Part shown: one piece after another, positions 1 through 64,000 of the stretch
Position numbering within the stretch: the stretch's first letter is position 1
How the letters are laid out: the number at the start of each line of letters is the position of its first letter
Source: Pristiophorus japonicus
Lineage: Eukaryota
Assembly (NCBI RefSeq): GCF_044704955.1
Contig: NC_091997.1
Span: forward strand, 85,808,001-85,872,000
Direction of reading: 5' to 3'
Length of the DNA: 64,000 bases
Notes under the pieces: generated by a model
Database searches by the model: none
Told to the model about the DNA's origin: nothing
Seen by the model: the letters and a program-made list of their open reading frames with translations, nothing else
Program-made: the position numbers and the translations under genes

Positions 1-428
1 TCCCCTATCACTATTGCTGTCCCGCTCTTTTTCTTGCCCTCCTGTGCAGCAGAGCCAGCCACAGTGCCATGAACTTGGCTGCTGCTGCCCTCCCCTGATG
101 AGTCATTCCCCTCAACAGTACTCAAAACGGTGTATCTGTTTTGCAGGGGGATGACCGCAGGGGACCCCTGCACTACCTTCCTTGCACTACTCTTCCTGCT
201 GGTCTTCCATTCCTTATCTGGCTGTGGACCCTTTCCCTGAGGTAAGACCAACTCACTACACGTGATACTCACGTCATTCTCAGCATCGTGGATGCTCCAG
301 AGTGAATCCACCCTCAGCTCCAATTCCGTAACACGGACCGTCAGGAGCTTGAGGTGGACACACTTCCCGCACACGTAGTCGTCAGGGACACCGGAAGTGT
401 CCCTGAGTTCCCACATGGTACAGGAGGC
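1..428 (-). mobile_element. CR1 LINE ORF1 remnant (esterase/zinc-finger region), truncated by window edge
   Basis: Reverse strand at 1-17 encodes AIVIGD, the SGNH-esterase motif also seen as AIVVGDS in the CR1 ORF1 at 31768-32109. Confidence 0.75.
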
Positions 429-464
429 TGAACACTCTTTGCAGAGAGGACAGCTTACATAGCA

Positions 465-2112
465 GACTCAGAGAGATAAAGAGAGATATGGAGACAGTAA
501 CAGAGACACAGAGAGACAGAGAGAGACAGAGAGAGACAGACAGAGAGCAACACAAAGAGAGAAAGAGAAAGAGAGACAGTGTTTTGGATCGATAATAATA
601 GATCCAGGTTCGGGATCTGGGTGAATGTTAAATAATAGACAAGACAAATGAAGTAAAGAATAAAATACCGTTTACTGAGGGAAAATAAATATTAATTAAA
701 AAGTTTACGAAGAAAAGAGAAGTATGATAAGATGCAACAACGTTCATGGCCTTCGGCCTGTCGGGAACTCTGCAGCGAAGGCTGGTCAGGAGCCTTGGGG
801 GTCCCGGCACCGCTCGCGAATCGCGGTCCAAGGTGAAGTTCGAAGAGCTAAGGGACAGTGCCGCTCCTTTATACTATTAAACAAAACATGGGTGCATGTG
901 GCTTATGGCCAACTCCTAATCTGTAATGCCCCGGCTGCTTGTCCACAAAGCATGAGATCTCGAGGCGCCGACAGTCTCATAATAAGCTGGTGTGCATCTC
1001 AAGATCGCTTCCCTCTCTCTCTCTCTATAGCAACAACAATCCACGAAGCATGGAGCAGAAACACACTGTAAATGACTAAATATCATAATTAACTTTATGT
1101 GATTAACCCTATACAATAGAGATGGAGATAGACAGTGAGACGGGGATCGAATAACAGACAGAGAGCGAGAAACAGAGACAGAGAGAGANNNNNNNNNNNN
1201 NNNNNNNNNNNNNNNNNNNNNNNNNNNNNNNNNNNNNNNNNNNNNNNNNNNNNNNNNNNNNNNNNNNNNNNNNNNNNNNNNNNNNNNNNNNNNNNNNNNN
1301 NNNNNNNNNNNNNNNNNNNNNNNNNNNNNNNNNNNNNNNNNNNNNNNNNNNAGAGAGAGACGGAGGCAGGCAGAGAGAGANNNNNNNNNNNNNNNNNNNN
1401 NNNNNNNNNNNNNNNNNNNNNNNNNNNNNNNNNNNNNNNNNNNNNNNNNNNNNNNNNNNNNNNNNNNNNNNNNNNNNNNNNNNNNNNNNNNNNNNNNNNN
1501 NNNNNNNNNNNNNNNNNNNNNNNNNNNNNNNNNNNNNNNNNNNNNNNNNNNNNNNNNNNNNNNNNNNNNNNNNNNNNNNNNNNNNNNNNNNNNNNNNNNN
1601 NNNNNNNNNNNNNNNNNNNNNNNNNNNNNNNNNNNNNNNNNNNNNNNNNNNNNNNNNNNNNNNNNNNNNNNNNNNNNNNNNNCATAGAGAGAGACAGGGA
1701 GAGACGGTGATAGGCAGAGAGAGAGACAGAAAGAGAGAGACGGAGACAGATAGAAACAGCGAGAAAGAGAGATAGAGACAGGCAGAGAGAGACAGAGACA
1801 CAGAGAGACTCAGAGCGAGAGAGAGAAGGAGACAGGTAGAGAGAGACAGAGAGAGAGACAGGGAGAGAGACCGTGCGAGAGAGAGACAGATGGAGAGAAA
1901 AAGAAAGAAACAGAGTGAAAGAGAATTGGTGAGACAATCCGAGAGTCAGAGAGTGACAGACAGAGAGTGAGAGACAGAGAGTGACAGACAGAGTGACAGA
2001 CAGAGAGTGACAGTCAGAGAGTGACAGTCAGAGAGTGACAGACAGAGAGTGACAGACAGAGTGACAGACAGAGAGTGACAGTCAGAGAGTGACAGTCAGA
2101 GAGTGACAGACA
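465..2112. repeat. GA-rich low-complexity/microsatellite tract with N gaps (1189-1351, 1381-1682), in an intron of gene A
   Basis: (GA)n/GACA units and a GAGTGACA(GACA) unit at ~1950-2110; a shorter GA tract occupies the paralogous position at ~41060-41230. Confidence 0.9.
580..1115 (-). mobile_element. Possible solo LTR inserted in the GA tract
   Basis: 536-bp complex island starting TG and ending CA, flanked by ACAG/ATAG; minus-strand TATAAA (~868-873) followed by AGTAAA (~671-676). No second copy in window. Confidence 0.4.
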
Positions 2113-2272
2113 GAATCAGGGAAAATGAATGAGGGAATTTCAGGCTGGGTTAGACTCAAATCCAGGCCAGTGGGGAGAAAGTGACTGAATGTAGTTTCCA
2201 CTTACAGCTGTTTAATATTGTTTGAATCATATGTTACTCATTTTTCACACATTTAATTTTCTGTTTTCCCAG

Positions 2273-2307
2273 TGATGACGGCAAAACTGAAATCCAGGCA
2301 GTAAAAT
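2273..2307 (+). CDS. Gene A (IgSF receptor paralog) cytoplasmic mini-exon, DDGKTEIQAVK
   Basis: Polypyrimidine tract + cccAG acceptor, GTAAGT donor at 2308; 35 nt, phase 2 to phase 1, in frame with next exon; paralogous to 41326-41360. Confidence 0.8.
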
Positions 2308-2396
2308 GTAAGTCGTGGCAATCTTTCAGTATCTTTCATTATCTGTCCCCACATGGAAGTGAAACCCATCAAACGCGATCTCCTCTTAATTTCTAG

Positions 2397-2662
2397 GCAG
2401 TGACCGCACGGACCATATACCGCAGGTTGAAACCTCTTTAGCCATTGAACTCAAACCAGACGGCCAATCGCAGCCCAAAGAGGACAGTAAGGAGGATCCC
2501 GTTGCTCTGTCTAATGAGCAGACTTATTCTTTGATAGGTTGCCCGGGGACAGGGAGCCCAGGAGACACGGAGACAAGGTCTCGGCTGGAGGAAGATGATC
2601 CACAACCTGGCCCGTTAGAGATGGAAGAAAATCCTATTTATGCTAAAATAGAGGAAGCCTGA
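2397..2662 (+). CDS. Gene A terminal coding exon: acidic cytoplasmic tail with QTYSLI and NPIYAKI tyrosine motifs
   Basis: ttctAG acceptor after an 89-nt intron; open frame (C)SDRTDHIPQVETSLAIELKPDG...NEQTYSLIGCPG...EMEENPIYAKIEEA*; not in ORF track. Confidence 0.8.
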
Positions 2663-2994
2663 ATGTGATTGAGTAATGGGAGAAAGGCAACGGATAACTT
2701 GGTTAAACTCATTGTGGTACTAGATTTTAAAATATATATTTTACACTGGGTATTGAACACTTTCCCACTGCAGACCCCCAGGGTGGGGGAGAATTCGACA
2801 TTGTTGCACTGGATTTCTGGATGGATCATGGGTGCAAAAGAGGTCCAATTTAGGAGGCCAACCCACCATGCCCGAGTAGTGTCGGAAACATGTTTGATGC
2901 CATATTGGTTTGGGCCTGTAGAGGAGTCCCTGATGTAGGCGTTAGGCTCCTTTGAATATGCTAATAAGGGGCCTACCACTTATTCCAGGATCCA

Positions 2995-3161
2995 AACCGG
3001 CCATTATCACATTGCTGTTTGTGGGACCTTGCTGTGTGCAAATTAGCTGCCACTTTTCCTAAATTACAACAGTGACTAAACTTCAAAAAATACTTAATTC
3101 GCTGTAAAGTGCTTTGTGATCTCCAGAGGTCATGAAAGGCACTCGATAAATGCAAGTCTTT
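2995..3161 (+). mobile_element. Deu-domain SINE 3' portion (SacSINE1/AmnSINE-like) in gene A 3' UTR
   Basis: ATCACATTGCTGTTTGTGGGACCTTGCTGTGTGCAAATT...ATAAATGCAAGTCTTTC; similar to 5345-5520. Confidence 0.75.
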
Positions 3162-3685
3162 CAATTCATTCATTAATTTTGAGGGAAGGGAAACCACGCA
3201 GAATACAGGTGGACAACCGACGCTCGTTGAACACAAGTGCGTTTTCACAGATTGTAACATTGAAGCTGCTTGAAGCGCAGGATTGTGTGTGGAGAAATCT
3301 TCTCCCAATGTTTCACAAATGATATAAAGCCGCTGGTGGCAGCTCCTTGCCTTTCCCGGTTTGTTCTGAGTTTTTGTGGCGACCGACACAGAACATGGAG
3401 ACAGACTCAATGTGAGTTTCCACTCTCACCGACACCGGACGAGGGCGATGGGAACCCACGGTTGAAGAATATAACTGTAACACATTCGACGTGAAATTGG
3501 TCCTCGCCAGTTTCGACTTTGATGGAAATGAAATTCGGGCTCGGTGTGAAACGTGCGCTCGATTCGCGATGAGCTTCACACTGCTGGCGAAGAGTAACTT
3601 CATCCCCTTGGACTCTGCTTAGATAGAACAACGCATCGCTGGTGTGTAATACGCAAAATGGAACTTGTGTGATTGGAAGTCAATC

Positions 3686-3691
3686 AATAAA
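3686..3691 (+). terminator. Candidate polyadenylation signal of gene A
   Basis: AATAAA ~1 kb after the stop; conserved at 43184-43189 in the paralog. Confidence 0.55.
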
Positions 3692-5179
3692 CACTGTTTA
3701 AAAATTATAACTAAATGACGAGCTGTGTCATCTGTCCAGCAGGAATTTTATGGCAAACTAATTGAATGAATGAACTGATCTCAGTGAGGACACTGCATTT
3801 AGACTCAAGGGGAAGTGGGAGGAGGTAGGGGGTGTGGGGAGAGTGGGAGTAAGGAGGGTTTGAGGGGATTGGGAGGGAGGTGTGAGTGGGCAGTGGGGAG
3901 TGGGAGGGAAGGGGGAGTGGGAGGGAGAGTGGGGAGTGAAGAGGGTGTGAGGGAAGGGGCAGTGGAGAATGATAGGCTAGGGGGAATGGGAGGGTGGAGT
4001 GGGGGGAGTGGGAGTGAGGAGGGTGTGGGGGGAGTGGGTGGGAGGGGGAGTGGAAGCAAATTTATGAGGACGCTGAGGGAAGTTCATGATTGTGTAAGAG
4101 AAAGTTTGGTATAAATTGTCAGCCCCCAGCAGATCGCTAAAGAGTATTTTTAAAAGCATAAAACATTTCAATGTTGAAATGTTGAACAATACATGTCTAT
4201 CAGTAAGATAAAAGGACTTTCACGCGAGAGTCACCAATCCCACACTCCTTGAGGGCAGCCATGCTCAAACGGGTCAGGGGTTAGCTCTGTGACCCTCTGC
4301 TCCATTGTGTCTCCTTGAAGCAGAGCTCACTCTGACGGCAGGTTGGGGGGGAGGGGGTGGGAGGGGACAGAGTCAGTGAATTAACCCTCATAACCCTGGC
4401 ATTTGCCTCATTGTCCAGCCCTTGGCTTCAGCACGATCTCTGAAACAATGGGTGCCATTTGCAATATGAGCACCACACGCAAGGACTGGTGTGTAGCAAA
4501 TCCAAACGAACTCAGTACGGAAATGGAAGGAAGCGTGTGATGATTGGAAATTTTAATTGATGGGAGCAAGTCTAAAAGGCTCAGCTATTTACAGCTTGTT
4601 AGTAGAAGCGGGTGTGAGCAGAAATGCCAACCGCACTGTCGCATAAATCAAACGATGAACTCTTAAAAATCATGAGGTTTGCTATACAAATCATGAGTTG
4701 CTATTTTTTTCCCTGACCCCTTGCTTACCTTTGATCCTGGACAGGAAGCGCAGTCCGCGACCTTTGCTCCCAGACAGGAAGCGCATTCGGCCGTCACTAA
4801 CCGATTACTGACATAAGAAATAGGAGCAGGAGTGGGTGGATTGATGGCCCCGCTGTCGGGTCACTCACGGGCCAGTCTCGCTCTCCTTATCACCGTTACT
4901 CCTCCCGCAGCAAAATTTTTACTTCAGGCACCAGGAGGTGATTTCTGTTCCCACTGCAAATCCGAATAGTTGGCTGAAGAAGATTAAAAACAATCTCCCA
5001 CCCATTGGATACCTGAAGTCCACCCAACTCAAATTCACGAGCGAGCATCAAAAGGGCCTCTAGAACTCCCACCGGGATTGGTTGGGAACCATATTTCAAA
5101 TCTGCAGGGCTATGGGAACAAATTGGATAGCTCTTTCAACCCACGGGCACAGGCACGATGGGCTGAATGGACTCTTTCA

Positions 5180-5530
5180 CTGTCTGAGGTGCCGTCTTTC
5201 GGATGAGATGTGAAACTGAGGTCCCGTCTGCCCTCTCAGGTGGACGCGAAAGATCCCACTGCACTATTTCAAAGAAGAGCAGGGGAGTTCTCCCGATGTC
5301 CTAGCCAACACTTATTTCAATCAAAATAACTAAAGACAGAGGATCTGGTCATTTTCACATTGCTGTTTGTCAGACCTTGCTGCATGCAAATTGGCTGCCG
5401 TGTTCCGTACATTACAACAGTGACTACACTTAGAAAAGGTACTTCGTTGGCTGCAGAGCGGTTTGAGATGCCCTGAGGTCGGGCAAGGTGAGCTATAAAT
5501 ACAAGTCTGTCTGTCTTTCTTTCTAGCTTT
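5180..5530 (+). mobile_element. Deu-domain SINE
   Basis: GAGGTGCCGTCTTTCGGATGAGATG...AAAGATCCCA...GAAGAGCAGGGGAGTTCTCCC central domain plus tail ending in TCTT repeats. Confidence 0.8.
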
Positions 5531-5770
5531 TTTCTTTTCTGTCTTCATCCTACTCCGTAGACCATGTACAAGTTGCTCTATCTTAGAAATCCCCTATTTC
5601 AATCTCTCAACCATTGGTGGCCGTGCCTTCAACTGCCAAGGCACTAAGCTCTGGAATTCTCTCCTGTGGCCGGGATTACACCACAGGAAAACTTTCTGTC
5701 TATTATTGCTCGCTGACCCCCAAAGTAACCAAGGAACACACTTTGTTCCTGACCAATTACATTCTGTTTC

Positions 5771-6060
5771 AAAACTGAAAATGCTGGAAATCTCAGCGGG
5801 TCAGAGAGAAACAGAGTTGACGTTTCGGGTCTGTGACCCTTCGTCAGAACTGGAAAAGTTCGAGATGTAACAGATTCTTAAGGAAGTGCAGGTGGAGGGG
5901 AGGAAACAACAAAAGGGAAGGTCTGTGATAGGGTGGAAGGCAGGAGAGATTAAGAGAGAAAAGGGACGATGGTCAAAAATGAGATGGTAATGGAACAAGT
6001 TAAGAAACAAAAGATGAGTCTAGATCGGGTGTGATTGGTGGAATCATCACCAGCTGCCAT
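5771..6060 (-). mobile_element. Penelope pseudo-LTR fragment
   Basis: Matches terminal repeats of the Penelope element at 36236-36540 and 38440-38670. Confidence 0.8.
5815..5851 (-). ncRNA. Minimal type I hammerhead ribozyme motif (Penelope-type)
   Basis: Minus strand AGUU-CUGACGA-A-GGGUC-ACA-GACCC-GAAAC-GUC-AACU: core boxes, stem II, stem I (AGUU/AACU), GUC triplet. Confidence 0.7.
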
Positions 6061-6317
6061 GGGAAAGAGAAAAAAAGTGGAGGATTTAAAAAAAGGTAAC
6101 TATTTGTACTGCACTTTTTTTGACAGACATGCGACAAGCCCCGCCCTCTGTCAAGCTCTGCCCTCTGCCCCGCCCCCGAATCATTCCCTCCACATGGTGC
6201 AAAGAAGCAGGACCTGAGGCCCGAGATTCCGCTGAGGTCCCGACTCTCCCTCCCCCGACTCTCCCTCCCCCGTCCCCCCCGACTCTCTGCTCCCACGCTC
6301 TGACGGCTTAGAACGGC

Positions 6318-7558
6318 GGCCGTGGGACCGAGAGCAGTGGCCGTGGGGCCGAGAGTGGTGGCAGTGGGGGCCGAGAGTGGTGGCAGTGGGGACCGAGAGT
6401 GGTGGCCGTGGGACCGAGAGTGGTGGCCGTGGGACCGAGAGTGGTGGCCGTGGGACCGAGAGCGGTGGCCGTGGGACCGAGAGTGGTGGCCGTGGGACCG
6501 AGAGTGGTGGCCGTGGGACCGAGAGTGGTGGCCGTGGGACCGAGAGTGGTGGCCGTGGGACCGAGAGCGGTGGCCGTGGGGGCCGAGAGTGGTGGCCGTG
6601 GGACCGAGAGTGGTGGCCATGGGGACCGAGAGTGGTGGCCGTGGGACCGAGAGTGGTGGCCGTGGGACCGAGAGTGGTGGCCGTGGGACCGAGAGTGGTG
6701 GCCGTGGGACCGAGAGTGGTGGCCGTGGGACCGAGAGTGGTGGCCGTGGGGACCGAGAGTGGTGGCCGTGGGACCGAGAGTGGTGGCCGTGGGACCGAGA
6801 GTGGTGGCCGTGGGACCGAGAGTGGTGGCCGTGGGACCGAGAGTGGTGGCCGTGGGACCGAGAGTGGTGGCCGTGGGACCGAGAGTGGTGGCCGTGGGAC
6901 CGAGAGTGGTGGCCGTGGGACCGAGAGTGGTGGCCGTGGGACCGAGAGTGGTGGCCGTGGGACCGAGAGTGGTGGCCGTGGGACCGAGAGTGGTGGCCGT
7001 GGGACCGAGAGTGGTGGCCGTGGGACCGAGAGTGGTGGCCGTGGGGGCCGAGAGTGGTGGCCGTGGGGGCCGAGAGTGGTGGCCGTGGGACCGAGAGTGG
7101 TGGCCGTGGGACCGAGAGTGGTGGCCGTGGGACCGAGAGTGGTGGCCGTGGGACCGAGAGTGGTGGCCGTGGGGACCGAGAGTGGTGGCCGTGGGACCGA
7201 GAGTGGTGGCCGTGGGACCGAGAGTGGTGGCCGTGGGACCGAGAGTGGTGGCCGTGGGACCGAGAGTGGTGGCCGTGGGACCGAGAGTGGTGGCCGTGGG
7301 ACCGAGAGTGGTGGCCGTGGGACCGAGAGTGGTGGCCGTGGGACCGAGAGTGGTGGCCGTGGGGACCGAGAGTGGTGGCCGTGGGACCGAGAGTGGTGGC
7401 CGTGGGGGCCGAGAGACCGAGAGTGGTGGCCGTGGGGGCCGAGAGTGGTGGCCGTGGGACCGAGAGTGGTGGCCGTGGGGGCCGAGAGCGGTGGCCGTGG
7501 GACCGAGAGTGGTGGCCGTGGGACCGAGAGTGGTGGCCGTGGGACCGAGAGTGGTGGC
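6318..7558. repeat. GC-rich 21-bp minisatellite (GGGACCGAGAGTGGTGGCCGT)n, roughly 58 units
   Basis: Near-perfect tandem array with occasional 22-bp variants; produces 7-aa-period ORFs in all six frames. Confidence 0.97.
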
Positions 7559-7584
7559 AGCGAGCAGAAAAGCAGCGGGTGCGC

Positions 7585-8530
7585 GAGAGAGACTGGGGAA
7601 GAGAGAGAGGCTGGGGGGCAAGGAAGACTGGGAGAGAGAGGCTTGTGGGAGAGCACAAGAGAGGCTGGGGGGAGAGAGAGACATGAGCGAGAGAGAGGCT
7701 GGGGGAGAGAGAGAGAGAGAGAGAGGCCAGGGGAGCGAGAGAGAGAGAGAGAGGCTGGGGGAGAGAGAGAGAGAGAGAGGCTAGGGGAGCGAGAGAGAGA
7801 GAGAGAGAGGCTGGGGGAGAGAGAGTCTGCAGAGAGAGAGAGGCTGGAGGGAGAGAGAGAGAGAGAGGCTGCAATGAGAGAGAGGCTGGGGGAGAGAGAG
7901 AGGGGGGCTGGGGGAAGAAAGACGCTGGGGGGGAGAGAGAGATGCTGGGGGAGAGAGAGGCTGGGGGGGAGAGAGAGAGTCTGGGGGAGAGAGATAGAAG
8001 GGCTGGAGGAGAGAGAGAGAGGCTGGAGGAGAGAGAGAGCGGCTTGGGAGAGAGAGAGAGGCTGGGGGGGAGAGAGAGAGAGAGAGAGACTGGGGGGGAG
8101 AGAGAGAGCGAGAGAGGCTGGGGGGGAGAGAGAGCGAGAGCGGCTGGGGNNNNNNNNNNNNNNNNNNNNNNNNNNNNNNNNNNNNNNNNNNNNNNNNNNN
8201 NNNNNNNNNNNNNNNNNNNNNNNNNNNNNNNNNNNNNNNNNNNNNNNNNNNNNNNNNNNNNNNNNNNNNNNNNNNNNNNNNNNTGGGGGTAGGAGAGAGA
8301 GAGAGCGAGAGGCTGGAGAGGGGGCGGGGGGAGAGAGATAGAGGCAAGGGGGGAGAGAGAGAGAGAGAGAGGCTGGAGGGAGAGAGAGAGAGAGACTGGG
8401 GGGGGGACAGAGAGGCTGGGGGGGGGGGACAGAGAGAGAGAGGCTGAGGGCAGAGAGAGAGAGGCAGGGGTAGAGAGAGAGCAAGAGAGAGGCTGGGGGC
8501 GGGGAGAGACATGGGTGGGGGGGAGAGACA
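7585..8530. repeat. (GA)n-GGCTGGGG low-complexity array with N gap 8150-8283
   Basis: Direct inspection. Confidence 0.9.
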
Positions 8531-9039
8531 CGGGTGGGAGTGGGGCGGATGGGAGTAATGGGAGGGAACTCAGGCAAGACAGATCACATTCTTGCAACCA
8601 CCTACAAGGGACATCGTTGCCGTGGATGATATCCAGAAGTCACAATTCATTTCATACCCAATAAACCTGTTAATTCTTACACAATGCCCCATCTATGGGG
8701 GGGTGGGGAGGCAGGGGGAGGATGAACTTGGACTGGGGTAAGGCACTTGGGCTGGAGGGGGGATGTACTTGAACTGGGGTAAGACACTTTGGCTGGCCCT
8801 TGCTGTCTTCTGGGGAGCTCTGTCCTCTGTTGCTTCAGAAAGTCAAAATGGATTGAGTTAGAATTTGCAAAGTCAGTGAGAGCTTGGGAGGGGCCGTTCC
8901 AGTTACACATTCCTGTGAAACTTCAGGGTGTGGCTTAATCTCCAAGGAGACCAATCATAGACAAAGAGTGGAGTATGGTGGCCAGTTTTGCAGTACAAAT
9001 AAGCACGTCCTTAAAAAAAAAGGGAATAAAATATGAGCA

Positions 9040-12000
9040 ATGTTTGAGTCCAGAAGGCTGTAAAGTGCCAAAACGAAAGATGAGGTGCTGTTCTTCGAGC
9101 TTGCGTTGAGCTTCATTGGAACAGTGTAGGAGGCCGAGGACGGAGAGGTCAGAGTGCAAGTGGAGAGGAGAATTAAAGTGACAGGTGACCGGAAGCTCAG
9201 GGTCACACTTACGGACTGAACGGAGATGTTCTGCAAAGCGGTCACCCAATCTACGCTTGGTCTCCCCAATGTAGAGGAGACCACATCATGAGTAGCGAAC
9301 ACAGTATACTAAATTGCAAGCAGTACAGGTAAATCGCTGTTTCACCTGGAAGGAGTATTTGGGGCCCTGGACTGTGGGAAGGGAGGAGGTAAAAGGGCAG
9401 GTGTTGCATCTCCTGCGCTTGCAGGGGAAGATGTTGTGGGAATGGGCGGGATGCTGGGGGTGATTGAGGAGTGGACCAGTATGTCCCGGAGGGAGCAGTC
9501 CCTTCGGAATGCTGAGAGGGGAGGGGAGGGGAAGATGTGATTGGTGGTGGGATCACGCTGGAGGTGGTGGAGGATGATCCATTAAACATGGAGGCTCGTG
9601 GGGTGAAAGGTGAGGACAAGGGGAAACCTGTCATGGTTCTGAGAGGGAGGGGAAGGGGTGAGGGCAGAAGAGCGAGAAATAGAACGGACACGGTTGAGAG
9701 CCATGGTAACCACAGTGGAGGGGAATCTTCTGTTGAGGAAAAAGGAAGACATGTCAGAGGCACTAGTGTCAAAGGTGGCGTCTTCAGAACAGATGTGACG
9801 GAAAGTAATACGACCTTACTATACAGTTTAAATGCACACGAGGCCCATGCTTGAGAGAAGGTCACTCTGTGACCAGTAACCTTTATTCACGAGCACTCAA
9901 GTGATGAAGGTGGGTGGAGCTTCCCCTTTTATACCTGAAAGTCCAAGTGAGGAGTGTCTCTCACAAGTTCACCACCTAGTGGTCATTGCTCTCACAGTGT
10001 ACAACTAAGGTCAGTTTATACATGGGTTACAATGATGGTTGAATACATAACATCACCTCCCCCCCGAAAGTCTTATTGGGATCACAGGTTGAGTCTCTCT
10101 GGTGGTTTACGCTCCCTTGTAGAGCCCCTGAGTTGGGGCTCCGGTTGTTGGGCGCTGGCCTGAGTGTCTGCTGTTTGCAGTGCCTCAGGCCTGTCCGGAC
10201 TGCCCACAGTGACTGGGCTCTCCTCCACTTGGTTCCGGTGTTCGGTCACCTGTGGTGGAGTGAACTCGACATCGTGTTCTTCCTCTGCTTCTTCGATGGG
10301 GTTGCTGAACCTCCTTTTTGTTTGATCTACATGTTTGCGGCAGATTTATCCATTGGTAAGTTTAACTATCAGAATCCTATTCCCCTCTTTGGCAATCACA
10401 GTGCCTGTGAGCCATTTGGGCCCTGCAGCGTAGTTGAGGACAAAGACAGGGTCATTGACATCGATACCTCGCACCCTCGCATTCCTGTCATGGTAGTCAC
10501 ATTGTGACTGACGCCTGCTCTCGACAATTTCTTTCATGGTGGGATGTATAAGAGATAACCTGGTTTTGAGCGTCCTTTTCATTAGCAGCTCTGCGGGTGG
10601 AACCCCTGTGAGCGAGTGTGGTCGGGATCTGTAGGCAAACAGGAGGCGTGATAAGCGGCTTTGTAGGGAACCCCCTTGGATTCTGAGCATTCCCTGTTTG
10701 ATTATCTGCACTGCTCATTACGCCTGCCCATTAGAGGCCGGCTTGAACGGTGCCGTTCTGACATGGTTAATTCCATTGCCTGCCATGAAGTCCTGGAATT
10801 CAGTGCTTGTGAAGCACGGGCCATGGTCACTGACCAAGACATCCGGTAGACCATGGGCGGCGAACATTGGCCGTAGACTTTCTACCGTGGCAGAGGATGT
10901 GCTTGAATTTAAAATGTCACACTCGATCCATTTGGAGTAGGCGCCTACTACAACCAAAAACATTTTTCCGATGAAAGGAACTGCATAGTCCACATGGATG
11001 TGTGACCATGGCTTGGTGGCCCAGGACCAGGGGCTAAGGACGGCTTCCCAGGCCCCTTTCCCAGCTGGGCACACATATTGTACCTGCGAACACAAAGTTC
11101 CAGGTCTGCATCTATCCCTGGCCACCAAACGTGTGACCTGGCAATTGCCTTCATCATGACAATGCCCGGGTGCTCGTTGTGGAGTTCTCTGATGAACACC
11201 TCTCTGCCCATCTGGGGCATGACTACACGGCTTCACCATAGTAGGCAATCGGCCTGAATCGAGAGTTCATCCCTGCGCCTGTGAAATGGTTTAAATTCCT
11301 CAGGGCATGCCCCGTACGTGGCTGCCCAGTCCCCATTCAGGACACATTTCTTGACTAAAGACAGTAGCGGGTCTCTATTTGTCCAGACCTTAATCTGACG
11401 GGCTGTCACAGGTGAGCCTTCGCTTTCGAAAGCTTCAACAGCCATGATCATCTCAGCAGCCTGCTCGGTAGCCCCCTCAGTGGTGGCTAGTGGGAGCCCG
11501 CTGAGTGCATCGGTGCAGTTTTCAGTGCCCGGTCTGTGCCGAATTGTATAGTCATAGGCGGCTAACGTGAGTGCCCACCTCTGTATGCGGGCCGATGCGT
11601 TTGCATTTATGGCCTTGTTGTCGGCCAAAAGGGACCTTAGGGGTTTGTGATCTGTCTCCAGCTCAAATTCCCTGCCAAACAAGTACTGGTGCATTTTCTT
11701 TACTGTGTATACACATGCAAGCGTCTCCTTTTCTACCATCCCGTAGCCCCTTTCTGCCTGGGACAGACTTCTGGAGGCATTAGCTACTGGCTGTAACTGA
11801 CCCTTGGCATTAACATGCTGCAACACACACCCGACCCCATAGGACGATGCATCGCATGTTAAAACAAGTTTCTTACATGAGTCATATAGCGTTAACAGAT
11901 TGTTGGAGCATAATAAATTGCATGCTCTATCAAAAGCCCTTTCCTGGCGGTCCCCCCAGACCCATTCGCGACCTTTGCGTACGAGCACGTGTATTGGCTC

Positions 12001-14870
12001 TAACAGCGTGCTCAATTTGGGAAGAAAGTTACCAAAATAGTTCAGGAGCCCCAGGAACGAACGCAGCTCCGTCTTGTTACGGGATCTGGGTGCTCTCTGG
12101 ATCGCTTCCGTCTTGGACGCAGTAGGTCTGATCCCATCTGCTGCTACCCTCATCCCCAGGAATTCTACCTCTGGAGCTAGGAAGACGCACTTCGCCTTTT
12201 TCAGTCGCAGCCCTACCCGGTCCAGTCAGCGTAGCACCTCCTCCAGGTTGTGGAGGTGTTCTTCAGTATCGTAATCCGTGATGAGGATGTCGTCTTGAAA
12301 AACCACGGTCCCTGGAATCGACTTGAGGAGCCTTTCCATATTTCGTTGAAAGATCGCGGCGGCCGAACAAATCCCGAACGGACATCTGTTATACTCAAAC
12401 AACCCCTTGTGTGTCGTGATGGTGGTCAGCTTCTTCGACTCACTCGCCAGCTCCTGGGTCATGTAAGCTGAGGTCAGGTCCAATTTTGAAAAAAGTTTGC
12501 CACCAGATAGCGTCGCAAAGAGGTCTTCCGCTCTCAGTAGCGGCTACTGGTCTTGGAGTGACACCCGATTGATGGTGGCCTTGTAATCACCACATATCCT
12601 GACCGACCCATCCGCCTTGAGCACCAGCACAATTGGGCTCGCCCAGTCACTGAATTCGACTGGCGAGATGATGCCTTCCCTCAGCATCCGGTCCAATTCG
12701 CCTTCTATCTTTTCCAGCATCAAGTACGGCACCGCTCTGGCCTTGTGGTGTACTGGCCTGGCGTCCGGGTTTATGTGAATCACTACCTTGGTCCCCATGA
12801 AAGTGCCAATGCCGGGTTGAAATAATGAGTCAAATTTGTCCAGGACCTGTGAGAATGATACTCACTCCACAGAAGAAATTGCATTGACATCGCCCCATTT
12901 CCAGTTCATGACAGCAAGCTAACTCCTCCAAAGTAGTGCGGGACCGTCCATCGGGACAATCCAGAGTGGCAACCTGTTCTCCAAATCTTTGTGGGTCACA
13001 ACTACCGTGGCACTGCCTAGCACCGGAATGATCTCCTTTGTGTATGTCCGTAGCTGTGCGTCAATCGGCGATAATTTTGGCCTCCTAGCCTTGGACGCCC
13101 ACAACTTTTTGAACTGTTTGATACTCATCAGGGACTAGCTGGCCCCCGTGTCTAGCTCCATTGATACTGCGATGCCATTGAGGAGCACTTTCATCATTAT
13201 CGGTGGCATCCTGGTGTATGAACTGTATTTGTGCTCCACATGAACTCGCTGAACTTCAGCTTCCAGCGATTTCCCCCAGTGTTCATTTGGCCTCGTAGGG
13301 CTTACATCGGGCCCATCCTTCTCGTACATCACCCTGGCTGCAGGCTTCCTGCACATACGGGCCAAGTGACCGCTGACGTTGCAATTTCTGCAGGTATATT
13401 GCTGATACCTGCAAACTCAGGCTGGGTGTGTGCCTCCACACCTCCAACATGAGCCGTTGTTGGAAACAAAAGGTCCATTACCAGTCCATCGTCTCTGACT
13501 GTGTCTGTAACTGTCCTTAAGCACACCATTAACAGATGTTGATGGCCCCATTACTGGCCTCATTGTCCCTTGTGATGGCGTGAATCGCCGTTCAGCTAGC
13601 CATTGTCTCTGATAAATTCTGATAAACAGGGTTCGACTACATGTTGGGGCATGTCTGATTGCCCTTGTCTGCCTGGAGAACTGTGTGCTGCGTTAACAAT
13701 GTTAACTCCCTGTCCATTTGCTGCATTTGAGCCCAGATTTTTGTCAAACATCATTCTGGTCTCTTCCTCCCCTGAGATAAAAGTCTGGGCCATCAAGGCC
13801 GCCGTTTCCAGGGTCAAGTCTTTGGTTTCAATCAGTTTCCTGAAAACCCCAGCGTGCCCGATGCACTCAATAAAAAAGTCTCGCAGCATCTCCACTCTGC
13901 ATGTATCAGGGAACTTACATCGGCTCGCCAGTCGCCGGAGATCTGCCACAAAGTCTGGAACGTTTTGCCCTTCTCGCCGCCGGTGCATGTAAAACCGGTG
14001 TCTCGCCATGTGTATGCTGCTCGCCAGTTGAAGGTGTTCCCCGATTAACTTACTGAGCTCTTCAAACGTTTTGTCCGCCGGCTTCTCTGGCGCTAGAAGA
14101 TCCTTCATCAGGCAATACGTCCTGGATCCACAAACCGTCAGGAGTTGAGCCCTGCGTTTGTCGGCCGACTCCTGTCCCAACCATTCCTTAGTGACGAAAC
14201 TTTGCTGTAGTCTCTCAATAAAATCATCACCAACACATTACCTCTCGTCTGTGCTGCTAGTGGCCATGCTCACGTGGTTTAAATCCCAGTTTCCCGTCGC
14301 CAATGATACGTCCTTACTATACAGTATAAATGCAGACGAGGCCCATGCTTGAGAGAAGGTCACTCTGTGACCAGTAACCTTTATTCACTAGCACTCAAGT
14401 GATGAAGGTGGGTGGAGCATCCCCTTTTATACCTGAAAGTCCAGGTTAGGAGTGTCTCTCACAAGTTCACCACCTAGTGGTCATTGTTCTCACAGTGTAC
14501 AACTTAGGTCAGTTTATACATGGATTACAATGATGGTTGAATATATGACAGAAACGAAGAAACTGGGAGAATGGAATGGAGCCTTTACAGGATGTGGGGT
14601 GGGAGGAGGTGTAGTCCAGGTAGCTGTGGGAGTCAGTGGGCTTATTGTGAATGTTTGTCAATAGCCTATCTCCAGAAATGGAGACAGAGAAGTCAAGGAG
14701 GGTAAGGGAAGAGTCGGAGATGGACCATGTGAAGGTGAAGGATGGGTAAAAATTGGATGCAAAGTAAATGACATTTTCTAGTTCAGGGAGAGAACAAGAA
14801 ACAGCACCGGTACAGTCATCAATGTACCGGAAACAATGGTGAGGGAGGGGACCCGAGTACCCACAAAAAG
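9040..14870 (-). mobile_element. Degenerate Penelope-like element (GIY-YIG end 9040-9800; RT part 14551-14870), split by Gypsy A
   Basis: ORF 8935-9249 GDRFAEHLRSVRKCDPELPVTCHFNS is homologous to the GIY-YIG ORF 37982-38422; sequence rejoins across the Gypsy insertion. Confidence 0.85.
9806..14550 (-). mobile_element. Gypsy A: full-length degenerate Ty3/Gypsy LTR retrotransposon (gag-PR-RT-RH-IN)
   Basis: 247-bp LTRs 9806-10052 and 14304-14550 (~13 differences); PBS TGGCGACG; PPT beside 10052; TSD GAAAG/GAAAC; motifs ELDTGAS, VFQDDILI, CDASSYG, ETDHKPL, ASNGQA; many stops/frameshifts. Confidence 0.95.
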
Positions 14871-15219
14871 GAGTATTTTGTTTGCATGGTTTCAGAAACT
14901 AGAGCTTTCACTTATCTTACAGAACAAATGCTTTATGTGTGGTGAGAGGCTAAGTGTAATTTTAGGCTAACTCGCCGGGGGCGGGGGAGCAGGGGGGGCT
15001 GGGGGGGCTCCTATGGTGTAATGCCATATTTACACCCTGCCCAAGATTACTCTCCACAGATTTCAATGGAGGGTAAAATTGGGTGAGTTGTAAAACCATT
15101 GTAGCGCTCGATCCCATCACTTTCCCGGTGGGTGGATTAATGGAAAGCCTCCTTCAATGTTTCAGAAAGTGTTTCACTATTTTTCCTGCACTGGGTGTTG
15201 ATCTAAGTGGCCAGTGGAA

Positions 15220-15695
15220 AATGAAAAGGTTCACTAGGTTGATTCCGGAGATGAGGGAGTTCACTTATGAAGATAGGTTGAGCAGGTTGGACCTATACTC
15301 ACTGGAGTTCAGAAGAATGAGAGGTGATCTTATTGAAACTTATAATATAATGAGCGGGCTCGACAAGGTGGATACAGAGAGGATATTTCCACTCATAGGG
15401 GAAACTAAAACTAGGGAACATAGTCTTAGAATAAGCGGCCGCCCATTTAAAACTGAGATGAGGGTTGTAAATCTAAGTAATTCTCTGCTCCAGACAGCTG
15501 TGGAGGCCAGGTCATTGAATATATTTAAGGCGCAGATAGACAGATTTTTGAGCGATAAGGGAGTAAAGGGTTTTGGGGAACGGGCAGGGAAGTGGAGCTG
15601 AGTCCATGATCAGATCAGCCATGATCTTATTAAATGGCGGAGCAGGCTCGAGGGGCCAAATGGCCGACTCCTGCTTCTATTTCTTATGTTCTTAT
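15220..15695 (+). mobile_element. CR1 LINE 3' fragment
   Basis: RFTRLIPEMR...LYSLEFRRMRGDLIETY, 3' hairpin and (TTCTTATG)n tail. Confidence 0.9.
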
Positions 15696-15889
15696 GACAC
15701 GACTGCCAAGTGAGCACTCACTATCACTGTGCTGCACAGTGGCATGCTCATAGAGTACACATTGTATTTCAGAGCCTCTCACTTCCCCAGTCCCTTCTGT
15801 GACTGGAGAGTTGAACGAACAGCCCAACCACTGTCCCCAGGCTCATTAATACAACATCAGTGCACACACATCATCTGAGTCATCCATAA

Positions 15890-16326
15890 GTCTACTGCCC
15901 ATTTCCTAACTTGCACCATGTCCCGTTCACCCATCAACCTGACCTACATTGGCTCCCGGTTAAGCAAAGCCTCGATTAAAAAATTCTCATCCTTGTTTTC
16001 AAATCCCTCAATGGCCTCGCCCCCTCCCTATCTCTGTAATCTCCTCCAGCCCCACAACCCCCAAGATATCTGCGGTCCTCTAATTCTAGCCTCTTGAGCA
16101 TTCCCGACTTCAATCGCTCAGCTGCCAAGACCCAAAACTCTGGAATTCTCTCCATCAACCTCTCCGCCTCTCTAGCTCTCTTTCCTGCTTCAAGATGCTC
16201 CTCAAAACCTATCTCTTTCACCAAGCTTTTGGTCATCTGCCCTAATTTCTCCTTATGTGGCCTGGTGTCAAATGTTGTTTGTAACACTCCTGTGAAGCGC
16301 CTTCTGACGTTTTTCTACATGAAAGG
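15890..16326 (+). mobile_element. L2-like LINE 3' fragment; tail resumes at 18414-18432 after Gypsy B
   Basis: CTACATTGGCTCCCGG (LHWLP), CTCTGGAATTC, CTCAAAACCTATCTCTT motifs; tail TGTGAAGCGCCT...GAAAGG|TGTTATATAAATACAAG. Confidence 0.7.
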
Positions 16327-18408
16327 TGTTGTGTATCTGTAAAGCATGCACTCCCATGTTCCACCATCCCAGCATCCCTTGGGAACACTCTATATAAGCC
16401 GGCCCCTAAGGCTTGTTCCTCACTCTGGAGTGTCTGATTAAAGACTGAGGTCACTGTTACTTTAACCTCCCAGTGTGCAGCCTCATAATAGGAACATAAT
16501 AACTGGTGACGAGAATACGAATCCAACGCAAAGATGCAACAAACTGTGGGCATCCTGGAGAAGTTCTCGGAGGGTGAGGACTGGGAAGCCTATGTCGAAT
16601 GGCTAGACCAGTACTTTGTAGCCAACGAGCTGGACGGAGAAGGAAGCGCTGCAAAAAGGAGAGCGGTCCTCCTCATGGTCTGCGGGGCACCGACCTACAG
16701 CCTCATGAGGAATCTTCTGGCTCTGGTGAAACCCACAGATAAGTCGTATGAGGAGCTGTGTACACTGGTTTGGGAGCATCTTAACCTGAGCGAGAGCGTG
16801 CTGATGGCGAGGTATCGGTTCTATACGTGCCAGTGATCTGAAGGTCAGGAAGTGGCGAGCTACGTCGCCAAGCTAAGGCGACTTGCAGGACAATGTGAGT
16901 TTGATGGCTACCTGGAGCAAATGCTCAGAGACCTTTTTGTACTGGGCATTGGCCACGAGACCATCCTATGAAAACTTTTGACTTAGAGACACCGACCCTC
17001 AGTAAGGCCATTGCGATAGCACAGATGTTTATGTCCACCAGTGATAACACCAAACAAATCTCTCAGCACACAAGTGCTAGCAATGTTCATAAATTAACTG
17101 CAACTGTGTTTGCGAGCAGAAATGTACAGGGCAGAACCCACGAATCTGCAACTGCCAGCAGGCCTCAGGTGACCCAGATGACTCAGAGTCCCCAAAAAAG
17201 GATGAATGCAAGGCAATTCACACCTTGTTGGCGTTGTGGAGGCTTCCATTCAGCCTATTCATGCCACTTCAAAGGGTATGTTTGCAAGAGCTATGGAACA
17301 ATGGGGCACCTCCAATGAGCTTGCAAGCTCTGCAAAACCTGCTAACCACCACGTGGCAGAGGAAGATCAGTCCATGGTGGGTCAAAGCAATTTCGAGCCT
17401 CAGAGAGAGGAGGTAGATGCTGAAGTACATGGGGTGCACACATTTTCAACAAAATGTCCACCTATAATGCTAAACGTAAAATTGAATGCCTTACCCGTAG
17501 CCATAGAACTGGACAGTGGTGCTAGCCAATCTATCGTGAGCAAAAAGATGTTTGAGAGACTGTGGCGCAACAAAGCATTCAGACCAGCCCTGAGCCCCAT
17601 CCACATGAAACTGAGAACGTACACCAAAGAGCTTATCACTGTCCTGGGCAGCGCCATGGTCAAGGTCACCTACGAGGGCACGGTGCACGAACTGCCACTC
17701 TGGATTGTCCCGGGCGATGGCCCCACACTGCTTGGAAGGAGCTAGCTGGGCAAAATCCGCTGTAACTGGAATGATATCCGAGCGCTATCACATGTCAATG
17801 AGGCCTCATGTACCCAGGTTCTTAACAAATTTCCTTCCCTTTTTCAGCCAGGCATTGGAAACTTTTCCGGGGCGAAGGTGCGGATCGATTTGGTCCCAGA
17901 GGCAGGACCCATTCACCACAAGGCGCGAGCGGTACCTCACATGATGAGAGAGAGAGTGGAAATCGAGCTGGACAGGCTGCAACGCGAGGGCATCATCTCC
18001 CCAGTGGAATTCAGCGAGTGGGCCAGCCCGATTGTTCCAGTACTCAAAAGTGATGGCACGGTCAGGATTTGCGCCAGCCCAGCGAGGGCACAGCCAACAC
18101 ACCAGAACAGACATTTGTACCAAGGCGGTCCACCAAGGAAAGAAAGGCTCCCAACCGCCTCACCTAGTAAATAGTTTTCACTTTGACTTTGGGTGGGGAG
18201 TGATGTTGTGTATCTGTAAAACATGCACTCCCATGTTCCACCACCACGGAGCTCATCCCCTGAAGTCCCAAGGGATCCCAGCATCCCTTGGGAGCACTGT
18301 CTATAAGCCGGCCCCGAAGGCCTGTTCCTCACTCTGGAGTGTCTGATTAAAGACTGAGGTCACTTTAACCTCCCTGTGTGCAGCCTCATCTGTGTTAGGA
18401 ACACAATA
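16327..18408 (+). mobile_element. Gypsy B: internally deleted Ty3/Gypsy element (gag, PR, start of RT joined to IN tail)
   Basis: LTRs 16327-16501 and 18204-18408; TSD AAAGG (16322-16326, 18409-18413); PBS TGGTGACGAG; PPT GGGTGGGGAG; RT breaks off after DGTVRIC (~18072). Confidence 0.92.
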
Positions 18409-18416
18409 AAAGGTGT

Positions 18417-18561
18417 TATATAAATACAAGTCGTTTTTAGTGTGGTTGAGTTGTTAAAAGAGGACGAGGATTTCCTCTTTCATCACTTCTCTGTTTCTCT
18501 CACTGACCAGAATGTGATGGTGAAAGAGGCACCCAGCTTCTGAACCAGCTAGGAATGTGAA
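18417..18561 (+). promoter_or_regulatory. Candidate proximal promoter of gene B (TATA-like, RUNX, PU.1/ETS motifs)
   Basis: TATATAAA at 18417-18424, TGTGGTT 18441-18447, TTTCCTCTTT (AAAGAGGAAA on minus) 18471-18480, all within 150 bp of the ATG. Motif-level evidence only. Confidence 0.45.
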
Positions 18562-18616
18562 ATGGCGCTTGGTGCTCTGTTTGTGGGTCTTTTCCTTCTG
18601 TTCCAACATGTTGTAG
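18562..18616 (+). CDS. Gene B exon 1: signal peptide MALGALFVGLFLLFQHVV(G)
   Basis: Good Kozak gaaATGG, hydrophobic 18 codons + 1 nt, GTAAGG donor, phase 1 as typical for IgSF leader exons. Confidence 0.8.
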
Positions 18617-20667
18617 GTAAGGATCCATACTTTCAACTAATCTTCAACATGTTTATCTGGAAATATCAGTTTCTATCTGTACCTGAACGCAGAAATATAA
18701 GGATTGAAGGATATTGATTGCCATCAGTGCTGCTTTCACGCGGATGTTTAATGTACTCATATGACAGTTGTTGTTGGGTCATTTTAACACGGTTTAATCA
18801 TGGGTGGTCAGTTTAAAATTGGCACTAAGAGAGTGAGGAGACAGATTAGGAGAACATTTTTTACACAGAGGTTTGTTTTGCCACAGGGAGTGGTTGACGC
18901 AGAGACATTTTCATCTTTTGAAGGAAAACTGGAAAACATTTGAAGCAGAGGAAGATTTGGGGCTGTGGGGCGAGCGAGGCAATGGATTTGCTCTGGCAAA
19001 GAGCCAGCACTGGCACGATGGGCCCAATTGCCTCCTTCTGTGCTGCAAACGTCTTTGGTTCAACTCCTGTCTTAAAACAGTGCAGGGATGAAATACAAGA
19101 ACAGTGCTGATCCTATCCCAATTTCCCTTACAACAGAATCATATCTCACTCTAGGAATGAAATAGTGGAAGATTTAGAAGAGTTAGAAGGATTTGCTGAT
19201 GGGCTTTAATGGAGAGAGGGGGTGGGAAGTCCGTGCAGAGCATAAATGCGGCATGGAGCAGTTGGGCCGAATGGCCTGTTTCTGTGCCGAACATTCCATG
19301 TAATTCTGTGTAAGATTTTATGCTCAGGCTCGATTATTGGGAACTCGAAAGTAACAATTATATTTGATGACTCAGCCGAGCCTCACACCATTAAAGGGTG
19401 GAGACCACACTAGGCGGGGCCCACGACACCACTCGGACCAGGGCTCGAAATCAGCACCACTGGCAAAATGGAGCAGCTCAGAGCTTTCTGTACATTACAG
19501 ACCGTCCATTCCGCGATTGTTCTGTAAGGAAATGGAAACCGACACTGTGTAAAGGGGGATTTGTAACCATACTCTGCAATTTGTTTCTAAACAGACTCTG
19601 TGTAATATGGGCGGTCTGCCGACAGATTCTGTTCCTCAAATGATAAGTGACGTCTGCCCCTAACCTCAGTCCAAACACGGCTAAGTTACAACCGAGTCTG
19701 ACTGGGAGATGTGGTTTGGTGTTTATTCGAGCTCTGGCGTAATAGTGATCTATAGTACAGACACACCTGGGTCAGTGGGGCCAAGTTTCAGTTGAGTTGC
19801 TCCTGTTTTTTTGGAGCAACTGGTTTAGAATGGAATATCTTAGAAATTTGAATTCTCGGCATTTAGTTTGTTCCAGTTCTAGTCAGTTAGAACAGTTTCA
19901 CTTTGGAACAGAATTTTTTTTTCAAAAGGGGGCGTGTCCGGCCATTACGCCTGTTTTTAAAGTTTAGGCAGTGAAAACTCACTCCAAACTAAAGTAGAAT
20001 GGAGTAATTGAAGATTTTTGTACGTTCGAAAAAACCTTGTCTACACTTTAGAAAATCAGGCGTAGGTTACAAATTCGGCGTAGGGAACGAGGGCGGGGGG
20101 GGGGGAGACGGGGGGAAGGGAAGTCATTAAATTCTACAATCAATCCTTCAGCCATGAACTCATTGAATGGCGGTGCAGGCTAGAAGGGCCGAATGGCCTA
20201 CTCCTGCACCTATTTTCTATGTTTCTATGTTAGTTATACTTATACAAATATTATACAAATAAATCCAACCTGAATAAAAATTTATAAGCAAAGAAAAGAT
20301 TAAATAATCCATGTTCCGACCTGTGCGAAACAGCAGCAACCTTCAGGCAGGCCTTTCATGTTGGAGACAGGCAGGGGTGGTGTCAGTGTCTCGACGGCAG
20401 CCCCACAGCAGCAACAAGCAGCCTTCGAGCTGAGCTGTGGTGCTTCAGGCAGGCCTACATTCCGTTAGTGGCTGGCCGGCAGCCGAGGAATCAACACGCA
20501 CGCAGCTTTCGAAGGGGGTTGAGGCCATTCGGCCACACGATAGGGGCGGCGTCAGTGGCTCGATGGCAGCCGAAGATACAGCAGCAGCTTTCGAGCTATG
20601 AGGGGACTGAGGCCATTTGGCCAGGGAGAGGCAGCCACATAGACAGTTTTATACTTAAATTTGCAGA

Positions 20668-21861
20668 ATGGGTGCTGCATTGTCAACACCACGTATTATG
20701 CAATGGTTTGCCATCAATTCACTGCATAGGAGAGAATTGATTAGAGCTCACCGCACCAGGAACATCGTAACCCGTAGGCTGATGGGCAGGAGACCTTACC
20801 CACGTCGACAATATCGAGCCAGGCGCTCGTACCTGGACATGAGCGAGGCTGATTGTGTGAAAAGGCTGCGTTCACTGAGATCTGTGATATGGTGAGAGCA
20901 GATTTGCAGCCCAAAAGCAGAATGCCAACTGCCCTGTCTGTTGCAGTGAAGGTAACAGCTGCACTTTCTTTCTATGCCTCGGGATCGTTTCAGGCTACAA
21001 CTGGAGATGTGTGTGCCATCTCTCAACGTGCAATACATGCCTGCATTTACCAGGTCACAGCTGCACTGTATGTGCGAAGGAATGACTTCATCAATTTCCC
21101 AATGACCGCACAAGCGATCCATGAGAGGGCTGTGGGCTTCTTCAGGATTGCTGGCTTCCCAGGGCTGCATTGATTGTACCCATATAGCCTTGCGAGCACC
21201 TGTGGAGGATTCTGAGCAGTACCGAAATAGGAAAGGTTTCCACTCTATCAATGTGCAGCTCGTGTGTGACGACAAGCAGCGCATCATGTCAGTCGATGCG
21301 AGATACCCTGGCAGCACCCACGATGCGTTCATCCTACGCGACAGCGTTATATCTGACATGTTTGAGCAGCAGCCAGAAGGGCAGAGCTGGCTACTGGGAG
21401 ACAAAGGGTACGGCCTGACCACCTGGCTCATGACGCCCCTACGCGTGACACGGACAGAAGCTGACCGTCAATACAACATGGCGCACATTGCGACACGCAT
21501 CATCATTGAGAGATCCATTGGCATATTGAAACAGCGTTTCCGATGCCTGGACCATTCTGGAGGACAGCTGCTATACTCTCCTCAGATTGTCGGTCACTTC
21601 ACTGTTGTGTGCTGCATGCTTCATAATTTAGCCATCATGAGGCAGCAGGAGCTGGTAGTGGAACCTGAAGACCTATGTGAGGGTCCAGTGCCTGATGATA
21701 ATATTACGGAAGAGCAGGATGTGGATGATGACGATGATCAGGAAAGCATGCAAGTGCCTGATGCTGGAGCACGAGGTCGGAGAAGGTCCGTCCATCGTGC
21801 CCCTTTAACGATTGCTCGAGCCTTGCGCCAGCAGCTCATCCGTGAACGCTTCAACTACTGA
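20668..21861 (+). pseudogene. Harbinger DDE transposase (HARBI1-like), frameshifted
   Basis: GCIDCTHI, NRKGFHSINVQLVCD, PGSTHDA, LLGDKGY, IERSIGILKQRFRCL; split over three overlapping ORFs. Confidence 0.9.
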
Positions 21862-21949
21862 TGCCTGAGGGCTCTGCGACCACTTTTGCACATGGACATG
21901 TTTATTCTTTGCAGTTGTTCCGACGTTGTGTTGGAACAGTTAATGGAAG

Positions 21950-22450
21950 TTTTAATGAAAAAATATTTTATTGAAAAGTTAACGTCACTGTAATAAAATA
22001 TTTGTTGTATCAAACTATACTTTTTAATATGACTCTTGAAGATCACTTAAAAACTTTAAGGTCACTTATAAACTTGTAAAGTTACAAAAGTTACAAAACA
22101 ATCGCAATGTGAAAAATCTTACTCTTAAGATCACTTAAACTTCAAGATCACTTTTTAGATGCAAAATTAAATAAGTTACAGAATTTAAGAGCATTTACAC
22201 TATAAGATCACTTGAAAACCCTGAGATCACTTATAAGTTGTAAAGTTACAAAACTTACAAAACAGTTTCAATGTGAAAAATCTTACACTCTGAAGAACAC
22301 TTAAACTGCAGGATCACTTTTTAGGTGCAAAATTAAAGATACAAAAAAATATGAGAGCATTTACACTATAAGTTCACTTAAAAACCATAAGATCACTAAT
22401 AAGTTGTAAAGTTACAAAACTTACAAAACAATTTCAATTTGAAAAACGCT
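21950..22450. repeat. AT-rich tandem repeats (AAGATCACTT / AAAGTTACAAAA units) between the Harbinger genes
   Basis: About three diverged ~165-bp units. Confidence 0.7.
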
Positions 22451-22537
22451 ACTACAGCTACATCAAGAACAAGAACAAAAGCAGCAAAGAAAGGCTGCAT
22501 CCATGTCTCATCCATATCTCAGTGAATGTTCACTTCC

Positions 22538-23537
22538 TCATAGGGGTGTTATTTGATTGGCCGGGCTGTGTGCCCTTATTGCAGCAGCTACCTCAACCAG
22601 GCCCTCCCTGACGGCCTGTGCCGTCGATTGCACTCCCTCGGACATTCCCTCCCTAAGTTCCCGTGCCATTACTGCTATTTCTCCTGTCAGGACCGTCAAC
22701 TCTTCACCCACTGCACTGACGCCACCGATGAGTGATCGGGTAAGCTCATTGGTCTCCATACCCAACGCCACAACCTGAGCCGCATCTGTTGCACGCTGCA
22801 TCTCAGGAGAGCGTGTCTCCAATCTCCTTCTCCTCTGCCTGGGTCTGCCTCGTGGCACCACTACACAGGGAGGCGCGGGCTGGGACTATGGGACGCTCTG
22901 TGTACCAGACGGCAGAACTAGAGGGAGAGGCTCGGGCTGGAACGGTAGGACGCTCTGTGTTGCAGACGGCAGTACTAGAGAGAGAGGCTCGGGCTGGGAT
23001 GGTGGGGCGCTCGGTGTTCCAGACGGCAGTACTAGAGAGAGAGGCTCGGGCTGGGATGGTGGGGTGCTCGGTGTTCCAGACAACAGCACTCGAGTGCGAG
23101 CCATGGGCTGGGATGTTGGACGAATGAGTATAAACTGCTCCATGATATCAGCAGCAGCACTGGGACCCGCAGCGTCGGAATCAAAACCATAGTAGATGGA
23201 GCCAGAACCTATGCGAGAGGGAGGCGCAGGCTCGGACGGTAGTGCACTGACTGTAGAATGCTGCATTATACCAGCAGCACCACTGGGACCCGCAACATCG
23301 GAAGCAAAACCATGGAAGGTGGAACCAAGACCTATGCTAGGGATTGAAACTCTGATGCCCCTTGATGGGGGCTCATAAACATTAATTTAGAAGCTCTCCC
23401 CTGCAGACATTTCAGTCATCGCTGCCATCATCCAGTCTGGTTCATCCACATCTGGTTGTACTGGTCCTTGTTCTGTACCCTCAGGATCCTCAGGGTTGGA
23501 AGCAGCAGCACCGTCATCGTCATCATCATCAACATCG

Positions 23538-23568
<31 letters not shown>

Positions 23569-24231
23569 GTTCTGCAAAATATATCAGAACAGTCAAATGT
23601 TTAACAGCAAGGGAGGGGGCCGGATGGATGGCATGAGTACTCTCACACATAGCAGGTCAGGCAGCAGGTTGATTTAAAGGGCCACGATGCATTTTCAGGA
23701 CTTACCCTCTTCCTCGTGTGCAGGCCCAGCTTGTGCTGTACTGATTGCTTTTCTCCATGTACCACTCATCATAGCAGCTTCCCTCTGTTCCAAGGGTGTC
23801 AGTGGATGCAGATTGGGCATGCCTCCTCTTGTCCGAGTTGCCTCCCTTTTGTTGTGGGCCAATTTCTTCTGCAAAGAGTAAAATCTAACTTTTTACAGAG
23901 TGTGTCAGTCTGCAAGTTGGGATATACAGATAGCCAGGTTACAATTACGATTAAATTAAAAATGGGAAATATTACTTACACTAACTACTTGACCAAGGTC
24001 ATGCCATTTCTTTTTACACTGGCTTCCAGGTCTCATGGTATGCACCACTGCGCAGTAATCTTCTGTAACTTGGTTCCACTGTTTCTTCATTTCTTTTGGT
24101 GGCACTTTTATGCAACCCCTATTGCTGGTATCTCGCTCCTGCCATCTCTGCTCAATTACATTGACTAATATCTTTACTTCCTCATGCAAGAAATTCTTTG
24201 TTCTTGGTGGACGTTCACTCTTATTTCTCAA
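22538..24231 (-). pseudogene. Harbinger Myb/SANT-like DNA-binding accessory protein, spliced (exons ~24231-23979, 23868-23706, 23571-22538), disrupted
   Basis: NFLHEEVKILV...WNQV...QCKKKWHDL; GT-AG introns; poly-Asp tract; internal stops. Confidence 0.8.
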
Positions 24232-25009
24232 AACACACAGTCCTTAATTTGCATGCACCAATGCAGCACCGGTTCTGCAAGTTTAGCAGTGAAAAGCTGA
24301 ACTCACTGATTTCAGCAGGTGATTTATTCAACAGTGCTGCTAAAAGCACTCCCTCACACACAAAAATATCACAAAAATTAAATCACAAGCCTTTCCAGGG
24401 GTCCAAGAGACAAATCTTCACTTTTCCTCCAGTCCCTTTAAAAATGGCCGAGTGCCAATGTTTGTTTCACACTGCGTGTGCGTGCACGCTCCAACGCGCA
24501 TGCGCAGGGTTGCCGGCACGACGTTGGCTCATTTGAATTAGACCCGTCCCCCACTGCTTAGGGAATCGGCGCGAGTGTCTGGCTCCACCCCCTGCTGTGA
24601 TGTGCGCGCTGCGCCAAGCTGAGTTAGAGCTCCAAGGAGCCGGAGAATCTCGCAGTTTTTTTCCTGCGCACTTTTAGGCGTGAAGAACAGGCGTCCAGCT
24701 CGGGGCTGCGCCGTTTTCAGCGCGGTCCTAAACTTGGGGCCAGTGAGTGGAGAGTTTCTAGGTGCAGTCTGTCAGGGCCATTACAGGGGGGGGGTTGCGT
24801 GTGTCAGATGCTCAAGTTGCAAACACAGATCCATAACAGCCGCTCCATGATACCCTCTGTTCAGGAATTTAACCCAACCAATCAGAGCTCTGCTAACTTC
24901 TCCATCGCAGCTTATCATCTTAACTAGCAGAAAATGAGCCTCTGAACACAATGCAAACAGAAATTATCTTTCTGATAATCTAAATGTGCTGATCAGAAAC
25001 CTGTTGATT

Positions 25010-25440
25010 ACAAGAAAAAAGATTTGCATATACCTTCCACAACCTCAGGACATTCCAAAGCATTTTACAGCCAATTAAGTCCTTTTTTTGAAGTGTAGTC
25101 ACTGCTGTCGGAAACGTTGCAGTTTACGCTGAGCAAGGTCCCTCAAACAGCAGTATGAGAATGAGCAGATAATCTGTTTTAGTAATGTTGGTTGGGTGAT
25201 AACTATTCACCAGGGCAGCGGGGATAACTCCCCTGCTCTTCTTCAAAATAGTGTGATGGGACCTTTAATGTCCACCTGAGTGGGTAGACGGGGCCTCGGC
25301 TAAACAGCTCATTCAAAAGATGGCACCTCTGACAGTGCAGCACTCTCTCAGAGGGTCGGCGTAGATTTTGCACTCAAGTCTCTGAAGTGGGACCTGAACC
25401 TACAACCCTCTGACTCAGAAACAAAATGCCTACCCACTGA
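25010..25440 (-). mobile_element. Deu-domain SINE including tRNA-like head
   Basis: Reverse complement of the 5180-5530 element; B-box-like GGTTCAGGTCC on minus at ~25390-25400. Confidence 0.75.
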
Positions 25441-25789
25441 AGCACAGTTGACAGCATGTGAAAAAGAACTTGAATTTATAGAGAGCATCTAAAGTGGGGC
25501 AAGGTCGTGCGGTGTTTTGTAAATGTGGAAATGCAGGGAAGGACGTGAGCTCGATGTAGGAGGAGAGTGAGTGGAAGTGGCAAATGTCTCGGTTAAAGAG
25601 GTAAGTTTTAAAGAACCTTTTGCAGATGCCAAAGATGTGCCAAGGTGGAGGGTGAGGGGTTAAGGGAGAGAATAGCAGAGTGTGGGGCATAAAGGCTGAG
25701 GGCTGAGCAAGTGGTGGTGAAGGATAAGGTTTCTTAAATCAATGCAGTGGGCCACAGAGGAGGCCAAAGTCAGATGAAGCCATGGAGAG

Positions 25790-27135
25790 ATAGGTAACTA
25801 GCCACTTAGCCTGACATCAGTAGTAAGCAAAATGCTAGAATCAATTATTAGGGACGTGGTATCAGGGCAATTAGAAAATCATAATATGATTACGCAGAGT
25901 CAATATTGTTTTATGAAAGGGAAATCATGTTTGACAAATCTGTTAAGAGTTTTTTGAAGATGTAACTGATAAGATTGATAAGGGGGAATCAGTGGTTTTG
26001 TATTTTCAAAAAGCATTCGATATGGTGCCACAGAAGAGGTTATTAGTCAAAATTAGGACTCATGGTACTTGGGGGTAATATATCAGCATGGATTGAGGAT
26101 TGGTTAATGGACAGAAAACATAGAGTAGGAATAAACGGGACTTTTTCGGGTTGGCAGGCTGTAACTACAAGAATCAGTGCTGGGGCCTCAGCTGTTTAAT
26201 GACTTAGATGAAGGAGTTGAGTGTAAAATATCCAAGTTTCCTGATGATACAAAGTTAGGTGGGAAAATAAGCTGTGAGGAGGACGCAAAGAGGCTGCAGA
26301 GAGATATAGACAGGTTGACTGAGTGGACAAGAACATGGCAAATGGAATAGAATGGAAGTGTGAAGTTAACCACTTTGGTAGGAAAAACAAAAATGCAGAA
26401 TATCTTTTGAATGGTGAGAGACTGGGAAATGTTTGCACTCAGAGGGACCTGGGGGTCCTTGTACATGAATCACAGAAAGTTAACATTCAGGTACAGCAAG
26501 CAACTAAGAAAGCAAATGGTATGTTAGCTTTTGTTACAAAGGGATTAGAATATAAAAGTAAAGAAGTCTTACTACAATTATACAGGGCATTGGTGAGGCT
26601 ACACCTGGAGTACTGTGTACAGTTCTGGTCTCCTTACCTCAGGAAAGACATCCTTGCCTTAGAGGGGCTGTAGCGAAGATTCACTAGACAGGTTCCTGGG
26701 ATGAGGGGATTGCCATATGAGGAGAGATTGAGTAGACTAAGCCTATATTCCTTTGAGTTTAGGTGATCTAATTGAAAAATATAAATTTCTTAAGGGGCTT
26801 GACAGGGCTAATGCTGGGAAATTGTTTCCCCAGGCTGGGGAATCTCGAACACGGGATCACAGTCACAGAATAAAAGGTACGCCATTTAGGACTGAGATAA
26901 GCAGACATTTCCTCAAAGGGGTGTGAATCTTGGAATTCTCTACCCCAGAGAGCTGTTGCATATATTCAAGATAGTGGTCGATACATTTTTGGGAACAAAG
27001 GGAATTAAGGGATATGGGAATACTGCGGGAAGGTGGATTGAGGTAGAAAATTAGCCATGATCTTGCTGAATGGCGGAGCAGACTCAAGGGACCAAATGAC
27101 CTACTTCAGCTTCTACTTTTTATGTTCTTATATTT
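25790..27135 (+). mobile_element. CR1 LINE, 5'-truncated and degenerate
   Basis: [33 protein letters not shown] motifs with stops; 3' tail at ~27115-27130. Confidence 0.9.
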
Positions 27136-27139
27136 GTAT

Positions 27140-28140
27140 GCTATGCCAGTGGTGGAGGGAGTGTATATTTAATCTGGTGGATGGATGGGGTGTCAACAAG
27201 CGATCTGTCTTATCCTGGATGGTGTTGAGCTTCTTGAAAGTTGTTGCTGCTGCACTCATCCAAAAGTGGAGAGTATTTCATCACACTCCTGACTTGTGCC
27301 TTGTAGATGGTGGAGAGGGTTTGGGATTCAGGAGGTAAGACACTCATCACAGAATATCCAGCCTCTGACCTGCTCTTGTTGTCACATCATTTATATATCT
27401 GGTTGAGTTTTGTTTCTGATGAATGATGACCTCCCCTGGATGTTGATGGTGTGAGATTCAACTATGGTAATGCCATTGAATATCAATAGAGGTGGTTAGA
27501 ATCTGTTTGGAGATGGTCATTGCCTGGCGCTTGTGTGGTGCAATTGTTACTTGCCACTTATCAGCTTAAGCCTAGACGTTGTCCCGGTCTTGCTGCATGT
27601 GGGCACGGACTGTTACAATATCTGAGGAGTTGTGAATGGAGCGGAACACTGTGAAATCATGAGTGAACAGCCCCACTTCTGTCATGATGGAGAGTAGGTC
27701 ATTGATGAAGCAGCTGAGGATAGTTGGGCCTGGGATACTGTCCTAGGAGGGTAAAGGACGGTTTTGAATTCAGTGCCTGGGGGGAGGTCAGTGAGGACAG
27801 GAGTGATTAGTGAGTAGGATGCCATGTGAGACAGAATGTGGATAATGGGTTCCGACTGAGTCTGTTATCGGTGAAGTTCAGGAGGCTGATGAGGAAAGGA
27901 TTGTAGATGTCCATGGCCATGGTGATGAAGCTTTGGAGGAGAGTTCCAGCGACACTGAGGATGAGGTGGGAATGGAGGCAGGCACTGTTTGGAAGGGGGA
28001 GTCACAACATCTGGTGGTGGGCTGGATGTTTGTTTCAAGTTCAGCTCAGGGTCAAATAGGGTCAGTATGTACTGGAACCTAACGGGATGGCTTTGGTTTT
28101 TCCAACTTTGAAGCTGGTAAAGTTCTGGTTTGTCCAGAAC
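27140..28140 (-). mobile_element. Two degenerate non-LTR retrotransposon fragments (RT C-terminal 27140-27745; L2-like 27745-28140)
   Basis: Minus strand WMSAAATTFKKLNTIQDK and LFDPELN-type segments; clade uncertain. Confidence 0.55.
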
Positions 28141-28258
28141 TTGATGCAGATAAGAAATCAGAAATGCAGAAATATTGATACATTCCAAGCAACCATGGAA
28201 ATATTGATACCTTCCAATGACCCTCTGCAAATATTGATATATTCCAAGCAAACCCATG

Positions 28259-31200
28259 AAACATAGAAACATAGAAACATAGAAAATAGGTGCAGGAGTA
28301 GGCCATTTGGCCCTTCGAGCCTGCACCACCATTCGATGAGATCATGGCTGATCATTCCCTCAGTACCCCTTTCCTGCTTTCCATACCCCTTGATCCCTTT
28401 AGCCGTAAGGGCCATATCTAACTCTCTCTTGAATATATCCAACGAACCGGCATCAACAACTCTCTGCGGCAGGGATTTCTACGGGTTAACAACTCTCTGA
28501 GTAAAGAAGTTTCCCCTCATCTCAGTCCTAAATGGCCTACCCCTTATCCTAAGACTGTGTCCCCTGGTTCTGGACTTCCCCAACATCAGGAACAATCTAC
28601 CCGCATCTAACCTGTCCCGTCCCGTCAAATTCTTATATGTTTCTATGAGAGCCCCTCTCATCCTTCTAAACTCCAATGTATAAAGGCCCAGTTGATCCAG
28701 TCTCTCCTCATATGTCAGTCCGGCCATCCCGGGAATCAGTCTGGTGAATCTTCACTGCACTCCCTCAATAGTCCTTCCTCAGATTAGGAGACCAAAAGTG
28801 AACACAATAATCCAGGTAAGGCCTCACCAAGGCCCTGTACAACTGCAGTAAGACCTCCCTGCTCCTATACTCAAATCCCCTAGCTATGAAGGCCAACATA
28901 CCATTTGCCTTCTTTACCGCCTGCTGCACCTGTATGCCAACCTTCAATGACTGATGCAACATGACACCCAGGTCTCGTTGCACCTCCCTTTTTCCTAATC
29001 TGCCACCATTCAGATAATATTCTGTCTGCGCGCTTTTGCCCCCAAAGTGGATAACCTCACATTATACTCCATCTGCCAAATTTTTGCCCACTCACTTAGC
29101 CTGTCTTTGTCCTTTTGCAGATTTTGTGTGTCCTCCTCACACATTGCTTTTCCTCCCATCTTTGTATCGTCGGCAAACTTGGCTACGTTACACTCAGTCC
29201 CTTCTTCCAAGTCGTTAATATAGATTGTAAATAGTTGAGGTCCCAGCAATGATCCCTGCAGCACCCCACTCATTGCCAACCCGAGCATGAACCAGAGAGC
29301 CCTACTCTCTATTTTCTGTTCATTAGCCAATCCTCTATCCATGTTAATATATTACCACCAACCCGGTGAAATTTATCTTGTGCATTAACCTTTTATGTGG
29401 CACCTTGTCAAATGCCTTCTGGATGTCCAAATATACCACATCCACTGGTTCCCCTTTATCCACCCTGTTGGTTACATCCTCAAAGAATTCTAGCAAATTT
29501 GTCAAACATGACTTCCCCTTCACAAATCCATGCTGATTCTGCCTGATCGAATTTTGCTTTTCCAAATGTCCTGCTACTGCTTCTTTAAGAATGGACTCCA
29601 ACATCTTCCCAACCACAGATGTTAGGCTAACTGGTCTAAAATTTCCTGCTTTTTGTCTGATTCCTTTTTTAAATAGGAGCGTTACATTTGCAGTTTTCCA
29701 ATCTGCTGGGACCTCCCCAGAATCTAGGGAATTTTGGTAAATTACAACCAATGCATCCACAATCCTTGCCGCTACTTCTCTTAAAACCCGAGGATGCAAG
29801 TCATCATGTCCAGTGGATTTATCTGCCTTTGGTCCCATTGGGCCCAAGTTTTGAGCCGCGTCTAGAACAGCACAGTCCCGACCTGGACGCCCGTTTTTCG
29901 CGCCACAACATGCGCCTAAAAAAAACTTCCAAATTTTCCGGCTCTCTGCAGGTCGTTTGCAGCTCGGCGCAGCACAGCAGGAGCTGTAGGGGGCGGAGCC
30001 GAGTCCCTGCGCTGAAAACAGTGCCGGGACCTCTGCACATGCGCGCTACAGTGGGCGCGCATGTGCAGTAGCTCCAGGCGCCCGAAACTGTGTGGGAGGG
30101 GCCCGAAGCACGCAGCCCCTAGCCCTGGCCCAATGGCCTCACTGGGGCTGCGTGAATAAGGCCACTCCCACGGCCAGCTCCTGCTTCCTCCCGACCCGAC
30201 TCGACTCCCGCTTCCCGCCCCCGCCTCCGGACCGGACCCGACCCCGACACCGACACCAACACCGACCCGACTCCCGCTTCCCACCCCCCCCACCCCGCCG
30301 CCCCCGGACCGGACTGGACCCGACCCCCCGGACCGGACCGGACCCGACCCCCCGGACTGGACCCGACCCGACTCCCGCTTCCATCCCCCCCGACCCGAAC
30401 TGAACCGACCTCCCTCCCACCACCCCCCCGACCCGACCCACGCTCCCCACGACCCGACCCACGATCGCGACCCGACCCAACGCCACCTACCTGTAAATCT
30501 GATGCTGGTGACGGGCCATGCCCAAAGTCTTGGGCCCGGCCGGGCCCGGCCCCTTCAGCCTCCCTCCCCCTTCTCCTTTCCCCCCCCGCCATCTCCTTCC
30601 CCCCCACCATCTCCTTTCCCCCCCACCATCTCCTTTCACCCCCATCTCCTTCCCCCCACCATCTCCTTTCCCCCCATCTCCTTTCCCCCTATCTCCTTCC
30701 CCCCACCATCTCCTTTCCCCCTCCCCCTTCTCCTCCTCCCCCCCTTCTCCCCCTCCTCCTTCTCCCCCCCTCCCCCTTCCCCCTTCTCCCCCCCTCCCCC
30801 TTCTCCCCCTTCTGCACTCGATGAACTGTTCCTCAAGGCTACCCTGACCAATTTGATTTGTCCAATCAACATGGAGGTTAAAATCACCCATGATTACTGC
30901 TATTCCCTTTTTACAAGCCCCCACAATTTCCTGATTTATGCTCCGACCAACAGAGTTGCTGCTGTTAGGGGCCTATAGACTACGCCCACCAGTGACTTTT
31001 TCCCCTTATTATTCCTTATCTCCACCCAAACTGTTTCAACATCCTGATCATTTGAGCCAATATCGTTTCTCACTATTGCAGTGATTCCATCCTTTATCAA
31101 CACCTCCTTTTCCTTTCTGTCTGTCCCTCCGGATTGTCATTTACCTCTGAATATTTAATTCCCAGTCCTGGTTACCTTGCAACCAGGTCTCTGTAATGGC

Positions 31201-32700
31201 TATCAGATCATACCCATTTGTCTCAATTTGTGCCTTCAACTCATCTATTTTGTTATAAATGCAACATGCATTTAGACAAAGTGCATTTAAATTTGTTTTT
31301 TTTTACCCTTTTTTCCTGCTTGTTTCCTCTCTCCTTCAAACTTACTTTTTTTATCTTTGCTTTCTAATTTCAGCTTTTCTTCCCTCCCTACTGAATCTAT
31401 TCCCATCTCCCTGCCAAGCTAGTTTAAACCCTCCCCAACAGCATTAGCAAACCACCCCGCCAGGATATTGGTCCCGGCGCTGTTGAGGTGCAACCCATAC
31501 AGATTCCACCTCCCCCAAAAGCGGTCCTAATGCCTCAGAAAACTAAAGCCCTCCCACCTGCACCATCTCTCCAGCTACGTATTCATCTGCTCTATCCTTC
31601 TAGTTCTGTACTCACTAGCTCATGGCACTGGGAGTAATCCGGAGATTACTACCTTTGAGGTCCTGCTTTTTAATCTCTCGCCTAGCTCCCTAAACTCTGC
31701 ATGCAGGACCTCATCCCTCTTCCTACCAATGTCATTGGTACCAATGTGGATCACGACCTCTGGCTGTTCACCCTCTCCCCCCAGAATGCCCTCCAGCCAC
31801 TCTGTGACATCCTTGACCCTGGCCCCAGGGAGGCAAAACCATCCTGGAGTCATGTCTGCGGCTGCAGAAACTCCTGTCTGCTCCCCTGACTATCGAATCC
31901 CCTACCACTATAGCTCTTCCATTCTTCTTCCTCTCCCCCCGCTGTGCAGCTGAGCCACCCGTGTTGCCATGGACTTGGCTCTGGCTGCACTCCCCAGAGC
32001 CACCATCGCCCTCACCGGTACTCAGAACAGGGTACCAGTTGGAGAGCGAGATGGACTCAGGAGACTCCTCCACTACCTGCCTAGACATCCTCTTCTGTCC
32101 AGGGGTCACCCACTCCCTATCTGCCTACACGCTCTTAAGCTGTGGGGTGACCGCCTCTAGAAATGTGCTATCCACGTAGCTCTCAGTCTCGCGGATGCAC
32201 CGCAGTGACTCCAGCTGCTGCTCAAGCTCCAAAACACGGAGCTCAAGTTGGTGCAGCTCAGCTGGAGACACCTCGTGCACACGTGGTCATCCAGGCTGCG
32301 CAAAGCATCCAGGATTTCCCACATGCCACAGGATGTGCAATCCACGGGACTAAGCTGCCCTGCCATGCCTCGAGTTACATTCGCAACGATCGAGTAGAAG
32401 TAAACTCTAAACCTTAGCAAAACACAGCCAGCCGCTACTCAGCAAACAGCTGATTTAGTTCATTGGTTCTCCTTAGATAATAAAGATCACATATATTTAA
32501 TTGTAGTTCCTAACTTATAACAGTGCCCAAGGTTTCTTAAAGAAAAGAAAGAAAAGAAAAAGAAAAAATACTCACCAATCCACCAGCCAATCACTTACCT
32601 GCTTGGCTGTGACGTCACACTTTGATTTTAATTGTTTTTTCTTTGTTCTTTTACCCTGCTGCAGCTGGCTGCTCCCGATCTGCCGCTGCTCCAAACTGCC
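28259..32700 (-). mobile_element. CR1 LINE with 5' UTR, ORF1 (Zn finger + SGNH esterase) and ORF2 (EN, RT), internally interrupted and partly deleted
   Basis: (TTCTATGT)n tail at 28259-28285; FADDTK; IMGDFNL; AIVVGDSIVRG and HIGTNDIG; CTSCGMWE...HVCTRC. Confidence 0.92.
29840..30812. mobile_element. GC-rich Harbinger-type non-autonomous fragment replacing part of CR1 ORF2
   Basis: Starts GGGCCCAAGTTT like the Harbinger TIR; CCCGA and CCATCTCC repeats; only one TIR visible. Confidence 0.55.
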
Positions 32701-32719
32701 CACCCTTTGTACTTCCTCG

Positions 32720-33215
32720 GCATATATTGCTACATTCCAATGATCCTCTGCAAATACTTAGATATGTCAAAGGGCTTCTGCAAATATTGATACAGCCCAA
32801 TGACACTCTTGAAATATTGATACTTTCAAGGAACCTCTGCAAATAATGATACATTCCATTGACTTTCTGCAAAAATTGATACATTCCAAAGGCTTTCTGC
32901 AAAAATTGATGCATTCCAATAACCCTCTGCAAATATTGATAAATTCCAAGGGACCCCCTGAAAATATTGATACATTCCAAGGGACCCTCTGCAAATATTG
33001 ATACATTCCAAGGGACCCTCTGCAAATATTGATACATTCCAAGGGAGCCTCTGCAAATATTGATACATTCCAATGACCCTCTGCAATTATTGATACTTTC
33101 AAGGAAACTCTACAAATATTGATACATTCCAAGATACTGCAAATATTGATACATTCCAAGGGACTCTGTGCAAATATTGATACGTTCCAAGATGCTGTAA
33201 TTATTGATACACTTC
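32720..33215. repeat. ~30-bp minisatellite (CAAATATTGATACATTCCAAGGGACCCTCTG-like); about three more units at 28170-28255
   Basis: Same unit on both sides of the CR1 at 28259-32700. Confidence 0.92.
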
Positions 33216-33569
33216 TGGGATACTCCTGTCATAACTTGGCACAAATGCTTTGTGTAACAAGGTGGGGAGCACAAGTATGACCACTGACACACCATCAGTG
33301 CCCACGCGTTCCAGGTGGCTCAATAATTGTGCAACTATTCACTACTGCGGGCAAAGTGGAGGAATTACCTCAACTCACTTCACATGCCAGCTTCTAAGGA
33401 ATCACCGGGTGAGGGGGACCTTGTGTGGGGAGTCCCTGCTCATGGTATCCCTCCTCTCCTCGATGATGTTGGTCTTGTACAAAGGGTTATCTGAGGCTCC
33501 ACCCCTTGGAAGTCAAGTTGGAAACTCCTATCAATCTGATGCACCTAGGGGTTTGCTACATAGGGTTAC

Positions 33570-34110
33570 ATAGGATATACAGCACAGAAACAGGCCATTC
33601 GGCCCAACCAGTCCATTCCAGTGTTTTTGCTCCACTCGAGCCTCCTCCCGTCTTTCCTCATCTAAAACTATCAGCATAACCTTCTATTCTCTTCTCCCTC
33701 ATATGCCTGTCTAGCCTCCCCTTAAATTCATCTACATTATTCACTTCAACCACACCCTGCGGTAGCGAGTTCCACATTCTCACCACTCTCTGGGTAAAGG
33801 AGTTTCTTCTGAATTCCCGATTGGATTTCTTGGTGACTATCTTATATTGATGGCCTCTAGTTATGCTCTTCCCCACAAGTGGAAACATTGTCTCCGTATC
33901 CACTCTATCAAAATCGCTCATCATTTTAAAGACCTCTGTTAGGTCACCCCTCAGCCTTCTTTTTTCAAGATAAAAGAGACCCAACCTTTTCATCCTTTCC
34001 TCATAAGTATACCCTCGCATTTCTGGTATCATCCTTATAAATCTTCTCTGAACCCTCTCCAGTGCTTCCATATCCTTTTTATAATACGGCGACCAGAACT
34101 GTACGCAGAA
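33570..34110 (-). mobile_element. CR1 LINE 3' fragment
   Basis: ALERVQRRFIRMIP...RRLRGDL...FTQRVVRMWNSLP. Confidence 0.9.
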
Positions 34111-34916
34111 CAGGTGCAGCGCCTAAGACCCGAAACCCTCGGGACCGAGGCCATTCCGGATTCTGGGTTTTTCTGGACTTTCAATTTGCTTTCTGCCCAG
34201 GTTTGAGTATTTCCGGATTTCGGAACATCTGAAAGGAGGGAGGGGGGTGGGGGCGCGGTGGTGGATTCCCACCAAGGAGCTGTTCGGGCCGCCTGGACCT
34301 GCTGCCAAGGATGATGTCAGCAGGTAGGCCCCGCCCAGGAGGTTGCTGTCGGGTGGGTGGGCCCCTCCGAGGATGATGTCGTCAGATGAGCCCCGCCCAG
34401 GAGGTCATCGTCAGTGGGCCCCGCCCAGGAGGTTGCTGTCGGGTGGGTGGGCCCCTCCGAGGATGATGTCGGCAGGTGGGCCCCGCCCAGGAGGTCATTG
34501 TCAGGCAGGTGGGCCCCGCCGAGGAGATCATCATCAGGTGGGCCCCGGCGAGGAGATCATCATCAGGTGGGCCCCAGCGAGGAGATCATCATCAGTGGGC
34601 CCCAGCGAGGAGGTCATCATCAGGTGGGCCCCGGCGAGGAGATCATCATCAGTGGGCCCCAGCGAGGAGGTCATCATCGGGTGGGTTGGCGAGGAGACCT
34701 CGAGGTAAGGGCAGCGACGTTGAGGTGAGCGGGGCTGGATGAGCTGTAGCGAGGCCCAAGGTTGGGCAGCAATGGGGCCCCGAGGTGGGCAGGGTCATCG
34801 AGTCCAAATTTCCGGAACATTTTACGGATTCTGGACAACCCTACCACCAATCGTCCTGGAGTCTGGATTCCGGAACATTCTGGATTCTGGACTCCGGATT
34901 CTCAATGCTGCACCTG
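34111..34916. mobile_element. MITE of Tc1/mariner-pogo type with internal ~30-bp GC-rich tandem array (34315-34690)
   Basis: TIRs CAGGTGCAGC / GCTGCACCTG, AA/TA flanks at an inferred TA site of the CR1; subterminal TTCCGGA repeats. Confidence 0.7.
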
Positions 34917-35717
34917 TACTCTAAGGCCCTGGAATTGGTGGAAGCTAAGTTCTGCCCAAAGGACCGCTGAGATCCTGACGGTACTTTGGCCGGAAGTTTC
35001 ATGGAAAAATCTTGGAAAGACCGCCCAGCGGCAAAAATGGGACTTACGCCCTGAATCTGGGCGGCAGCGGGAGGTAGTTCCCATTCTCGGCGGCAAATGC
35101 AATCCTCAGCTAAGTACGAGGGCGGAACTGATAAAATTAAACATTTTCACAAAATTAAAAAAACACTAGAAATCCTTCAGCGGACCCCATCCACCCGAAT
35201 CCCTGCAAAAGAAATAAAGAAAAGAACTGCACTTACCTTTTATTGCAGGTCTTCATACTTACCGTTGAGGTTAGACCTGCCTTCACGCGGCGGGCTTGTC
35301 CCCTGCTGGAGCGGAGGACCGCCCGGACCAAACTGTCAGCATTTACAATCATTCTCTCTGAAACTGACCCGAACTTCAGGATGTTGTGCATCTAAACGCG
35401 GAAATCCTGACGTTGCGGTCAGTCATTCAACACTCTGACACAGGCGACGCTGTGGATCCCCTACCACCGACCCCACCCCGTATTGCCGGCAATCAGTGAA
35501 ATCAGTGCAGCTTTCCCACGCTAATTTTGCTGTTAAACACTCCATGAAATGTTAAGCCTTGTTAGATTAGGTGTAACTGGGGTTTTGACCAACAGTGTAT
35601 TGACTGCAAAAAAAAAATCACGATTCCTTAATTTCCTGTGAGAGGCTTTGTTTCACGTTGACTGTTTAATGAGCTTTCCTGTCTCTATCTCTATCCCATT
35701 CTTCCCTTTCCCCGCAG

Positions 35718-36119
35718 GATCCACTTATCTCTTCTTCCGAGGACCAGGAGATGTCACCACTCTGCAATGCAACGTGCCCACCGGTGCTGGGAATAAAGTA
35801 ACCTTGTGCAGCTCCAGTGATCCCAGGTCAGAAATGGGTGAAATAAAATGTCAGCACCCAAAGAACGAGAAGCCATGTGATGAAAATATCGGTCCTCAAG
35901 GGAGAAAAGGACACAGTGAGCCAGAGTGTACAAAATGCAAATTACATGACGACCAAACGGAGTCTCTGACATTCGCTGTGAAGACGATTAACTCGATGGT
36001 GTTTACCTTCATGGCTCAGGATTCCACAGAAGGAGGGGCATTGGAGTGTCCGTCCTGGCTCACACTGTCACAGCCGGGATGTGAAAACCACGACTTGTTC
36101 TTTGTGATAACCCAGGATG
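35718..36119 (+). CDS. Gene B exon 2: atypical cysteine-rich extracellular domain (134 codons, 8 Cys), possibly divergent Ig fold
   Basis: Strong polypyrimidine tract + gcAG, GTAGGT donor, phase 1-1, open frame (G)STYLFFRGPGDVTTLQC...GCENHDLFFVITQD. Confidence 0.75.
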
Positions 36120-36294
36120 GTAGGTGCACTGGGGCAGTACCGCGGTAGGGATCAGGGAAGGTATTGGGGCAATATCCGGGGAGGTATTGGGTATGTATCG
36201 GGAGAGGTATTGCGGGGACACATAATGTAAGGTATAAAAACAGAAAATGCTGGAAATCTCAGCAGGTCAGGCAGCATCTGTGGAGAGGAAGCAG

Positions 36295-36331
36295 AGTTAA
36301 CGTTTCGGGTCGATGACCCTTCGTCAGAACT
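36295..36331 (-). ncRNA. Minimal hammerhead ribozyme motif
   Basis: AGUU-CUGACGA-A-GGGUC-AUC-GACCC-GAAAC-GUU-AACU on minus strand. Confidence 0.65.
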
Positions 36332-38571
36332 GGAGAGTGTTCAGAAAGAACACATTCTGAACAAGCCCTGAAAGGGAGAGGGGAAGAAAGAACAAAAGGG
36401 AAGGTCTGTAATAGGGTGGAAGACAGGAGAGATTAGAGAGACAAAAGGGATGATGGGCCAAATTCAAATGGTAATGCCAGGAGTGAGAAAAACATTAGTC
36501 AAGATAGGGTGTGAATGGTGGGATAATGACCAACTGCCATTAGAGACACGGAGAAATGGGGGAGGCAGTGGCGAAGGGAGTCAGAGATTGGCAGAGGTTC
36601 TGGTCTGAAATTGTTGAACTCAATATTGAGTCCAGAAGGCTGTAAAGTGGCTAAACGAAAGATGATGCCACATGTATGCTCTCGACCTCTCTCTTCAGCA
36701 GCACCGAATCACTCTATCTCTAAGCTGTCCTGGTCCGCAGTTCCATTTCATCCTTCGCCTCATCCGGGGCTTTAGCCAAAACCTTTTTCCTTCCTTTCAG
36801 ATGTCAAGGATCGTAAACTTCAACAACTCTTGGACACCAATGCCCCCTCCGAAACCTTCTTCCCCCACAATTCCCTCTGATCCCATCCCTTCTTCCAATC
36901 TCACCCCCTGCCGTGTTTTCACTATCCCCTCTGACCTTCCGCTCTCTGACCCCGAACAATCAGTCCTCAGCAAAGGACTGAGCTTCATCCCCTTATGCCC
37001 CCACCTCAATGAATATCGAGCTCGCACGTTGCTGAGCTATTTTTCCAGTGACTTCGTCTCTGTGCCCACTTCTTCAGCCAGGAGTCTTCCCCCATTCTCT
37101 CATTTTCAGAACTCTCGCTCTACCTGGGCCCCTCCCTCTGACCTCTTACCCTCTCTGGACTTCCTCATTGCAAACTGCCAAGGGGACATCGGCCGTCTCA
37201 ATTTCTCTGCTCCAACCTAACACCCTCTGAACTTGCAAACTCCACTCGCTCAGATCCAACCCCAACCTTGTGAATTAAACCTGCTGACAAGGGCAGCGCT
37301 GTTGATGTTTGGCGAACCAACCTCTACCTTGCAGAGGCTGATCGTCAACTCTCTGACACCTCCTCCTACCTCTCCCTGGATCATGACCCCACTACTGAAC
37401 ATCAAGCCATCATTTCCCAGACCATTACTGACCCCATCTCCTCTGGAGATCTTCCCTCCACAGCCACCAACCTCATAGTTCCCCAACCCCACACAGCCCG
37501 CTGATTCCCACCGTTACCTGGACTACACATCCTCCCACCCTGCATCCTGTAAGGACTCCATTCCATTCTGCCAGTTTCTCCGTCGCATCTGCTCTGACGA
37601 CGCCACCTTCGACACTAGTGCCGCTGACATGTCTTCCTTTTTCCTCAACCGAGGATTCCCCTACACTGTGGTTACCATGACCCTTGACCGTGTCCATTCT
37701 ATTTCCTGCACTTCTGCTCTCACCCCTTCCCCTCCCTCTCAGAACCACGACAGGGTCCTCACCTTTCATCCCACCAGCCTCCACGTTCAACGGATCATCC
37801 ACCATTTCCGCCACCTCCAGCATGATTCCACCACCTTCCCCCCCCCCTCTCCATTCTGCAGTCACCCCAAGCAGCTGCCCCCACTTCCCACGGCACCTTC
37901 CCATGCAAGCGCAGGAGATGCACCACCTGCCCTTTTACCCCCTCCCTCCCCACTATCCAGGGCCTCAAATACTCCTTCCATGTGAAACAGCGATTTATTT
38001 GTTCTTCATTCAATTTAGTATGCTGTATTCGTTGCTCACGATGTAGTCTCCTCTACATTGGGGAGACCAAGTGTAGATTGGGTGACCACTTTGTGGAGCA
38101 CCTCCGTTTAGTCTGCAAGTGTGACCCTGAGCTTCCAGTGGCCTGTCACTTTAATTCTCCACTCCACTCTCACTCTGACCTCTCCGCCCTCGGCCTCTTA
38201 CACTGTTCCAACGAAGTTCAACTCAAGCTCGAGGAACAGCACCTCATCTTTTGTTTAGGCACTTTACAGCCTTCTGGACTCAACATTGAGTTCAACAATT
38301 TCAGAGCATGGCCACTGCCAATCTCCACCCCACCCCCCGACCCAGAGCCTGTTTGTTTCTTTTGTTTCTCCGTGTCTCTAATGGTAGTTGGTCATTATCC
38401 CACCACTCACACCCTATCTTGACTAATGTTTTCCTATTTGAAGTTGGACCATCATCCCTTTTGTCTCTAATCTCTCCTGTCTTCCACCCTATCACAGACC
38501 TTCCCTTTTGTTCTTTCTTCCCCTCCCCCTTTCAGTGCTGATCAAGAATCTGTTCTTTTCGAACACTCTCC

Positions 38572-38608
38572 AGTTCTGACGAAGGGTCATCGACCCGAAA
38601 CGTTATCT
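38572..38608 (+). ncRNA. Minimal hammerhead ribozyme motif, sense to gene B
   Basis: AGUU-CUGACGA-A-GGGUC-AUC-GACCC-GAAAC-GUU-AUCU; one mismatch in stem I. Confidence 0.6.
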
Positions 38609-38997
38609 CTGCATTCTCTCCACAGATGCTGCCTGACTTGCTGAGATTTCCAGCATTTTCTGTGTTTATTGCAGATTCCAGCATCTGCAGTATTTCGCTT
38701 TTGCAAAATGTAAGGTATTAGGGGAGATAGTTTGCAGCTATTGGGGAGATACTGGAGGAGGTTTTAGTGCGGATAGCTGTCATTGGGAAAATGTTAAAGT
38801 CTTTATTAAGATGAAATCACTGCATATGCAGATAAAGAGTAAATAGTGAGAAGTAGCTGGCACGGGTTTCAAACTGTCCAGGAGGTAACAGACATGGTAC
38901 ATGGACGTAGTGTACATGGTCTTTAGGAAATTCTTTGATAAAGTACCATACTAGAGATTATTATATTAACAAATATTCTTTTCAATGTTGTTTATAG

Positions 38998-39477
38998 ATT
39001 CAGCTGATATATCTCCTATTGAAGAAAACTCTTTGTCGCTGACAGTGTCAGAGGGAGAGAATGTGACTTTACCCTGCCAGTTTCAGAATAGAAAACTACT
39101 CGCCTTCACTCTGTTTTGGTTCAGATCTGGAAATGTCAATAAGTGTCTGCACTCTGTTTCCATTGACGCTCAGGGGCCATATTCTAACCCACTCTGTTGT
39201 GTGGATAGAGAGTCGTCACAAAGAATCTCTACCCAAAGCTCATACAATCCTTTGGTTAGCCGCCAGTCTCACAACCTTACTATTCACTCAGCGGGCCTGG
39301 TGGACACTGGGAGGTATCTCTGTGCTGTACACAGTCAGGATTCAGGGAAACATGTCTGGAAGATTGCAGCAAACATCTCCCTTGTGACAGAGCCCAGTGC
39401 AGAAACTTCAGACACTCCCACCTCAACATCTGGAATATCCTCAGTGACCGGAAGCATTACTCCTACAAATATACAAA
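38998..39477 (+). CDS. Gene B exon 3: V-set immunoglobulin domain plus Ser/Thr-rich stalk
   Basis: LTVSEGENVTLPC, LFWFR, HNLTI, DTGRYLC canonical V-set motifs; tatAG acceptor, GTAAGT donor, phase 1-1; N-glycosylation sequons NVT, NLT, NIS. Confidence 0.93.
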
Positions 39478-39639
39478 GTAAGTGATACAATCTAGAACAT
39501 GATGTGAACTATTTTATATCAATAATTCAATATAAATAATATAAGTAATTCTTTCACACAATGTCCCAGACTCCTCCATCAGATGTACATATATCATGGC
39601 ATTGCACAGACTGAACTTAATGTGGTTTCCCCTCTGCAG

Positions 39640-39756
39640 GTCCTTACTCCAGTTGCAGTGACATGCGCATTTGTGTTTTGGTTCTGTACTTGGTTGTGCT
39701 AATTTGCATTGATGGAGCACTTTGCATAATCCGAAGGAAATGGCAATCTGCCAAAG
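39640..39756 (+). CDS. Gene B exon 4: transmembrane segment (S)PYSSCSDMRICVLVLYLVVLICIDGALCIIRRKWQSAK
   Basis: ctgcAG acceptor, GTAAGC donor; 21-residue hydrophobic stretch followed by RRK stop-transfer. Confidence 0.85.
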
Positions 39757-39869
39757 GTAAGCAAGAGCTTTAAAATCATTGATCTACATCCAGAAAATTG
39801 CATTAAAGTACAGAATTATTACATTGATTTTTTAATTCGTAGTTCTAATCTTATCATATTCATTGTGAC

Positions 39870-40985
39870 CGTAGAGACATAGGAACAGGAGGGAGCCATT
39901 CAGCCCCTCAAGCCTGTTCCACTGTTCAATTAGATTATGGCTGATCTGCATTTAGCCACCTTGGTTCCATATGCCTTAATACCCTTCATCATCATAGGCA
40001 GTCCCTCGAATCGAGGATGACTTGCATCCACGTCAAAATGTTCACCGGTGTTTTAATGAAGGACCTAAAATTCCAGGTCTGAACTAAATCTTGAAGGGTG
40101 GAAGATGCCTGTGCTTGGATTTTTTTAACGTGTGGTGACTGTTGCTCATCAGCCACCACACGGGCTCGACAGAGCTAGGTCTTGGCCCAGTAGCCAGGAA
40201 TAACCAAGACGGTTGGAGACCAGCTCTGCTGCACAGACCTAGTGCGCACACATATCGCAGTGTGAGCTGGCCCGTGCTGCCCCTGGGCTCTCAACTCTTC
40301 TGGGCCCCGAACTCACGCCTCTCCTGGGCCCCGATCACATCCCTCTACAATCTCTCGCTGCTCCTTCGCCCCGACCTCGCTGCTCCTTCGCCCCGACCTC
40401 GCCGCTCCTGCTGTTCCTGCCCATGCTCCAATCACCGACCTGGACCTTGATGATGTCCCTTTTCACTGGCATTGCTCTCCTGCTCCAGCACGTGCTGCTC
40501 CCTGGAGTAGTATGCAGCCATGCTGCTCCTTCCGCTTCCGCTCCCCGCCTGCTCCAATGACTCTTAACTGATAAACATCCACCAATCTCCATTCTGAAAT
40601 TTTCAATTAGACCCCCCAGCCTCTACAGATTTTAAGGTTCCATTCCCTTGTTCAGGATTCCCCCACCAGAGGAAATAGTTTCTCTCGACCCACCCTATCA
40701 AATCCTTTAATCATCTTAAACACCCCTTAATCTTCTATGTTCAAGGGAATACAAGTCTAGTCTACATAAGAACATAAGAAATAGGAGCAGGATTGGCCAT
40801 ACGGCCCCTCGAGCCTGCTCCGCCATTTAACACCGTCATGGCTGATCCGATCATGCACTCAGGTCCACTTCCCTGCCCGCTCCCCATAATCCCTTAATCC
40901 CTTTGCAACCCATCCTCATAATTTAATCCTTTTAGCCCCGGTATTATCCTGATAAATCTGTGCTTCACCCCTTCTAAGGCCACAT
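39870..40985 (-). mobile_element. CR1 3' fragments with a nested RTE-type short element (~39986-40555)
   Basis: CATAGGAACAGGAG and CATAAGAA tails; CATCATCATAGGCAGTCCCTCGAA start shared with 44163. Confidence 0.65.
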
Positions 40986-41325
40986 ACTGTAGGGCGCTAA
41001 TGTGTTCTTGACGGAGGAAGTTGAATGTAAATTATTTCCTATGGGTCCCTTCCAGTCCAGAGGGAAAAGGAGGGATGGAGTGAGGGAGAGAGAGGGAGAG
41101 AGTGGGAGAGACAGGCAGACATAGACATAGAGAGAGAGAGAAAAGAGGAGGGAGAACTAAAGGGTGAGAGGGAAAACGGGAGAGTGATGGGAGATGGTGA
41201 GGGTGAAAAGTGAAGAGTAGAGAGAGATGGATTCAAATCCAGGTGTCAAAAATAACAAATCCCATTTACATCTGTTCAATATTGTTTGAATCTAATGTTA
41301 CACGTTTAATTTTATGTATTCTTAG

Positions 41326-41357
41326 TGATGGAGGCAAAAGTGAAATCCAGGGAATAA
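41326..41357 (+). CDS. Gene B exon 5: short cytoplasmic tail (V)MEAKVKSRE*
   Basis: cttAG acceptor paralogous to 2273; entered in phase 1 it gives TAA at 41355-41357; downstream donor mutated GT to GG (41361). Confidence 0.55.
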
Positions 41358-42387
41358 AATGGAAGTAGTTGCAATCTTTCAGTATAATCTTCTCAGAAGC
41401 TCCTGGAACTTTATCTCATGTAACGTATAAGAATTCACCATTTTTGCTGTATAAATTTGCTGTAAGTTGACCAAACTTAAAAAGTGACCAAATTTAATGA
41501 CCCAACATGCTTTGGGAGGCCAAGAGTCTGGTTCCTGTGAGAATTTTATAAAATTTTTGAACCAGCAAGGGATTGCAGATAAGGGATTAACCAACCTTGG
41601 ACAGGAACAAACTGTTGAGCCATCATGAGGAAAACAGGAACATCTGCAGACAATGAATAGCCTTGAGGCCACCGATGTAAAAGATAAGATTTAATTCACT
41701 GACTGACCGTTGATCAGAAGAAATGAAGAAAACAACTACTACTATGATTAATATAATTTGGGACACGCACGCAGTGGGCAGGTTACCAAGTTTTGCGGTA
41801 TACAAAGTACTGCGAAAAGACACTCGCTGCTGCAGTCGACGGCAACCTGGTCAGTTGCTAGTTAAAGTCGTACATCTAGTCATCATCGAACCGACCACTC
41901 GTTGGTATTAGTATGAATGTAGTGCTTGCTTATCATTGCTTGATTTTAAATTACGGTAATAAACCTGTGTATGCTGAAGTATAATCAAGGATCTATTATA
42001 TATTATATGCAATAGTTTTGTGTGAACTTACATGTGATTTTTTGCTGATCTTAAGTAAAAAGAAGTTTTTCACAGATTCATTGGTTTTTGAATTGTTTTG
42101 TTTCACGGGTCCGAACTCTGTAAACCATCGGATGGGCCGAGGGGTTATTTCCACATGTCCTACAAACGAAGACAGATGGCTTTCATTATCCACTTGAAGT
42201 GAAACCCATCAGACGTGATCTCCTCTCCCAATATCTCGGCAGAGACCACACGGACCATGGGTGGCAGGTGTACAACCGACCCCCTCGAACACAAGTGTGT
42301 TTTCACAGATTGTAACATTGAAGCTGCTTGAAGCGCAGGATTGTGTGTGGAGAAATCTTCTCCCAATGTTCCGCAAATGGTATAAAA

Positions 42388-42847
42388 CTGAGGAGATTTA
42401 TGAGGATGTTGCCTGGACTGGAGAATTTTAGCTATGAGGAAAGATTGGATAGGCTGGGTTTGTTTTTTTTGGAACAGAAGAGGCTGAGGGGAGACCTTAT
42501 TAAGGAGCCTAAATAGAGTGGATAGGACGGACCTATTTCCCTTAGCAGAGGCATCAACAACCAGGGGCATAGATTTAAAGTAATTGGAAACAGGTTTAGA
42601 GGGGATTTGAGGGGAATTGTTTTCCCAGAGGGTGGTGGTGGTCTGGAACTCACTGCCTGAAAGCGTGGTAGAGGCAGAAACCCTCAGCACATTTAAAAAG
42701 TACTTGTATGTGCACTTAAAGAGCCATAACCTACAGGGCTACGGACCAAGAGCTGGAAAGTGGGATTAGGCTGCAGAGCTCGGCGGCTGGCACGGATACG
42801 ATGGGCCGAATGGCCTCCTCCGTGCGGTAAATTTTTACGATTCTATG
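42388..42847 (+). mobile_element. CR1 3' fragment present only in copy 2
   Basis: RRFMRMLPGLENFSYEERLDRLGLF; TAAA(A)CTG on both flanks. Confidence 0.88.
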
Positions 42848-43369
42848 TAAACTGCTGTTTGTTCTGAGTTTTTGTGGCGACCGACATAGAACATGGAGAC
42901 AGACTCAATGTGAGTTTCCACTCTCACCGACACCGGACGGGAGCGATGGGAACCCACGGTTGAAGAATGTAGCGGCTACACATTCGGCGTGAAATTGGTC
43001 CTCGCCAGTTTCGACTTTGATGGAAATGAAATTCGGGCTCGGTGTGAAACGTGCGCTCGATTCGCGATGAGCTTCACACTGCTGGCGAAGAGCAACTTCA
43101 CCCCCTTGGACTCTGCTTAGATAGAACAACGCATCGCTGGTGTGTAATACGCAAAATGGAACTTGTGTGATTGGAAGTCATTCAATAAACACTGTTTAAA
43201 AATTATAACTAAATGACGAGCTGTGTCATCTGTCCAGCAGGAATTTTATGCCAAACTAATTGAATGAATGAACTGATCTCAGTGAGGACACTGCATTTAG
43301 ACTCAGTGCCCCTGGGTTAGAGAGGAGAAAAATCAGCCAGGGCTCCCAACACTGATTGGTGCCCAAGGA

Positions 43370-43722
43370 CTTGTCTTGTATTCTCGAGTGTAGAAGATTA
43401 TACGGTTAAAATGGTTCAATAGGGTAGATACAGAGGAACTATGAATAACAAGGGGACATAATCTTAAGAGCTTAGTGATGGGCCATTTAGGAGTGAAATC
43501 AGGATGTACTTTTTCTACACAAAGGGTGGTAGAAAGCTGGAACTTTCTCCCCAAAAGGTTGTGGATGCTGTGGGTCAATTGGAGCTTTCAGATTGAGTTT
43601 GTTAGGCAAGTGTATCGGATATGGAGCCAAGGCAGGTAGATGGATTTGAAGTACAGATTAGCCTTGATCTAATTGAATGATGGAGCAGGCTCGAAGGGCT
43701 GAATGGCCTCCTCCTGTTCCTA
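43370..43722 (+). mobile_element. Degenerate CR1 3' fragment
   Basis: GCAGGCTCGAAGGGCTGAATGGCCTCCTCCTGTTCCTA 3' hairpin. Confidence 0.75.
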
Positions 43723-44162
43723 GGGCTCCTGTTCCACGTGTGTGGCTATGGGAAGAGAACAGGATCAGGGCCTCTGCTTGTGATGGTCTCAAGATCAGAC
43801 AGCAGGCAAACAGTCACAGCCTGCACTGGCACATGGAGAGGTGTTATCTGGCTCGAGTTCCAAGTGCTTGATCCCCACCTCAAGGACAGTGGAGATAACT
43901 GAGGAGAAACCGAATGAAATCAAACCAAATACAGATGCTTTCGAAAGGGGAAGTGAATTATGCTGGATCTTCCATAATCCCTTACGGTCCAAATGCTTCC
44001 TGTTGCTGTGGTGAGCTGTGTCAGTTGGTACGGAGCTTTCCCTGACGTGATGCATGTATTTCTTCCACTTAGATACTGTGGTGTGAGGAGGTCCCAGGGG
44101 CGAGTGGGGACTGTGGGGGAGGGGTGCACACTGTTACGTTTAGAATAACGCCACAAGACTGT

Positions 44163-44859
44163 CATCATCATCATAGGCGGTCCCTCGAACAAGGATGACT
44201 TGCTTCCACGAGAGTTCACAGATGTTTCAATGAAGGACTCGATGTTCTAGTCCTGAACTCCAGTTGAGGGGGTGGAAGGTGCCTGTGTGTGGATTGTTTT
44301 AACGTGTGGTGACCGTTGCACACCAGCCACCACACGGGCTTGACAATCAGGGCGGCTGCGAGGCATCAGTTGATTGCAGCTTGCCCCCCGCGATTGCTGG
44401 AGAGACCAGCGCACGCTGGGCCCCGGGGCTCGAGCCCATTGTCCTCAGGGCCGCGGGCACGCACCGCCTGGGCCCCGGTTTCCATTCACTGCAACACTGT
44501 AGCGGGCAACAGCAAATGCTACACTTCTGGTCTCATTGTAACCCGTGAACAAAGGAGGGGGTCTAATGGCCTGGCGCTCGCAGCCTTAACCCGGCCTCCC
44601 TCTCACTCCCCATGAATGTTGACGAGCCCGCTCTGAAATTCCAGCATTTCTTGTTTTCTCGTCTTTCCCTCCAAAAAAGCATATCCCTCCCCTGTTCCCC
44701 TCCCTGCAAAACATATCTCTCCCCTGCACCCCGCTCCCCAAAAAGCATATCCTTCCCGTCCCCCCCCCAAAAAGCATATCTCTCCCCTGCCCCCCCCCTG
44801 CAAAACATATCCTACCCCTGCCCCCCCCAAAACATATCCCTCCCCTGCTCCCCCACAAA
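44163..44859 (-). mobile_element. RTE-type short retro-insertion with (ATG)n tail inside the Gypsy C LTR; includes C-rich tandem repeat 44670-44859
   Basis: 10-bp TSD ACAAGACTGT (44153-44162, 44860-44869). Confidence 0.7.
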
Positions 44860-45318
44860 ACAAGACTGTATATCTGAAGCTCAAACTGCTGTGACCTTGG
44901 TCTCTTTATTGTAACTCCAGAGTGAGGAGGCAGCGTGGTAGTCTGCCTTTTATACCTGCTTCCCCAGGGTGCAGGTGACCCTTGGGTCTCACACAGGTGC
45001 ACCCCCTGGTGGCAAGTCTTACACATTGGTAATGATTACATACATAACATCATTCCCCACCACACCCCCCGCACCCCCCCGCAAAGTCTTAGATACAAGT
45101 TATTTACAAGTTGAGGCAATCCGGGGCTCTGCGTTCCCGGATTGATCGCCTGAGTTGAAGTCCTGGTATGGGTGAGTCGGTCGGATCATTGCTGCACTGC
45201 GGTGTGGCAGGTCTGATCGGACTGTCGGGCACGGTGGGTTCATCCTCGTGGGGTTGATCGCTGAATTGGGTGTGTGGGTGGATCAATGATGGTAATGTCC
45301 TCTTCAAACTGTTCTTGG

Positions 45319-47104
45319 TTAACGGGGAACAAAGAAATGGCAGACCAATTGAACAAGTACTTTGGTTCGGTATTCACTAAGGAGGATACAAACAACCTTC
45401 CGGATATAAAAGGGGTCGGAGGGTCTAGTAAGGAGGGGGAACTGAGGGAAATCTTTATTAGTCGGGAAATTGTGTTGGGGAAATTGATGGGATTGAAGGC
45501 CGATAAATCCCCAGAGCCTGATGGACTGCATCCCAGAGTACTTAAGGAGGTGGCCTTGGAAATAGCGGATGCATTGACAGTCATTTTCCAACATTCCATT
45601 GACTCTGGATCAGTTCCTATGGAGTGGAGGGTAGCCAATGTAACCCCACTTTTTAAAAAAGGAGGGAGAGAGAAAACAGGGAATTATAGACCGGTCAGCC
45701 TGACATCGGTAGTGGGTAAAATGATGGAATCAATTATTAAGGATGTCATAGCAGTGCATTTGGAAAGAGGTGACATGATAGGTCCAAGTCAGCATGGATT
45801 TGTGAAAGGGAAATCATGCTTGACAAATCTTCTGGAATTTTTTGAGGATGTTTCCAGTAAAGTGGACAAAGGAGAACCAGTTGATGTGGTATATTTGGAC
45901 TTTCAGAAGGCTTTCGACAAGGTCCCACACAAGAGATTAATGTGAAAAGTTAAAGCACATGGGATTGGGGGTAGTGTGCTGACATGGATTGAGAACTGGT
46001 TGTCAGACAGGAAGCAAAGAGTAGGAGTAAACGGGTACTTTTCAGAATGGCAGGCAGTGACTAGTGGGGTGCCGCAAGGTTCTGTGCTGGGGCCCCAGCT
46101 GTTTACATTGTACATTAATGATTTAGACGAGGGGATTAAATGCAGTATCTCCAAATTTGCGGATGACACTAAGTTGGGTGGCAGTGTGAGCTGCGAGGAG
46201 GATGCTATGAGGCTGCAGAGTGACTTGGATAGGTTAGGTGAGTGGGCAAATGCATGGCAGATGAAGTATAATGTGGATAAATGTGAGGTCATCCACTTTG
46301 GTGGTAAAAACAGAGAGACAGACTATTATCTGAATGGTGACAGATTAGGAAAAGGGAAGGTGCAACGAGACCTGGGTGTCATGGTACATCAGTCATTGAA
46401 GGTTGGCATGCAGGTACAGCAGGCGGTTAAGAAAACAAATGGCATGTTGGCCTTCATAGCGAGGGGATTTGAATACAGGGGCAGGGAGGTGTTGCTACAG
46501 TTGTACAGGGCCTTGGTGAGGCCACACCTGGAGTATTGTGTACAGTTTTGGTCTCCTAACTTGAGGAAGGACATTCTTGCTATTGAGGGAGTGCAGCGAA
46601 GATTCACCAGACTGATTCCCGGGATGGCGGGACTGACCTATCAAGAAAGACTGGATCAACTGGGCTTGTATTCACTGGAGTTCAGAAGAATGAGAGGGGA
46701 CCTCATGGAAACGTTTAAAATTCTGACGGGTTTAGACAGGTTAGATGCAGGAAGAATGTTCCCAATGTTGGGGAAGTCCAGAACCAGGGGTCACAGTCTG
46801 AGGATAAGGGGTAAGCCATTTAGGACCGAGATGAGGAGAAACTTCTTCACCCAGAGAGTGGTGAACCTGTGGAATTCTCTACCACAGAAAGTAGTTGAGG
46901 CCAATTCACTAAATATATTCAAAAGGGAGTTAGATGAAGTCCTTACTACTTGGGGGATCAAGGGTTATGGCGAGAAAGCAGGAAGGGGGTACTGAAGTTT
47001 CATGTTCAGCCATGAACTCATTGAATGGCGGTGCAGGCTAGAAGGGCTGAATGGCCTGCTCCTGTACCTATTTTCTATGTTTCTATGTTTCTATGTTTCT
47101 ATGT
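45319..47104 (+). mobile_element. CR1 LINE, 5'-truncated, RT nearly intact (single stop at 45943-45945)
   Basis: ORFs 45274-45945 and 45976-46995 in the same frame; (TTCTATGT)n tail. Confidence 0.95.
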
Positions 47105-50100
47105 TAGTGGACCGCAGTTTGGTCTGATCCAAGTGCTTTCTGCACGTTTGTCTGTTCAAAAGTTTGACAACAAACACTCTATTCCTCTCCTTGGCTAACA
47201 AAGTGCTAGCAACCCATTTGGGACCATGACCATAATTAAGAACAAACACAGGGTCATTCACCTGTCGTGTGATACAGCCGTGTGATCGTGATACATGTTA
47301 TGCCGGTGACGCCGTGCTTCTACATGATCATTGAGATCCGGGTGGACTAAGGAAAGCCTGGTTTTGAGTGCTCTCTTCATTAGCAATTCTGCAGGGGGAA
47401 CACCAGTAAGCGAGTGGCGTCGCGTGCGGTAGCTGAGCAGAATCCGAGATAACCGGGTCTGCAGGGAACCATCCATCACACGTTTCAAGATGGTTTGGAC
47501 TGCCTGTTCCGCTTGACCATTGGATGCGGGCTTAAACCGCGCAGACCTGACATGCTTAATGCCATTGCGGGTCATGAACTCATTGAATTCCGAGCTGGTG
47601 AAGCATGGTCCATTGTAACTGACAAGGACGTCGGGTAAACCATGGGTGGCAAATATGGCCCGGAGGCTTTCAATGGTGCCAGTGGACGTACATGACGACA
47701 TTATTATACATTCACTCCATTTAAAGTAAGCGTCCACTGCTACTAGGAACATCTTTCCTAGAAAGGGGCCAGCGAAATCTACGTAAATCCTTGACCATGG
47801 TTTGGAGGGCCATGACCACAGACTCAGTAGGGCTTCCCTTGGTGTATTGCTCAACTGTGAGCAAGTATTGTATGACTCCAATTCCGAGTCAATGCCGGGC
47901 CACCAAACGTGCGACCTGACGATCGCCTTCATCATGACTATGCCTGGGTGGGTACTGTGAAGGTCGCGTATAAACGTTTCCTTGCCTTTTTTTTGGCAAA
48001 ATTACATGCTTCCCCATAGGAGACAGTCTGAATAGATAGACATTTCGCCCTTACGTCGGTGGAACGGCTTAATTTCGTCATGCATTTCCCCTGGGACCAC
48101 CGACCAGCTCCCATTGAGGACACAGCTTTTTACTAGTGATAGCACCGGGTCCTGACTAATCCAGGTCCTGATCTGGCGAGCCGTGACAGGTGACCCCTTG
48201 CTCTCAAAAGCAGCCATTACAAGGAGCAAGTCTGCGGGTTGCACCATTTCCACCCTGGTGGTGGGCAATGGCAGCCGACTGAGGGTATTCTCAGTGCCTG
48301 GTCTGTGGCAGATTACATAATCATACGCCGATAACGTTAGTGCCCATCTTTGGATGCGGGACAAAGCATTGGTGTTAATACCTTTGCTTTCTGAGAACAA
48401 CAAAATGAGTGGCTTGTGGTCGGTTTCGTGCTCGAATCGGAGCCCAAATAGGTATTGGTGCATTTTCTTAACCCCATATACACATGCTAATGCTTCTTCC
48501 TCAACCATACTGTAGGCTCTTTCAGCCTTAGATAAGCTTCTGGACGCATATGCAACCGGTTGCAGTTTGCCTGACCCATTGGCTTGCTGTAACACACAAC
48601 CGACCCCGTACAAGATGCATCACAAGCTAGCACTAAACATTTACATGGGTCATACAATACAAGTAGCTTGTTAGAACATAGCAGGTTTCTGGCCTTGTTA
48701 AAGGTTGTCTCTTGAGATTTACCCCAAACCCAGTCGTCACCCTTGCTTAGCAATAAATGCAGTGGTTTCAGCAAAATGCTCAACTCCGGTAGAAAGTTAC
48801 CAAAACAGTTGAGGAGTCCCAGGAATGAATGCAGCTCCATCACATTCTGTGGTCTTGGTGCATTCTTGATGGCCTCCATCTTGGAGACCGTGGGTCTGAT
48901 GCCGTCCGCTGTGATCTTTCTCCCCAGAAATTCGACCTCTGGCGCCAGGAAAACACACTTGGAGCGTTTCAGCCCGAGTCCCACTCTGTCCAGTCGCTTG
49001 AGAACCTCTTCCAGGTTGTGCTTCGGTGGTGTTGCGGCCAGTGATCAGGATGTCATCTTGGAACACCACGGTGCGTGGAACCGATTTCAGCAGACTCTCC
49101 ATGTTCCTCTGGAACATGGACGCCGCTGAGCAAATCCCAAAGGGGCATCTGTGGTATATGAATAGTCCTCTGTGCGTGTTGATGCGCGTCAATTTTTTTG
49201 AAGATTCAGCCAGCTCCTGTGTCATGAAAGCAGAGGTTAGATCCAGCTTGGTGAACGACTTCCCCCTGCTAGTTTTGCAAACAGGTCATCCGCTAGTGGG
49301 TACTGGTCCTGTAACGAGACTCGGTTGATCGTTACCTTGTAGTCCCCGCAGATTATGACCGTCCCGTCGCTCTTCAACACCGGAACAATTGGACTGGCCC
49401 ACTCATTGAACTCGACTGGCAATATGATCCCCTCTCGTTCAAGTCTGTCCAGCTCAATCTCAACTTTTGCATCATGTATGGAACCGCTCGGGCCTTGTGA
49501 TGAACGGGTCGTGCATCAGGGACTAGATGGATCTGCACTTTGGCGCCTGTGAAGTTGCCGATGCCTGGCTCAAATAACGACGGGAATTTGTTTAGTACTT
49601 GGGCGCACGAGGCGTCATCCTCTGAAGACAGTGCTTTGATATCGTCCCAATTCCATCGGATCTTTCCTGGCCAGCTTCTGCCGAACAGCGTTGGACCATC
49701 GCCTGGTACTATCCATAGTGGTAAATCATGCACAGCTCCATCATACGATACCTTCACTGCCACACTGCCAATGACTGGTATGAGCTCTTTGGTGTAAGTG
49801 TGCAGCTTGGTGTGGATCGGGCTTAGTTTTGGCCTTTGTGCCTTGTTGCCCCACAATTTCTCAAAAGCCTTCTGGCTCATAATTGACTGACTCGCCCCCA
49901 TGTCCAATTCCATGGAAACTGGAATGCCGTTTAATTTTACTTTTAACATTATCGGAGGGCTTTTGGTGGTGAAGGTGTGTACCCCATACACTTCCTCTTC
50001 AGCCTCGGCTTGAGTTGCCTCTCTTACTCGTTCAGCGTGATCCACGCCAGATCGGTCATCTTCTGCCGACTCTGCCACGTGGTGAGTCGCAGCACGTCTG

Positions 50101-50342
50101 CACATTGTTCCACAGCCCTTGCACATGTAGTGCTTGAATCGACATTGATGGGCTCAATGATTACCCTCGCAGCGCCAACATGGTGCTAATGGATTCGCAT
50201 TCATGCCCCACAGTGGGCTCTGAGTCATCCTAGGTCTGGCCTCTGCGGGCGTGTAGGCCCTGCCATGTACAGTTCTGCCAGTTCTGAAGGCATTATTTGA
50301 TGCAAAGTACTTGCCGGTGAGTTCCGATGCTGCAATGATATC

Positions 50343-53300
50343 TGTTATGTATGCAACACCTTGTAACCAGCATTCTACCGCCACCAGAGGGCACATCTGT
50401 TGGAGTCCCAAGGGATCCCAGCACCCCTTGGGAGCACTGCATATAAGCAGGCCTCCCAGGCTGTGCCAGCACTCTGGAGTCAGAATAAAGAGACTAAAGT
50501 CACACTTCCTCAAGTCTACAGTACTCAGTCATATTTCTTTATTTGAGACATAACAACTGGCGACGAGTAATAGATAACGAACCATCACCCAAAAATGCAG
50601 AGAAGTGTTGGTATCCTGGAGAAATTCTCAGAAGGTGATGATTGGGAAGCCTTTGTGGAGCGACTCGACCAATACTTCGTGGCCAATGAGCTGGAAGGGA
50701 ATGAGAAAGCTGCCAAATGAAGGGCAATCCTCCTCACCGTCTGCAGGGCAACAACCTATGGCCTCATGAAGAATCTTCTTGCTCCGGTGAAACCAACAGC
50801 CAAATCGTATGAAGAACTGTGTACGCTGGTCCGGGAGCACCTAAATCCGAAGGCGAGCATTCTGATGGCAAGGTATCGATCTTATACATGTCAACGGTCT
50901 GAAGGCCAGGAAGTGGTGAGCTACGTCGCCAAACTAAGGCGCCTTGCAGGACATTGCGAATTCGGTGGATTCCTGGAGCAAATGCTAAGAGACTTTTTTG
51001 TGCTTGGCATTGGCCATGAGGTTATTATTCGCAAATTATTGACTGTTGAAACACCGAACCTGAGCAAAGCCATAACGATAGCCCAGACATTTAGGTCCAC
51101 CAGCGATAACACCAAACAAATTTCACAGCACAAAGATGTATCGGCAAGTACTGTACACAAAGTAACGTCGTTTTCAGGCAGGAATGCATATGGCAGAACA
51201 TACACGCCTGCAGCTGCATGACCTCAGATGACTCAGAGTCGGCCATCAAGTGTGAATGCGAGGCAAATAACAATTTGTTGGCGCTGAGGAGGTGATCATC
51301 GAGCCCATCAATGCCACTTCAAACACTATGCGTGCAAAGGCTGTGGAACATAGAAACATAGAAAATAGGTGCAGGAGTAGGCCATTCAGCCCTTCAAGCC
51401 TGCACCACCATTTAATATGATCCTGGCTGATCATGCAACTTCAGTACCCCATTCCTGCTTTCTCTCCATACTCCTGGATCCCTTTAGCCGTAAGGACCAC
51501 ATCTAACTCCCTTTTGAATATATCTAAAGAACTTGCCTCAACAACTTTCTGTGGTAGAGAATTCCACAGGTTCACAATTCTGAGTGAAGAAGTTTCTCCT
51601 CATCTCGGTCCTAAATGGCTTACCCCTTATCCTTAGACTGTGATTCCTGGTTCTGGACTTCCCCAACAACGGGAACATTCTTCCTGCATCTAATCTGTCT
51701 AATCCCCTCTGAATTTTATATGTTTCTATTAGATCCCCTCTCATTCTTCTAAATTCCAGTGAATATAAGCCTAGTCGATCCAGTCTTTCTTCATATGTCA
51801 GTCATGCCATCCCAGGAATCAGTCTGGTGAACCTTCGCTGCCCTCGCTCAATAGCAAGAATGTCCTTCCTCAGATTAGGAGACCAAAACTGTACACAATA
51901 TTTCAGGTGAGGCCTCACCAAGGCCCTGTACAACTGCAATAAGACTTCCCTGCTCCTATACTCAAATCCTCTCGCTATGAAGGCTAACATGCCATTTGCC
52001 TTCTTCACCGCCTGCTGTACCTGCATGCCAACTTTCAATGACTGATGTACCATGACACCCAGGTCTCGTTGCAGCTCCTCTTTTCCTAATCTGTCACCAT
52101 TCAGATAATATTCTGCCTCCCTGTTTTTGCCACCAACGTGGATAACCTCACATTTATCCACATTATACTGCATCTGCCATGCATTTGCCCACTCACCTAA
52201 CCTGTCCAAGTCACCCTGCAGCCTCTTAGCATCCTCCTCACAACTCACACTGCCACCCAGCTTAGTGTCATCTGCAAACTTGGAGATATTACATTCAATT
52301 CCTTCATCCAAATCATTAATGTATATTGTAAATAGCTGGGGGCCCAGCACTGAACCCAGTAGTCACTGCCTGCCATTCTGAAAAGGTCCCGTTTATTCCT
52401 ACTCTTTGATTCCTGTCTGCCGACTAGTTCTCTATCCACGTCAATACATTACCCCCAATACCATGTGCTTTAATTTTGCACACTAATCTCTTGTGTGGGA
52501 CCTTATCAAAAGCCTTTTGAAAGTCCAAATACACCACATCTACTGGTTCTCCCTTGTCCACTCTACTAGTTACATTCTCAAAAAATTCGAGAAGATTTGT
52601 CAAGCATGATTTCCCTTTCATAGATCCATGCTGACTTGGACCGATCCTGTCACTGCTTTCCAAATGCGCTGCTATTACGTTTTTGATAATTGATTCCAAC
52701 ATTTTCCCCAATAACGATGTCAGGCTAACCGGTCTATAATTCCCTGTTTTCTCCCTCGCTCCTTTTTTAAAAAATGTGGTTACATTAGCTACCCCCCAAT
52801 CCATAGGAACTGATCTAGAGTCGATAGATTGTTGGAAAATGATCACCAATACATCCACTATTCCTAGGGCCACTTCCTTAAGTACTCTGGGATGCAGACT
52901 ATCAGGCCCTGGGGATTTATCGGCTTTCAATCCCATCAATTTCCCTAACACAATTTCCTGATTAACAATGGGACACCTGCAGCGAATGTGCAGACGAGCT
53001 GCAAACCCTGCAAACCACCATGTTGCAGAGGAAGACCGATCCATGGCGGATCAAACTGAACTAGAGACTTGAACCAAGGAGGCAGAAGTGTACGGGGTAC
53101 ACACCTTCACCATGAAATGTCCACCGATCATGTTAAAAGTTGAACTGAATGGAATTCCAGTATCCATGGAATTGGACACGGGTGTGAGTCAGTCTATCAT
53201 GAGCAAAAAGGCCTTTGAGAGGCTGCGTTGCAACAAGGCACAAAGGCCCAAGCTGAGCCCTATTCATACCAAGCTGAGAACTTACACTAAAGAGCTGATC

Positions 53301-56265
53301 CCTGTAATTGGCAGTGCAGCAGTAAAAGTCTCCTATGATGGAGTAGTGCACGATCCACCACTATGGATTGTGTCAGGAGATGGTCCCACACTGTTCGGCA
53401 GAAGCTGGCTGGGAAAAATCCGCTGGAACTGGGATGACATCCGAGCGCTTTTGTCCGTCGACGACGCCTCATGTGCCCAGGTTTTGAGCAAGTTCCCGTC
53501 GTTGTTTGAGCCAGGCATCAGAAAGTACTCTGGGGTGAAGTACTCTGGGGTGAAGTACTCGTGTACCGGGATCCACTTGGTTCCCGGTACACGACCCATC
53601 CACTACAAGGCACGTGCAGTGCCATACATGATGCGAGAGAAAGTGGAGATGGAGCTGGACAGGCTGCAGCGAGAAGGCATCATCGCGCCGGTGGAGTTCA
53701 ACGAGTGGGCCAGTCTGATTGTTCTGGTTCTCAAGGGCGATGGCACGCTCTGAATTTTTGACAACTATAAAGTAACAATCAACCATTTTTCGCTGCAGGA
53801 CCAGTACCCGCTACCCAAGGCAGACGACCTATTTGCGACGCTGGCAGGAGGGAAGACGTTCACCAAATTGGACCTGACCTCGGCCTACATGACGTAGGAG
53901 CTGGCAAAATCTTCGAAAGGCCTCACCTGCATCAACACGCACAAAGGTCTGTTCATCTGTAATAGATGCCTGTTTGGGATTCGATCGGCCGTGGCTATTT
54001 TTCAAAGCTAAAGTTGGTTCCGCGCACCGTGGTTTTCCAGGACGACATAGTGATCACAGGTCGGGACACCATCGAACACTTGCAGAACCTGGAAGAGGTT
54101 CTAAGTCGGCTAGATCGTGTGGGACTCAGGTTGAAACGCTCTAAGTGTGTTTTCCTGGTGCCAGAGGTCGAGTTCTTAGGGAGAAGAATCGCAGCAGACG
54201 GCATCAGACCCACCGACACCAAGACGGAGGCCACAGAACGCGCCGAGACCACAGAACGTGACGGAGTTGCGGTCGTTCCTGGGACTCCTCAATTATTTTG
54301 GTAATTTCCTACCGGGGTTAAGTATCTTGCGAGAACCTTTATATGTGTTGCTACGCAAGGCAGATGACTGGGTATGGGGGAAATCACAAGAGACTGCTTT
54401 TGAGAAAGCCAGAAATCTTTTTTGCTCCAATAAGCTGCTTGTTCTGTATAACCCATGTAAACATTTAGTGCTAGCTTGCGATGTGTCTTCGTACGGGGTC
54501 GGGTGTGTGTTACAACAAGCAAACGAATCGGGAACATTGCAACCGGTCGTTTATGCGTCCAGGAGTTTGTCCAAAGCCGAAAGGGCCTACAGCATGATTG
54601 AAAAAGAAGCTCTCGTATGCGTTTACGGGATGAAAAAAATGCACCAGTATCTGTTTGGGCTTAAGTTCGAGTTAGAAACTGACCATAAGAACATAAGAAC
54701 ATAAGAATGCTCATATCGCTATTCTCAGAGAGCAAAGATATTAATACCAATGCCTCTGCTCGCATCCAAAGATGGGCACTCACGCTGTCTGCATATAACT
54801 ATAACTATGTAATTCGCCACAGGCCAGGCACAGAGAACTGAGCTCTCAGTCGGCTACCATTGCAAATCGCCGGGGTGGAAATGGTACAGCCTGCAGACTT
54901 GCTCTTGGTGATGGATGCCGTTAAAACGAAAAGTCACCCGTTACGGCCTGCCAGATCAGGACCTGGACCAGCCAGGATCCTTTACTGTCCCTTGTAAAAA
55001 GCTGTGTGCTCCATGGGAGCTGGTCCAGCATCCCAGCGGAGATGCATGGAGAGATCAAGGTGTTCCAGCGGCGCAAAGACGAACTGTCCATACAGGCGCA
55101 CTGTCTTTTGTGGGGTAATCGGGTGGTTTTGCTTAAGAAAGGCAGGGAAACATTCATATGCGACCCACCCATGCATAGTAATGATGAAAGCTATAGCCAG
55201 ATCCCATGTGTGGTGGCCCGGCATCGATTCAGATTTGCAGTCTTGCGTGCACCAATGCAACACTTACTCTCAATTGAGCAACGCACCCAGGGAGGCACCA
55301 CTAAGTTTAGCTTGTGGTCATGGCCCTCCAAACCGTGGTCTAGGATCCACGTTGACTTCGTTGACCCGTTTCTAGGCAAAATGTTTTTGGTTGTTGTGGA
55401 AGCTTATTCAAAATGGATTGAGTGTGTAATGTCTGTAAGCACGTCCACTGCCACCATCGAAAGCCTACGAGCCATGTTTGCATGCACGGCCTGCCTGATG
55501 TCCTTGTCAGTGACAATGGGCCGTGCTTCACCAGCACTGAATTCAAGGAATTCATGACCTGCAATGGGATCAAGCACGTCACATCTGCCCCGTTCAAGCC
55601 CGCATCTAACGGCCAGGCAGAACGGGCAGTCCAAACCATCAAGCAAAGCTTGAAACGTGAGTAGGTAGGCTCCCTGCAAACCCATCTGTCCTGAGTCCTG
55701 CTCAGCTACCGCACAAGACCTCACTTGCTCACCAGGGTTCCCCCTGCCGAACTGCTCAAGAAAAGGTTACTCAAGACAAGGCTCTCTCTAGTCCATCCTG
55801 ATCATGTCGAGCACACCACCAACTTCGACCCTCCGATACACACACAACCGACATCACGGTTGACCACGAAGCTGAACTCATCATCCCCAACAGCCCAGCA
55901 AAGCCAGCTGTGCAGCAGTCCAGCGAAGGCCCAACCAACTCAACCAACTCTGTGTTTGTACTGAGACGATCGACTAGGGAGCGGAAAGCCCCAGATTGTC
56001 TCACCCTGTAAATAAGTGTACTATTGACTTTGGTTGGGGGGGGTGGGAGTGATGTTATGTATGTAACACCTTGTAACCAGCATTCTACCGCCACCAGAGG
56101 GCGCATCTGTTGGAGTCCCAAAGGATCCCAGCATCCCTTGGGAGCGCTGCATATAAGCAGGCCTCCCATGCTGTGCCGGCACTCTGCAGTCAGAATAAAG
56201 AGACTAAGGTCACACTTGCTCAAGTCTTCAGTACTCAGTCACATTGCTTTATTTGAGACTTAACA
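50343..56265 (+). mobile_element. Gypsy D (inner): Ty3/Gypsy inserted in gag of Gypsy C
   Basis: 213-bp LTRs 50343-50555 and 56053-56265; TSD ATATC; PBS TGGCGACGAG; PPT GGGGGGGGTGGGAG; degenerate gag-pol. Confidence 0.95.
51350..52963 (-). mobile_element. CR1 LINE, 5'-truncated, nested in Gypsy D
   Basis: RT ORFs 51538-53044; CATAGAAA tail. Confidence 0.93.
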
Positions 56266-57913
56266 ATATCTGTTTAGTATTATCGTTCATGGACATAAAA
56301 GCCTGGGCTATCGTAATGGTCTTGCTCAGATCTAGGGATTCGGCAGACAGCAGTTTGCGAAGAATGACCTTGTGGCCGATTCCAAGCACGAAAATGTCCC
56401 GCAACACTTCCCTCAAAAATCTAGCAAATACGCACGGTCCTGCAAAGCGTCTTAGGTCAGCGACATAGCCCGCCACGTCCTGGCCCTCGGAGCGATGGTG
56501 TGTATAAAAGCGATACCTGGCCATCAAGATGCTCTCCTTCAGCTTGAGGTGTTCCCGAACCAGCGTGCACAGCTCCTCATATGTCTTCTCCATTGGTTTC
56601 GTCGGTGCTAGCAGATTTTTGATGAGGCCATATATCGTGGACCCACAAACGGTGAGGAGAATCGCCCTGTGCTTGATCGCGGTTTCTTCCTTTTCCAGCT
56701 CGTTGGCCACGAAGTACTGGTCACGGAGTTCAACAAAGGCTTCCCAATCATCACCCTCAACAAATCTCTCAAGAATACCAATGGCAACCATAACTGCGTG
56801 AAAGTTCGTGATCTGTTACTTGTCGCCAATTGTTACATTTAGAATAACTCCACAAGACTGTATATCTTAAGCTCAAACTGTTGTGACCTTGGTCTCTTTA
56901 TTATAACTCCAGAGTGAAGAGGCAGCATGGTAGACTGCCTTTTATACCTGCTTGCCCAGGGTGTGCAGGTGACCCTTGGGTCTCCCACAGGTGCGCCCCC
57001 TGGTGGCAAGTCTTACACATTGGTAATGTTTACATACATAACACGGACGATAAGTGGGAAATTCACAATTATGTAAGGGAAAGTTTGCTACAAATTGTCA
57101 GCCCCCAGCCGATCTCTAAACCATATTGTTAAACGTATTAAACAGTGTAACGTCACTGAAATTTGAAGGTTATGTTTCAATGTTGAACAATGCATGTATA
57201 ATCAGTAAGATAAAAGGACTTTCACGCGATAGTCACCAATCCCACACTCCGTGTGGGCAGCCATGCTCAAACAGGGGTCAGGGGTTAGCTCTGTGTCATT
57301 GTGTCTCCTTGAAGCAGAGCTCACTCTGACGGCAGGTTGGGGGGGAGGGGGTGGGAGGGGACAGAGTCAGTGAATTTACCCTCATAACCCTGGCATTTGC
57401 CTCATTGTCCAGCCCTTGGCTTCAGAACCAAGCTCTGAAACAATGGGTGCCATTTACAATATGAGCACCACACGCAAGGACTGGTGTGTAGCGAATCCAA
57501 GTGAACTCAACTCTAAAGTCTCCTACATACAAAGCGGCAGGAAGTGTGTGACGATTGCGAAATTTGAACTGATGATGGGTAGTGAAGCAATTTTAAAAAG
57601 GGTAGAAAGGGTGCAGTGAAAGATTCATGAGGATGTTGCCAGGACTGGAAAACTTTAGCTGTGAGGAAAGATTGGATAGGCTGGGGCTGTTTTCCTTGGA
57701 ACAGAGGAGGCTGAGGGGAGATTTAATTGAGGTGTATAAAATTATGAGGGGCCTAGTGAGGGTGACTAGGAAGGATCTATTGCCCTTAGTCGAGGAGTCA
57801 ATAACCAGAGGGCATAGATTTTTTAATTAATGTGGAAAGATAGAAAAAGAGCAACCATAGATTGCAAGGCTTGCTGGGACATTATATTTGGTCAACCTAA
57901 GAATTAGAGCTTA

Positions 57914-58423
57914 CTAGCAAAGTTATGTGATGAGACTGGACTCAAATGGGTCAAACTGTTACCTTTGGCAGTAATGGTAATGCGATCAGCAACAAATAGA
58001 ACGACAGGATTATCACCACATGAAATCGTCATGGGACGTCCCCAATGTTTGCCTTTTTCTGCACCGTTTACTGCTAAACAAATGGATGTCCACAAAATGG
58101 AAGAAAATATGCTAAACTATTGCATTGCTTTAACAAAATGTATTTCTAGCTTTCATTCCCAGGTAAAGGAAGCCCAAATTGATCCTGCTGAAGGAAGATG
58201 CCATAGCTTGGAGCCTGGCGAGTTCGTGTACGTGAAGGTGTTCAAGAGGAAAAATAGTCTTCACGCAAGGTTTGAAGGTCCATTCCAGATCCTGTTGACC
58301 ACCAATACTGCCGTGAAGATAAAGAAGAGACCAACATGGATCCACGCCTCACACTGCAAAAGAGCTCCAGGACATGAGGAAAAGGAATCACTAATCCCAT
58401 CAGTAAAGGGAAATGGACATTAG
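57914..58423 (+). pseudogene. pol: ERV integrase C-terminal fragment
   Basis: WVKLLPLAV, TGLSPHEIVMGRP, RFEGPFQILLTTNTAVK, WIHASHCK. Confidence 0.9.
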
Positions 58424-59738
58424 GACTATGTTTCCTTGTGACACTTATAATACCTGTAATGCCCGAATTGCATGTAAACACCTTCTTGTATATGTCCCAC
58501 AAATACGCTACGAAAAACAACAAAGAAGGGGGTTGTTGGATATGTAACCAAACCCCTCTCCACTCTAAGGGAGGGATTCCTCTTAGAACTATCCCACTTA
58601 ATCTGTCAGAAGTAATAGAATGGTATATCTACCAGAACGGCACACGCCAATTCCCTAGGATGATAAGAGCTGCGACGGTGGTAGTATACCCACCATCGGG
58701 CGACGGGAAGATGATGGAATCCTCTAGTTTATCATTTTACCCCATATCTGCAGAGCCCTGGGAAAAGGGGGGATATCGTCTGAATACCTTTGAAGGGTGG
58801 TACCAACCAAGGTATGACCACTCCCAACAACCTTCCTTCCTCACTCTTACCAGGACCACAGGTATGGGAAGGCCGCCGGGGACAATATGTTTAGTAAGGA
58901 ACTTGGCCGGGGGAATATTCGTAGGCGTGAGTCAGTGTGAATATAATTTTACAGTGGCGGGTACTCCTGTCGCGTTTCCCCTTTATACGTCCTCTCAGTT
59001 TTATGGTTGTACATTGAATGTCCCATACGCCAACCAGATAGGTACTTTCAACTATTCCCTGGTATCCGCAGGGTTTGATGTGGATAAAACCACCTCGTAC
59101 AATGGAACATAATTTGTTTGTGGCCACTTATCCTCTCCAGCAAATCACCCGCATTATCGATCCAGTCGAGCCATTACAGAAACACAACCATTCTCTTCTA
59201 TCCTTGTTCCCCTCTAGGAGTAGCATTTGCCATAAGAGAAATAAGAAAAGTGGCTAGAATATTAGAAGAAGTAGCAAACGACACTGCAGAAGCTGTAAGC
59301 GGATTAAACGATGAGATGGTGGCTATAAGAACAGTAGCTTTGCAAAATAGAATGGCTCTAGACTATCTGCTAGCAGAAAAGGGTGGAACATGTGCACTAA
59401 TGGGGTCTGAGTGTTGCACATACATTCCTGACAATTCTGAGGAAATAGGTAACTTAGTGGACCACATCCGGAAGGAAGTTGAAAAGTTAAAGAAACCAGG
59501 TTCCTGGGACATGTTTGATTGGGCAGGCGGATGGTTCGGGCCTATAGGTCAAACCATAGTACAAGGGCTGATCATATTCCTGGTCATTATCTTTGCTCTA
59601 TATTTGGTATTTGTCCTGATAAAATGCTGCTGTGCACGACTAGGGGCTACAGCCGTGATGGTAGCCACAACCCCAGAAGCCTCAGAGAAGGCAGAAACCA
59701 TGGAGATGGAGAGACTCTGTAAAATTCAGTTGGACTAA
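58411..59738 (+). pseudogene. env: ERV envelope, disrupted (stop 59110-59112, apparent internal deletion) with open TM subunit region
   Basis: Signal-like WTLGLCFLVTLII, CWIC (CXXC), LQNRMALDYLLAEKGGTC immunosuppressive domain, CX6CC, hydrophobic anchor. Confidence 0.9.
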
Positions 59739-60761
59739 AAGTTATTGTCCCTATAGGGACAAAAGGGAGGAATGTGGAAAGATAGAAAAAGAGCAACCAT
59801 AGATTGCAAGGCTTGCTGGGACATTATATTTGGTCAACCTAAGAATTAGAGCTTATTTCAGCAACTATACCAAACAAGCTGTCAGCAGTTGAAACCCCGG
59901 GTTGCATTAGCTGCCCGTAGCTAAGGTCATCTGTCTTCTCTGTCTAATTATAATCACAATAAGGATGTGTAAACCAAAAAAAAAGACAGTGTGTACAGGG
60001 TGCAAGGAGAGGTTGGCCCAAAATAAGCAAAGGGTAGCTAAGACAAGTAGCCATTGGATAACACTGATGAGGTAATTAAATTAACTGCTACACTCTGCAC
60101 TATTACAAAAAAAAAGAGGAACCATCACATATGATAGGAGCTGTTTACTTGAGTGTATAAATATTCCAAAATTTCTGTAGATTGTCAGAGTTGGTACCCT
60201 AAGCCTTTGACTAGGGCACTCTCCCCTTGTATACAAGTAAAAATAAACTAACAATCTGACGGTCTGCTTGTGTTAAGCGTCTTACCTTCAGTCGGTGTCT
60301 TCAACATTGGTAGGAGGCTTAGAGGAGAGTTGAGGATCATCTTTTCACCCAGAGGGTGGTGGGGGGTCTGGAACTCACGGCCTGAAAGGGTGGTAGAGGC
60401 AAAACCCTCACCACATTTAAAAAGTACTTGGATGTGCGCTTAAAGTGCCGTAAGCTACAGGGCTACGGACCAAGAGCTGGAAAGTGGGATTAGGCTGGGT
60501 AGCTCTTTTTTTACCGGCACGGACACAATAGGCCGAAATGGCCTCATTCTGTGTGGTAATTTTCTTGATTCTATGAAAAGGCTCGGCTATTTACAGCTTG
60601 TTGGTGTAGAAGTGGGTGAGAGATTCAGCCGATATACACGTGGTTTCAGTCTGTGGGTCTTCCTGCTGGTTAATGGTTTACCATGCGATCTGCAGTAACA
60701 GTTCTCAGGCACTGTTTTGTTTTTGAAGTTTGTTGGAACTGCTCTGCGGGGAAGGTGATGA

Positions 60762-60861
60762 GGGGGAGGGGAGTTTGCATCGTGAGAGGGTGATGTGGGG
60801 GAGGGGAGTTTGCATCGTGAGAGGGTGATGTGGGGGAGGGGAGTTTGCATCGTGAGAGGGG
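60762..60861. repeat. 35-bp tandem repeat, ~3 copies
   Basis: GAGTTTGCAT at 60771, 60806, 60841. Confidence 0.9.
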
Positions 60862-61704
60862 CATGGGTTACAGAAGGGTGGAAGCAGTCAGTGGAGCTGT
60901 TCAGCATGGAATTAAGGGAAGCAGAACGGCATGAGAATGTATTACACATTGTTCAACAGTAAATTTTAGGCTGGTGGAACCTTTTCTTTGGTTGGGAGAA
61001 CTGGAACTAATTAACCTCGAGATAGAAATCTATTTATCACATTCAGCGTACTTCCTCTTTTTCATTTGCTTTTCTGATTCAACTTCCTAAAAAAAGAGTA
61101 ACTGATACAAAAACTGAACTGTTCCTAACATGCCCACCTTATCAGTAATGTCAACATCAATTTGTCTCATGCAAAATTATCTGAAGCTGCTTTCCAAGCT
61201 GACCTTCATTGCCCTTCCCTTTATCAGTCAGTATGGTCACTGTAACTTCTGTGAGCTGTTTCAAACTGAATGGGGAACTGGGGGTCTTGCCTGAGACGGG
61301 CTTAAAGAAATACCACAACAACTTAATATAGTATCTTTACAGTACCATCCCATGCCACCCCAAGTAACTTACCCATCCTGGAGCTGCGACGATTTCGTTG
61401 TCCCCAACCTGCTCTCCTGAGCAAGCGGCAAGGATACCCACCCAAAGCATGATGTCATCGAGACCCAATTGAAATTTTAACTCTCAGAGTGACTATTTGC
61501 ACTAGTTTTTTGTGTGTCCTTCTGCGCATGCGCGCGTCGGACACCGCCCCCTTTTTGAGCATGGGCCCTCGACTTGGCCGCGCATGCGCAGCGTGACGTA
61601 TGAGGAAGCTGGAAGTGAGAGCCAAACCACGAGCAGTGTGGAGCTGTCCGTTGGAGTGGTTTCCAGCTCTTGCATTATTTGCAACAATTTTGCAGGCTTC
61701 TGTG

Positions 61705-62548
61705 GGAGCGAGAGAGGCGTGAGGGGTGGGGAAGGGGGGAGAGAGAGAGATGGGGAAGGAGGAGAGAGAGAGATGGAGGGGAGGAGAGACGGGGGGGAGA
61801 AGAGAGAGATGGGGGAGAGAAAGAGCGAGAGAGACGGGGGAGGGATGGAGAGAGAGATGGGGAAGAGAGAGACGGGGGAGGGGGAGGAGAGAGAGAGATA
61901 CGGGGGAGAGAGACGGGGGAGTGGGAGAGAGATATGGGAAGGGGAAGACAGATAGGAGAGGGGGAGAGATGTTGGGGGGCAGAGACATGGGGAGGGGGGA
62001 GCGAGAGACGGGGAGGGGGGAGCGAGAGAGAGACAGGGAGGGGGAAGCGAGATAGACGGGGAGAGGGGAGAGAGACGGGGAGACCGGAGAGATAGAGGCG
62101 GGGAGGGGGGAGCGAGAGAGACGGAGATGGGGGCGGGGGAGAGAGATGGGGGAGAGGAAAGACGGTGGAGAGAGAAATGACAGGGGAGGGTGGGTGGGGT
62201 GAGAGAGAGAGAAACGGGGAGAGAGACGGGAGGAGGGGGGAGAGAAAGAGAGAGTCGTGGGGAGAGACGGGAAGAGGGGGGGGAGAGAGAGAGATGGGGG
62301 AAAGAGAAAGAGAGACAGGGGAAGGAGAGAGAGAGCGAGAGATGGGGTGGGAGGGAAGAGAGAGAGAGAGAGAGACGGGGAGGGGGGAAGAGAGAGCGAG
62401 ACTGGGTGGGGGGGGAAGAGAGAGAGAGAGACGGGGGGGAAGAGAGAGAGTGAGATGGGGGGATGGAAGAGAGAGAGATGGGGGTGAGGAGAGAGACGAG
62501 GGGGGGGAGGGAGAGAGGGGAGTCGGGAGAGGGGATGGGAGGGGAGGG
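61705..62548. repeat. GA/G-rich low-complexity tract
   Basis: Direct inspection; paralogous position to 7585-8530. Confidence 0.9.
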
Positions 62549-62774
62549 CGGGAACTCAGGGAAGACGGATCACGTTTTCCAACTCCCTTTACACCCACAC
62601 CAGATTTTCTCGGACAGCTCGGTGTGTGTGTTACAAGGGACATCGTTGGGGTGGATGAAATCCGGAAGACACGACACTCTCACTATTCACTTCATACCCA
62701 ATAAACCTGTTACAATCCGTGGCCCATACACAATGCCCCATCTATGGCGGGGCGGGGAGTGTGGTAGGGTAATG

Positions 62775-63345
62775 TCAGGAACTTGGGTTGGGGGCGGCAT
62801 GAACTTGGGCTGGGGGGAGGGTGGAGAAAGGAACTTGGGCTGGAGGGGTAAGGAACTTGTCTGGTGGGGGGGGGGGAAAGGAACTTGGGCTGGGGGGTAA
62901 GGAACTTGTCTGGTGGGGGGGGTAAGGAACTTGGGCTGGGGGGGTAAGGAACTTGTCTGGTGGGGGGGGGTAAGGACCTTGGGCTGGGGGGGTAAGGAAC
63001 TTGTCTGGTGGGGGGGGAAAGGAACTTGGGCTGGGGGGTAAGGAACTTGTCTGGTGGCGGGGGGGTAAGGAACTTGGGCTGGGGTGGTAAGGAACTTGTC
63101 TGGTGGGGGGGAAAGGAACTTGGGCTGAGGGGGTAAGGAACTTGGGCTGGGGTGGTAAGGAACTTGCCTGGTGGGGGGGAAAGGAACTTGGGCTGGGGGG
63201 GTAAGGAACTTGGGCTGGGGTGGTAAGGAACTTGTCTGGTGAGGGGGAAAGGAACTTGGGCTGGGGGGGGTAAGGAACTTGGGCTGGGGGTTTGCAGGGT
63301 AAGGTATTGGGCTGGGGGGTTGTGGGGTAAGGTACTTGGGCTGGG
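62775..63345. repeat. G-rich minisatellite (GGGGTAAGGAACTTG[GG/T]CT) of ~20-24-bp units
   Basis: About 25 units in two alternating variants. Confidence 0.92.
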
Positions 63346-63905
63346 ATGGGGGAGCTCTATCCTCTCTGGGCTCTGATGTCGGAATGGATCGAATTACACT
63401 TTGCAAAGTCACTCAGAACTTGGGCTGGGCGGTTCCAATTACACATTCCAGAGAAACTTCTGGGTGTGGCTTATCCTCCAAAGGGACCAATCAGCAATCA
63501 GGTTATGTGATCATGGAGAGCCTATCAGAGCATTTTCTAGCGGCGTCCTGTAACTCAGGCCTCAGTGGGGACACCGTTGTGACTTTCCTGCCTGGTCATC
63601 CCAGGGGAGAAGGGGATCAGCCAGAGTGTTGTTCATTCCTTGGTGAGGCCAGGAGGAGCTGGAGCATATTAGTAGAGCATGTTGATACTTTTAGCCACGT
63701 TTATGTCTTGTGAGATGCAAACACTTCAAGGTAAAAAAGAATCTTACATCTTGGCCTTGTGCAGTGCAGGTAGCTCCACAATTCTGGGGCATCATTGGAC
63801 TATCAGAGCAGCACCTTGGCTATCACCCCGAGAGGAAGTGATGCAGTCACAAGCAATCTGGATTTAACGGCTCTTTTCTCATATTTTACACCGCTACATG
63901 ACAAT

Positions 63906-64000
63906 TGTTATATATGTAAACTTGTATTTACTTTGTACTGCCGCCAGAGGGCTCATTCCCTGGAGTCCCAAGGAATCCCATAATCCCTTGGGAGCACAGG
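63906..64000 (+). mobile_element. Start of another Gypsy-type LTR, truncated by window edge
   Basis: TGTTAT start; CCAGAGGGC...TGGAGTCCCAAGGAATCCCA...TCCCTTGGGAGCAC as in Gypsy B/D LTRs. Confidence 0.8.

What the first reader, a model, noticed from the sequence alone, without database searches (positions are those of the whole stretch)
2273..43305. Candidate paired immune-receptor system: long Tyr-motif tail (gene A) beside short-tail, charged-TM paralog (gene B)
Seen: two tandem + strand paralogs share the intron, mini-exon and 3' UTR. Gene A keeps a ~100-aa tail with two YxxI motifs; gene B assembles into a 361-aa leader/Cys-rich domain/V-set/stalk/TM/short-tail protein with Arg and Asp in or at the TM. 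Known: KIR, LILR, SIRP, CD300 and fish NITR clusters pair ITIM-bearing long-tail receptors with short-tail adaptor-coupled ones. Inference: this may be an uncharacterised cartilaginous-fish paired receptor family; I cannot assign it to a named family, and gene A's ectodomain is outside the window.
Basis: partly seen in the sequence, partly recalled or inferred. Interest (0 to 1): 0.9.

Follow-up and report, generated by a model that had tools for sequence, protein, structure and literature searches.

The report
Shark long-tail/short-tail Ig receptor twins
Two neighbouring Japanese sawshark genes encode cell-surface receptors with almost identical outer parts but different membrane anchors and tails, a pairing I found in six of the shark species searched, which looks like an undescribed shark version of the "on/off" receptor pairs of immune cells, although no function has been tested.

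Summary
Gene B (18562-41357, + strand, five phase-1 exons with canonical splice sites) translates to 361 aa. This is identical to a public "uncharacterized protein" of Pristiophorus japonicus (P0021). The 99-aa tail of gene A in the window is identical to the C-terminus of the 557-aa protein P0013. P0013 has the same leader, outer domain and V-set domain as B (96% and 94% identity), an uncharged membrane anchor and a 189-aa tail with five tyrosines.

The assembly gap (8150-8283) lies in an intergenic GA-rich satellite and touches no exon.

New here: short-tail twins exist in seven shark species. Their anchor exons form one clade (100/99 support). They share a membrane-proximal Cys, an Arg at the outer membrane edge, and a polar residue (Asp, Asn or His) where every long form has Val. 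Their outer domains instead group by species with the local long-tail gene (92-97.5% identity). So the signalling modules are ancient and the ligand-binding parts are homogenised within species, which is the hallmark of paired receptors.

Caveats:
- Gene A has no canonical ITIM. Its invariant motif is NPIY.
- The adaptor partner, cell type and ligand are untested.
- The outer domain's fold is unresolved.
- The family turned up only in sharks.

The scan had already noted this family on neighbouring DNA.

The parts
2273..2307 (+). Gene A 35-nt cytoplasmic mini-exon, read as (G)DDGKTEIQAVK(C) in long-tail genes. The same exon carries a TAA in the other frame, which is the frame short-tail genes use.
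   Evidence: Sequence read. 100% match to P0002 residues 307-318. Part of the 99 aa identical to the P0013 C-terminus.
2397..2662 (+). Gene A last coding exon (88 aa, stop TGA at 2660-2662) with the motifs QTYSLI and ENPIYAKI.
2663..3807 (+). Gene A 3' UTR and downstream flank (AATAAA at 3686-3691). 3206-3328 and 3359-3807 are duplicated in gene B.
   Evidence: blastn. Sequence read.
8150..8283 (.). Assembly gap inside an intergenic GA-rich satellite. No exon or frame is affected.
18562..18616 (+). Gene B leader exon, MALGALFVGLFLLFQHVV + G (phase 1), donor GTAAGG. It is followed by a 17.1-kb first intron rich in transposon fragments.
   Evidence: tblastn with family proteins, sequence read, model check.
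35718..36119 (+). Gene B outer-domain (D1) exon, 134 codons, cysteine-rich. It has an Ig-like B-strand Cys and an E-F strand motif, but Phe replaces the usual F-strand Cys, as in gene A.
   Evidence: A contig of run X1 stops matching exactly at 36119.
38998..39477 (+). Gene B V-set Ig exon plus a Ser/Thr-rich stalk.
   Evidence: Pfam V-set E 1.1e-8. Distant TCR V-alpha matches in the PDB. Covered by an X1 contig at 39054-39435.
39640..39756 (+). Gene B membrane exon: membrane-proximal Cys, Arg at the outer edge, Asp in the hydrophobic core, RRK stop-transfer.
   Evidence: Sequence read. Comparison across seven species. Trees.
41326..41360 (+). Gene B mini-exon read in the other frame: (V)MEAKVKSRE, stop at 41355-41357. 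The former donor is now GGAAGT.
   Evidence: An X1 contig starts matching at 41324 and runs on past 41450 with no mismatch. The same ending is seen in Heptranchias P0007.
42190..42315 (+). Remnant of the last exon in gene B. The acceptor AG is lost. The open frame RDHTDHGWQVYNRPPRTQVCFHRL* spans the junction left by a deletion of about 790 bp, corresponding to A 2417-3205, which removed the tyrosine tail.
   Evidence: The same junction and length are seen in Heptranchias P0006/P0008 and, in outline, Heterodontus P0020.
42857..43305 (+). Gene B 3' region, 97% identical to A's 3' UTR (AATAAA at 43184-43189). The 470 bp at 42387-42856, absent from A, look like a retroelement fragment by eye (not tested).

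Best explanation
Gene A (its 3' end is in the window; full protein P0013) and gene B (P0021) are tandem members of an unnamed, shark-restricted family of type I membrane receptors. The layout is leader, a cysteine-rich outer domain that is probably Ig-like, a V-set domain, a mucin-like stalk and a membrane anchor. The two genes form a paired-receptor twin: they very likely see the same ligand but signal differently.

Shown:
- B is intact, and run X1 has contigs consistent with its splicing.
- B is identical to a public gene model.
- Its ectodomain is 94-96% identical to A's.
- Its anchor and tail belong to an old short-tail lineage present in seven shark species.
- Ectodomains are homogenised within each species.

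The short tail arises because these genes lack the first cytoplasmic exon. The 35-nt mini-exon is then read in another frame and stops after 10 codons. The tyrosine-bearing last exon has also been deleted.

Inferred:
- The long form signals through phosphotyrosine sites. These are five conserved Tyr, including an invariant C-terminal NPIY preceded by an acidic stretch, and a first site that is a canonical ITIM in about half of the species. The signal is most likely inhibitory, of the ITIM and/or CD200R/Dok type.
- The short form has no motifs of its own and signals through a membrane-embedded partner. It would be recruited by the invariant edge Arg and the polar mid-membrane residue. The conserved membrane-proximal Cys may form a disulfide-linked dimer.
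For: Identity with public models:
- Gene B model = P0021, and gene A tail = end of P0013.

Domain identities, B versus A:
- leader 100%
- D1 96%
- V 94%
- membrane exon 56%

Ectodomain and V-domain trees:
- Short and long forms pair by species with 99-100% support.
- A clade of short-form ectodomains is rejected by the AU test (p 1.7e-4; p 4e-43).

Membrane-exon trees:
- All short forms fall on one side of a branch. Support is 99/98 with five species and 100/99 with seven.
- Short-form signature: SCS, Arg, LVLY, and Asp/Asn/His where every long form has Val.
- The same 10-residue ending occurs: VMEAKLKSRE in Heptranchias, VMEANVKFRK in S. torazame, VTEANVKFKN in Mustelus.
- The deletion junction is shared.

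Tail and transcripts:
- Tail tyrosines are conserved across 11 long forms.
- Contig pieces of run X1 cover exons, not introns. One ends exactly at the D1 donor and another begins at the mini-exon acceptor.

Precedents:
- An acidic membrane residue in the activating partner, plus gene conversion of ectodomains, is described for CD300A/CD300C (PMC12447643).
- Inhibition through NPxY and Dok2 without an ITIM is described for CD200R (PMC8007030).
Against: - No tissue or cell-type expression data. Run X1 is of unrecorded type, and only the ends of its contig pieces, not explicit joints, support splicing.
- Gene A has no canonical ITIM, ITSM or ITAM.
- The charged mid-membrane residue is not invariant (Asn in Mustelus, His in two carpet sharks). 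The Arg sits at the membrane edge rather than in the core, so adaptor coupling is an inference.
- A 2014 survey found no FcR gamma chain in cartilaginous fish (PMC4016189), so the partner is unknown.
- Gene A's ectodomain and anchor exons lie outside the window. Linking them to the in-window tail rests on the public model P0013 and crosses two assembly gaps.
- The D1 fold could not be modelled (pLDDT 48 and 39.5).
Confidence: 0.6

Rival explanations
1. The short-tail gene B is a non-signalling decoy. It would be a ligand sink or a dominant-negative partner of the long form and would not couple to an adaptor. Its Cys, Arg and polar membrane residue would serve dimerisation or membrane positioning only.
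For: - No signalling motif in the 18-residue tail.
- The mid-membrane residue varies between Asp, Asn and His.
- The Arg lies at the membrane edge.
- A conserved membrane-proximal Cys suggests covalent dimers.
- No adaptor has been identified, and FcR gamma was reported absent from sharks in 2014.
Against: The membrane exon has been kept as a distinct lineage in seven species while sequences on both sides of it are homogenised with the long-tail neighbour. This argues for selection on that segment itself. A polar residue replacing Val in every short form is the classical mark of assembly with a membrane partner.
Confidence: 0.2
2. The family is not immune-regulatory. It would be an adhesion or endocytic/transport receptor family, in which NPxY and YxxΦ (Φ = a bulky hydrophobic residue) act as sorting signals. 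The short form would be a variant that is not internalised.
For: - NPxY is mostly a trafficking signal (PMC8007030).
- YSLI and YAKI fit YxxΦ.
- The V domain also matches the polymeric Ig receptor weakly (E about 3e-3).
- No expression data.
Against: - Tandem multigene array with within-species homogenisation of ectodomains.
- Paralogues of one species differ most in the V domain: 83-85% for B versus P0012.
- A long/short split with a polar membrane residue. This combination is typical of leukocyte receptor families and unusual for housekeeping adhesion or cargo receptors.
- The first tyrosine is a canonical ITIM in five of eleven full long tails and in one partial sequence.
Confidence: 0.15
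3. Gene B is a decaying partial duplicate of gene A, a pseudogene in the making, and its short tail is simply damage.
For: Dead donor (GGAAGT), dead acceptor (TCG) and a deletion of about 790 bp relative to A.
Against: - All five coding exons are open with canonical splice sites, and the product equals a public gene model.
- Contigs of run X1 fit the exon boundaries.
- The same architecture, ending and deletion junction occur in other sharks, including both galeomorph and squalomorph species.
- The short-form anchor exon is one well-supported clade.
Confidence: 0.03

Closest known systems
CD300A / CD300C paired receptors (mammals)
   Same: - Long-tail partner beside a short-tail partner with near-identical V-type ectodomains kept alike by gene conversion.
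- The short partner has no motifs of its own and carries an acidic residue in the membrane segment (PMC12447643).
   Different: - CD300 receptors have a single IgV domain, and CD300A has canonical ITIMs.
- No sequence relationship was detected.
- Here there is an extra cysteine-rich outer domain, an Arg at the membrane edge and a membrane-proximal Cys. The acidic residue is not invariant.
CD200R and its short-tail CD200R-like relatives
   Same: - Two extracellular domains.
- Inhibitory tail without an ITIM, built around a C-terminal NPxY preceded by an acidic stretch (EEDE...NPxY in CD200R, EEDD...ENPIY here). It signals through Dok2 (PMC8007030).
- Activating short-tail relatives exist (from my own knowledge).
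   Different: - CD200R is V + C2 with the V domain outermost. Here the V-set domain is membrane-proximal.
- The two tyrosines and the Lys of the extended CD200R motif are not matched.
- There is no sequence hit to CD200R. The only trace is a weak language-model lead for D1 (score 0.91).
Novel immune-type receptors (NITR) of bony fish
   Same: - Fish multigene family of V-domain receptors with TCR-V-like V domains.
- Both long-tail (ITIM) and short-tail, charged-membrane forms. These NITR features are stated from my own knowledge.
   Different: - NITRs have the V domain at the N-terminus, often with a J-like motif, and have been studied in ray-finned fishes (PMC6795676).
- Here the V domain is second, has no FGxG J motif, and the tail has no canonical ITIM in gene A.
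- No NITR appeared in any search.
KIR / LILR / PIR (leukocyte receptor complex)
   Same: - Paired long-tail and short-tail genes in tandem arrays.
- The activating LILR and related forms carry an Arg near the outer end of the membrane segment (PMC4016189 figure legend).
- Ectodomain homogenisation between the paired genes (from my own knowledge).
   Different: - Those receptors use C2-type domains only and were reported to have no shark homologues (PMC4016189).
- The domain types differ here, and no sequence similarity was found.

Membership tests
Paired (long-tail/short-tail) IgSF receptors, as a functional class | Two genes with closely similar ectodomains | tested here: met
   B versus A: D1 96%, V 94%, leader 100%. 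They are sister rows in the tree with 100/99 support.
Paired (long-tail/short-tail) IgSF receptors, as a functional class | Genes adjacent in the genome | tested here: met
   A's poly(A) signal is at 3686 and B's leader at 18562, on the same strand. One assembly gap (8150-8283) lies between them, so adjacency rests on the scaffold.
Paired (long-tail/short-tail) IgSF receptors, as a functional class | Long-tail partner carries canonical ITIM(s) | tested here: not met
   Gene A/P0013 has FPYSVV, VAYSVT, HVYCLI, QTYSLI and PIYAKI, and none fits (S/I/V/L)xYxx(I/V/L). The first site is canonical in 5 of 11 full long tails of other species and in the partial Heterodontus sequence P0034.
Paired (long-tail/short-tail) IgSF receptors, as a functional class | Short-tail partner has a charged or polar residue in the membrane segment that the long partner lacks | tested here: met
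   Asp (four species), Asn (one) or His (two) where all 11 long forms have Val. An Arg at the outer edge is present in all seven short forms.
Paired (long-tail/short-tail) IgSF receptors, as a functional class | Short partner associates with an ITAM or YxxM adaptor, and the long partner recruits phosphatases | not testable with these tools
   This needs co-immunoprecipitation or reporter assays.
Paired (long-tail/short-tail) IgSF receptors, as a functional class | Expression on leukocytes | not tested
   Only one public run holds the exons, and its type and tissue are not on record.
NITR | N-terminal V domain (often with a J-like motif) followed by an I- or V-like second domain | tested here: not met
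   The V-set domain is the second, membrane-proximal domain. Its G strand reads VWKIAANISL, with no FGxG. The feature definition is from my own knowledge.
CD200R | V + C2 ectodomain and the tail motif EEDExxPYxxYxxKxNxxY | tested here: not met
   Domain order and type differ. The tail has EEDDPQPGPLEMEENPIY: the acidic stretch, one Pro and NPxY are present, but the two Tyr and the Lys are absent and the spacing is one residue shorter.
CD300 | Single IgV ectodomain; sequence similarity to CD300 V domains | tested here: not met
   Two extracellular domains. The best PDB matches are TCR V-alpha at E about 1e-5, and no CD300 chain is among the 60 best shown.
Immunoglobulin superfamily, V-set | Significant match to the V-set profile, with the conserved Cys...W...DxGxYxC pattern | tested here: met
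   Pfam PF07686 E 1.1e-8, above the gathering score. TLPC...FWF...DTGRYLC is seen.
Immunoglobulin superfamily (outer domain D1) | Ig fold of the N-terminal cysteine-rich domain | tested here: inconclusive
   - No Pfam family for the sawshark D1.
- An I-set match covers D1 residues 84-124 of the whale-shark protein.
- AlphaFold models are beta-rich but have pLDDT 48 and 39.5.
- hhalign of D1 against the family's V domain gives probability 0.1.
- Language-model neighbours are V-set families at 0.91, which is a lead only.

The most novel reading that the evidence does not exclude
Sharks carry a receptor system of their own in which an 'off' module and an 'on' module have been kept apart since before the split of galeomorph and squalomorph sharks, roughly 200-300 million years by my own recollection. 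The 'off' module is a Tyr tail centred on NPIY, probably working through Dok-type or phosphatase adaptors rather than textbook ITIMs. The 'on' module has a membrane-proximal Cys, an edge Arg and a polar core residue, and couples to a still unidentified partner. Meanwhile gene conversion keeps each species' ligand-binding domains identical. The outer domain would be a new, disulfide-rich variant of the Ig fold.
Probability: 0.3. Interest if true: 0.75.

Novelty: new variant of a known kind. Interest (0 to 1): 0.6.

Why it matters
Activating/inhibitory receptor pairs are central to innate immune recognition in mammals, birds and bony fish. For cartilaginous fish, a 2014 survey found no Fc-receptor-like or leukocyte-receptor-complex homologues and no FcR gamma chain (PMC4016189), and I found no paper describing this family.

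A shark-wide family with an old, cleanly separated long-tail/short-tail split would give comparative immunologists three things:
- A concrete, testable candidate for NK- or myeloid-type regulation at the base of jawed vertebrates.
- A natural experiment on how gene conversion and selection partition a receptor gene: ectodomain and 3' UTR homogenised, anchor exon protected.
- A non-ITIM tail (NPIY) and an unusual anchor (edge Arg, polar core, Cys) whose partners are unknown.

It also corrects misleading automatic names such as "serine-rich adhesin for platelets-like" and "putative GPI-anchored protein pfl2" on family members.

Tried and rejected
- Leader exon by signal-peptide scan. A scan of 20-35.7 kb for ATG, a hydrophobic core and a phase-1 donor found nothing convincing. 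The real leader at 18562 was found only by tblastn with family proteins.
- Outer-domain fold. Two AlphaFold runs, one single-sequence and one with an 18-row alignment, gave pLDDT 48 and 39.5. I therefore ran no fold search, because the matches would be meaningless. phmmer of D1 against PDB sequences gave only chance-level integrin hits (E 0.3). hhalign of D1 against the V domain gave nothing.
- Named-family assignment. A family profile against the PDB found only TCR V-alpha at about 1e-4. The tail alone found only shark family members.
- [quoted passage not shown] I rejected this as the main explanation, because the short forms have their own anchor exon and their own gene in seven species. 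Skipping the first cytoplasmic exon of gene A would, however, give a similar ending (VMTAKLKSRQ*, my own reading).
- "B is a recently degraded A." Rejected; see the rival explanations.
- RNA evidence. Only one run holds the stretch, kept as contigs and of unrecorded type. It supports the exon boundaries but shows neither tissue nor expression level.
- Complex prediction was not used. No shark adaptor sequence was in hand, and membrane-helix pairing is outside what that test is validated for.
- Handling of the joined model. The joined gene B model was never sent to a search tool. Searches were made exon by exon by reference. The joined translation was only compared inside a script with P0021, and from then on I used the identical database protein.

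Full report
WHAT IS IN THE SEQUENCE

The window is repeat-rich vertebrate DNA. By the proteins it encodes it is from the Japanese sawshark, Pristiophorus japonicus.

- 2247-2332 matches 41300-41385 at 85%. This is the end of an intron plus a 35-nt mini-exon.
- 2349-2416 matches 42190-42258.
- 3206-3328 matches 42265-42386 at 93%.
- 3359-3807 matches 42857-43305 at 97%. This is the 3' UTR with its AATAAA.
- About 790 bp of copy A (2417-3205), including almost all of its last coding exon, are missing from copy B.

THE ASSEMBLY GAP

The gap at 8150-8283 lies inside a degenerate GA-rich tandem repeat that runs on both sides of it (7632-8149 and 8294-8499). It sits between gene A's poly(A) signal (3686-3691) and gene B's leader exon (18562). 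No exon or reading frame crosses it. It only means that the A-to-B distance and adjacency rest on the scaffold. Two other gaps (1189-1351, 1381-1682) lie in gene A's intron upstream of the mini-exon. I looked up no letters for any gap.

GENE B

The exons, all on the + strand:
- leader 18562-18616
- outer-domain exon 35718-36119
- V-set exon 38998-39477
- membrane exon 39640-39756
- mini-exon 41326-41360, with TAA at 41355-41357

All have AG/GT boundaries and are in phase 1. The leader was not findable by a signal-peptide scan. It was located by tblastn with family proteins.

I searched the exons one by one, by reference:
- The V exon matches Pfam V-set at E 1.1e-8. In the PDB it matches TCR V-alpha domains distantly (E about 1e-5).
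- The outer-domain exon matches no Pfam or PDB family.
- A full HMMER scan of 1.84 billion representative proteins found five clusters with the outer domain, all from sharks.

The joined model was not sent to any search tool. Inside a script its translation (361 aa) proved identical to the database protein P0021, "uncharacterized protein isoform X1" of P. japonicus. I used P0021 from then on.

GENE A

The mini-exon (2273-2307) and last exon (2397-2662) give 99 aa. These are identical to the C-terminus of P0013, a 557-aa P. japonicus protein, and differ from the other sawshark paralogues.

P0013 has the same leader (100%), outer domain (96%) and V domain (94%) as gene B. Its membrane exon is only 56% identical and is uncharged. 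It also has an extra stalk segment and a 189-aa tail.

Gene A therefore does have an Ig ectodomain and an anchor, but those exons lie upstream of the window. The link rests on the public model and crosses two gaps.

HOW THE SHORT TAIL ARISES

In long-tail genes the membrane exon ends in phase 1. It is followed by a first cytoplasmic exon that ends in phase 2, then the 35-nt mini-exon read as DDGKTEIQAVK, then the last exon.

Gene B has no trace of the first cytoplasmic exon between 39757 and 41325. Its mini-exon is therefore entered in phase 1 and reads (V)MEAKVKSRE-stop. The same TAA is present in that frame in gene A.

Downstream in B, three things have changed:
- the old donor is GGAAGT;
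- the old acceptor AG is TCG;
- the tyrosine-bearing part of the last exon is deleted.

TRANSCRIPT EVIDENCE

Only one public run holds part of the 35.5-41.45 kb stretch. It is kept as contigs and its type is not on record. Laid on the stretch, its unique low-depth contigs lie on exons, while repeats have enormous depth.
- One contig stops matching exactly at 36119, the predicted donor, with 63 further letters that do not continue into the intron.
- One covers 39054-39435.
- One begins to match at 41324-41326, the mini-exon acceptor, after 187 letters that do not match the adjacent intron. It then runs without a mismatch past the dead donor to beyond 41450.

This fits a spliced gene B message that reads through the former donor. 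It is not proof, because the explicit joints were not among the rows listed.

THE FAMILY AND THE PAIRING

Word-indexed searches with a long-tail member, with the tail alone and with an 18-sequence profile found 23, 12 and 28 proteins respectively. All come from sharks of 13 species, both galeomorph and squalomorph. No ray, chimaera or bony vertebrate protein passed E 0.001. The source names are "uncharacterized protein" or misleading automatic names.

Short-tail forms exist in Pristiophorus, Heptranchias, Heterodontus, Mustelus, Scyliorhinus torazame, Hemiscyllium and Stegostoma. They share these features:
- a membrane-proximal Cys (SCS or ICS);
- an Arg at the outer end of the hydrophobic segment, in all seven;
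- the motif LVLY;
- a polar residue where every long form has Val (LICIVG): Asp in four species, Asn in Mustelus, His in the two carpet sharks.

Four of them end in the same mini-exon frame: VMEAKVKSRE, VMEAKLKSRE, VMEANVKFRK and VTEANVKFKN.

The remnant frame across gene B's deletion junction is RDHTDHGWQVYNRPPRTQVCFHRL-stop. It has the same length and junction as the ends of two Heptranchias isoforms (RDHTDHGRRMCKRPPQTQMCFHRL). It resembles the Heterodontus isoform end. So the deletion is old, not a recent dismantling.

Trees make the point formally.
- With whole ectodomains (14 sequences), short and long forms pair by species with 100/99 support. The tree that holds the short forms together is 792 log-likelihood units worse (AU p 1.7e-4).
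- With V domains of 17 sequences, all six species that have both forms show the pairing. Identity within species is 92-97.5%, against at most 78% to any other species' short form. The AU test gives p 4e-43.
- With the membrane-exon region the result is opposite. All short forms fall on one side of a branch: 99/98 with five species and 100/99 with seven. Grouping the sawshark copies together is rejected (p 0.009).

In the window the same mosaic is visible in DNA. The 3' UTR of B is 97% identical to A's, while the anchor exon between the two homogenised parts is diverged. My reading is an ancient split of signalling modules with continuing homogenisation of the ligand-binding part, probably by gene conversion. 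This is the pattern described for CD300A/CD300C (PMC12447643).

THE TAILS

Eleven long tails share five tyrosine sites:
- Y1: (L/V/F)(P/A)Y(S/A)(V/L)(V/F/I). This is a canonical ITIM in five of the eleven, and also in the partial Heterodontus sequence. It is not canonical in the sawshark copies (FPYSVV) and is lost in Heptranchias.
- Y2: VAY(A/S)V(T/S).
- Y3: EHVYC(L/V)(I/L).
- Y4: xYS(L/S/W)I.
- Y5: an invariant ENPIY near the C-terminus, preceded by an acidic stretch.

There is no ITAM or ITSM. So "ITIM-bearing" is not correct for gene A.

An NPxY-centred inhibitory tail has a precedent in CD200R, which recruits Dok2. CD200R's extended motif is EEDExxPYxxYxxKxNxxY (PMC8007030). Gene A's EEDDPQPGPLEMEENPIY shares the acidic stretch, a Pro and the NPxY, but not the two Tyr or the Lys. 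The same paper stresses that NPxY is usually a trafficking signal, which keeps a non-immune, endocytic reading alive.

THE OUTER DOMAIN

D1 is a phase-1 exon. It has an invariant early Cys (TLQC) and a typical E-F strand pattern (SLTFxVKxxxSxVFTC). Between them lies a cysteine-rich insert.

In genes A and B the F-strand Cys is Phe. Because both genes share this change, it is further evidence of homogenisation between them.

I regard D1 as probably a divergent Ig-like domain, but this is not shown:
- Pfam finds an I-set match only in the whale-shark protein.
- The AlphaFold models are beta-rich but unreliable.
- Profile comparison with the V domain is negative.
- Language-model neighbours (V-set families, score 0.91) are only a lead.

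VERDICT

The paired-receptor idea is supported structurally and comparatively, and it is extended to an ancient, shark-wide long/short split with concerted evolution of ectodomains.

Three points need correcting:
- The long tail of gene A has no canonical ITIM.
- The short form is old, not recently dismantled.
- The Arg and the Cys, rather than the Asp, are what all seven short forms share.

Immune expression, the membrane partner and the ligand are untested. A 2014 survey reported no FcR gamma chain in cartilaginous fish (PMC4016189).

Both proteins are already predicted in public databases without a name. The scan had already noted this family on DNA just upstream of this window (s1-877523). 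The short-tail twin and the tree evidence are what this report adds.

Noticed in passing
window 6318-7558: A very regular 21-bp minisatellite (GGCCGTGGGACCGAGAGTGGT, about 52 copies, 97% matches). It is followed by a degenerate GA-rich satellite (7632-8499) that contains the assembly gap. The long 'ORFs' here are repeat artefacts.
   Followed up: partly
window 57965-59738 (+): Endogenous gamma-type retrovirus remnant: the C-terminal domain of an MLV-like integrase (Pfam MLVIN_C, E 6e-12), followed by two env-like reading frames. The second matches TLV_coat (E 2e-11).
   Followed up: partly
window 21121-21861 (+): Open 246-aa frame for a Harbinger/PIF-type DDE transposase (Pfam DDE_Tnp_4, E 5e-38), inside gene B's 17-kb first intron.
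   Followed up: partly
window 10346-12153 (-), 47258-50126 (-), 53088-55557 (+): Fragments of LTR-retrotransposon pol genes: RT-RNase H (E 2e-32), aspartyl protease and integrase core. Related copies are 77-93% identical to each other (repeat families D4, D7 and D8).
   Followed up: partly
window 45274-46995 (+), 28496-29847 (-), 51579-53044 (-): LINE reverse-transcriptase fragments (RVT_1, E 1e-13 for 45976-46992). Their 3' tails recur in many places. The 470 bp at 42387-42856, present in gene B's 3' region but absent from gene A, look like one such tail by eye (not tested).
   Followed up: partly
Heptranchias perlo proteins P0001, P0006, P0007, P0008: The public short-tail models of the sevengill shark carry two complete D1-V units in tandem (662-686 aa). 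They are named 'serine-rich adhesin for platelets-like'. This is either a real four-domain receptor or a gene model that fuses the upstream neighbour's ectodomain exons to the short-tail gene.
   Followed up: no
window 2301-2303 and 41355-41357: The 35-nt mini-exon is used in two reading frames. Long-tail genes read it as DDGKTEIQAVK. Short-tail genes read it as (V)MEAKVKSRE-stop. The stop of the second frame is also present in the long-tail gene A, so skipping A's first cytoplasmic exon would produce a B-like short tail.
   Followed up: partly
sawshark proteins P0002, P0019, P0024, P0027, P0015: Public isoform models of the long-tail sawshark genes that lack the V exon, the anchor exon or part of the tail. 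Some would be secreted or V-less forms. Whether these are real splice variants is unknown.
   Followed up: no

What the first reader, a model, noticed from the sequence alone, without database searches (positions are those of the whole stretch)
35718..36119. Unrecognised 8-cysteine membrane-distal domain
Seen: phase 1-1 exon with an Ig-like start (GDVTTLQC) and a G-strand-like end (LFFVIT) but no C-strand Trp or DxGxYxC; 8 Cys, six in the N-terminal half including CTKC. Inference: a highly divergent Ig fold with a disulfide-rich insertion, or a new ligand-binding module. It is the most novel coding element here.
Basis: partly seen in the sequence, partly recalled or inferred. Interest (0 to 1): 0.78.

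Follow-up and report, generated by a model that had tools for sequence, protein, structure and literature searches.

The report
Divergent Ig-like head of shark receptor
This exon encodes the outermost domain of a cell-surface receptor family found only in sharks; it is most likely a heavily remodelled antibody-type (Ig-like) domain, but no database recognises it and its fold could not be confirmed.

Summary
The exon is real. It is an open, phase 1-1 exon of 133 codons with 8 Cys and good splice sites. Intron-less contigs of three public runs end at its two edges. The public Pristiophorus japonicus (Japanese sawshark) protein P0020, "uncharacterized protein isoform X1", contains it letter for letter.

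The domain has relatives in 12 shark species and nowhere else in my searches. It always lies between a signal peptide and an ordinary V-set Ig domain, in receptors with either a long tyrosine-rich tail or a short tail.

The family consensus has 9 Cys. These include a B-strand Cys and an F-strand "VFTC" that this copy has changed to "VFTF". The position of the Ig core Trp holds Cys in 18 of 20 copies and Trp in the two Heptranchias copies.

Every repeated database signal is Ig, but all are below threshold (Pfam, PDB, ESM Atlas). AlphaFold2 failed twice (pLDDT 32).

Best reading (about 0.6): a V-length, highly divergent Ig-like domain with a variable, disulfide-stapled C'-D segment, acting as the ligand-binding head of a paired-receptor family. 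A new fold is not excluded.

The scan had already met this family on neighbouring DNA upstream (s1-877523, s1-878984, s1-874700, s1-874765).

The parts
18562..18616 (+). Exon 1 of gene B: ATG and an 18-codon signal peptide, plus the first base of the next codon (phase 1 donor)
   Evidence: Sequence read; tblastn of P0020 residues 1-20
35718..36119 (+). The finding: a phase 1-1 exon encoding the 133-aa membrane-distal cysteine-rich domain
   Evidence: sequence, frame, splice sites; contigs end at 35716/35718 and 36119; exact match inside P0020
36008..36010 (+). Codon TTC (Phe97) at the position where 17 of 20 family members have the F-strand Cys
35813..35959 (+). Residues 32-80: the least conserved, charged segment, holding Cys44, 53, 70 and 73 (the C'-D region or 'insertion')
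   Evidence: majority fraction 0.47, against 0.64-0.75 in the other segments
38998..39477 (+). Next exon: V-set Ig domain (5 Cys) plus a Ser/Thr-rich stalk
   Evidence: sequence; Pfam V-set 35.9 bits, cut-off 26; TCR V-alpha, PD-1 and pIgR as nearest solved chains
39640..39756 (+). Transmembrane exon, with Arg before and Asp inside the hydrophobic stretch
   Evidence: record 8 (844-nt contig holds it with 0 differences)
41326..41357 (+). Last coding exon of gene B: a short tail ending in a stop
   Evidence: nine of its residues located at 41328-41354, followed by a stop; C-terminus of P0020. That the exon starts at 41326 is inferred from the phase.
2399..2659 (+). Last coding exon of the upstream neighbour (gene A, long tyrosine-rich tail)
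   Evidence: P0024 residues 471-557, 100% identity

Best explanation
The exon encodes the membrane-distal domain of a shark-only family of type I receptors. The architecture is signal peptide, this domain, a V-set Ig domain, a Ser/Thr stalk, a TM segment, and then either a long tyrosine-rich tail or a short tail with a charged TM.

I read the domain as a very divergent Ig-like beta-sandwich of V-set length; the B-strand Cys and the F-strand position are 80 residues apart. The proposed layout is: strand A at TYLFF, B at TTLQC, C at KVTLC, E at SLTFAV, F at MVFT(C/F), and G at either PSWLTL or LFFVIT.

The C-strand core Trp has been replaced by Cys30. I infer that Cys30 bonds Cys73 of the CxxC. 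The C'-D region (residues 32-80) has become a charged, fast-evolving, disulfide-stapled segment. The F-G region carries two invariant Cys (110, 121).

In this copy and its upstream neighbour the canonical F-strand Cys is Phe, so the classical Ig disulfide is absent.

Function (inferred): the domain is the ligand-contacting head of a paired inhibitory/activating receptor array, and the variable 32-80 segment gives specificity.

Shown: the exon, its splicing in this gene family, its conservation, the Cys pattern and the architecture. Inferred: the fold, the disulfide pairs and ligand binding.
For: Exon and gene.

Family and range. One search found 5 clusters among 1.84 billion representatives, all sharks by name. 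One search found 27 proteins at E<=1e-10, all sharks.

Ig pins in relatives. Cys17 is present in 20/20. Position 97 is Cys in 17/20. Position 30 is Cys in 18/20 and Trp in the 2 Heptranchias copies, which also lack Cys73. Trp lies 13 residues after the B Cys.

E-F motif. It aligns residue for residue with titin's DSGLYTCTVKNS.

Pfam. Whale-shark P0005's best I-set stretch is residues 84-124, inside this domain. For the Heptranchias member, Ig_2 aligns 11-115 to profile positions 15-77 of 79, E 0.018. Across 20 members, Ig_2 hits 7, ig 5 and I-set 4; all seven other families listed hit one member each.

PDB. Profile A1 gave 3 of 3 hits that are Ig domains (titin E 0.034). Profile A3 gave 2 of 2. 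The whale-shark member gave 8 of 8, best E 0.013.

ESM Atlas. For the whale-shark domain, 9 of the 10 best named neighbours are in the Ig clan, scores 0.88-0.90.

Exon type. Phase 1-1, as in the neighbouring V exon.

Distal-head reading. Between species the domain diverges faster than the V domain: 49.4% against 69.1% mean identity, lower in 176 of 177 pairs. Residues 32-80 are the least conserved part. Gene A (P0024, long tail) and gene B (short tail) share 96% and 95% identical ectodomain parts.
Against: No Ig profile reaches its curated cut-off in any of the 20 members. The window's own copy gets no Ig hit at all: only GF_recep_IV at E 0.015 and GPR15L at E 1.7, and integrin alpha-5 at E 0.33 in PDB.

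AlphaFold2 gave pLDDT 32.4 (12 rows) and 31.6 (20 rows). Foldseek on the second model found nothing, best E 3.3.

hhalign against the family's own V domain gave probability 0.2%. BLASTP between the two exons gave E 2.7.

The ESM Atlas top hits for both queries are unnamed clusters. The window copy scored only 0.88, with low recognition.

The Cys co-losses are not clean. Mustelus P0025 lacks Cys73 alone. Heptranchias P0006 and Carcharodon P0026 lack Cys53/54 alone.

An invariant 110-121 pair only 10 residues apart is hard to fit to a normal G strand.

No ligand, tissue or protein data exist.
Confidence: 0.6

Rival explanations
1. The domain is a fold of its own: a shark-restricted, disulfide-rich ligand-binding module. 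Its Ig-like motifs are convergent or remnants, and it does not form an Ig sandwich.
For: No profile or structure library recognises it above threshold. Two AlphaFold2 runs failed outright, although Ig domains usually fold well even from thin alignments (my experience, not a call). There is no relation to the adjacent V domain. It has nine Cys and is 133 residues long, longer than ordinary Ig domains. The top ESM Atlas neighbours are unnamed clusters.
Against: All recurrent weak hits are Ig, and they fall on the same E-F-G stretch in the right order. Cys17, position 30 (Trp in Heptranchias) and Cys97 have canonical Ig spacing. The exon phase and the gene context are those of the Ig superfamily.
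Confidence: 0.27
2. In this particular copy (gene B) the domain is decaying. Loss of the F-strand Cys leaves Cys17 unpaired, so the copy is misfolded or on its way to becoming a pseudogene.
For: Phe97 replaces a Cys kept in 17 of 20 members. At 35825 all contigs laid read G, not the window's A, so no contig over the 5' half is provably gene B.
Against: The reading frame and both splice sites are intact. The three Phe97 copies form one clade (support 95/90), and one of them is a full-length long-tail receptor, P0024. So the change is shared by at least two intact genes. An 844-nt spliced contig holds gene B's TM exon with 0 differences, and contigs over 35913-36119 differ by 1-2 letters in about 206. 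Ig domains without the core disulfide are known (established knowledge, e.g. CD2 domain 1; recalled).
Confidence: 0.08
3. It is not a coding exon: a chance open frame.
For: None beyond the lack of a database domain.
Against: It is conserved in 12 shark species. Spliced contigs exist. It is present in public gene models.
Confidence: 0.01

Closest known systems
I-set / C2-type Ig domains (best weak matches: titin Ig, PDB 3puc; CEACAM5; MuSK; LRIG1)
   Same: B-strand xxLxC. E-strand LTFxV followed by D/N-S-x-V-F-T-C, with the spacing of the canonical DxGxYxC. xQNSxG after the F Cys. Phase 1-1 exon.
   Different: All scores are below threshold (best E 0.013). There are 80 residues between the two Cys, against about 40-60 (recalled). 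Cys replaces the core Trp in 18 of 20 members. There are four extra Cys between C and E and two invariant Cys after F. The window copy lacks the F Cys.
V-set Ig domains (for example the next exon of the same gene)
   Same: Overall length, the B-to-F distance, the exon type, and the position in an immune-type receptor.
   Different: No detectable sequence relation (hhalign probability 0.2%; BLASTP E 2.7). No WxxQ, no J-like FGxG. V-set does not appear among the Pfam matches listed for the 20 members.
Paired activating/inhibitory Ig-superfamily receptor arrays (KIR, LILR, SIRP, CD300, teleost NITR; named from memory)
   Same: A tandem multigene array. Near-identical ectodomains are joined to either a long tyrosine-bearing tail or a short tail with a charged TM. 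Copies group by species.
   Different: The head domain is unlike theirs. The tyrosine motifs are not canonical ITIMs (by eye). No orthology to any named family was found. Range is sharks only in my searches.
Cysteine-rich receptor modules (growth-factor receptor domain IV / furin-like)
   Same: Many Cys within about 90 residues.
   Different: Only 1 of 20 members hits it, at E 0.015 and 15.5 bits against a cut-off of 29.5. The Cys spacing is not repeated. Rejected.

Membership tests
Immunoglobulin-like domain (Pfam Ig clan) | Score at or above the curated cut-off of an Ig-clan profile | tested here: not met
   0 of 20 members reach a cut-off. Below cut-off: Ig_2 in 7, ig in 5, I-set in 4. The window copy has no Ig hit.
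Immunoglobulin-like domain (Pfam Ig clan) | Conserved B-strand and F-strand Cys pair | tested here: not met
   The window copy has Cys17 but Phe97. The pair is present in 17 of 20 family members.
Immunoglobulin-like domain (Pfam Ig clan) | Core Trp in strand C, about 12-14 residues after the B Cys | tested here: not met
   Position 30 is Cys in the window and in 18 of 20 members. It is Trp only in the 2 Heptranchias copies.
Immunoglobulin-like domain (Pfam Ig clan) | E-F motif (LxIxxV...DxGxYxC) | tested here: inconclusive
   A degenerate form is present (SLTFAVKTINSMVFTF). Relatives have DSTVFTC, which aligns to titin's DSGLYTC. E-values are 0.013-0.066.
Immunoglobulin-like domain (Pfam Ig clan) | Two-sheet beta-sandwich with Ig strand order | tested here: inconclusive
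   AlphaFold2 pLDDT was 32.4 and 31.6. Foldseek found no match. The strands in the poor models fall where A, B, C, E and F are expected, but that carries little weight.
Immunoglobulin-like domain (Pfam Ig clan) | One domain per phase 1-1 exon | tested here: met
Paired activating/inhibitory immune receptors | Near-identical ectodomains on long-tail and short-tail/charged-TM partners in one cluster | tested here: met
   Gene A (P0024) against gene B (P0020): N-domain 96.2% and V domain 94.8% identical, with different tails. Gene A's last exon is at 2399-2659 of the same window.
Paired activating/inhibitory immune receptors | Canonical ITIM/ITSM in the long tail; adaptor pairing of the short form | not tested
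   By eye the tyrosine motifs are non-canonical. Adaptor binding is not testable with these tools.

The most novel reading that the evidence does not exclude
The family records a natural re-wiring of the Ig core. The Trp 'pin' of strand C was exchanged for a second inter-sheet disulfide (Cys30-Cys73). Heptranchias lost that bond and put Trp back at the same position (a single base change from Cys). With extra disulfides in place, sawshark copies could then drop the canonical B-F disulfide (Cys97 to Phe). If so, this shark-only domain is a stepwise series of alternative Ig cores, with a hypervariable, stapled C'-D segment as a new kind of recognition surface. The bolder alternative, that it is not an Ig fold at all, has a similar probability.
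Probability: 0.3. Interest if true: 0.6.

Novelty: new variant of a known kind. Interest (0 to 1): 0.42.

Why it matters
Sharks are the oldest living lineage with antibody-based immunity, and their germline-encoded innate receptors are barely charted. Here a whole tandem array of paired receptors carries, at its tip, a domain that no family library names and that AlphaFold2 cannot fold.

If it is a re-wired Ig domain, it shows how far the Ig core can drift (Trp to Cys, loss of the canonical disulfide) and still be kept across both major shark clades. If it is not, it is a new ligand-binding module.

Either way, it is the most likely ligand-binding surface of an unstudied shark receptor system. 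It is a clear target for structure determination and ligand screening.

Tried and rejected
Cysteine-rich growth-factor-receptor domain: 1 of 20 members, below cut-off. Rejected.

Duplicate of the neighbouring V domain: rejected. My first hhalign run, with -glob, was uninformative.

Paralogue of the exon inside the window: none. The self-tblastn gave nothing better than E 1.2.

Structure route: two AlphaFold2 jobs failed (window copy first, 12 rows; Heptranchias copy first, 20 rows). Foldseek on the second model gave only noise. I did not run the VIA searches, because they drop low-pLDDT stretches.

Disulfide pairs from co-loss. Cys30 and Cys73 are lost together in Heptranchias, and Cys53/54 and Cys70 together in Hemiscyllium. 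But three single losses (P0025, P0006, P0026) keep this a suggestion only. An interdomain disulfide inferred from 9+5 Cys parity does not hold across copies (8, 6 or 10 Cys, always with 5 in the V domain).

Relatives outside sharks. The N-domain search was single-sequence, and my last profile search was cut at E 1e-10.

Literature. Five searches found nothing on this family. I saw search listings and abstract starts only. No paper was opened, and supplements are closed and could hold these loci.

Rows left out. A3, the Cys table and the tree use 20 distinct full-length N-domains. Left out were identical isoform copies, the two repeats of P0001 (1-2 residues different from P0003), and the N-truncated models P0014 and P0031.

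Full report
WHAT IS THERE

Window 35718-36119 on the + strand is preceded by a pyrimidine tract and AG, and followed by GTAGGT. Read from 35720 it gives 133 codons without a stop. It has 8 Cys, at residues 17, 30, 44, 53, 70, 73, 110 and 121.

Two details need correcting. Only four Cys lie in the first half (six within the first 73 residues). There is a Trp (W113), though not at the C-strand position.

Around the exon lie:
- a signal-peptide exon, ATG 18562 to donor 18616;
- a V-set Ig plus Ser/Thr stalk exon at 38998-39477 (Pfam V-set 35.9 bits against a cut-off of 26);
- a TM exon at 39640-39756;
- a short last coding exon whose nine mapped residues at 41328-41354 end in a stop.

All junctions are phase 1.

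IS IT USED?

One read-laying run put Logan contigs of three runs on 35600-39800. The runs belong to one study and one coded organism, and their kind is not on record.

- Contigs stop at 35718 (X1 record 1) and at 35716, within two letters of the edge (X2 record 9). They run on for 329 and 54 letters that do not lie here.
- Contigs stop at 36119 (X2 record 10, X3 record 19).
- Joints skip the intron from 36119 into the V exon.
- A unique intron bin (38843-38983) has no depth in any run.
- An 844-nt contig holds the TM exon with 0 differences.

This is the picture of spliced RNA.

Against a simple reading, several points stand:
- At 35825 every contig reads G where the window has A.
- X1's long contig carries changes that, read by eye, give R36G, E38G and H65Y. 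That is the upstream neighbour's version (P0024).
- The 31 letters at the 36119 joint translate, by eye, to the V-exon start of another paralogue type (as in P0021 and P0022).

So inclusion of this exon type in transcripts is shown. For gene B itself the evidence is good for the 3' half (1-2 differences in about 206 letters) and for the TM exon, but not proven for the 5' half. Contigs can also mix near-identical paralogues.

WHOSE GENOME, AND IS IT ANNOTATED?

A phmmer search of the 133 aa against 1.84 billion representatives found 5 proteins with E<=0.001. All are sharks by their source names.

Two further searches used a region query, and one used a full-length profile. The profile search brought 27 proteins at E<=1e-10, again all sharks. 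Among them, N-domains come from 12 species: Heptranchias, Pristiophorus, Heterodontus, Mustelus, Carcharodon, Cetorhinus, Scyliorhinus torazame, Rhincodon, Stegostoma, two Chiloscyllium species and Hemiscyllium. These span both Squalomorphii and Galeomorphii.

P0020, a Pristiophorus japonicus "uncharacterized protein isoform X1", contains the exon's translation exactly. The window is therefore sawshark DNA, and the exon is already in a public gene model. All family members are named "uncharacterized", except one mis-named "serine-rich adhesin for platelets-like".

P0020, which equals the spliced product, was one row of alignment A2 used.

THE FAMILY PATTERN

Twenty distinct full-length N-domains were aligned (A3). 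The consensus has nine Cys:

| Window position | Members with Cys (of 20) | Exceptions |
|---|---|---|
| 17 | 20 | none |
| 30 | 18 | Trp in both Heptranchias copies |
| 44 | 18 | shifted in two copies |
| 53/54 | 17 | |
| 70 | 19 | |
| 73 | 17 | |
| 97 | 17 | Phe in the window, P0023 and P0024 (all sawshark) |
| 110 | 20 | none |
| 121 | 20 | none |

Codon 97 here is TTC, one change from TGC. The three Phe97 copies form one clade (95/90) in a tree where copies group by species.

Heptranchias lacks Cys30 and Cys73 together. Hemiscyllium lacks Cys53/54 and Cys70 together. But Mustelus P0025, Heptranchias P0006 and Carcharodon P0026 each lack one Cys alone, so pairings are only suggested.

Residues 32-80 are the least conserved segment (0.47 majority fraction against 0.64-0.75 elsewhere). 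They are rich in Lys, Glu and Pro.

IS IT AN IG DOMAIN?

Evidence for:
- Cys17 in TTLQC, position 30 thirteen residues later (the place of the Ig core Trp, and actually Trp in Heptranchias), and VFTC at 97 preceded by D/N-S-x have the canonical order and spacing. The B-to-F distance of 80 residues is V-set-like.
- In whale-shark P0005 the best I-set stretch is residues 84-124, inside this domain.
- In the Heptranchias member, Ig_2 aligns residues 11-115 to profile positions 15-77 of 79.
- Among the 20 members, Ig_2 hits 7, ig 5 and I-set 4. All seven other families listed hit one member each.
- PDB profile searches return only Ig domains: 3 of 3 for A1 and 2 of 2 for A3. The whale-shark member alone returns 8 of 8, best titin at E 0.013.
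- 9 of the 10 best named ESM Atlas neighbours of the whale-shark domain are in the Ig clan.

Evidence against:
- Nothing reaches a curated cut-off.
- The window copy itself gets no Ig hit.
- AlphaFold2 failed twice, with pLDDT 32.4 and 31.6. Foldseek on the second model gave noise.
- hhalign and BLASTP see no relation to the neighbouring V domain.
- The invariant Cys110 and Cys121 are only 10 residues apart. That fits a stapled F-G loop followed by LFFVIT as the G strand better than the G strand that the weak alignments place at PSWLTL.

I put the Ig-like reading at about 0.6 and a separate fold at about 0.27.

HOW IT LIKELY WORKS

The domain is the outermost part of the receptor. Between species it changes faster than the V domain: mean identity 49.4% against 69.1%, lower in 176 of 177 pairs. 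Within the sawshark it is kept at 90-96% among copies.

Gene A has a long tail, and its last exon lies at window 2399-2659, identical to the end of P0024. Gene B has a short tail, with Arg and Asp in and at the TM. The two have 96% and 95% identical ectodomain parts.

This is the layout of paired inhibitory/activating immune receptors. I infer that the domain is the ligand-contacting head and that the variable, stapled 32-80 segment is its specificity surface. Loss of the canonical disulfide in the Phe97 copies is tolerated, presumably because other disulfides hold the domain. None of this is shown experimentally.

COMPARISON AND NOVELTY

The closest known kinds are I-set/C2 Ig domains (motif level) and V-set domains (size), within a paired-receptor architecture. 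The domain fails the formal Ig tests that I could run, so I file it as working like, and probably derived from, an Ig domain, not as a proven member.

Five literature searches found nothing on the family. I saw listings and abstract starts only, and supplements are closed.

Earlier notes of this scan had already met the same family 26-185 kb upstream. Two called the outer domain unclassifiable, one called it Ig-like, and one claimed a range "from sharks to echidna", which I could not test.

VERDICT

This is a real, conserved, already-predicted but unstudied exon. It is probably a strongly re-wired Ig-like domain and possibly a new module. Interest is moderate.

Noticed in passing
window 41326-41357, and P0030 / P0004: Gene B's short tail has close counterparts at the ends of the short forms in Scyliorhinus torazame (P0030) and Mustelus (P0004). 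The short-tail partner therefore looks old and conserved, not a recently dismantled long tail.
   Followed up: partly
window 38998-39003: A second joint (36118 to 39003, cut +1) fits an AG six bases inside the V exon. Gene A's protein P0024 lacks exactly those two residues. This is either a NAGNAG-like alternative acceptor or gene A reads laid on gene B.
   Followed up: partly
P0001 (Heptranchias perlo, 683 aa): The unit of N-domain, V domain and stalk occurs twice in tandem in one predicted protein (residues 20-154 and 317-451 for the N-domains). This is either a duplicated ectodomain or two fused gene models.
   Followed up: no
P0002, P0018, P0019, P0023 (sawshark isoforms): Predicted isoforms skip the V exon but keep the cysteine-rich domain, joined directly to the stalk or TM. 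No listed isoform skips the cysteine-rich domain.
   Followed up: no
window 17849-17941: The last 31 residues of isoform P0023 map here at 100% identity, about 600 bases upstream of gene B's start codon. This is an alternative 3' exon of the upstream gene reaching next to gene B.
   Followed up: no
window 39640-39756: The short-form membrane region, with a Cys just outside, an Arg at the outer edge and an Asp (Asn or His in some species) inside, is conserved in six species' short forms. It is adaptor-like and possibly disulfide-linked.
   Followed up: no
window 36164-38842 and 33658-34071: The intron after the exon is filled with repeats that the runs cover at very high depth. There are retroelement-like ORFs, including a reverse-transcriptase-like one on the minus strand at 33658-34071.
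   Followed up: no

What the first reader, a model, noticed from the sequence alone, without database searches (positions are those of the whole stretch)
41326..42300. Stepwise dismantling of the signalling tail in gene B
Seen vs gene A: (1) the TM exon ends in phase 1 whereas the long-tail frame needs phase 2, giving a stop at 41355; (2) donor GT to GG at 41361; (3) GCAGTAAA to GGAATAAA creates AATAAA over the stop (41353-41358); (4) acceptor TAG to TCG at ~42236-42238; (5) ~790 bp equivalent to ~2420-3205, including both tyrosines, is missing. The ectodomain exons remain open. Inference: conversion of a long-tail receptor to a short-tail form, as described for activating KIR/Ly49; early pseudogenisation or an unseen intervening exon are alternatives.
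Basis: partly seen in the sequence, partly recalled or inferred. Interest (0 to 1): 0.8.

Follow-up and report, generated by a model that had tools for sequence, protein, structure and literature searches.

The report
Ancient short-tailed shark paired receptor
Gene B is not a recently decaying gene but the long-conserved short-tailed partner of an unnamed shark immune-type receptor pair, whose outer domains keep being copied from its long-tailed neighbours while its membrane segment stays distinct.

Summary
All five sequence differences exist, but they are not one recent dismantling. Gene A has three more tail exons upstream of the window (five tyrosines, not two). Their absence in gene B explains the phase mismatch, so the 35-nt exon is read in another frame and gives a 10-residue tail. 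Short-tailed orthologues occur in 8 shark species from six orders. The shifted-frame tail occurs in 5 of these 8, and the ~785-bp deletion junction is shared with Heptranchias and probably Carcharodon. Trees split by region: ectodomains group by species (8 of 8), while all 8 short-form membrane segments form one clade (99). That segment carries Arg (7 of 8) and Asp/Asn (6 of 8). One run gives a perfect contig that starts at the 41326 acceptor, reads through AATAAA-41353 and stops 26 nt after a second AATAAA inside an LTR-like insertion. Best reading: an ancient adaptor-coupled activating partner in an unnamed paired two-domain Ig receptor family, with homogenised ectodomains. Adaptor binding, signalling direction and ligand are inferred, not shown. 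Pseudogenisation is unlikely.

The parts
18562..18619 (+). Gene B exon 1, signal peptide
   Evidence: tblastn with the N-terminus of P0005; sequence and donor
35718..36119 (+). Gene B exon 2, cysteine-rich, probably divergent Ig-like domain; 97.8% identical to gene A
   Evidence: beta-rich in the model; no Pfam family at cut-off
38998..39477 (+). Gene B exon 3, V-set Ig domain plus Ser/Thr stalk; V core 96.7% identical to gene A
39640..39756 (+). Gene B TM exon of the short type (juxtamembrane Cys, Arg at the N-terminal edge, Tyr, Asp near the C-terminal edge); about 72% identical to gene A's TM exon; the only one of its type among 10 TM exons found
41326..41357 (+). Old 35-nt tail exon read in the shifted frame; encodes the last residues of the 10-aa tail and the stop TAA (41355-41357); now the start of the terminal exon
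41353..41358 (+). Proximal AATAAA; read through by the one contig seen
41361..41362 (+). Dead splice donor (GG for GT)
41419..42164 (+). Dispersed LTR-like repeat (TG...CA ends) inserted in the old last intron; now part of the 3' UTR
   Evidence: 45 matches in the genome including self; ends
41958..41963 (+). AATAAA inside the repeat; candidate working poly(A) signal, contig ends at 41989
   Evidence: one run, contigs only: a weak hint
42236..42312 (+). Remnant of the old last exon: mutated acceptor (TCG), surviving CAG at 42240-42242, deletion junction near 42259-42269
42857..43305 (+). Old 3' UTR end, 97% identical to gene A 3359-3807, with distal AATAAA at 43184
2273..2307 (+). Gene A fourth tail exon (35 nt, phase 2 to 1)
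   Evidence: junctions joined in the C11 processed copy
2397..2662 (+). Gene A last coding exon with two of five tail tyrosines, including an NPxY

Best explanation
Gene B encodes a functional 361-aa type I receptor (leader, Cys-rich domain, V-set Ig domain, stalk, TM, short Tyr-free tail). It is the short-tailed partner of nine adjacent genes with the long-form TM. SHOWN: in a common ancestor of the sampled sharks one copy lost three tail exons, which put the next 35-nt exon into a frame with a pre-existing stop. It also lost most of the last exon (junction traced to at least the Heptranchias split) and acquired a distinct TM with Arg and Asp/Asn. Since then its ectodomain has been re-homogenised with the long forms in every lineage sampled, while the TM stayed orthologous. 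INFERRED: the donor, acceptor, AATAAA and LTR changes are later drift in sequence that had become 3' UTR. INFERRED: the charged TM recruits an FcR-gamma/CD3-zeta-type ITAM adaptor, so the short form gives an activating signal on the ligand (perhaps a pathogen mimic) that the long Tyr-tail forms read as a dampening signal.
For: Database protein P0005 equals the spliced gene B. Short forms in 8 species. Shifted-frame tail ending at the matching place in 5 of 8 (P0005, P0031, P0020, P0026, P0044). B's last-exon remnant matches a Heptranchias isoform tail gap-free across the junction (17/24, 0/2000 shuffles) and a Carcharodon tail (8/22, 3/2000). Ectodomain tree needs 8 changes for 8 short forms, and one clade is rejected (p-AU 1e-5). 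TM tree needs 1 change, support 99 (100/99 with 7 species). Short versus own long form: ectodomain 94-99%, TM 28-68%; short versus best other-species short form: ectodomain 65-74%, TM 55-87%. Arg 7/8, Tyr 8/8, Asp 5/8 plus Asn 1 and His 2; long forms have a neutral TM and 5-7 tail Tyr. 844-nt contig 100% identical over 41324-41989 with a sharp edge at the acceptor, in a run with a GT..AG joint. A zeta/gamma-family TM exon exists in the genome. An N-terminal TM Arg marks FcR-gamma-coupled receptors (PMC2413239, section 6).
Against: The strict NxxR motif is present in 0 of 8 short forms and the classical FcR motif (M/L)Fxx(D/N)TxL in 0 of 8 (against PMC2413239). The Carcharodon short form lacks the Arg; three species lack the Asp. 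Gene A has no strict ITIM (7 of 12 long forms have one), so 'inhibitory' is unproven. Other species' tails come from database gene models whose RNA support I could not see; 3 of 8 short forms show no shifted-frame tail among the proteins fetched. The Hemiscyllium tail does not match the junction (1406/2000 shuffles), and the Heterodontus score comes from the undeleted part. The run's kind is not on record, it is one run, and the joint 39756>41326 was not among the 15 of 85 joints shown.
Confidence: 0.62

Rival explanations
1. Ancient, functional, but non-signalling partner: a decoy or dominant-negative chain, or a subunit that pairs with the long form or another chain through its juxtamembrane Cys and polar TM face and so tunes long-form signalling.
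For: Same conservation and tree evidence. Juxtamembrane Cys, TM Tyr and Cys are kept in 8 of 8 short forms, more strictly than Arg (7/8) or Asp (5/8). Neither published adaptor motif is matched.
Against: A pure decoy would not need conserved charged TM residues. The Arg sits at the N-terminal TM edge as in FcR-gamma-coupled receptors (PMC2413239).
Confidence: 0.28
2. Recent, lineage-specific stepwise conversion from gene A, as for activating KIR/Ly49.
For: Ectodomain exons 97-98% identical to gene A. Donor and acceptor changes may be lineage-specific: Heptranchias models still splice there (P0030, P0032).
Against: Short-form TMs of 8 species form one clade. The deletion junction and shifted-frame tail are shared with Heptranchias. 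TM exon and its flank are only 70-76% identical to gene A.
Confidence: 0.03
3. Gene B is an early or transcribed pseudogene.
For: Splice-site decay and an LTR-like insertion in the tail region. dN/dS against paralogues is uninformative (3 syn/6 nonsyn and 4/9).
Against: Open frame and conserved TM and tail across six orders. The TM lies outside the homogenised tract yet is 71% identical to another species' short form. Contig evidence of a transcript.
Confidence: 0.07

Closest known systems
Merohomogenised paired receptors (KLRC/NKG2, KLRB, KLRI, Ly49, PIR-A/B; PMC3210942, abstract and first part of Discussion read)
   Same: Ligand-binding exons homogenised within species while signalling parts stay orthologous across species; genes clustered.
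   Different: Unrelated ectodomain; cartilaginous fish; far older split; ligand and signalling untested.
Activating KIR and Ly49 (PMC2213150, passages read)
   Same: Short-tailed, TM-charged form derived from a long-tailed one.
   Different: Those are at most ~18 and ~31 My old and described as short lived; this lineage spans six shark orders. No family-level sequence match.
FcR-gamma-coupled receptors with NxxR TM (LILRA2, PIR-A, NKp46, GPVI, OSCAR, Fc-alpha-R, Xenopus XFL TM1; PMC2413239, section 6 read)
   Same: Arg at the N-terminal TM edge, very short tail, neighbours with neutral TM and Tyr tails.
   Different: S/T-x-x-R, not NxxR; a second polar residue (Asp/Asn/His) near the C-terminal edge; tail on a separate exon.
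Classical activating Fc receptors, TM motif (M/L)Fxx(D/N)TxL (PMC2413239)
   Same: Asp/Asn in the C-terminal half of the TM in 6 of 8 short forms.
   Different: Flanking motif residues absent; different ectodomain.
MDIR of skate and zebrafish (as described in PMC3031540, passages read)
   Same: Multigene activating/inhibitory Ig receptors in cartilaginous fish.
   Different: MDIRs resemble CD300/TREM/pIgR; this family shows only generic V-set similarity and lies beside PSMA4. No MDIR sequence was compared directly.

Membership tests
Paired activating/inhibitory receptors (general kind) | Near-identical ectodomains within a species, clustered genes | tested here: met
   94-99% aa within species; 10-gene tandem array
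Paired activating/inhibitory receptors (general kind) | One member with charged TM and short Tyr-free tail | tested here: met
   Arg 7/8, Asp/Asn 6/8; no tail Tyr in gene B
Paired activating/inhibitory receptors (general kind) | Partner with ITIMs | tested here: inconclusive
   5-7 tail Tyr; strict ITIM in 7 of 12 long forms, none in gene A; NPxY in 12 of 12
Paired activating/inhibitory receptors (general kind) | Adaptor association, opposite signals, shared ligand | not testable with these tools
   Needs cell assays
Merohomogenised pairs | Ectodomain groups by species, signalling part by type | tested here: met
   8 changes against 1; AU test p 1e-5
Activating KIR/Ly49 | Recent, recurrent origin from an inhibitory homologue | tested here: not met
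   Single TM clade across six orders; shared junction
FcR-gamma-coupled NxxR receptors | NxxR at the TM N-terminus | tested here: not met
   0 of 8; S/T-x-x-R in 7 of 8 (motif from PMC2413239)
Classical activating Fc receptors | (M/L)Fxx(D/N)TxL TM motif | tested here: not met
   0 of 8 (motif from PMC2413239)
CD28 family including CD28X and CD28HL | Single extracellular V domain with family CDR3 and tail motifs | tested here: not met
   Two extracellular domains; family definition from PMC11599192 passages
MDIR / NITR / NILT | Sequence kinship of the Ig domains | not tested
   No such sequences were fetched; PDB and fold searches gave only generic V-set hits

The most novel reading that the evidence does not exclude
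An undescribed jawed-vertebrate receptor family in which sharks alone have kept one activating partner for more than 200 My by continuous ectodomain conversion. Its TM may combine two adaptor-docking solutions (N-terminal Arg and C-terminal Asp) in one helix, and its tail was made by re-reading an old exon in another frame. This would be a counter-example to the view that activating partners are short lived, and would point to a long-standing pathogen or self ligand in sharks.
Probability: 0.4. Interest if true: 0.78.

Novelty: new member of a known kind. Interest (0 to 1): 0.6.

Why it matters
Paired receptors and their partial homogenisation are known mainly from mammals and amphibians, and activating KIR/Ly49 are held to be short lived. 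Here one short-tailed lineage with a datable origin persists across six shark orders, with a clean boundary between converted and protected exons. All named relatives, from sturgeon to echidna, carry no functional name in the records seen. The pair gives a direct test of adaptor coupling and of ligand-driven homogenisation in cartilaginous fish.

Tried and rejected
Complex prediction of the gene B TM with two copies of the zeta/gamma-type TM exon: no answer (score 0.06), not evidence either way. No RNA holder was listed for the locus. dN/dS against paralogues had too few changes. The first structure model was poor (pLDDT 44); the second (81) gave only generic V-set and two-V matches, and the first domain was barely tested on its own. 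ESM Atlas gave no hit at 0.9 or more. PDB and Pfam searches named no specific family. No further family member was found in 200 kb of flanks; 150 of 239 candidate flank ORFs were scanned. Among 76 weaker profile hits (P0068-P0143), 52 had a TM, 7 of these a tail of 30 aa or less, and none had the short-form signature; these are 50%-cluster representatives, so absence outside sharks is not shown. No ray or chimaera label appeared among named hits; absence not shown. Literature searches listed no paper on this family; the library lacks most subscription journals, and no supplements were read. PMC8953085 gave no passage for my terms. Earlier scan findings: none. Rejected: AATAAA-41353 as the sole poly(A) signal (read through); a phase change of the TM exon (gene A is also phase 1).

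Full report
Observation. The five differences are in the sequence at the stated places. Gene B has a leader exon at 18562-18619, open exons at 35718-36119, 38998-39477 and 39640-39756, and splices in phase 1 to 41326, giving a stop at 41355. This spliced product equals database protein P0005 (361 aa), which the source labels as a sawshark uncharacterised protein.

The window lies at G000:C21:85808001-85872000, and gene B is the last of 10 tandem genes. Gene A's ectodomain and TM lie upstream of the window. Its TM exon also ends in phase 1 and is followed by exons of 22, 35 and 187 nt, then the two exons inside the window; together they give an open tail with five tyrosines. Database models agree (P0006), and a processed copy on C11 joins the last three exons in the predicted phases. 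Gene B has no trace of the three exons. The phase mismatch is therefore exon loss, and the stop already exists in gene A's shifted frame. Of 10 TM exons found, nine are of the neutral A type and one is the B type; 8 full tail ends were found in the array.

Age. Two searches for longer relatives, cluster look-ups and an alignment search returned long and short forms from other sharks. Short forms occur in 8 species: Pristiophorus, Heptranchias, Heterodontus, Carcharodon, Mustelus, Scyliorhinus torazame, Hemiscyllium and Stegostoma; these represent six orders (orders recalled). Five of the 8 have a model ending in the shifted-frame tail, and the Heptranchias one differs from gene B at one of ten residues. 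The remnant of B's last exon, read across the deletion, matches a Heptranchias isoform tail without gaps at 17 of 24 residues (0 of 2000 shuffles) and a Carcharodon tail at 8 of 22 (3 of 2000). Heterodontus is uninformative and Hemiscyllium does not match. A preprint dates the Hexanchiformes split at about 278-288 Ma (HPD 233-344) and the other sharks and rays at 256 Ma (HPD 212-312) (10.64898/2026.02.13.705779, passages), so the short form is probably more than 200 My old.

Mosaic history. Against gene A, B is 97.8% identical in exon 2, 96.7% in the V core, about 72% in the TM exon, 78-80% around the tail remnants and 97% in the distal UTR. In trees with one long and one short form from each of 8 species, every short ectodomain groups with its own species' long form (8 changes; one clade rejected, p-AU 1e-5), whereas the TM regions of all 8 short forms form one clade (support 99). 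A 20-row tree with 7 short forms gave the same result with bootstrap. The TM trees rest on 40 columns and are unrooted; alternative isoforms and most near-identical paralogues were left out, and the membrane-proximal repeat was used for the four-domain Heptranchias protein. This pattern is the partial homogenisation described for KLRC, Ly49 and PIR (PMC3210942, abstract and first part of Discussion). It contrasts with activating KIR and Ly49, none older than about 18 and 31 My (PMC2213150, passages).

Order of changes. Old: loss of three exons, the frame shift of the 35-nt exon, the deletion and the TM remodelling. Probably later: donor GT>GG and acceptor TAG>TCG, since Heptranchias models still use both sites (P0030, P0032); AATAAA-41353, one silent G>A from the state seen in the C11 copy; and the LTR-like insertion at 41419-42164. 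These later changes fall in what was already 3' UTR, so drift explains them (inference).

Expression. Run X1 (kind not on record; contigs) shows a GT..AG joint between exons 2 and 3 and zero depth in a unique intron bin. One 844-nt contig is identical to the window over 41324-41989; bin depths fit no cover just upstream of the acceptor or just after 41989. It passes the dead donor and the proximal AATAAA and stops 26 nt after AATAAA-41958 in the repeat. Where its other 178 nt lie was not shown, and contigs cannot prove an RNA end. This is a hint of expression from one run.

Mechanism. The short TM has Arg at the N-terminal edge in 7 of 8 species, Tyr in 8 of 8, and Asp (5), Asn (1) or His (2) near the C-terminal edge; long forms are neutral. 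N-terminal Arg in an NxxR context marks FcR-gamma-coupled receptors, and a C-terminal Asp/Asn motif marks classical activating Fc receptors (PMC2413239, section 6); neither motif is matched strictly. A zeta/gamma-family TM exon is present on C11. I put adaptor-coupled activation at 0.62 and a decoy or subunit role at 0.28. The long form's inhibitory role is also unproven: a strict ITIM occurs in 7 of 12 long forms and not in gene A, while NPxY occurs in all 12.

Family. The second domain is V-set; the first is Cys-rich and beta-rich in the model, and the two together align to two-V-domain proteins. A profile search found 82 representatives. Of ten looked up, nine were named: whale shark, sturgeon, two teleosts, lungfish, turtle, lizard, kiwi and echidna, all uncharacterised or hypothetical. 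The nearest downstream gene is PSMA4. Nine literature searches listed no description of the family, within a library that lacks most subscription journals; no supplements were read, and family tables there could bear on this.

Verdict. A real, ancient short-tailed partner in an unnamed paired Ig receptor family. New member of a known kind; interest 0.6.

Noticed in passing
window 41419-42164: LTR-like dispersed repeat in gene B's 3' UTR; its AATAAA (41958) lies 26 nt before the end of the X1 contig, so it may supply the poly(A) site.
   Followed up: partly
L002 (G000:C21:85551463 gene), TM exon: First gene of the array has TGA just after the TM in this assembly, a second, independent route to a tailless form with a neutral TM.
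   Followed up: no
L003 (G000:C21:85748496 gene): This copy has the TM and first three tail exons, but no last two tail exons were found; model P0007 ends in unrelated sequence.
   Followed up: partly
G000:C21:85.58-85.81 Mb: Two-gene units repeated four times at about 54-67 kb spacing with near-identical proteins: recent duplication or assembly artefact.
   Followed up: no
L023 (C11:30992973) and L056 (C22:22063350): Processed, truncated copies: tail exons joined on C11, exon 2 joined to the start of exon 3 on C22.
   Followed up: partly
P0008, P0030-P0032: The Heptranchias short-form model has the two-domain unit duplicated (four domains).
   Followed up: no
window 57908-59109: Retrovirus-like pieces: an integrase C-terminal domain match (Pfam MLVIN_C) followed by an ORF with no Pfam match that may be env-like. 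Observed only.
   Followed up: no
window 21106-21858: DDE transposase ORF (Pfam DDE_Tnp_4) in gene B intron 1, inside a stretch 95-97% identical in paralogues.
   Followed up: no
L072 and L079 (C21:85.89-85.97 Mb, - strand): PSMA4 exons about 45 kb beyond gene B and a Maestro-HEAT (MROH-like) exon further on; useful synteny markers.
   Followed up: partly
window 42857-43305: Old distal UTR is 97% identical between A and B although it lies beyond the diverged tail region: a second conversion tract.
   Followed up: no
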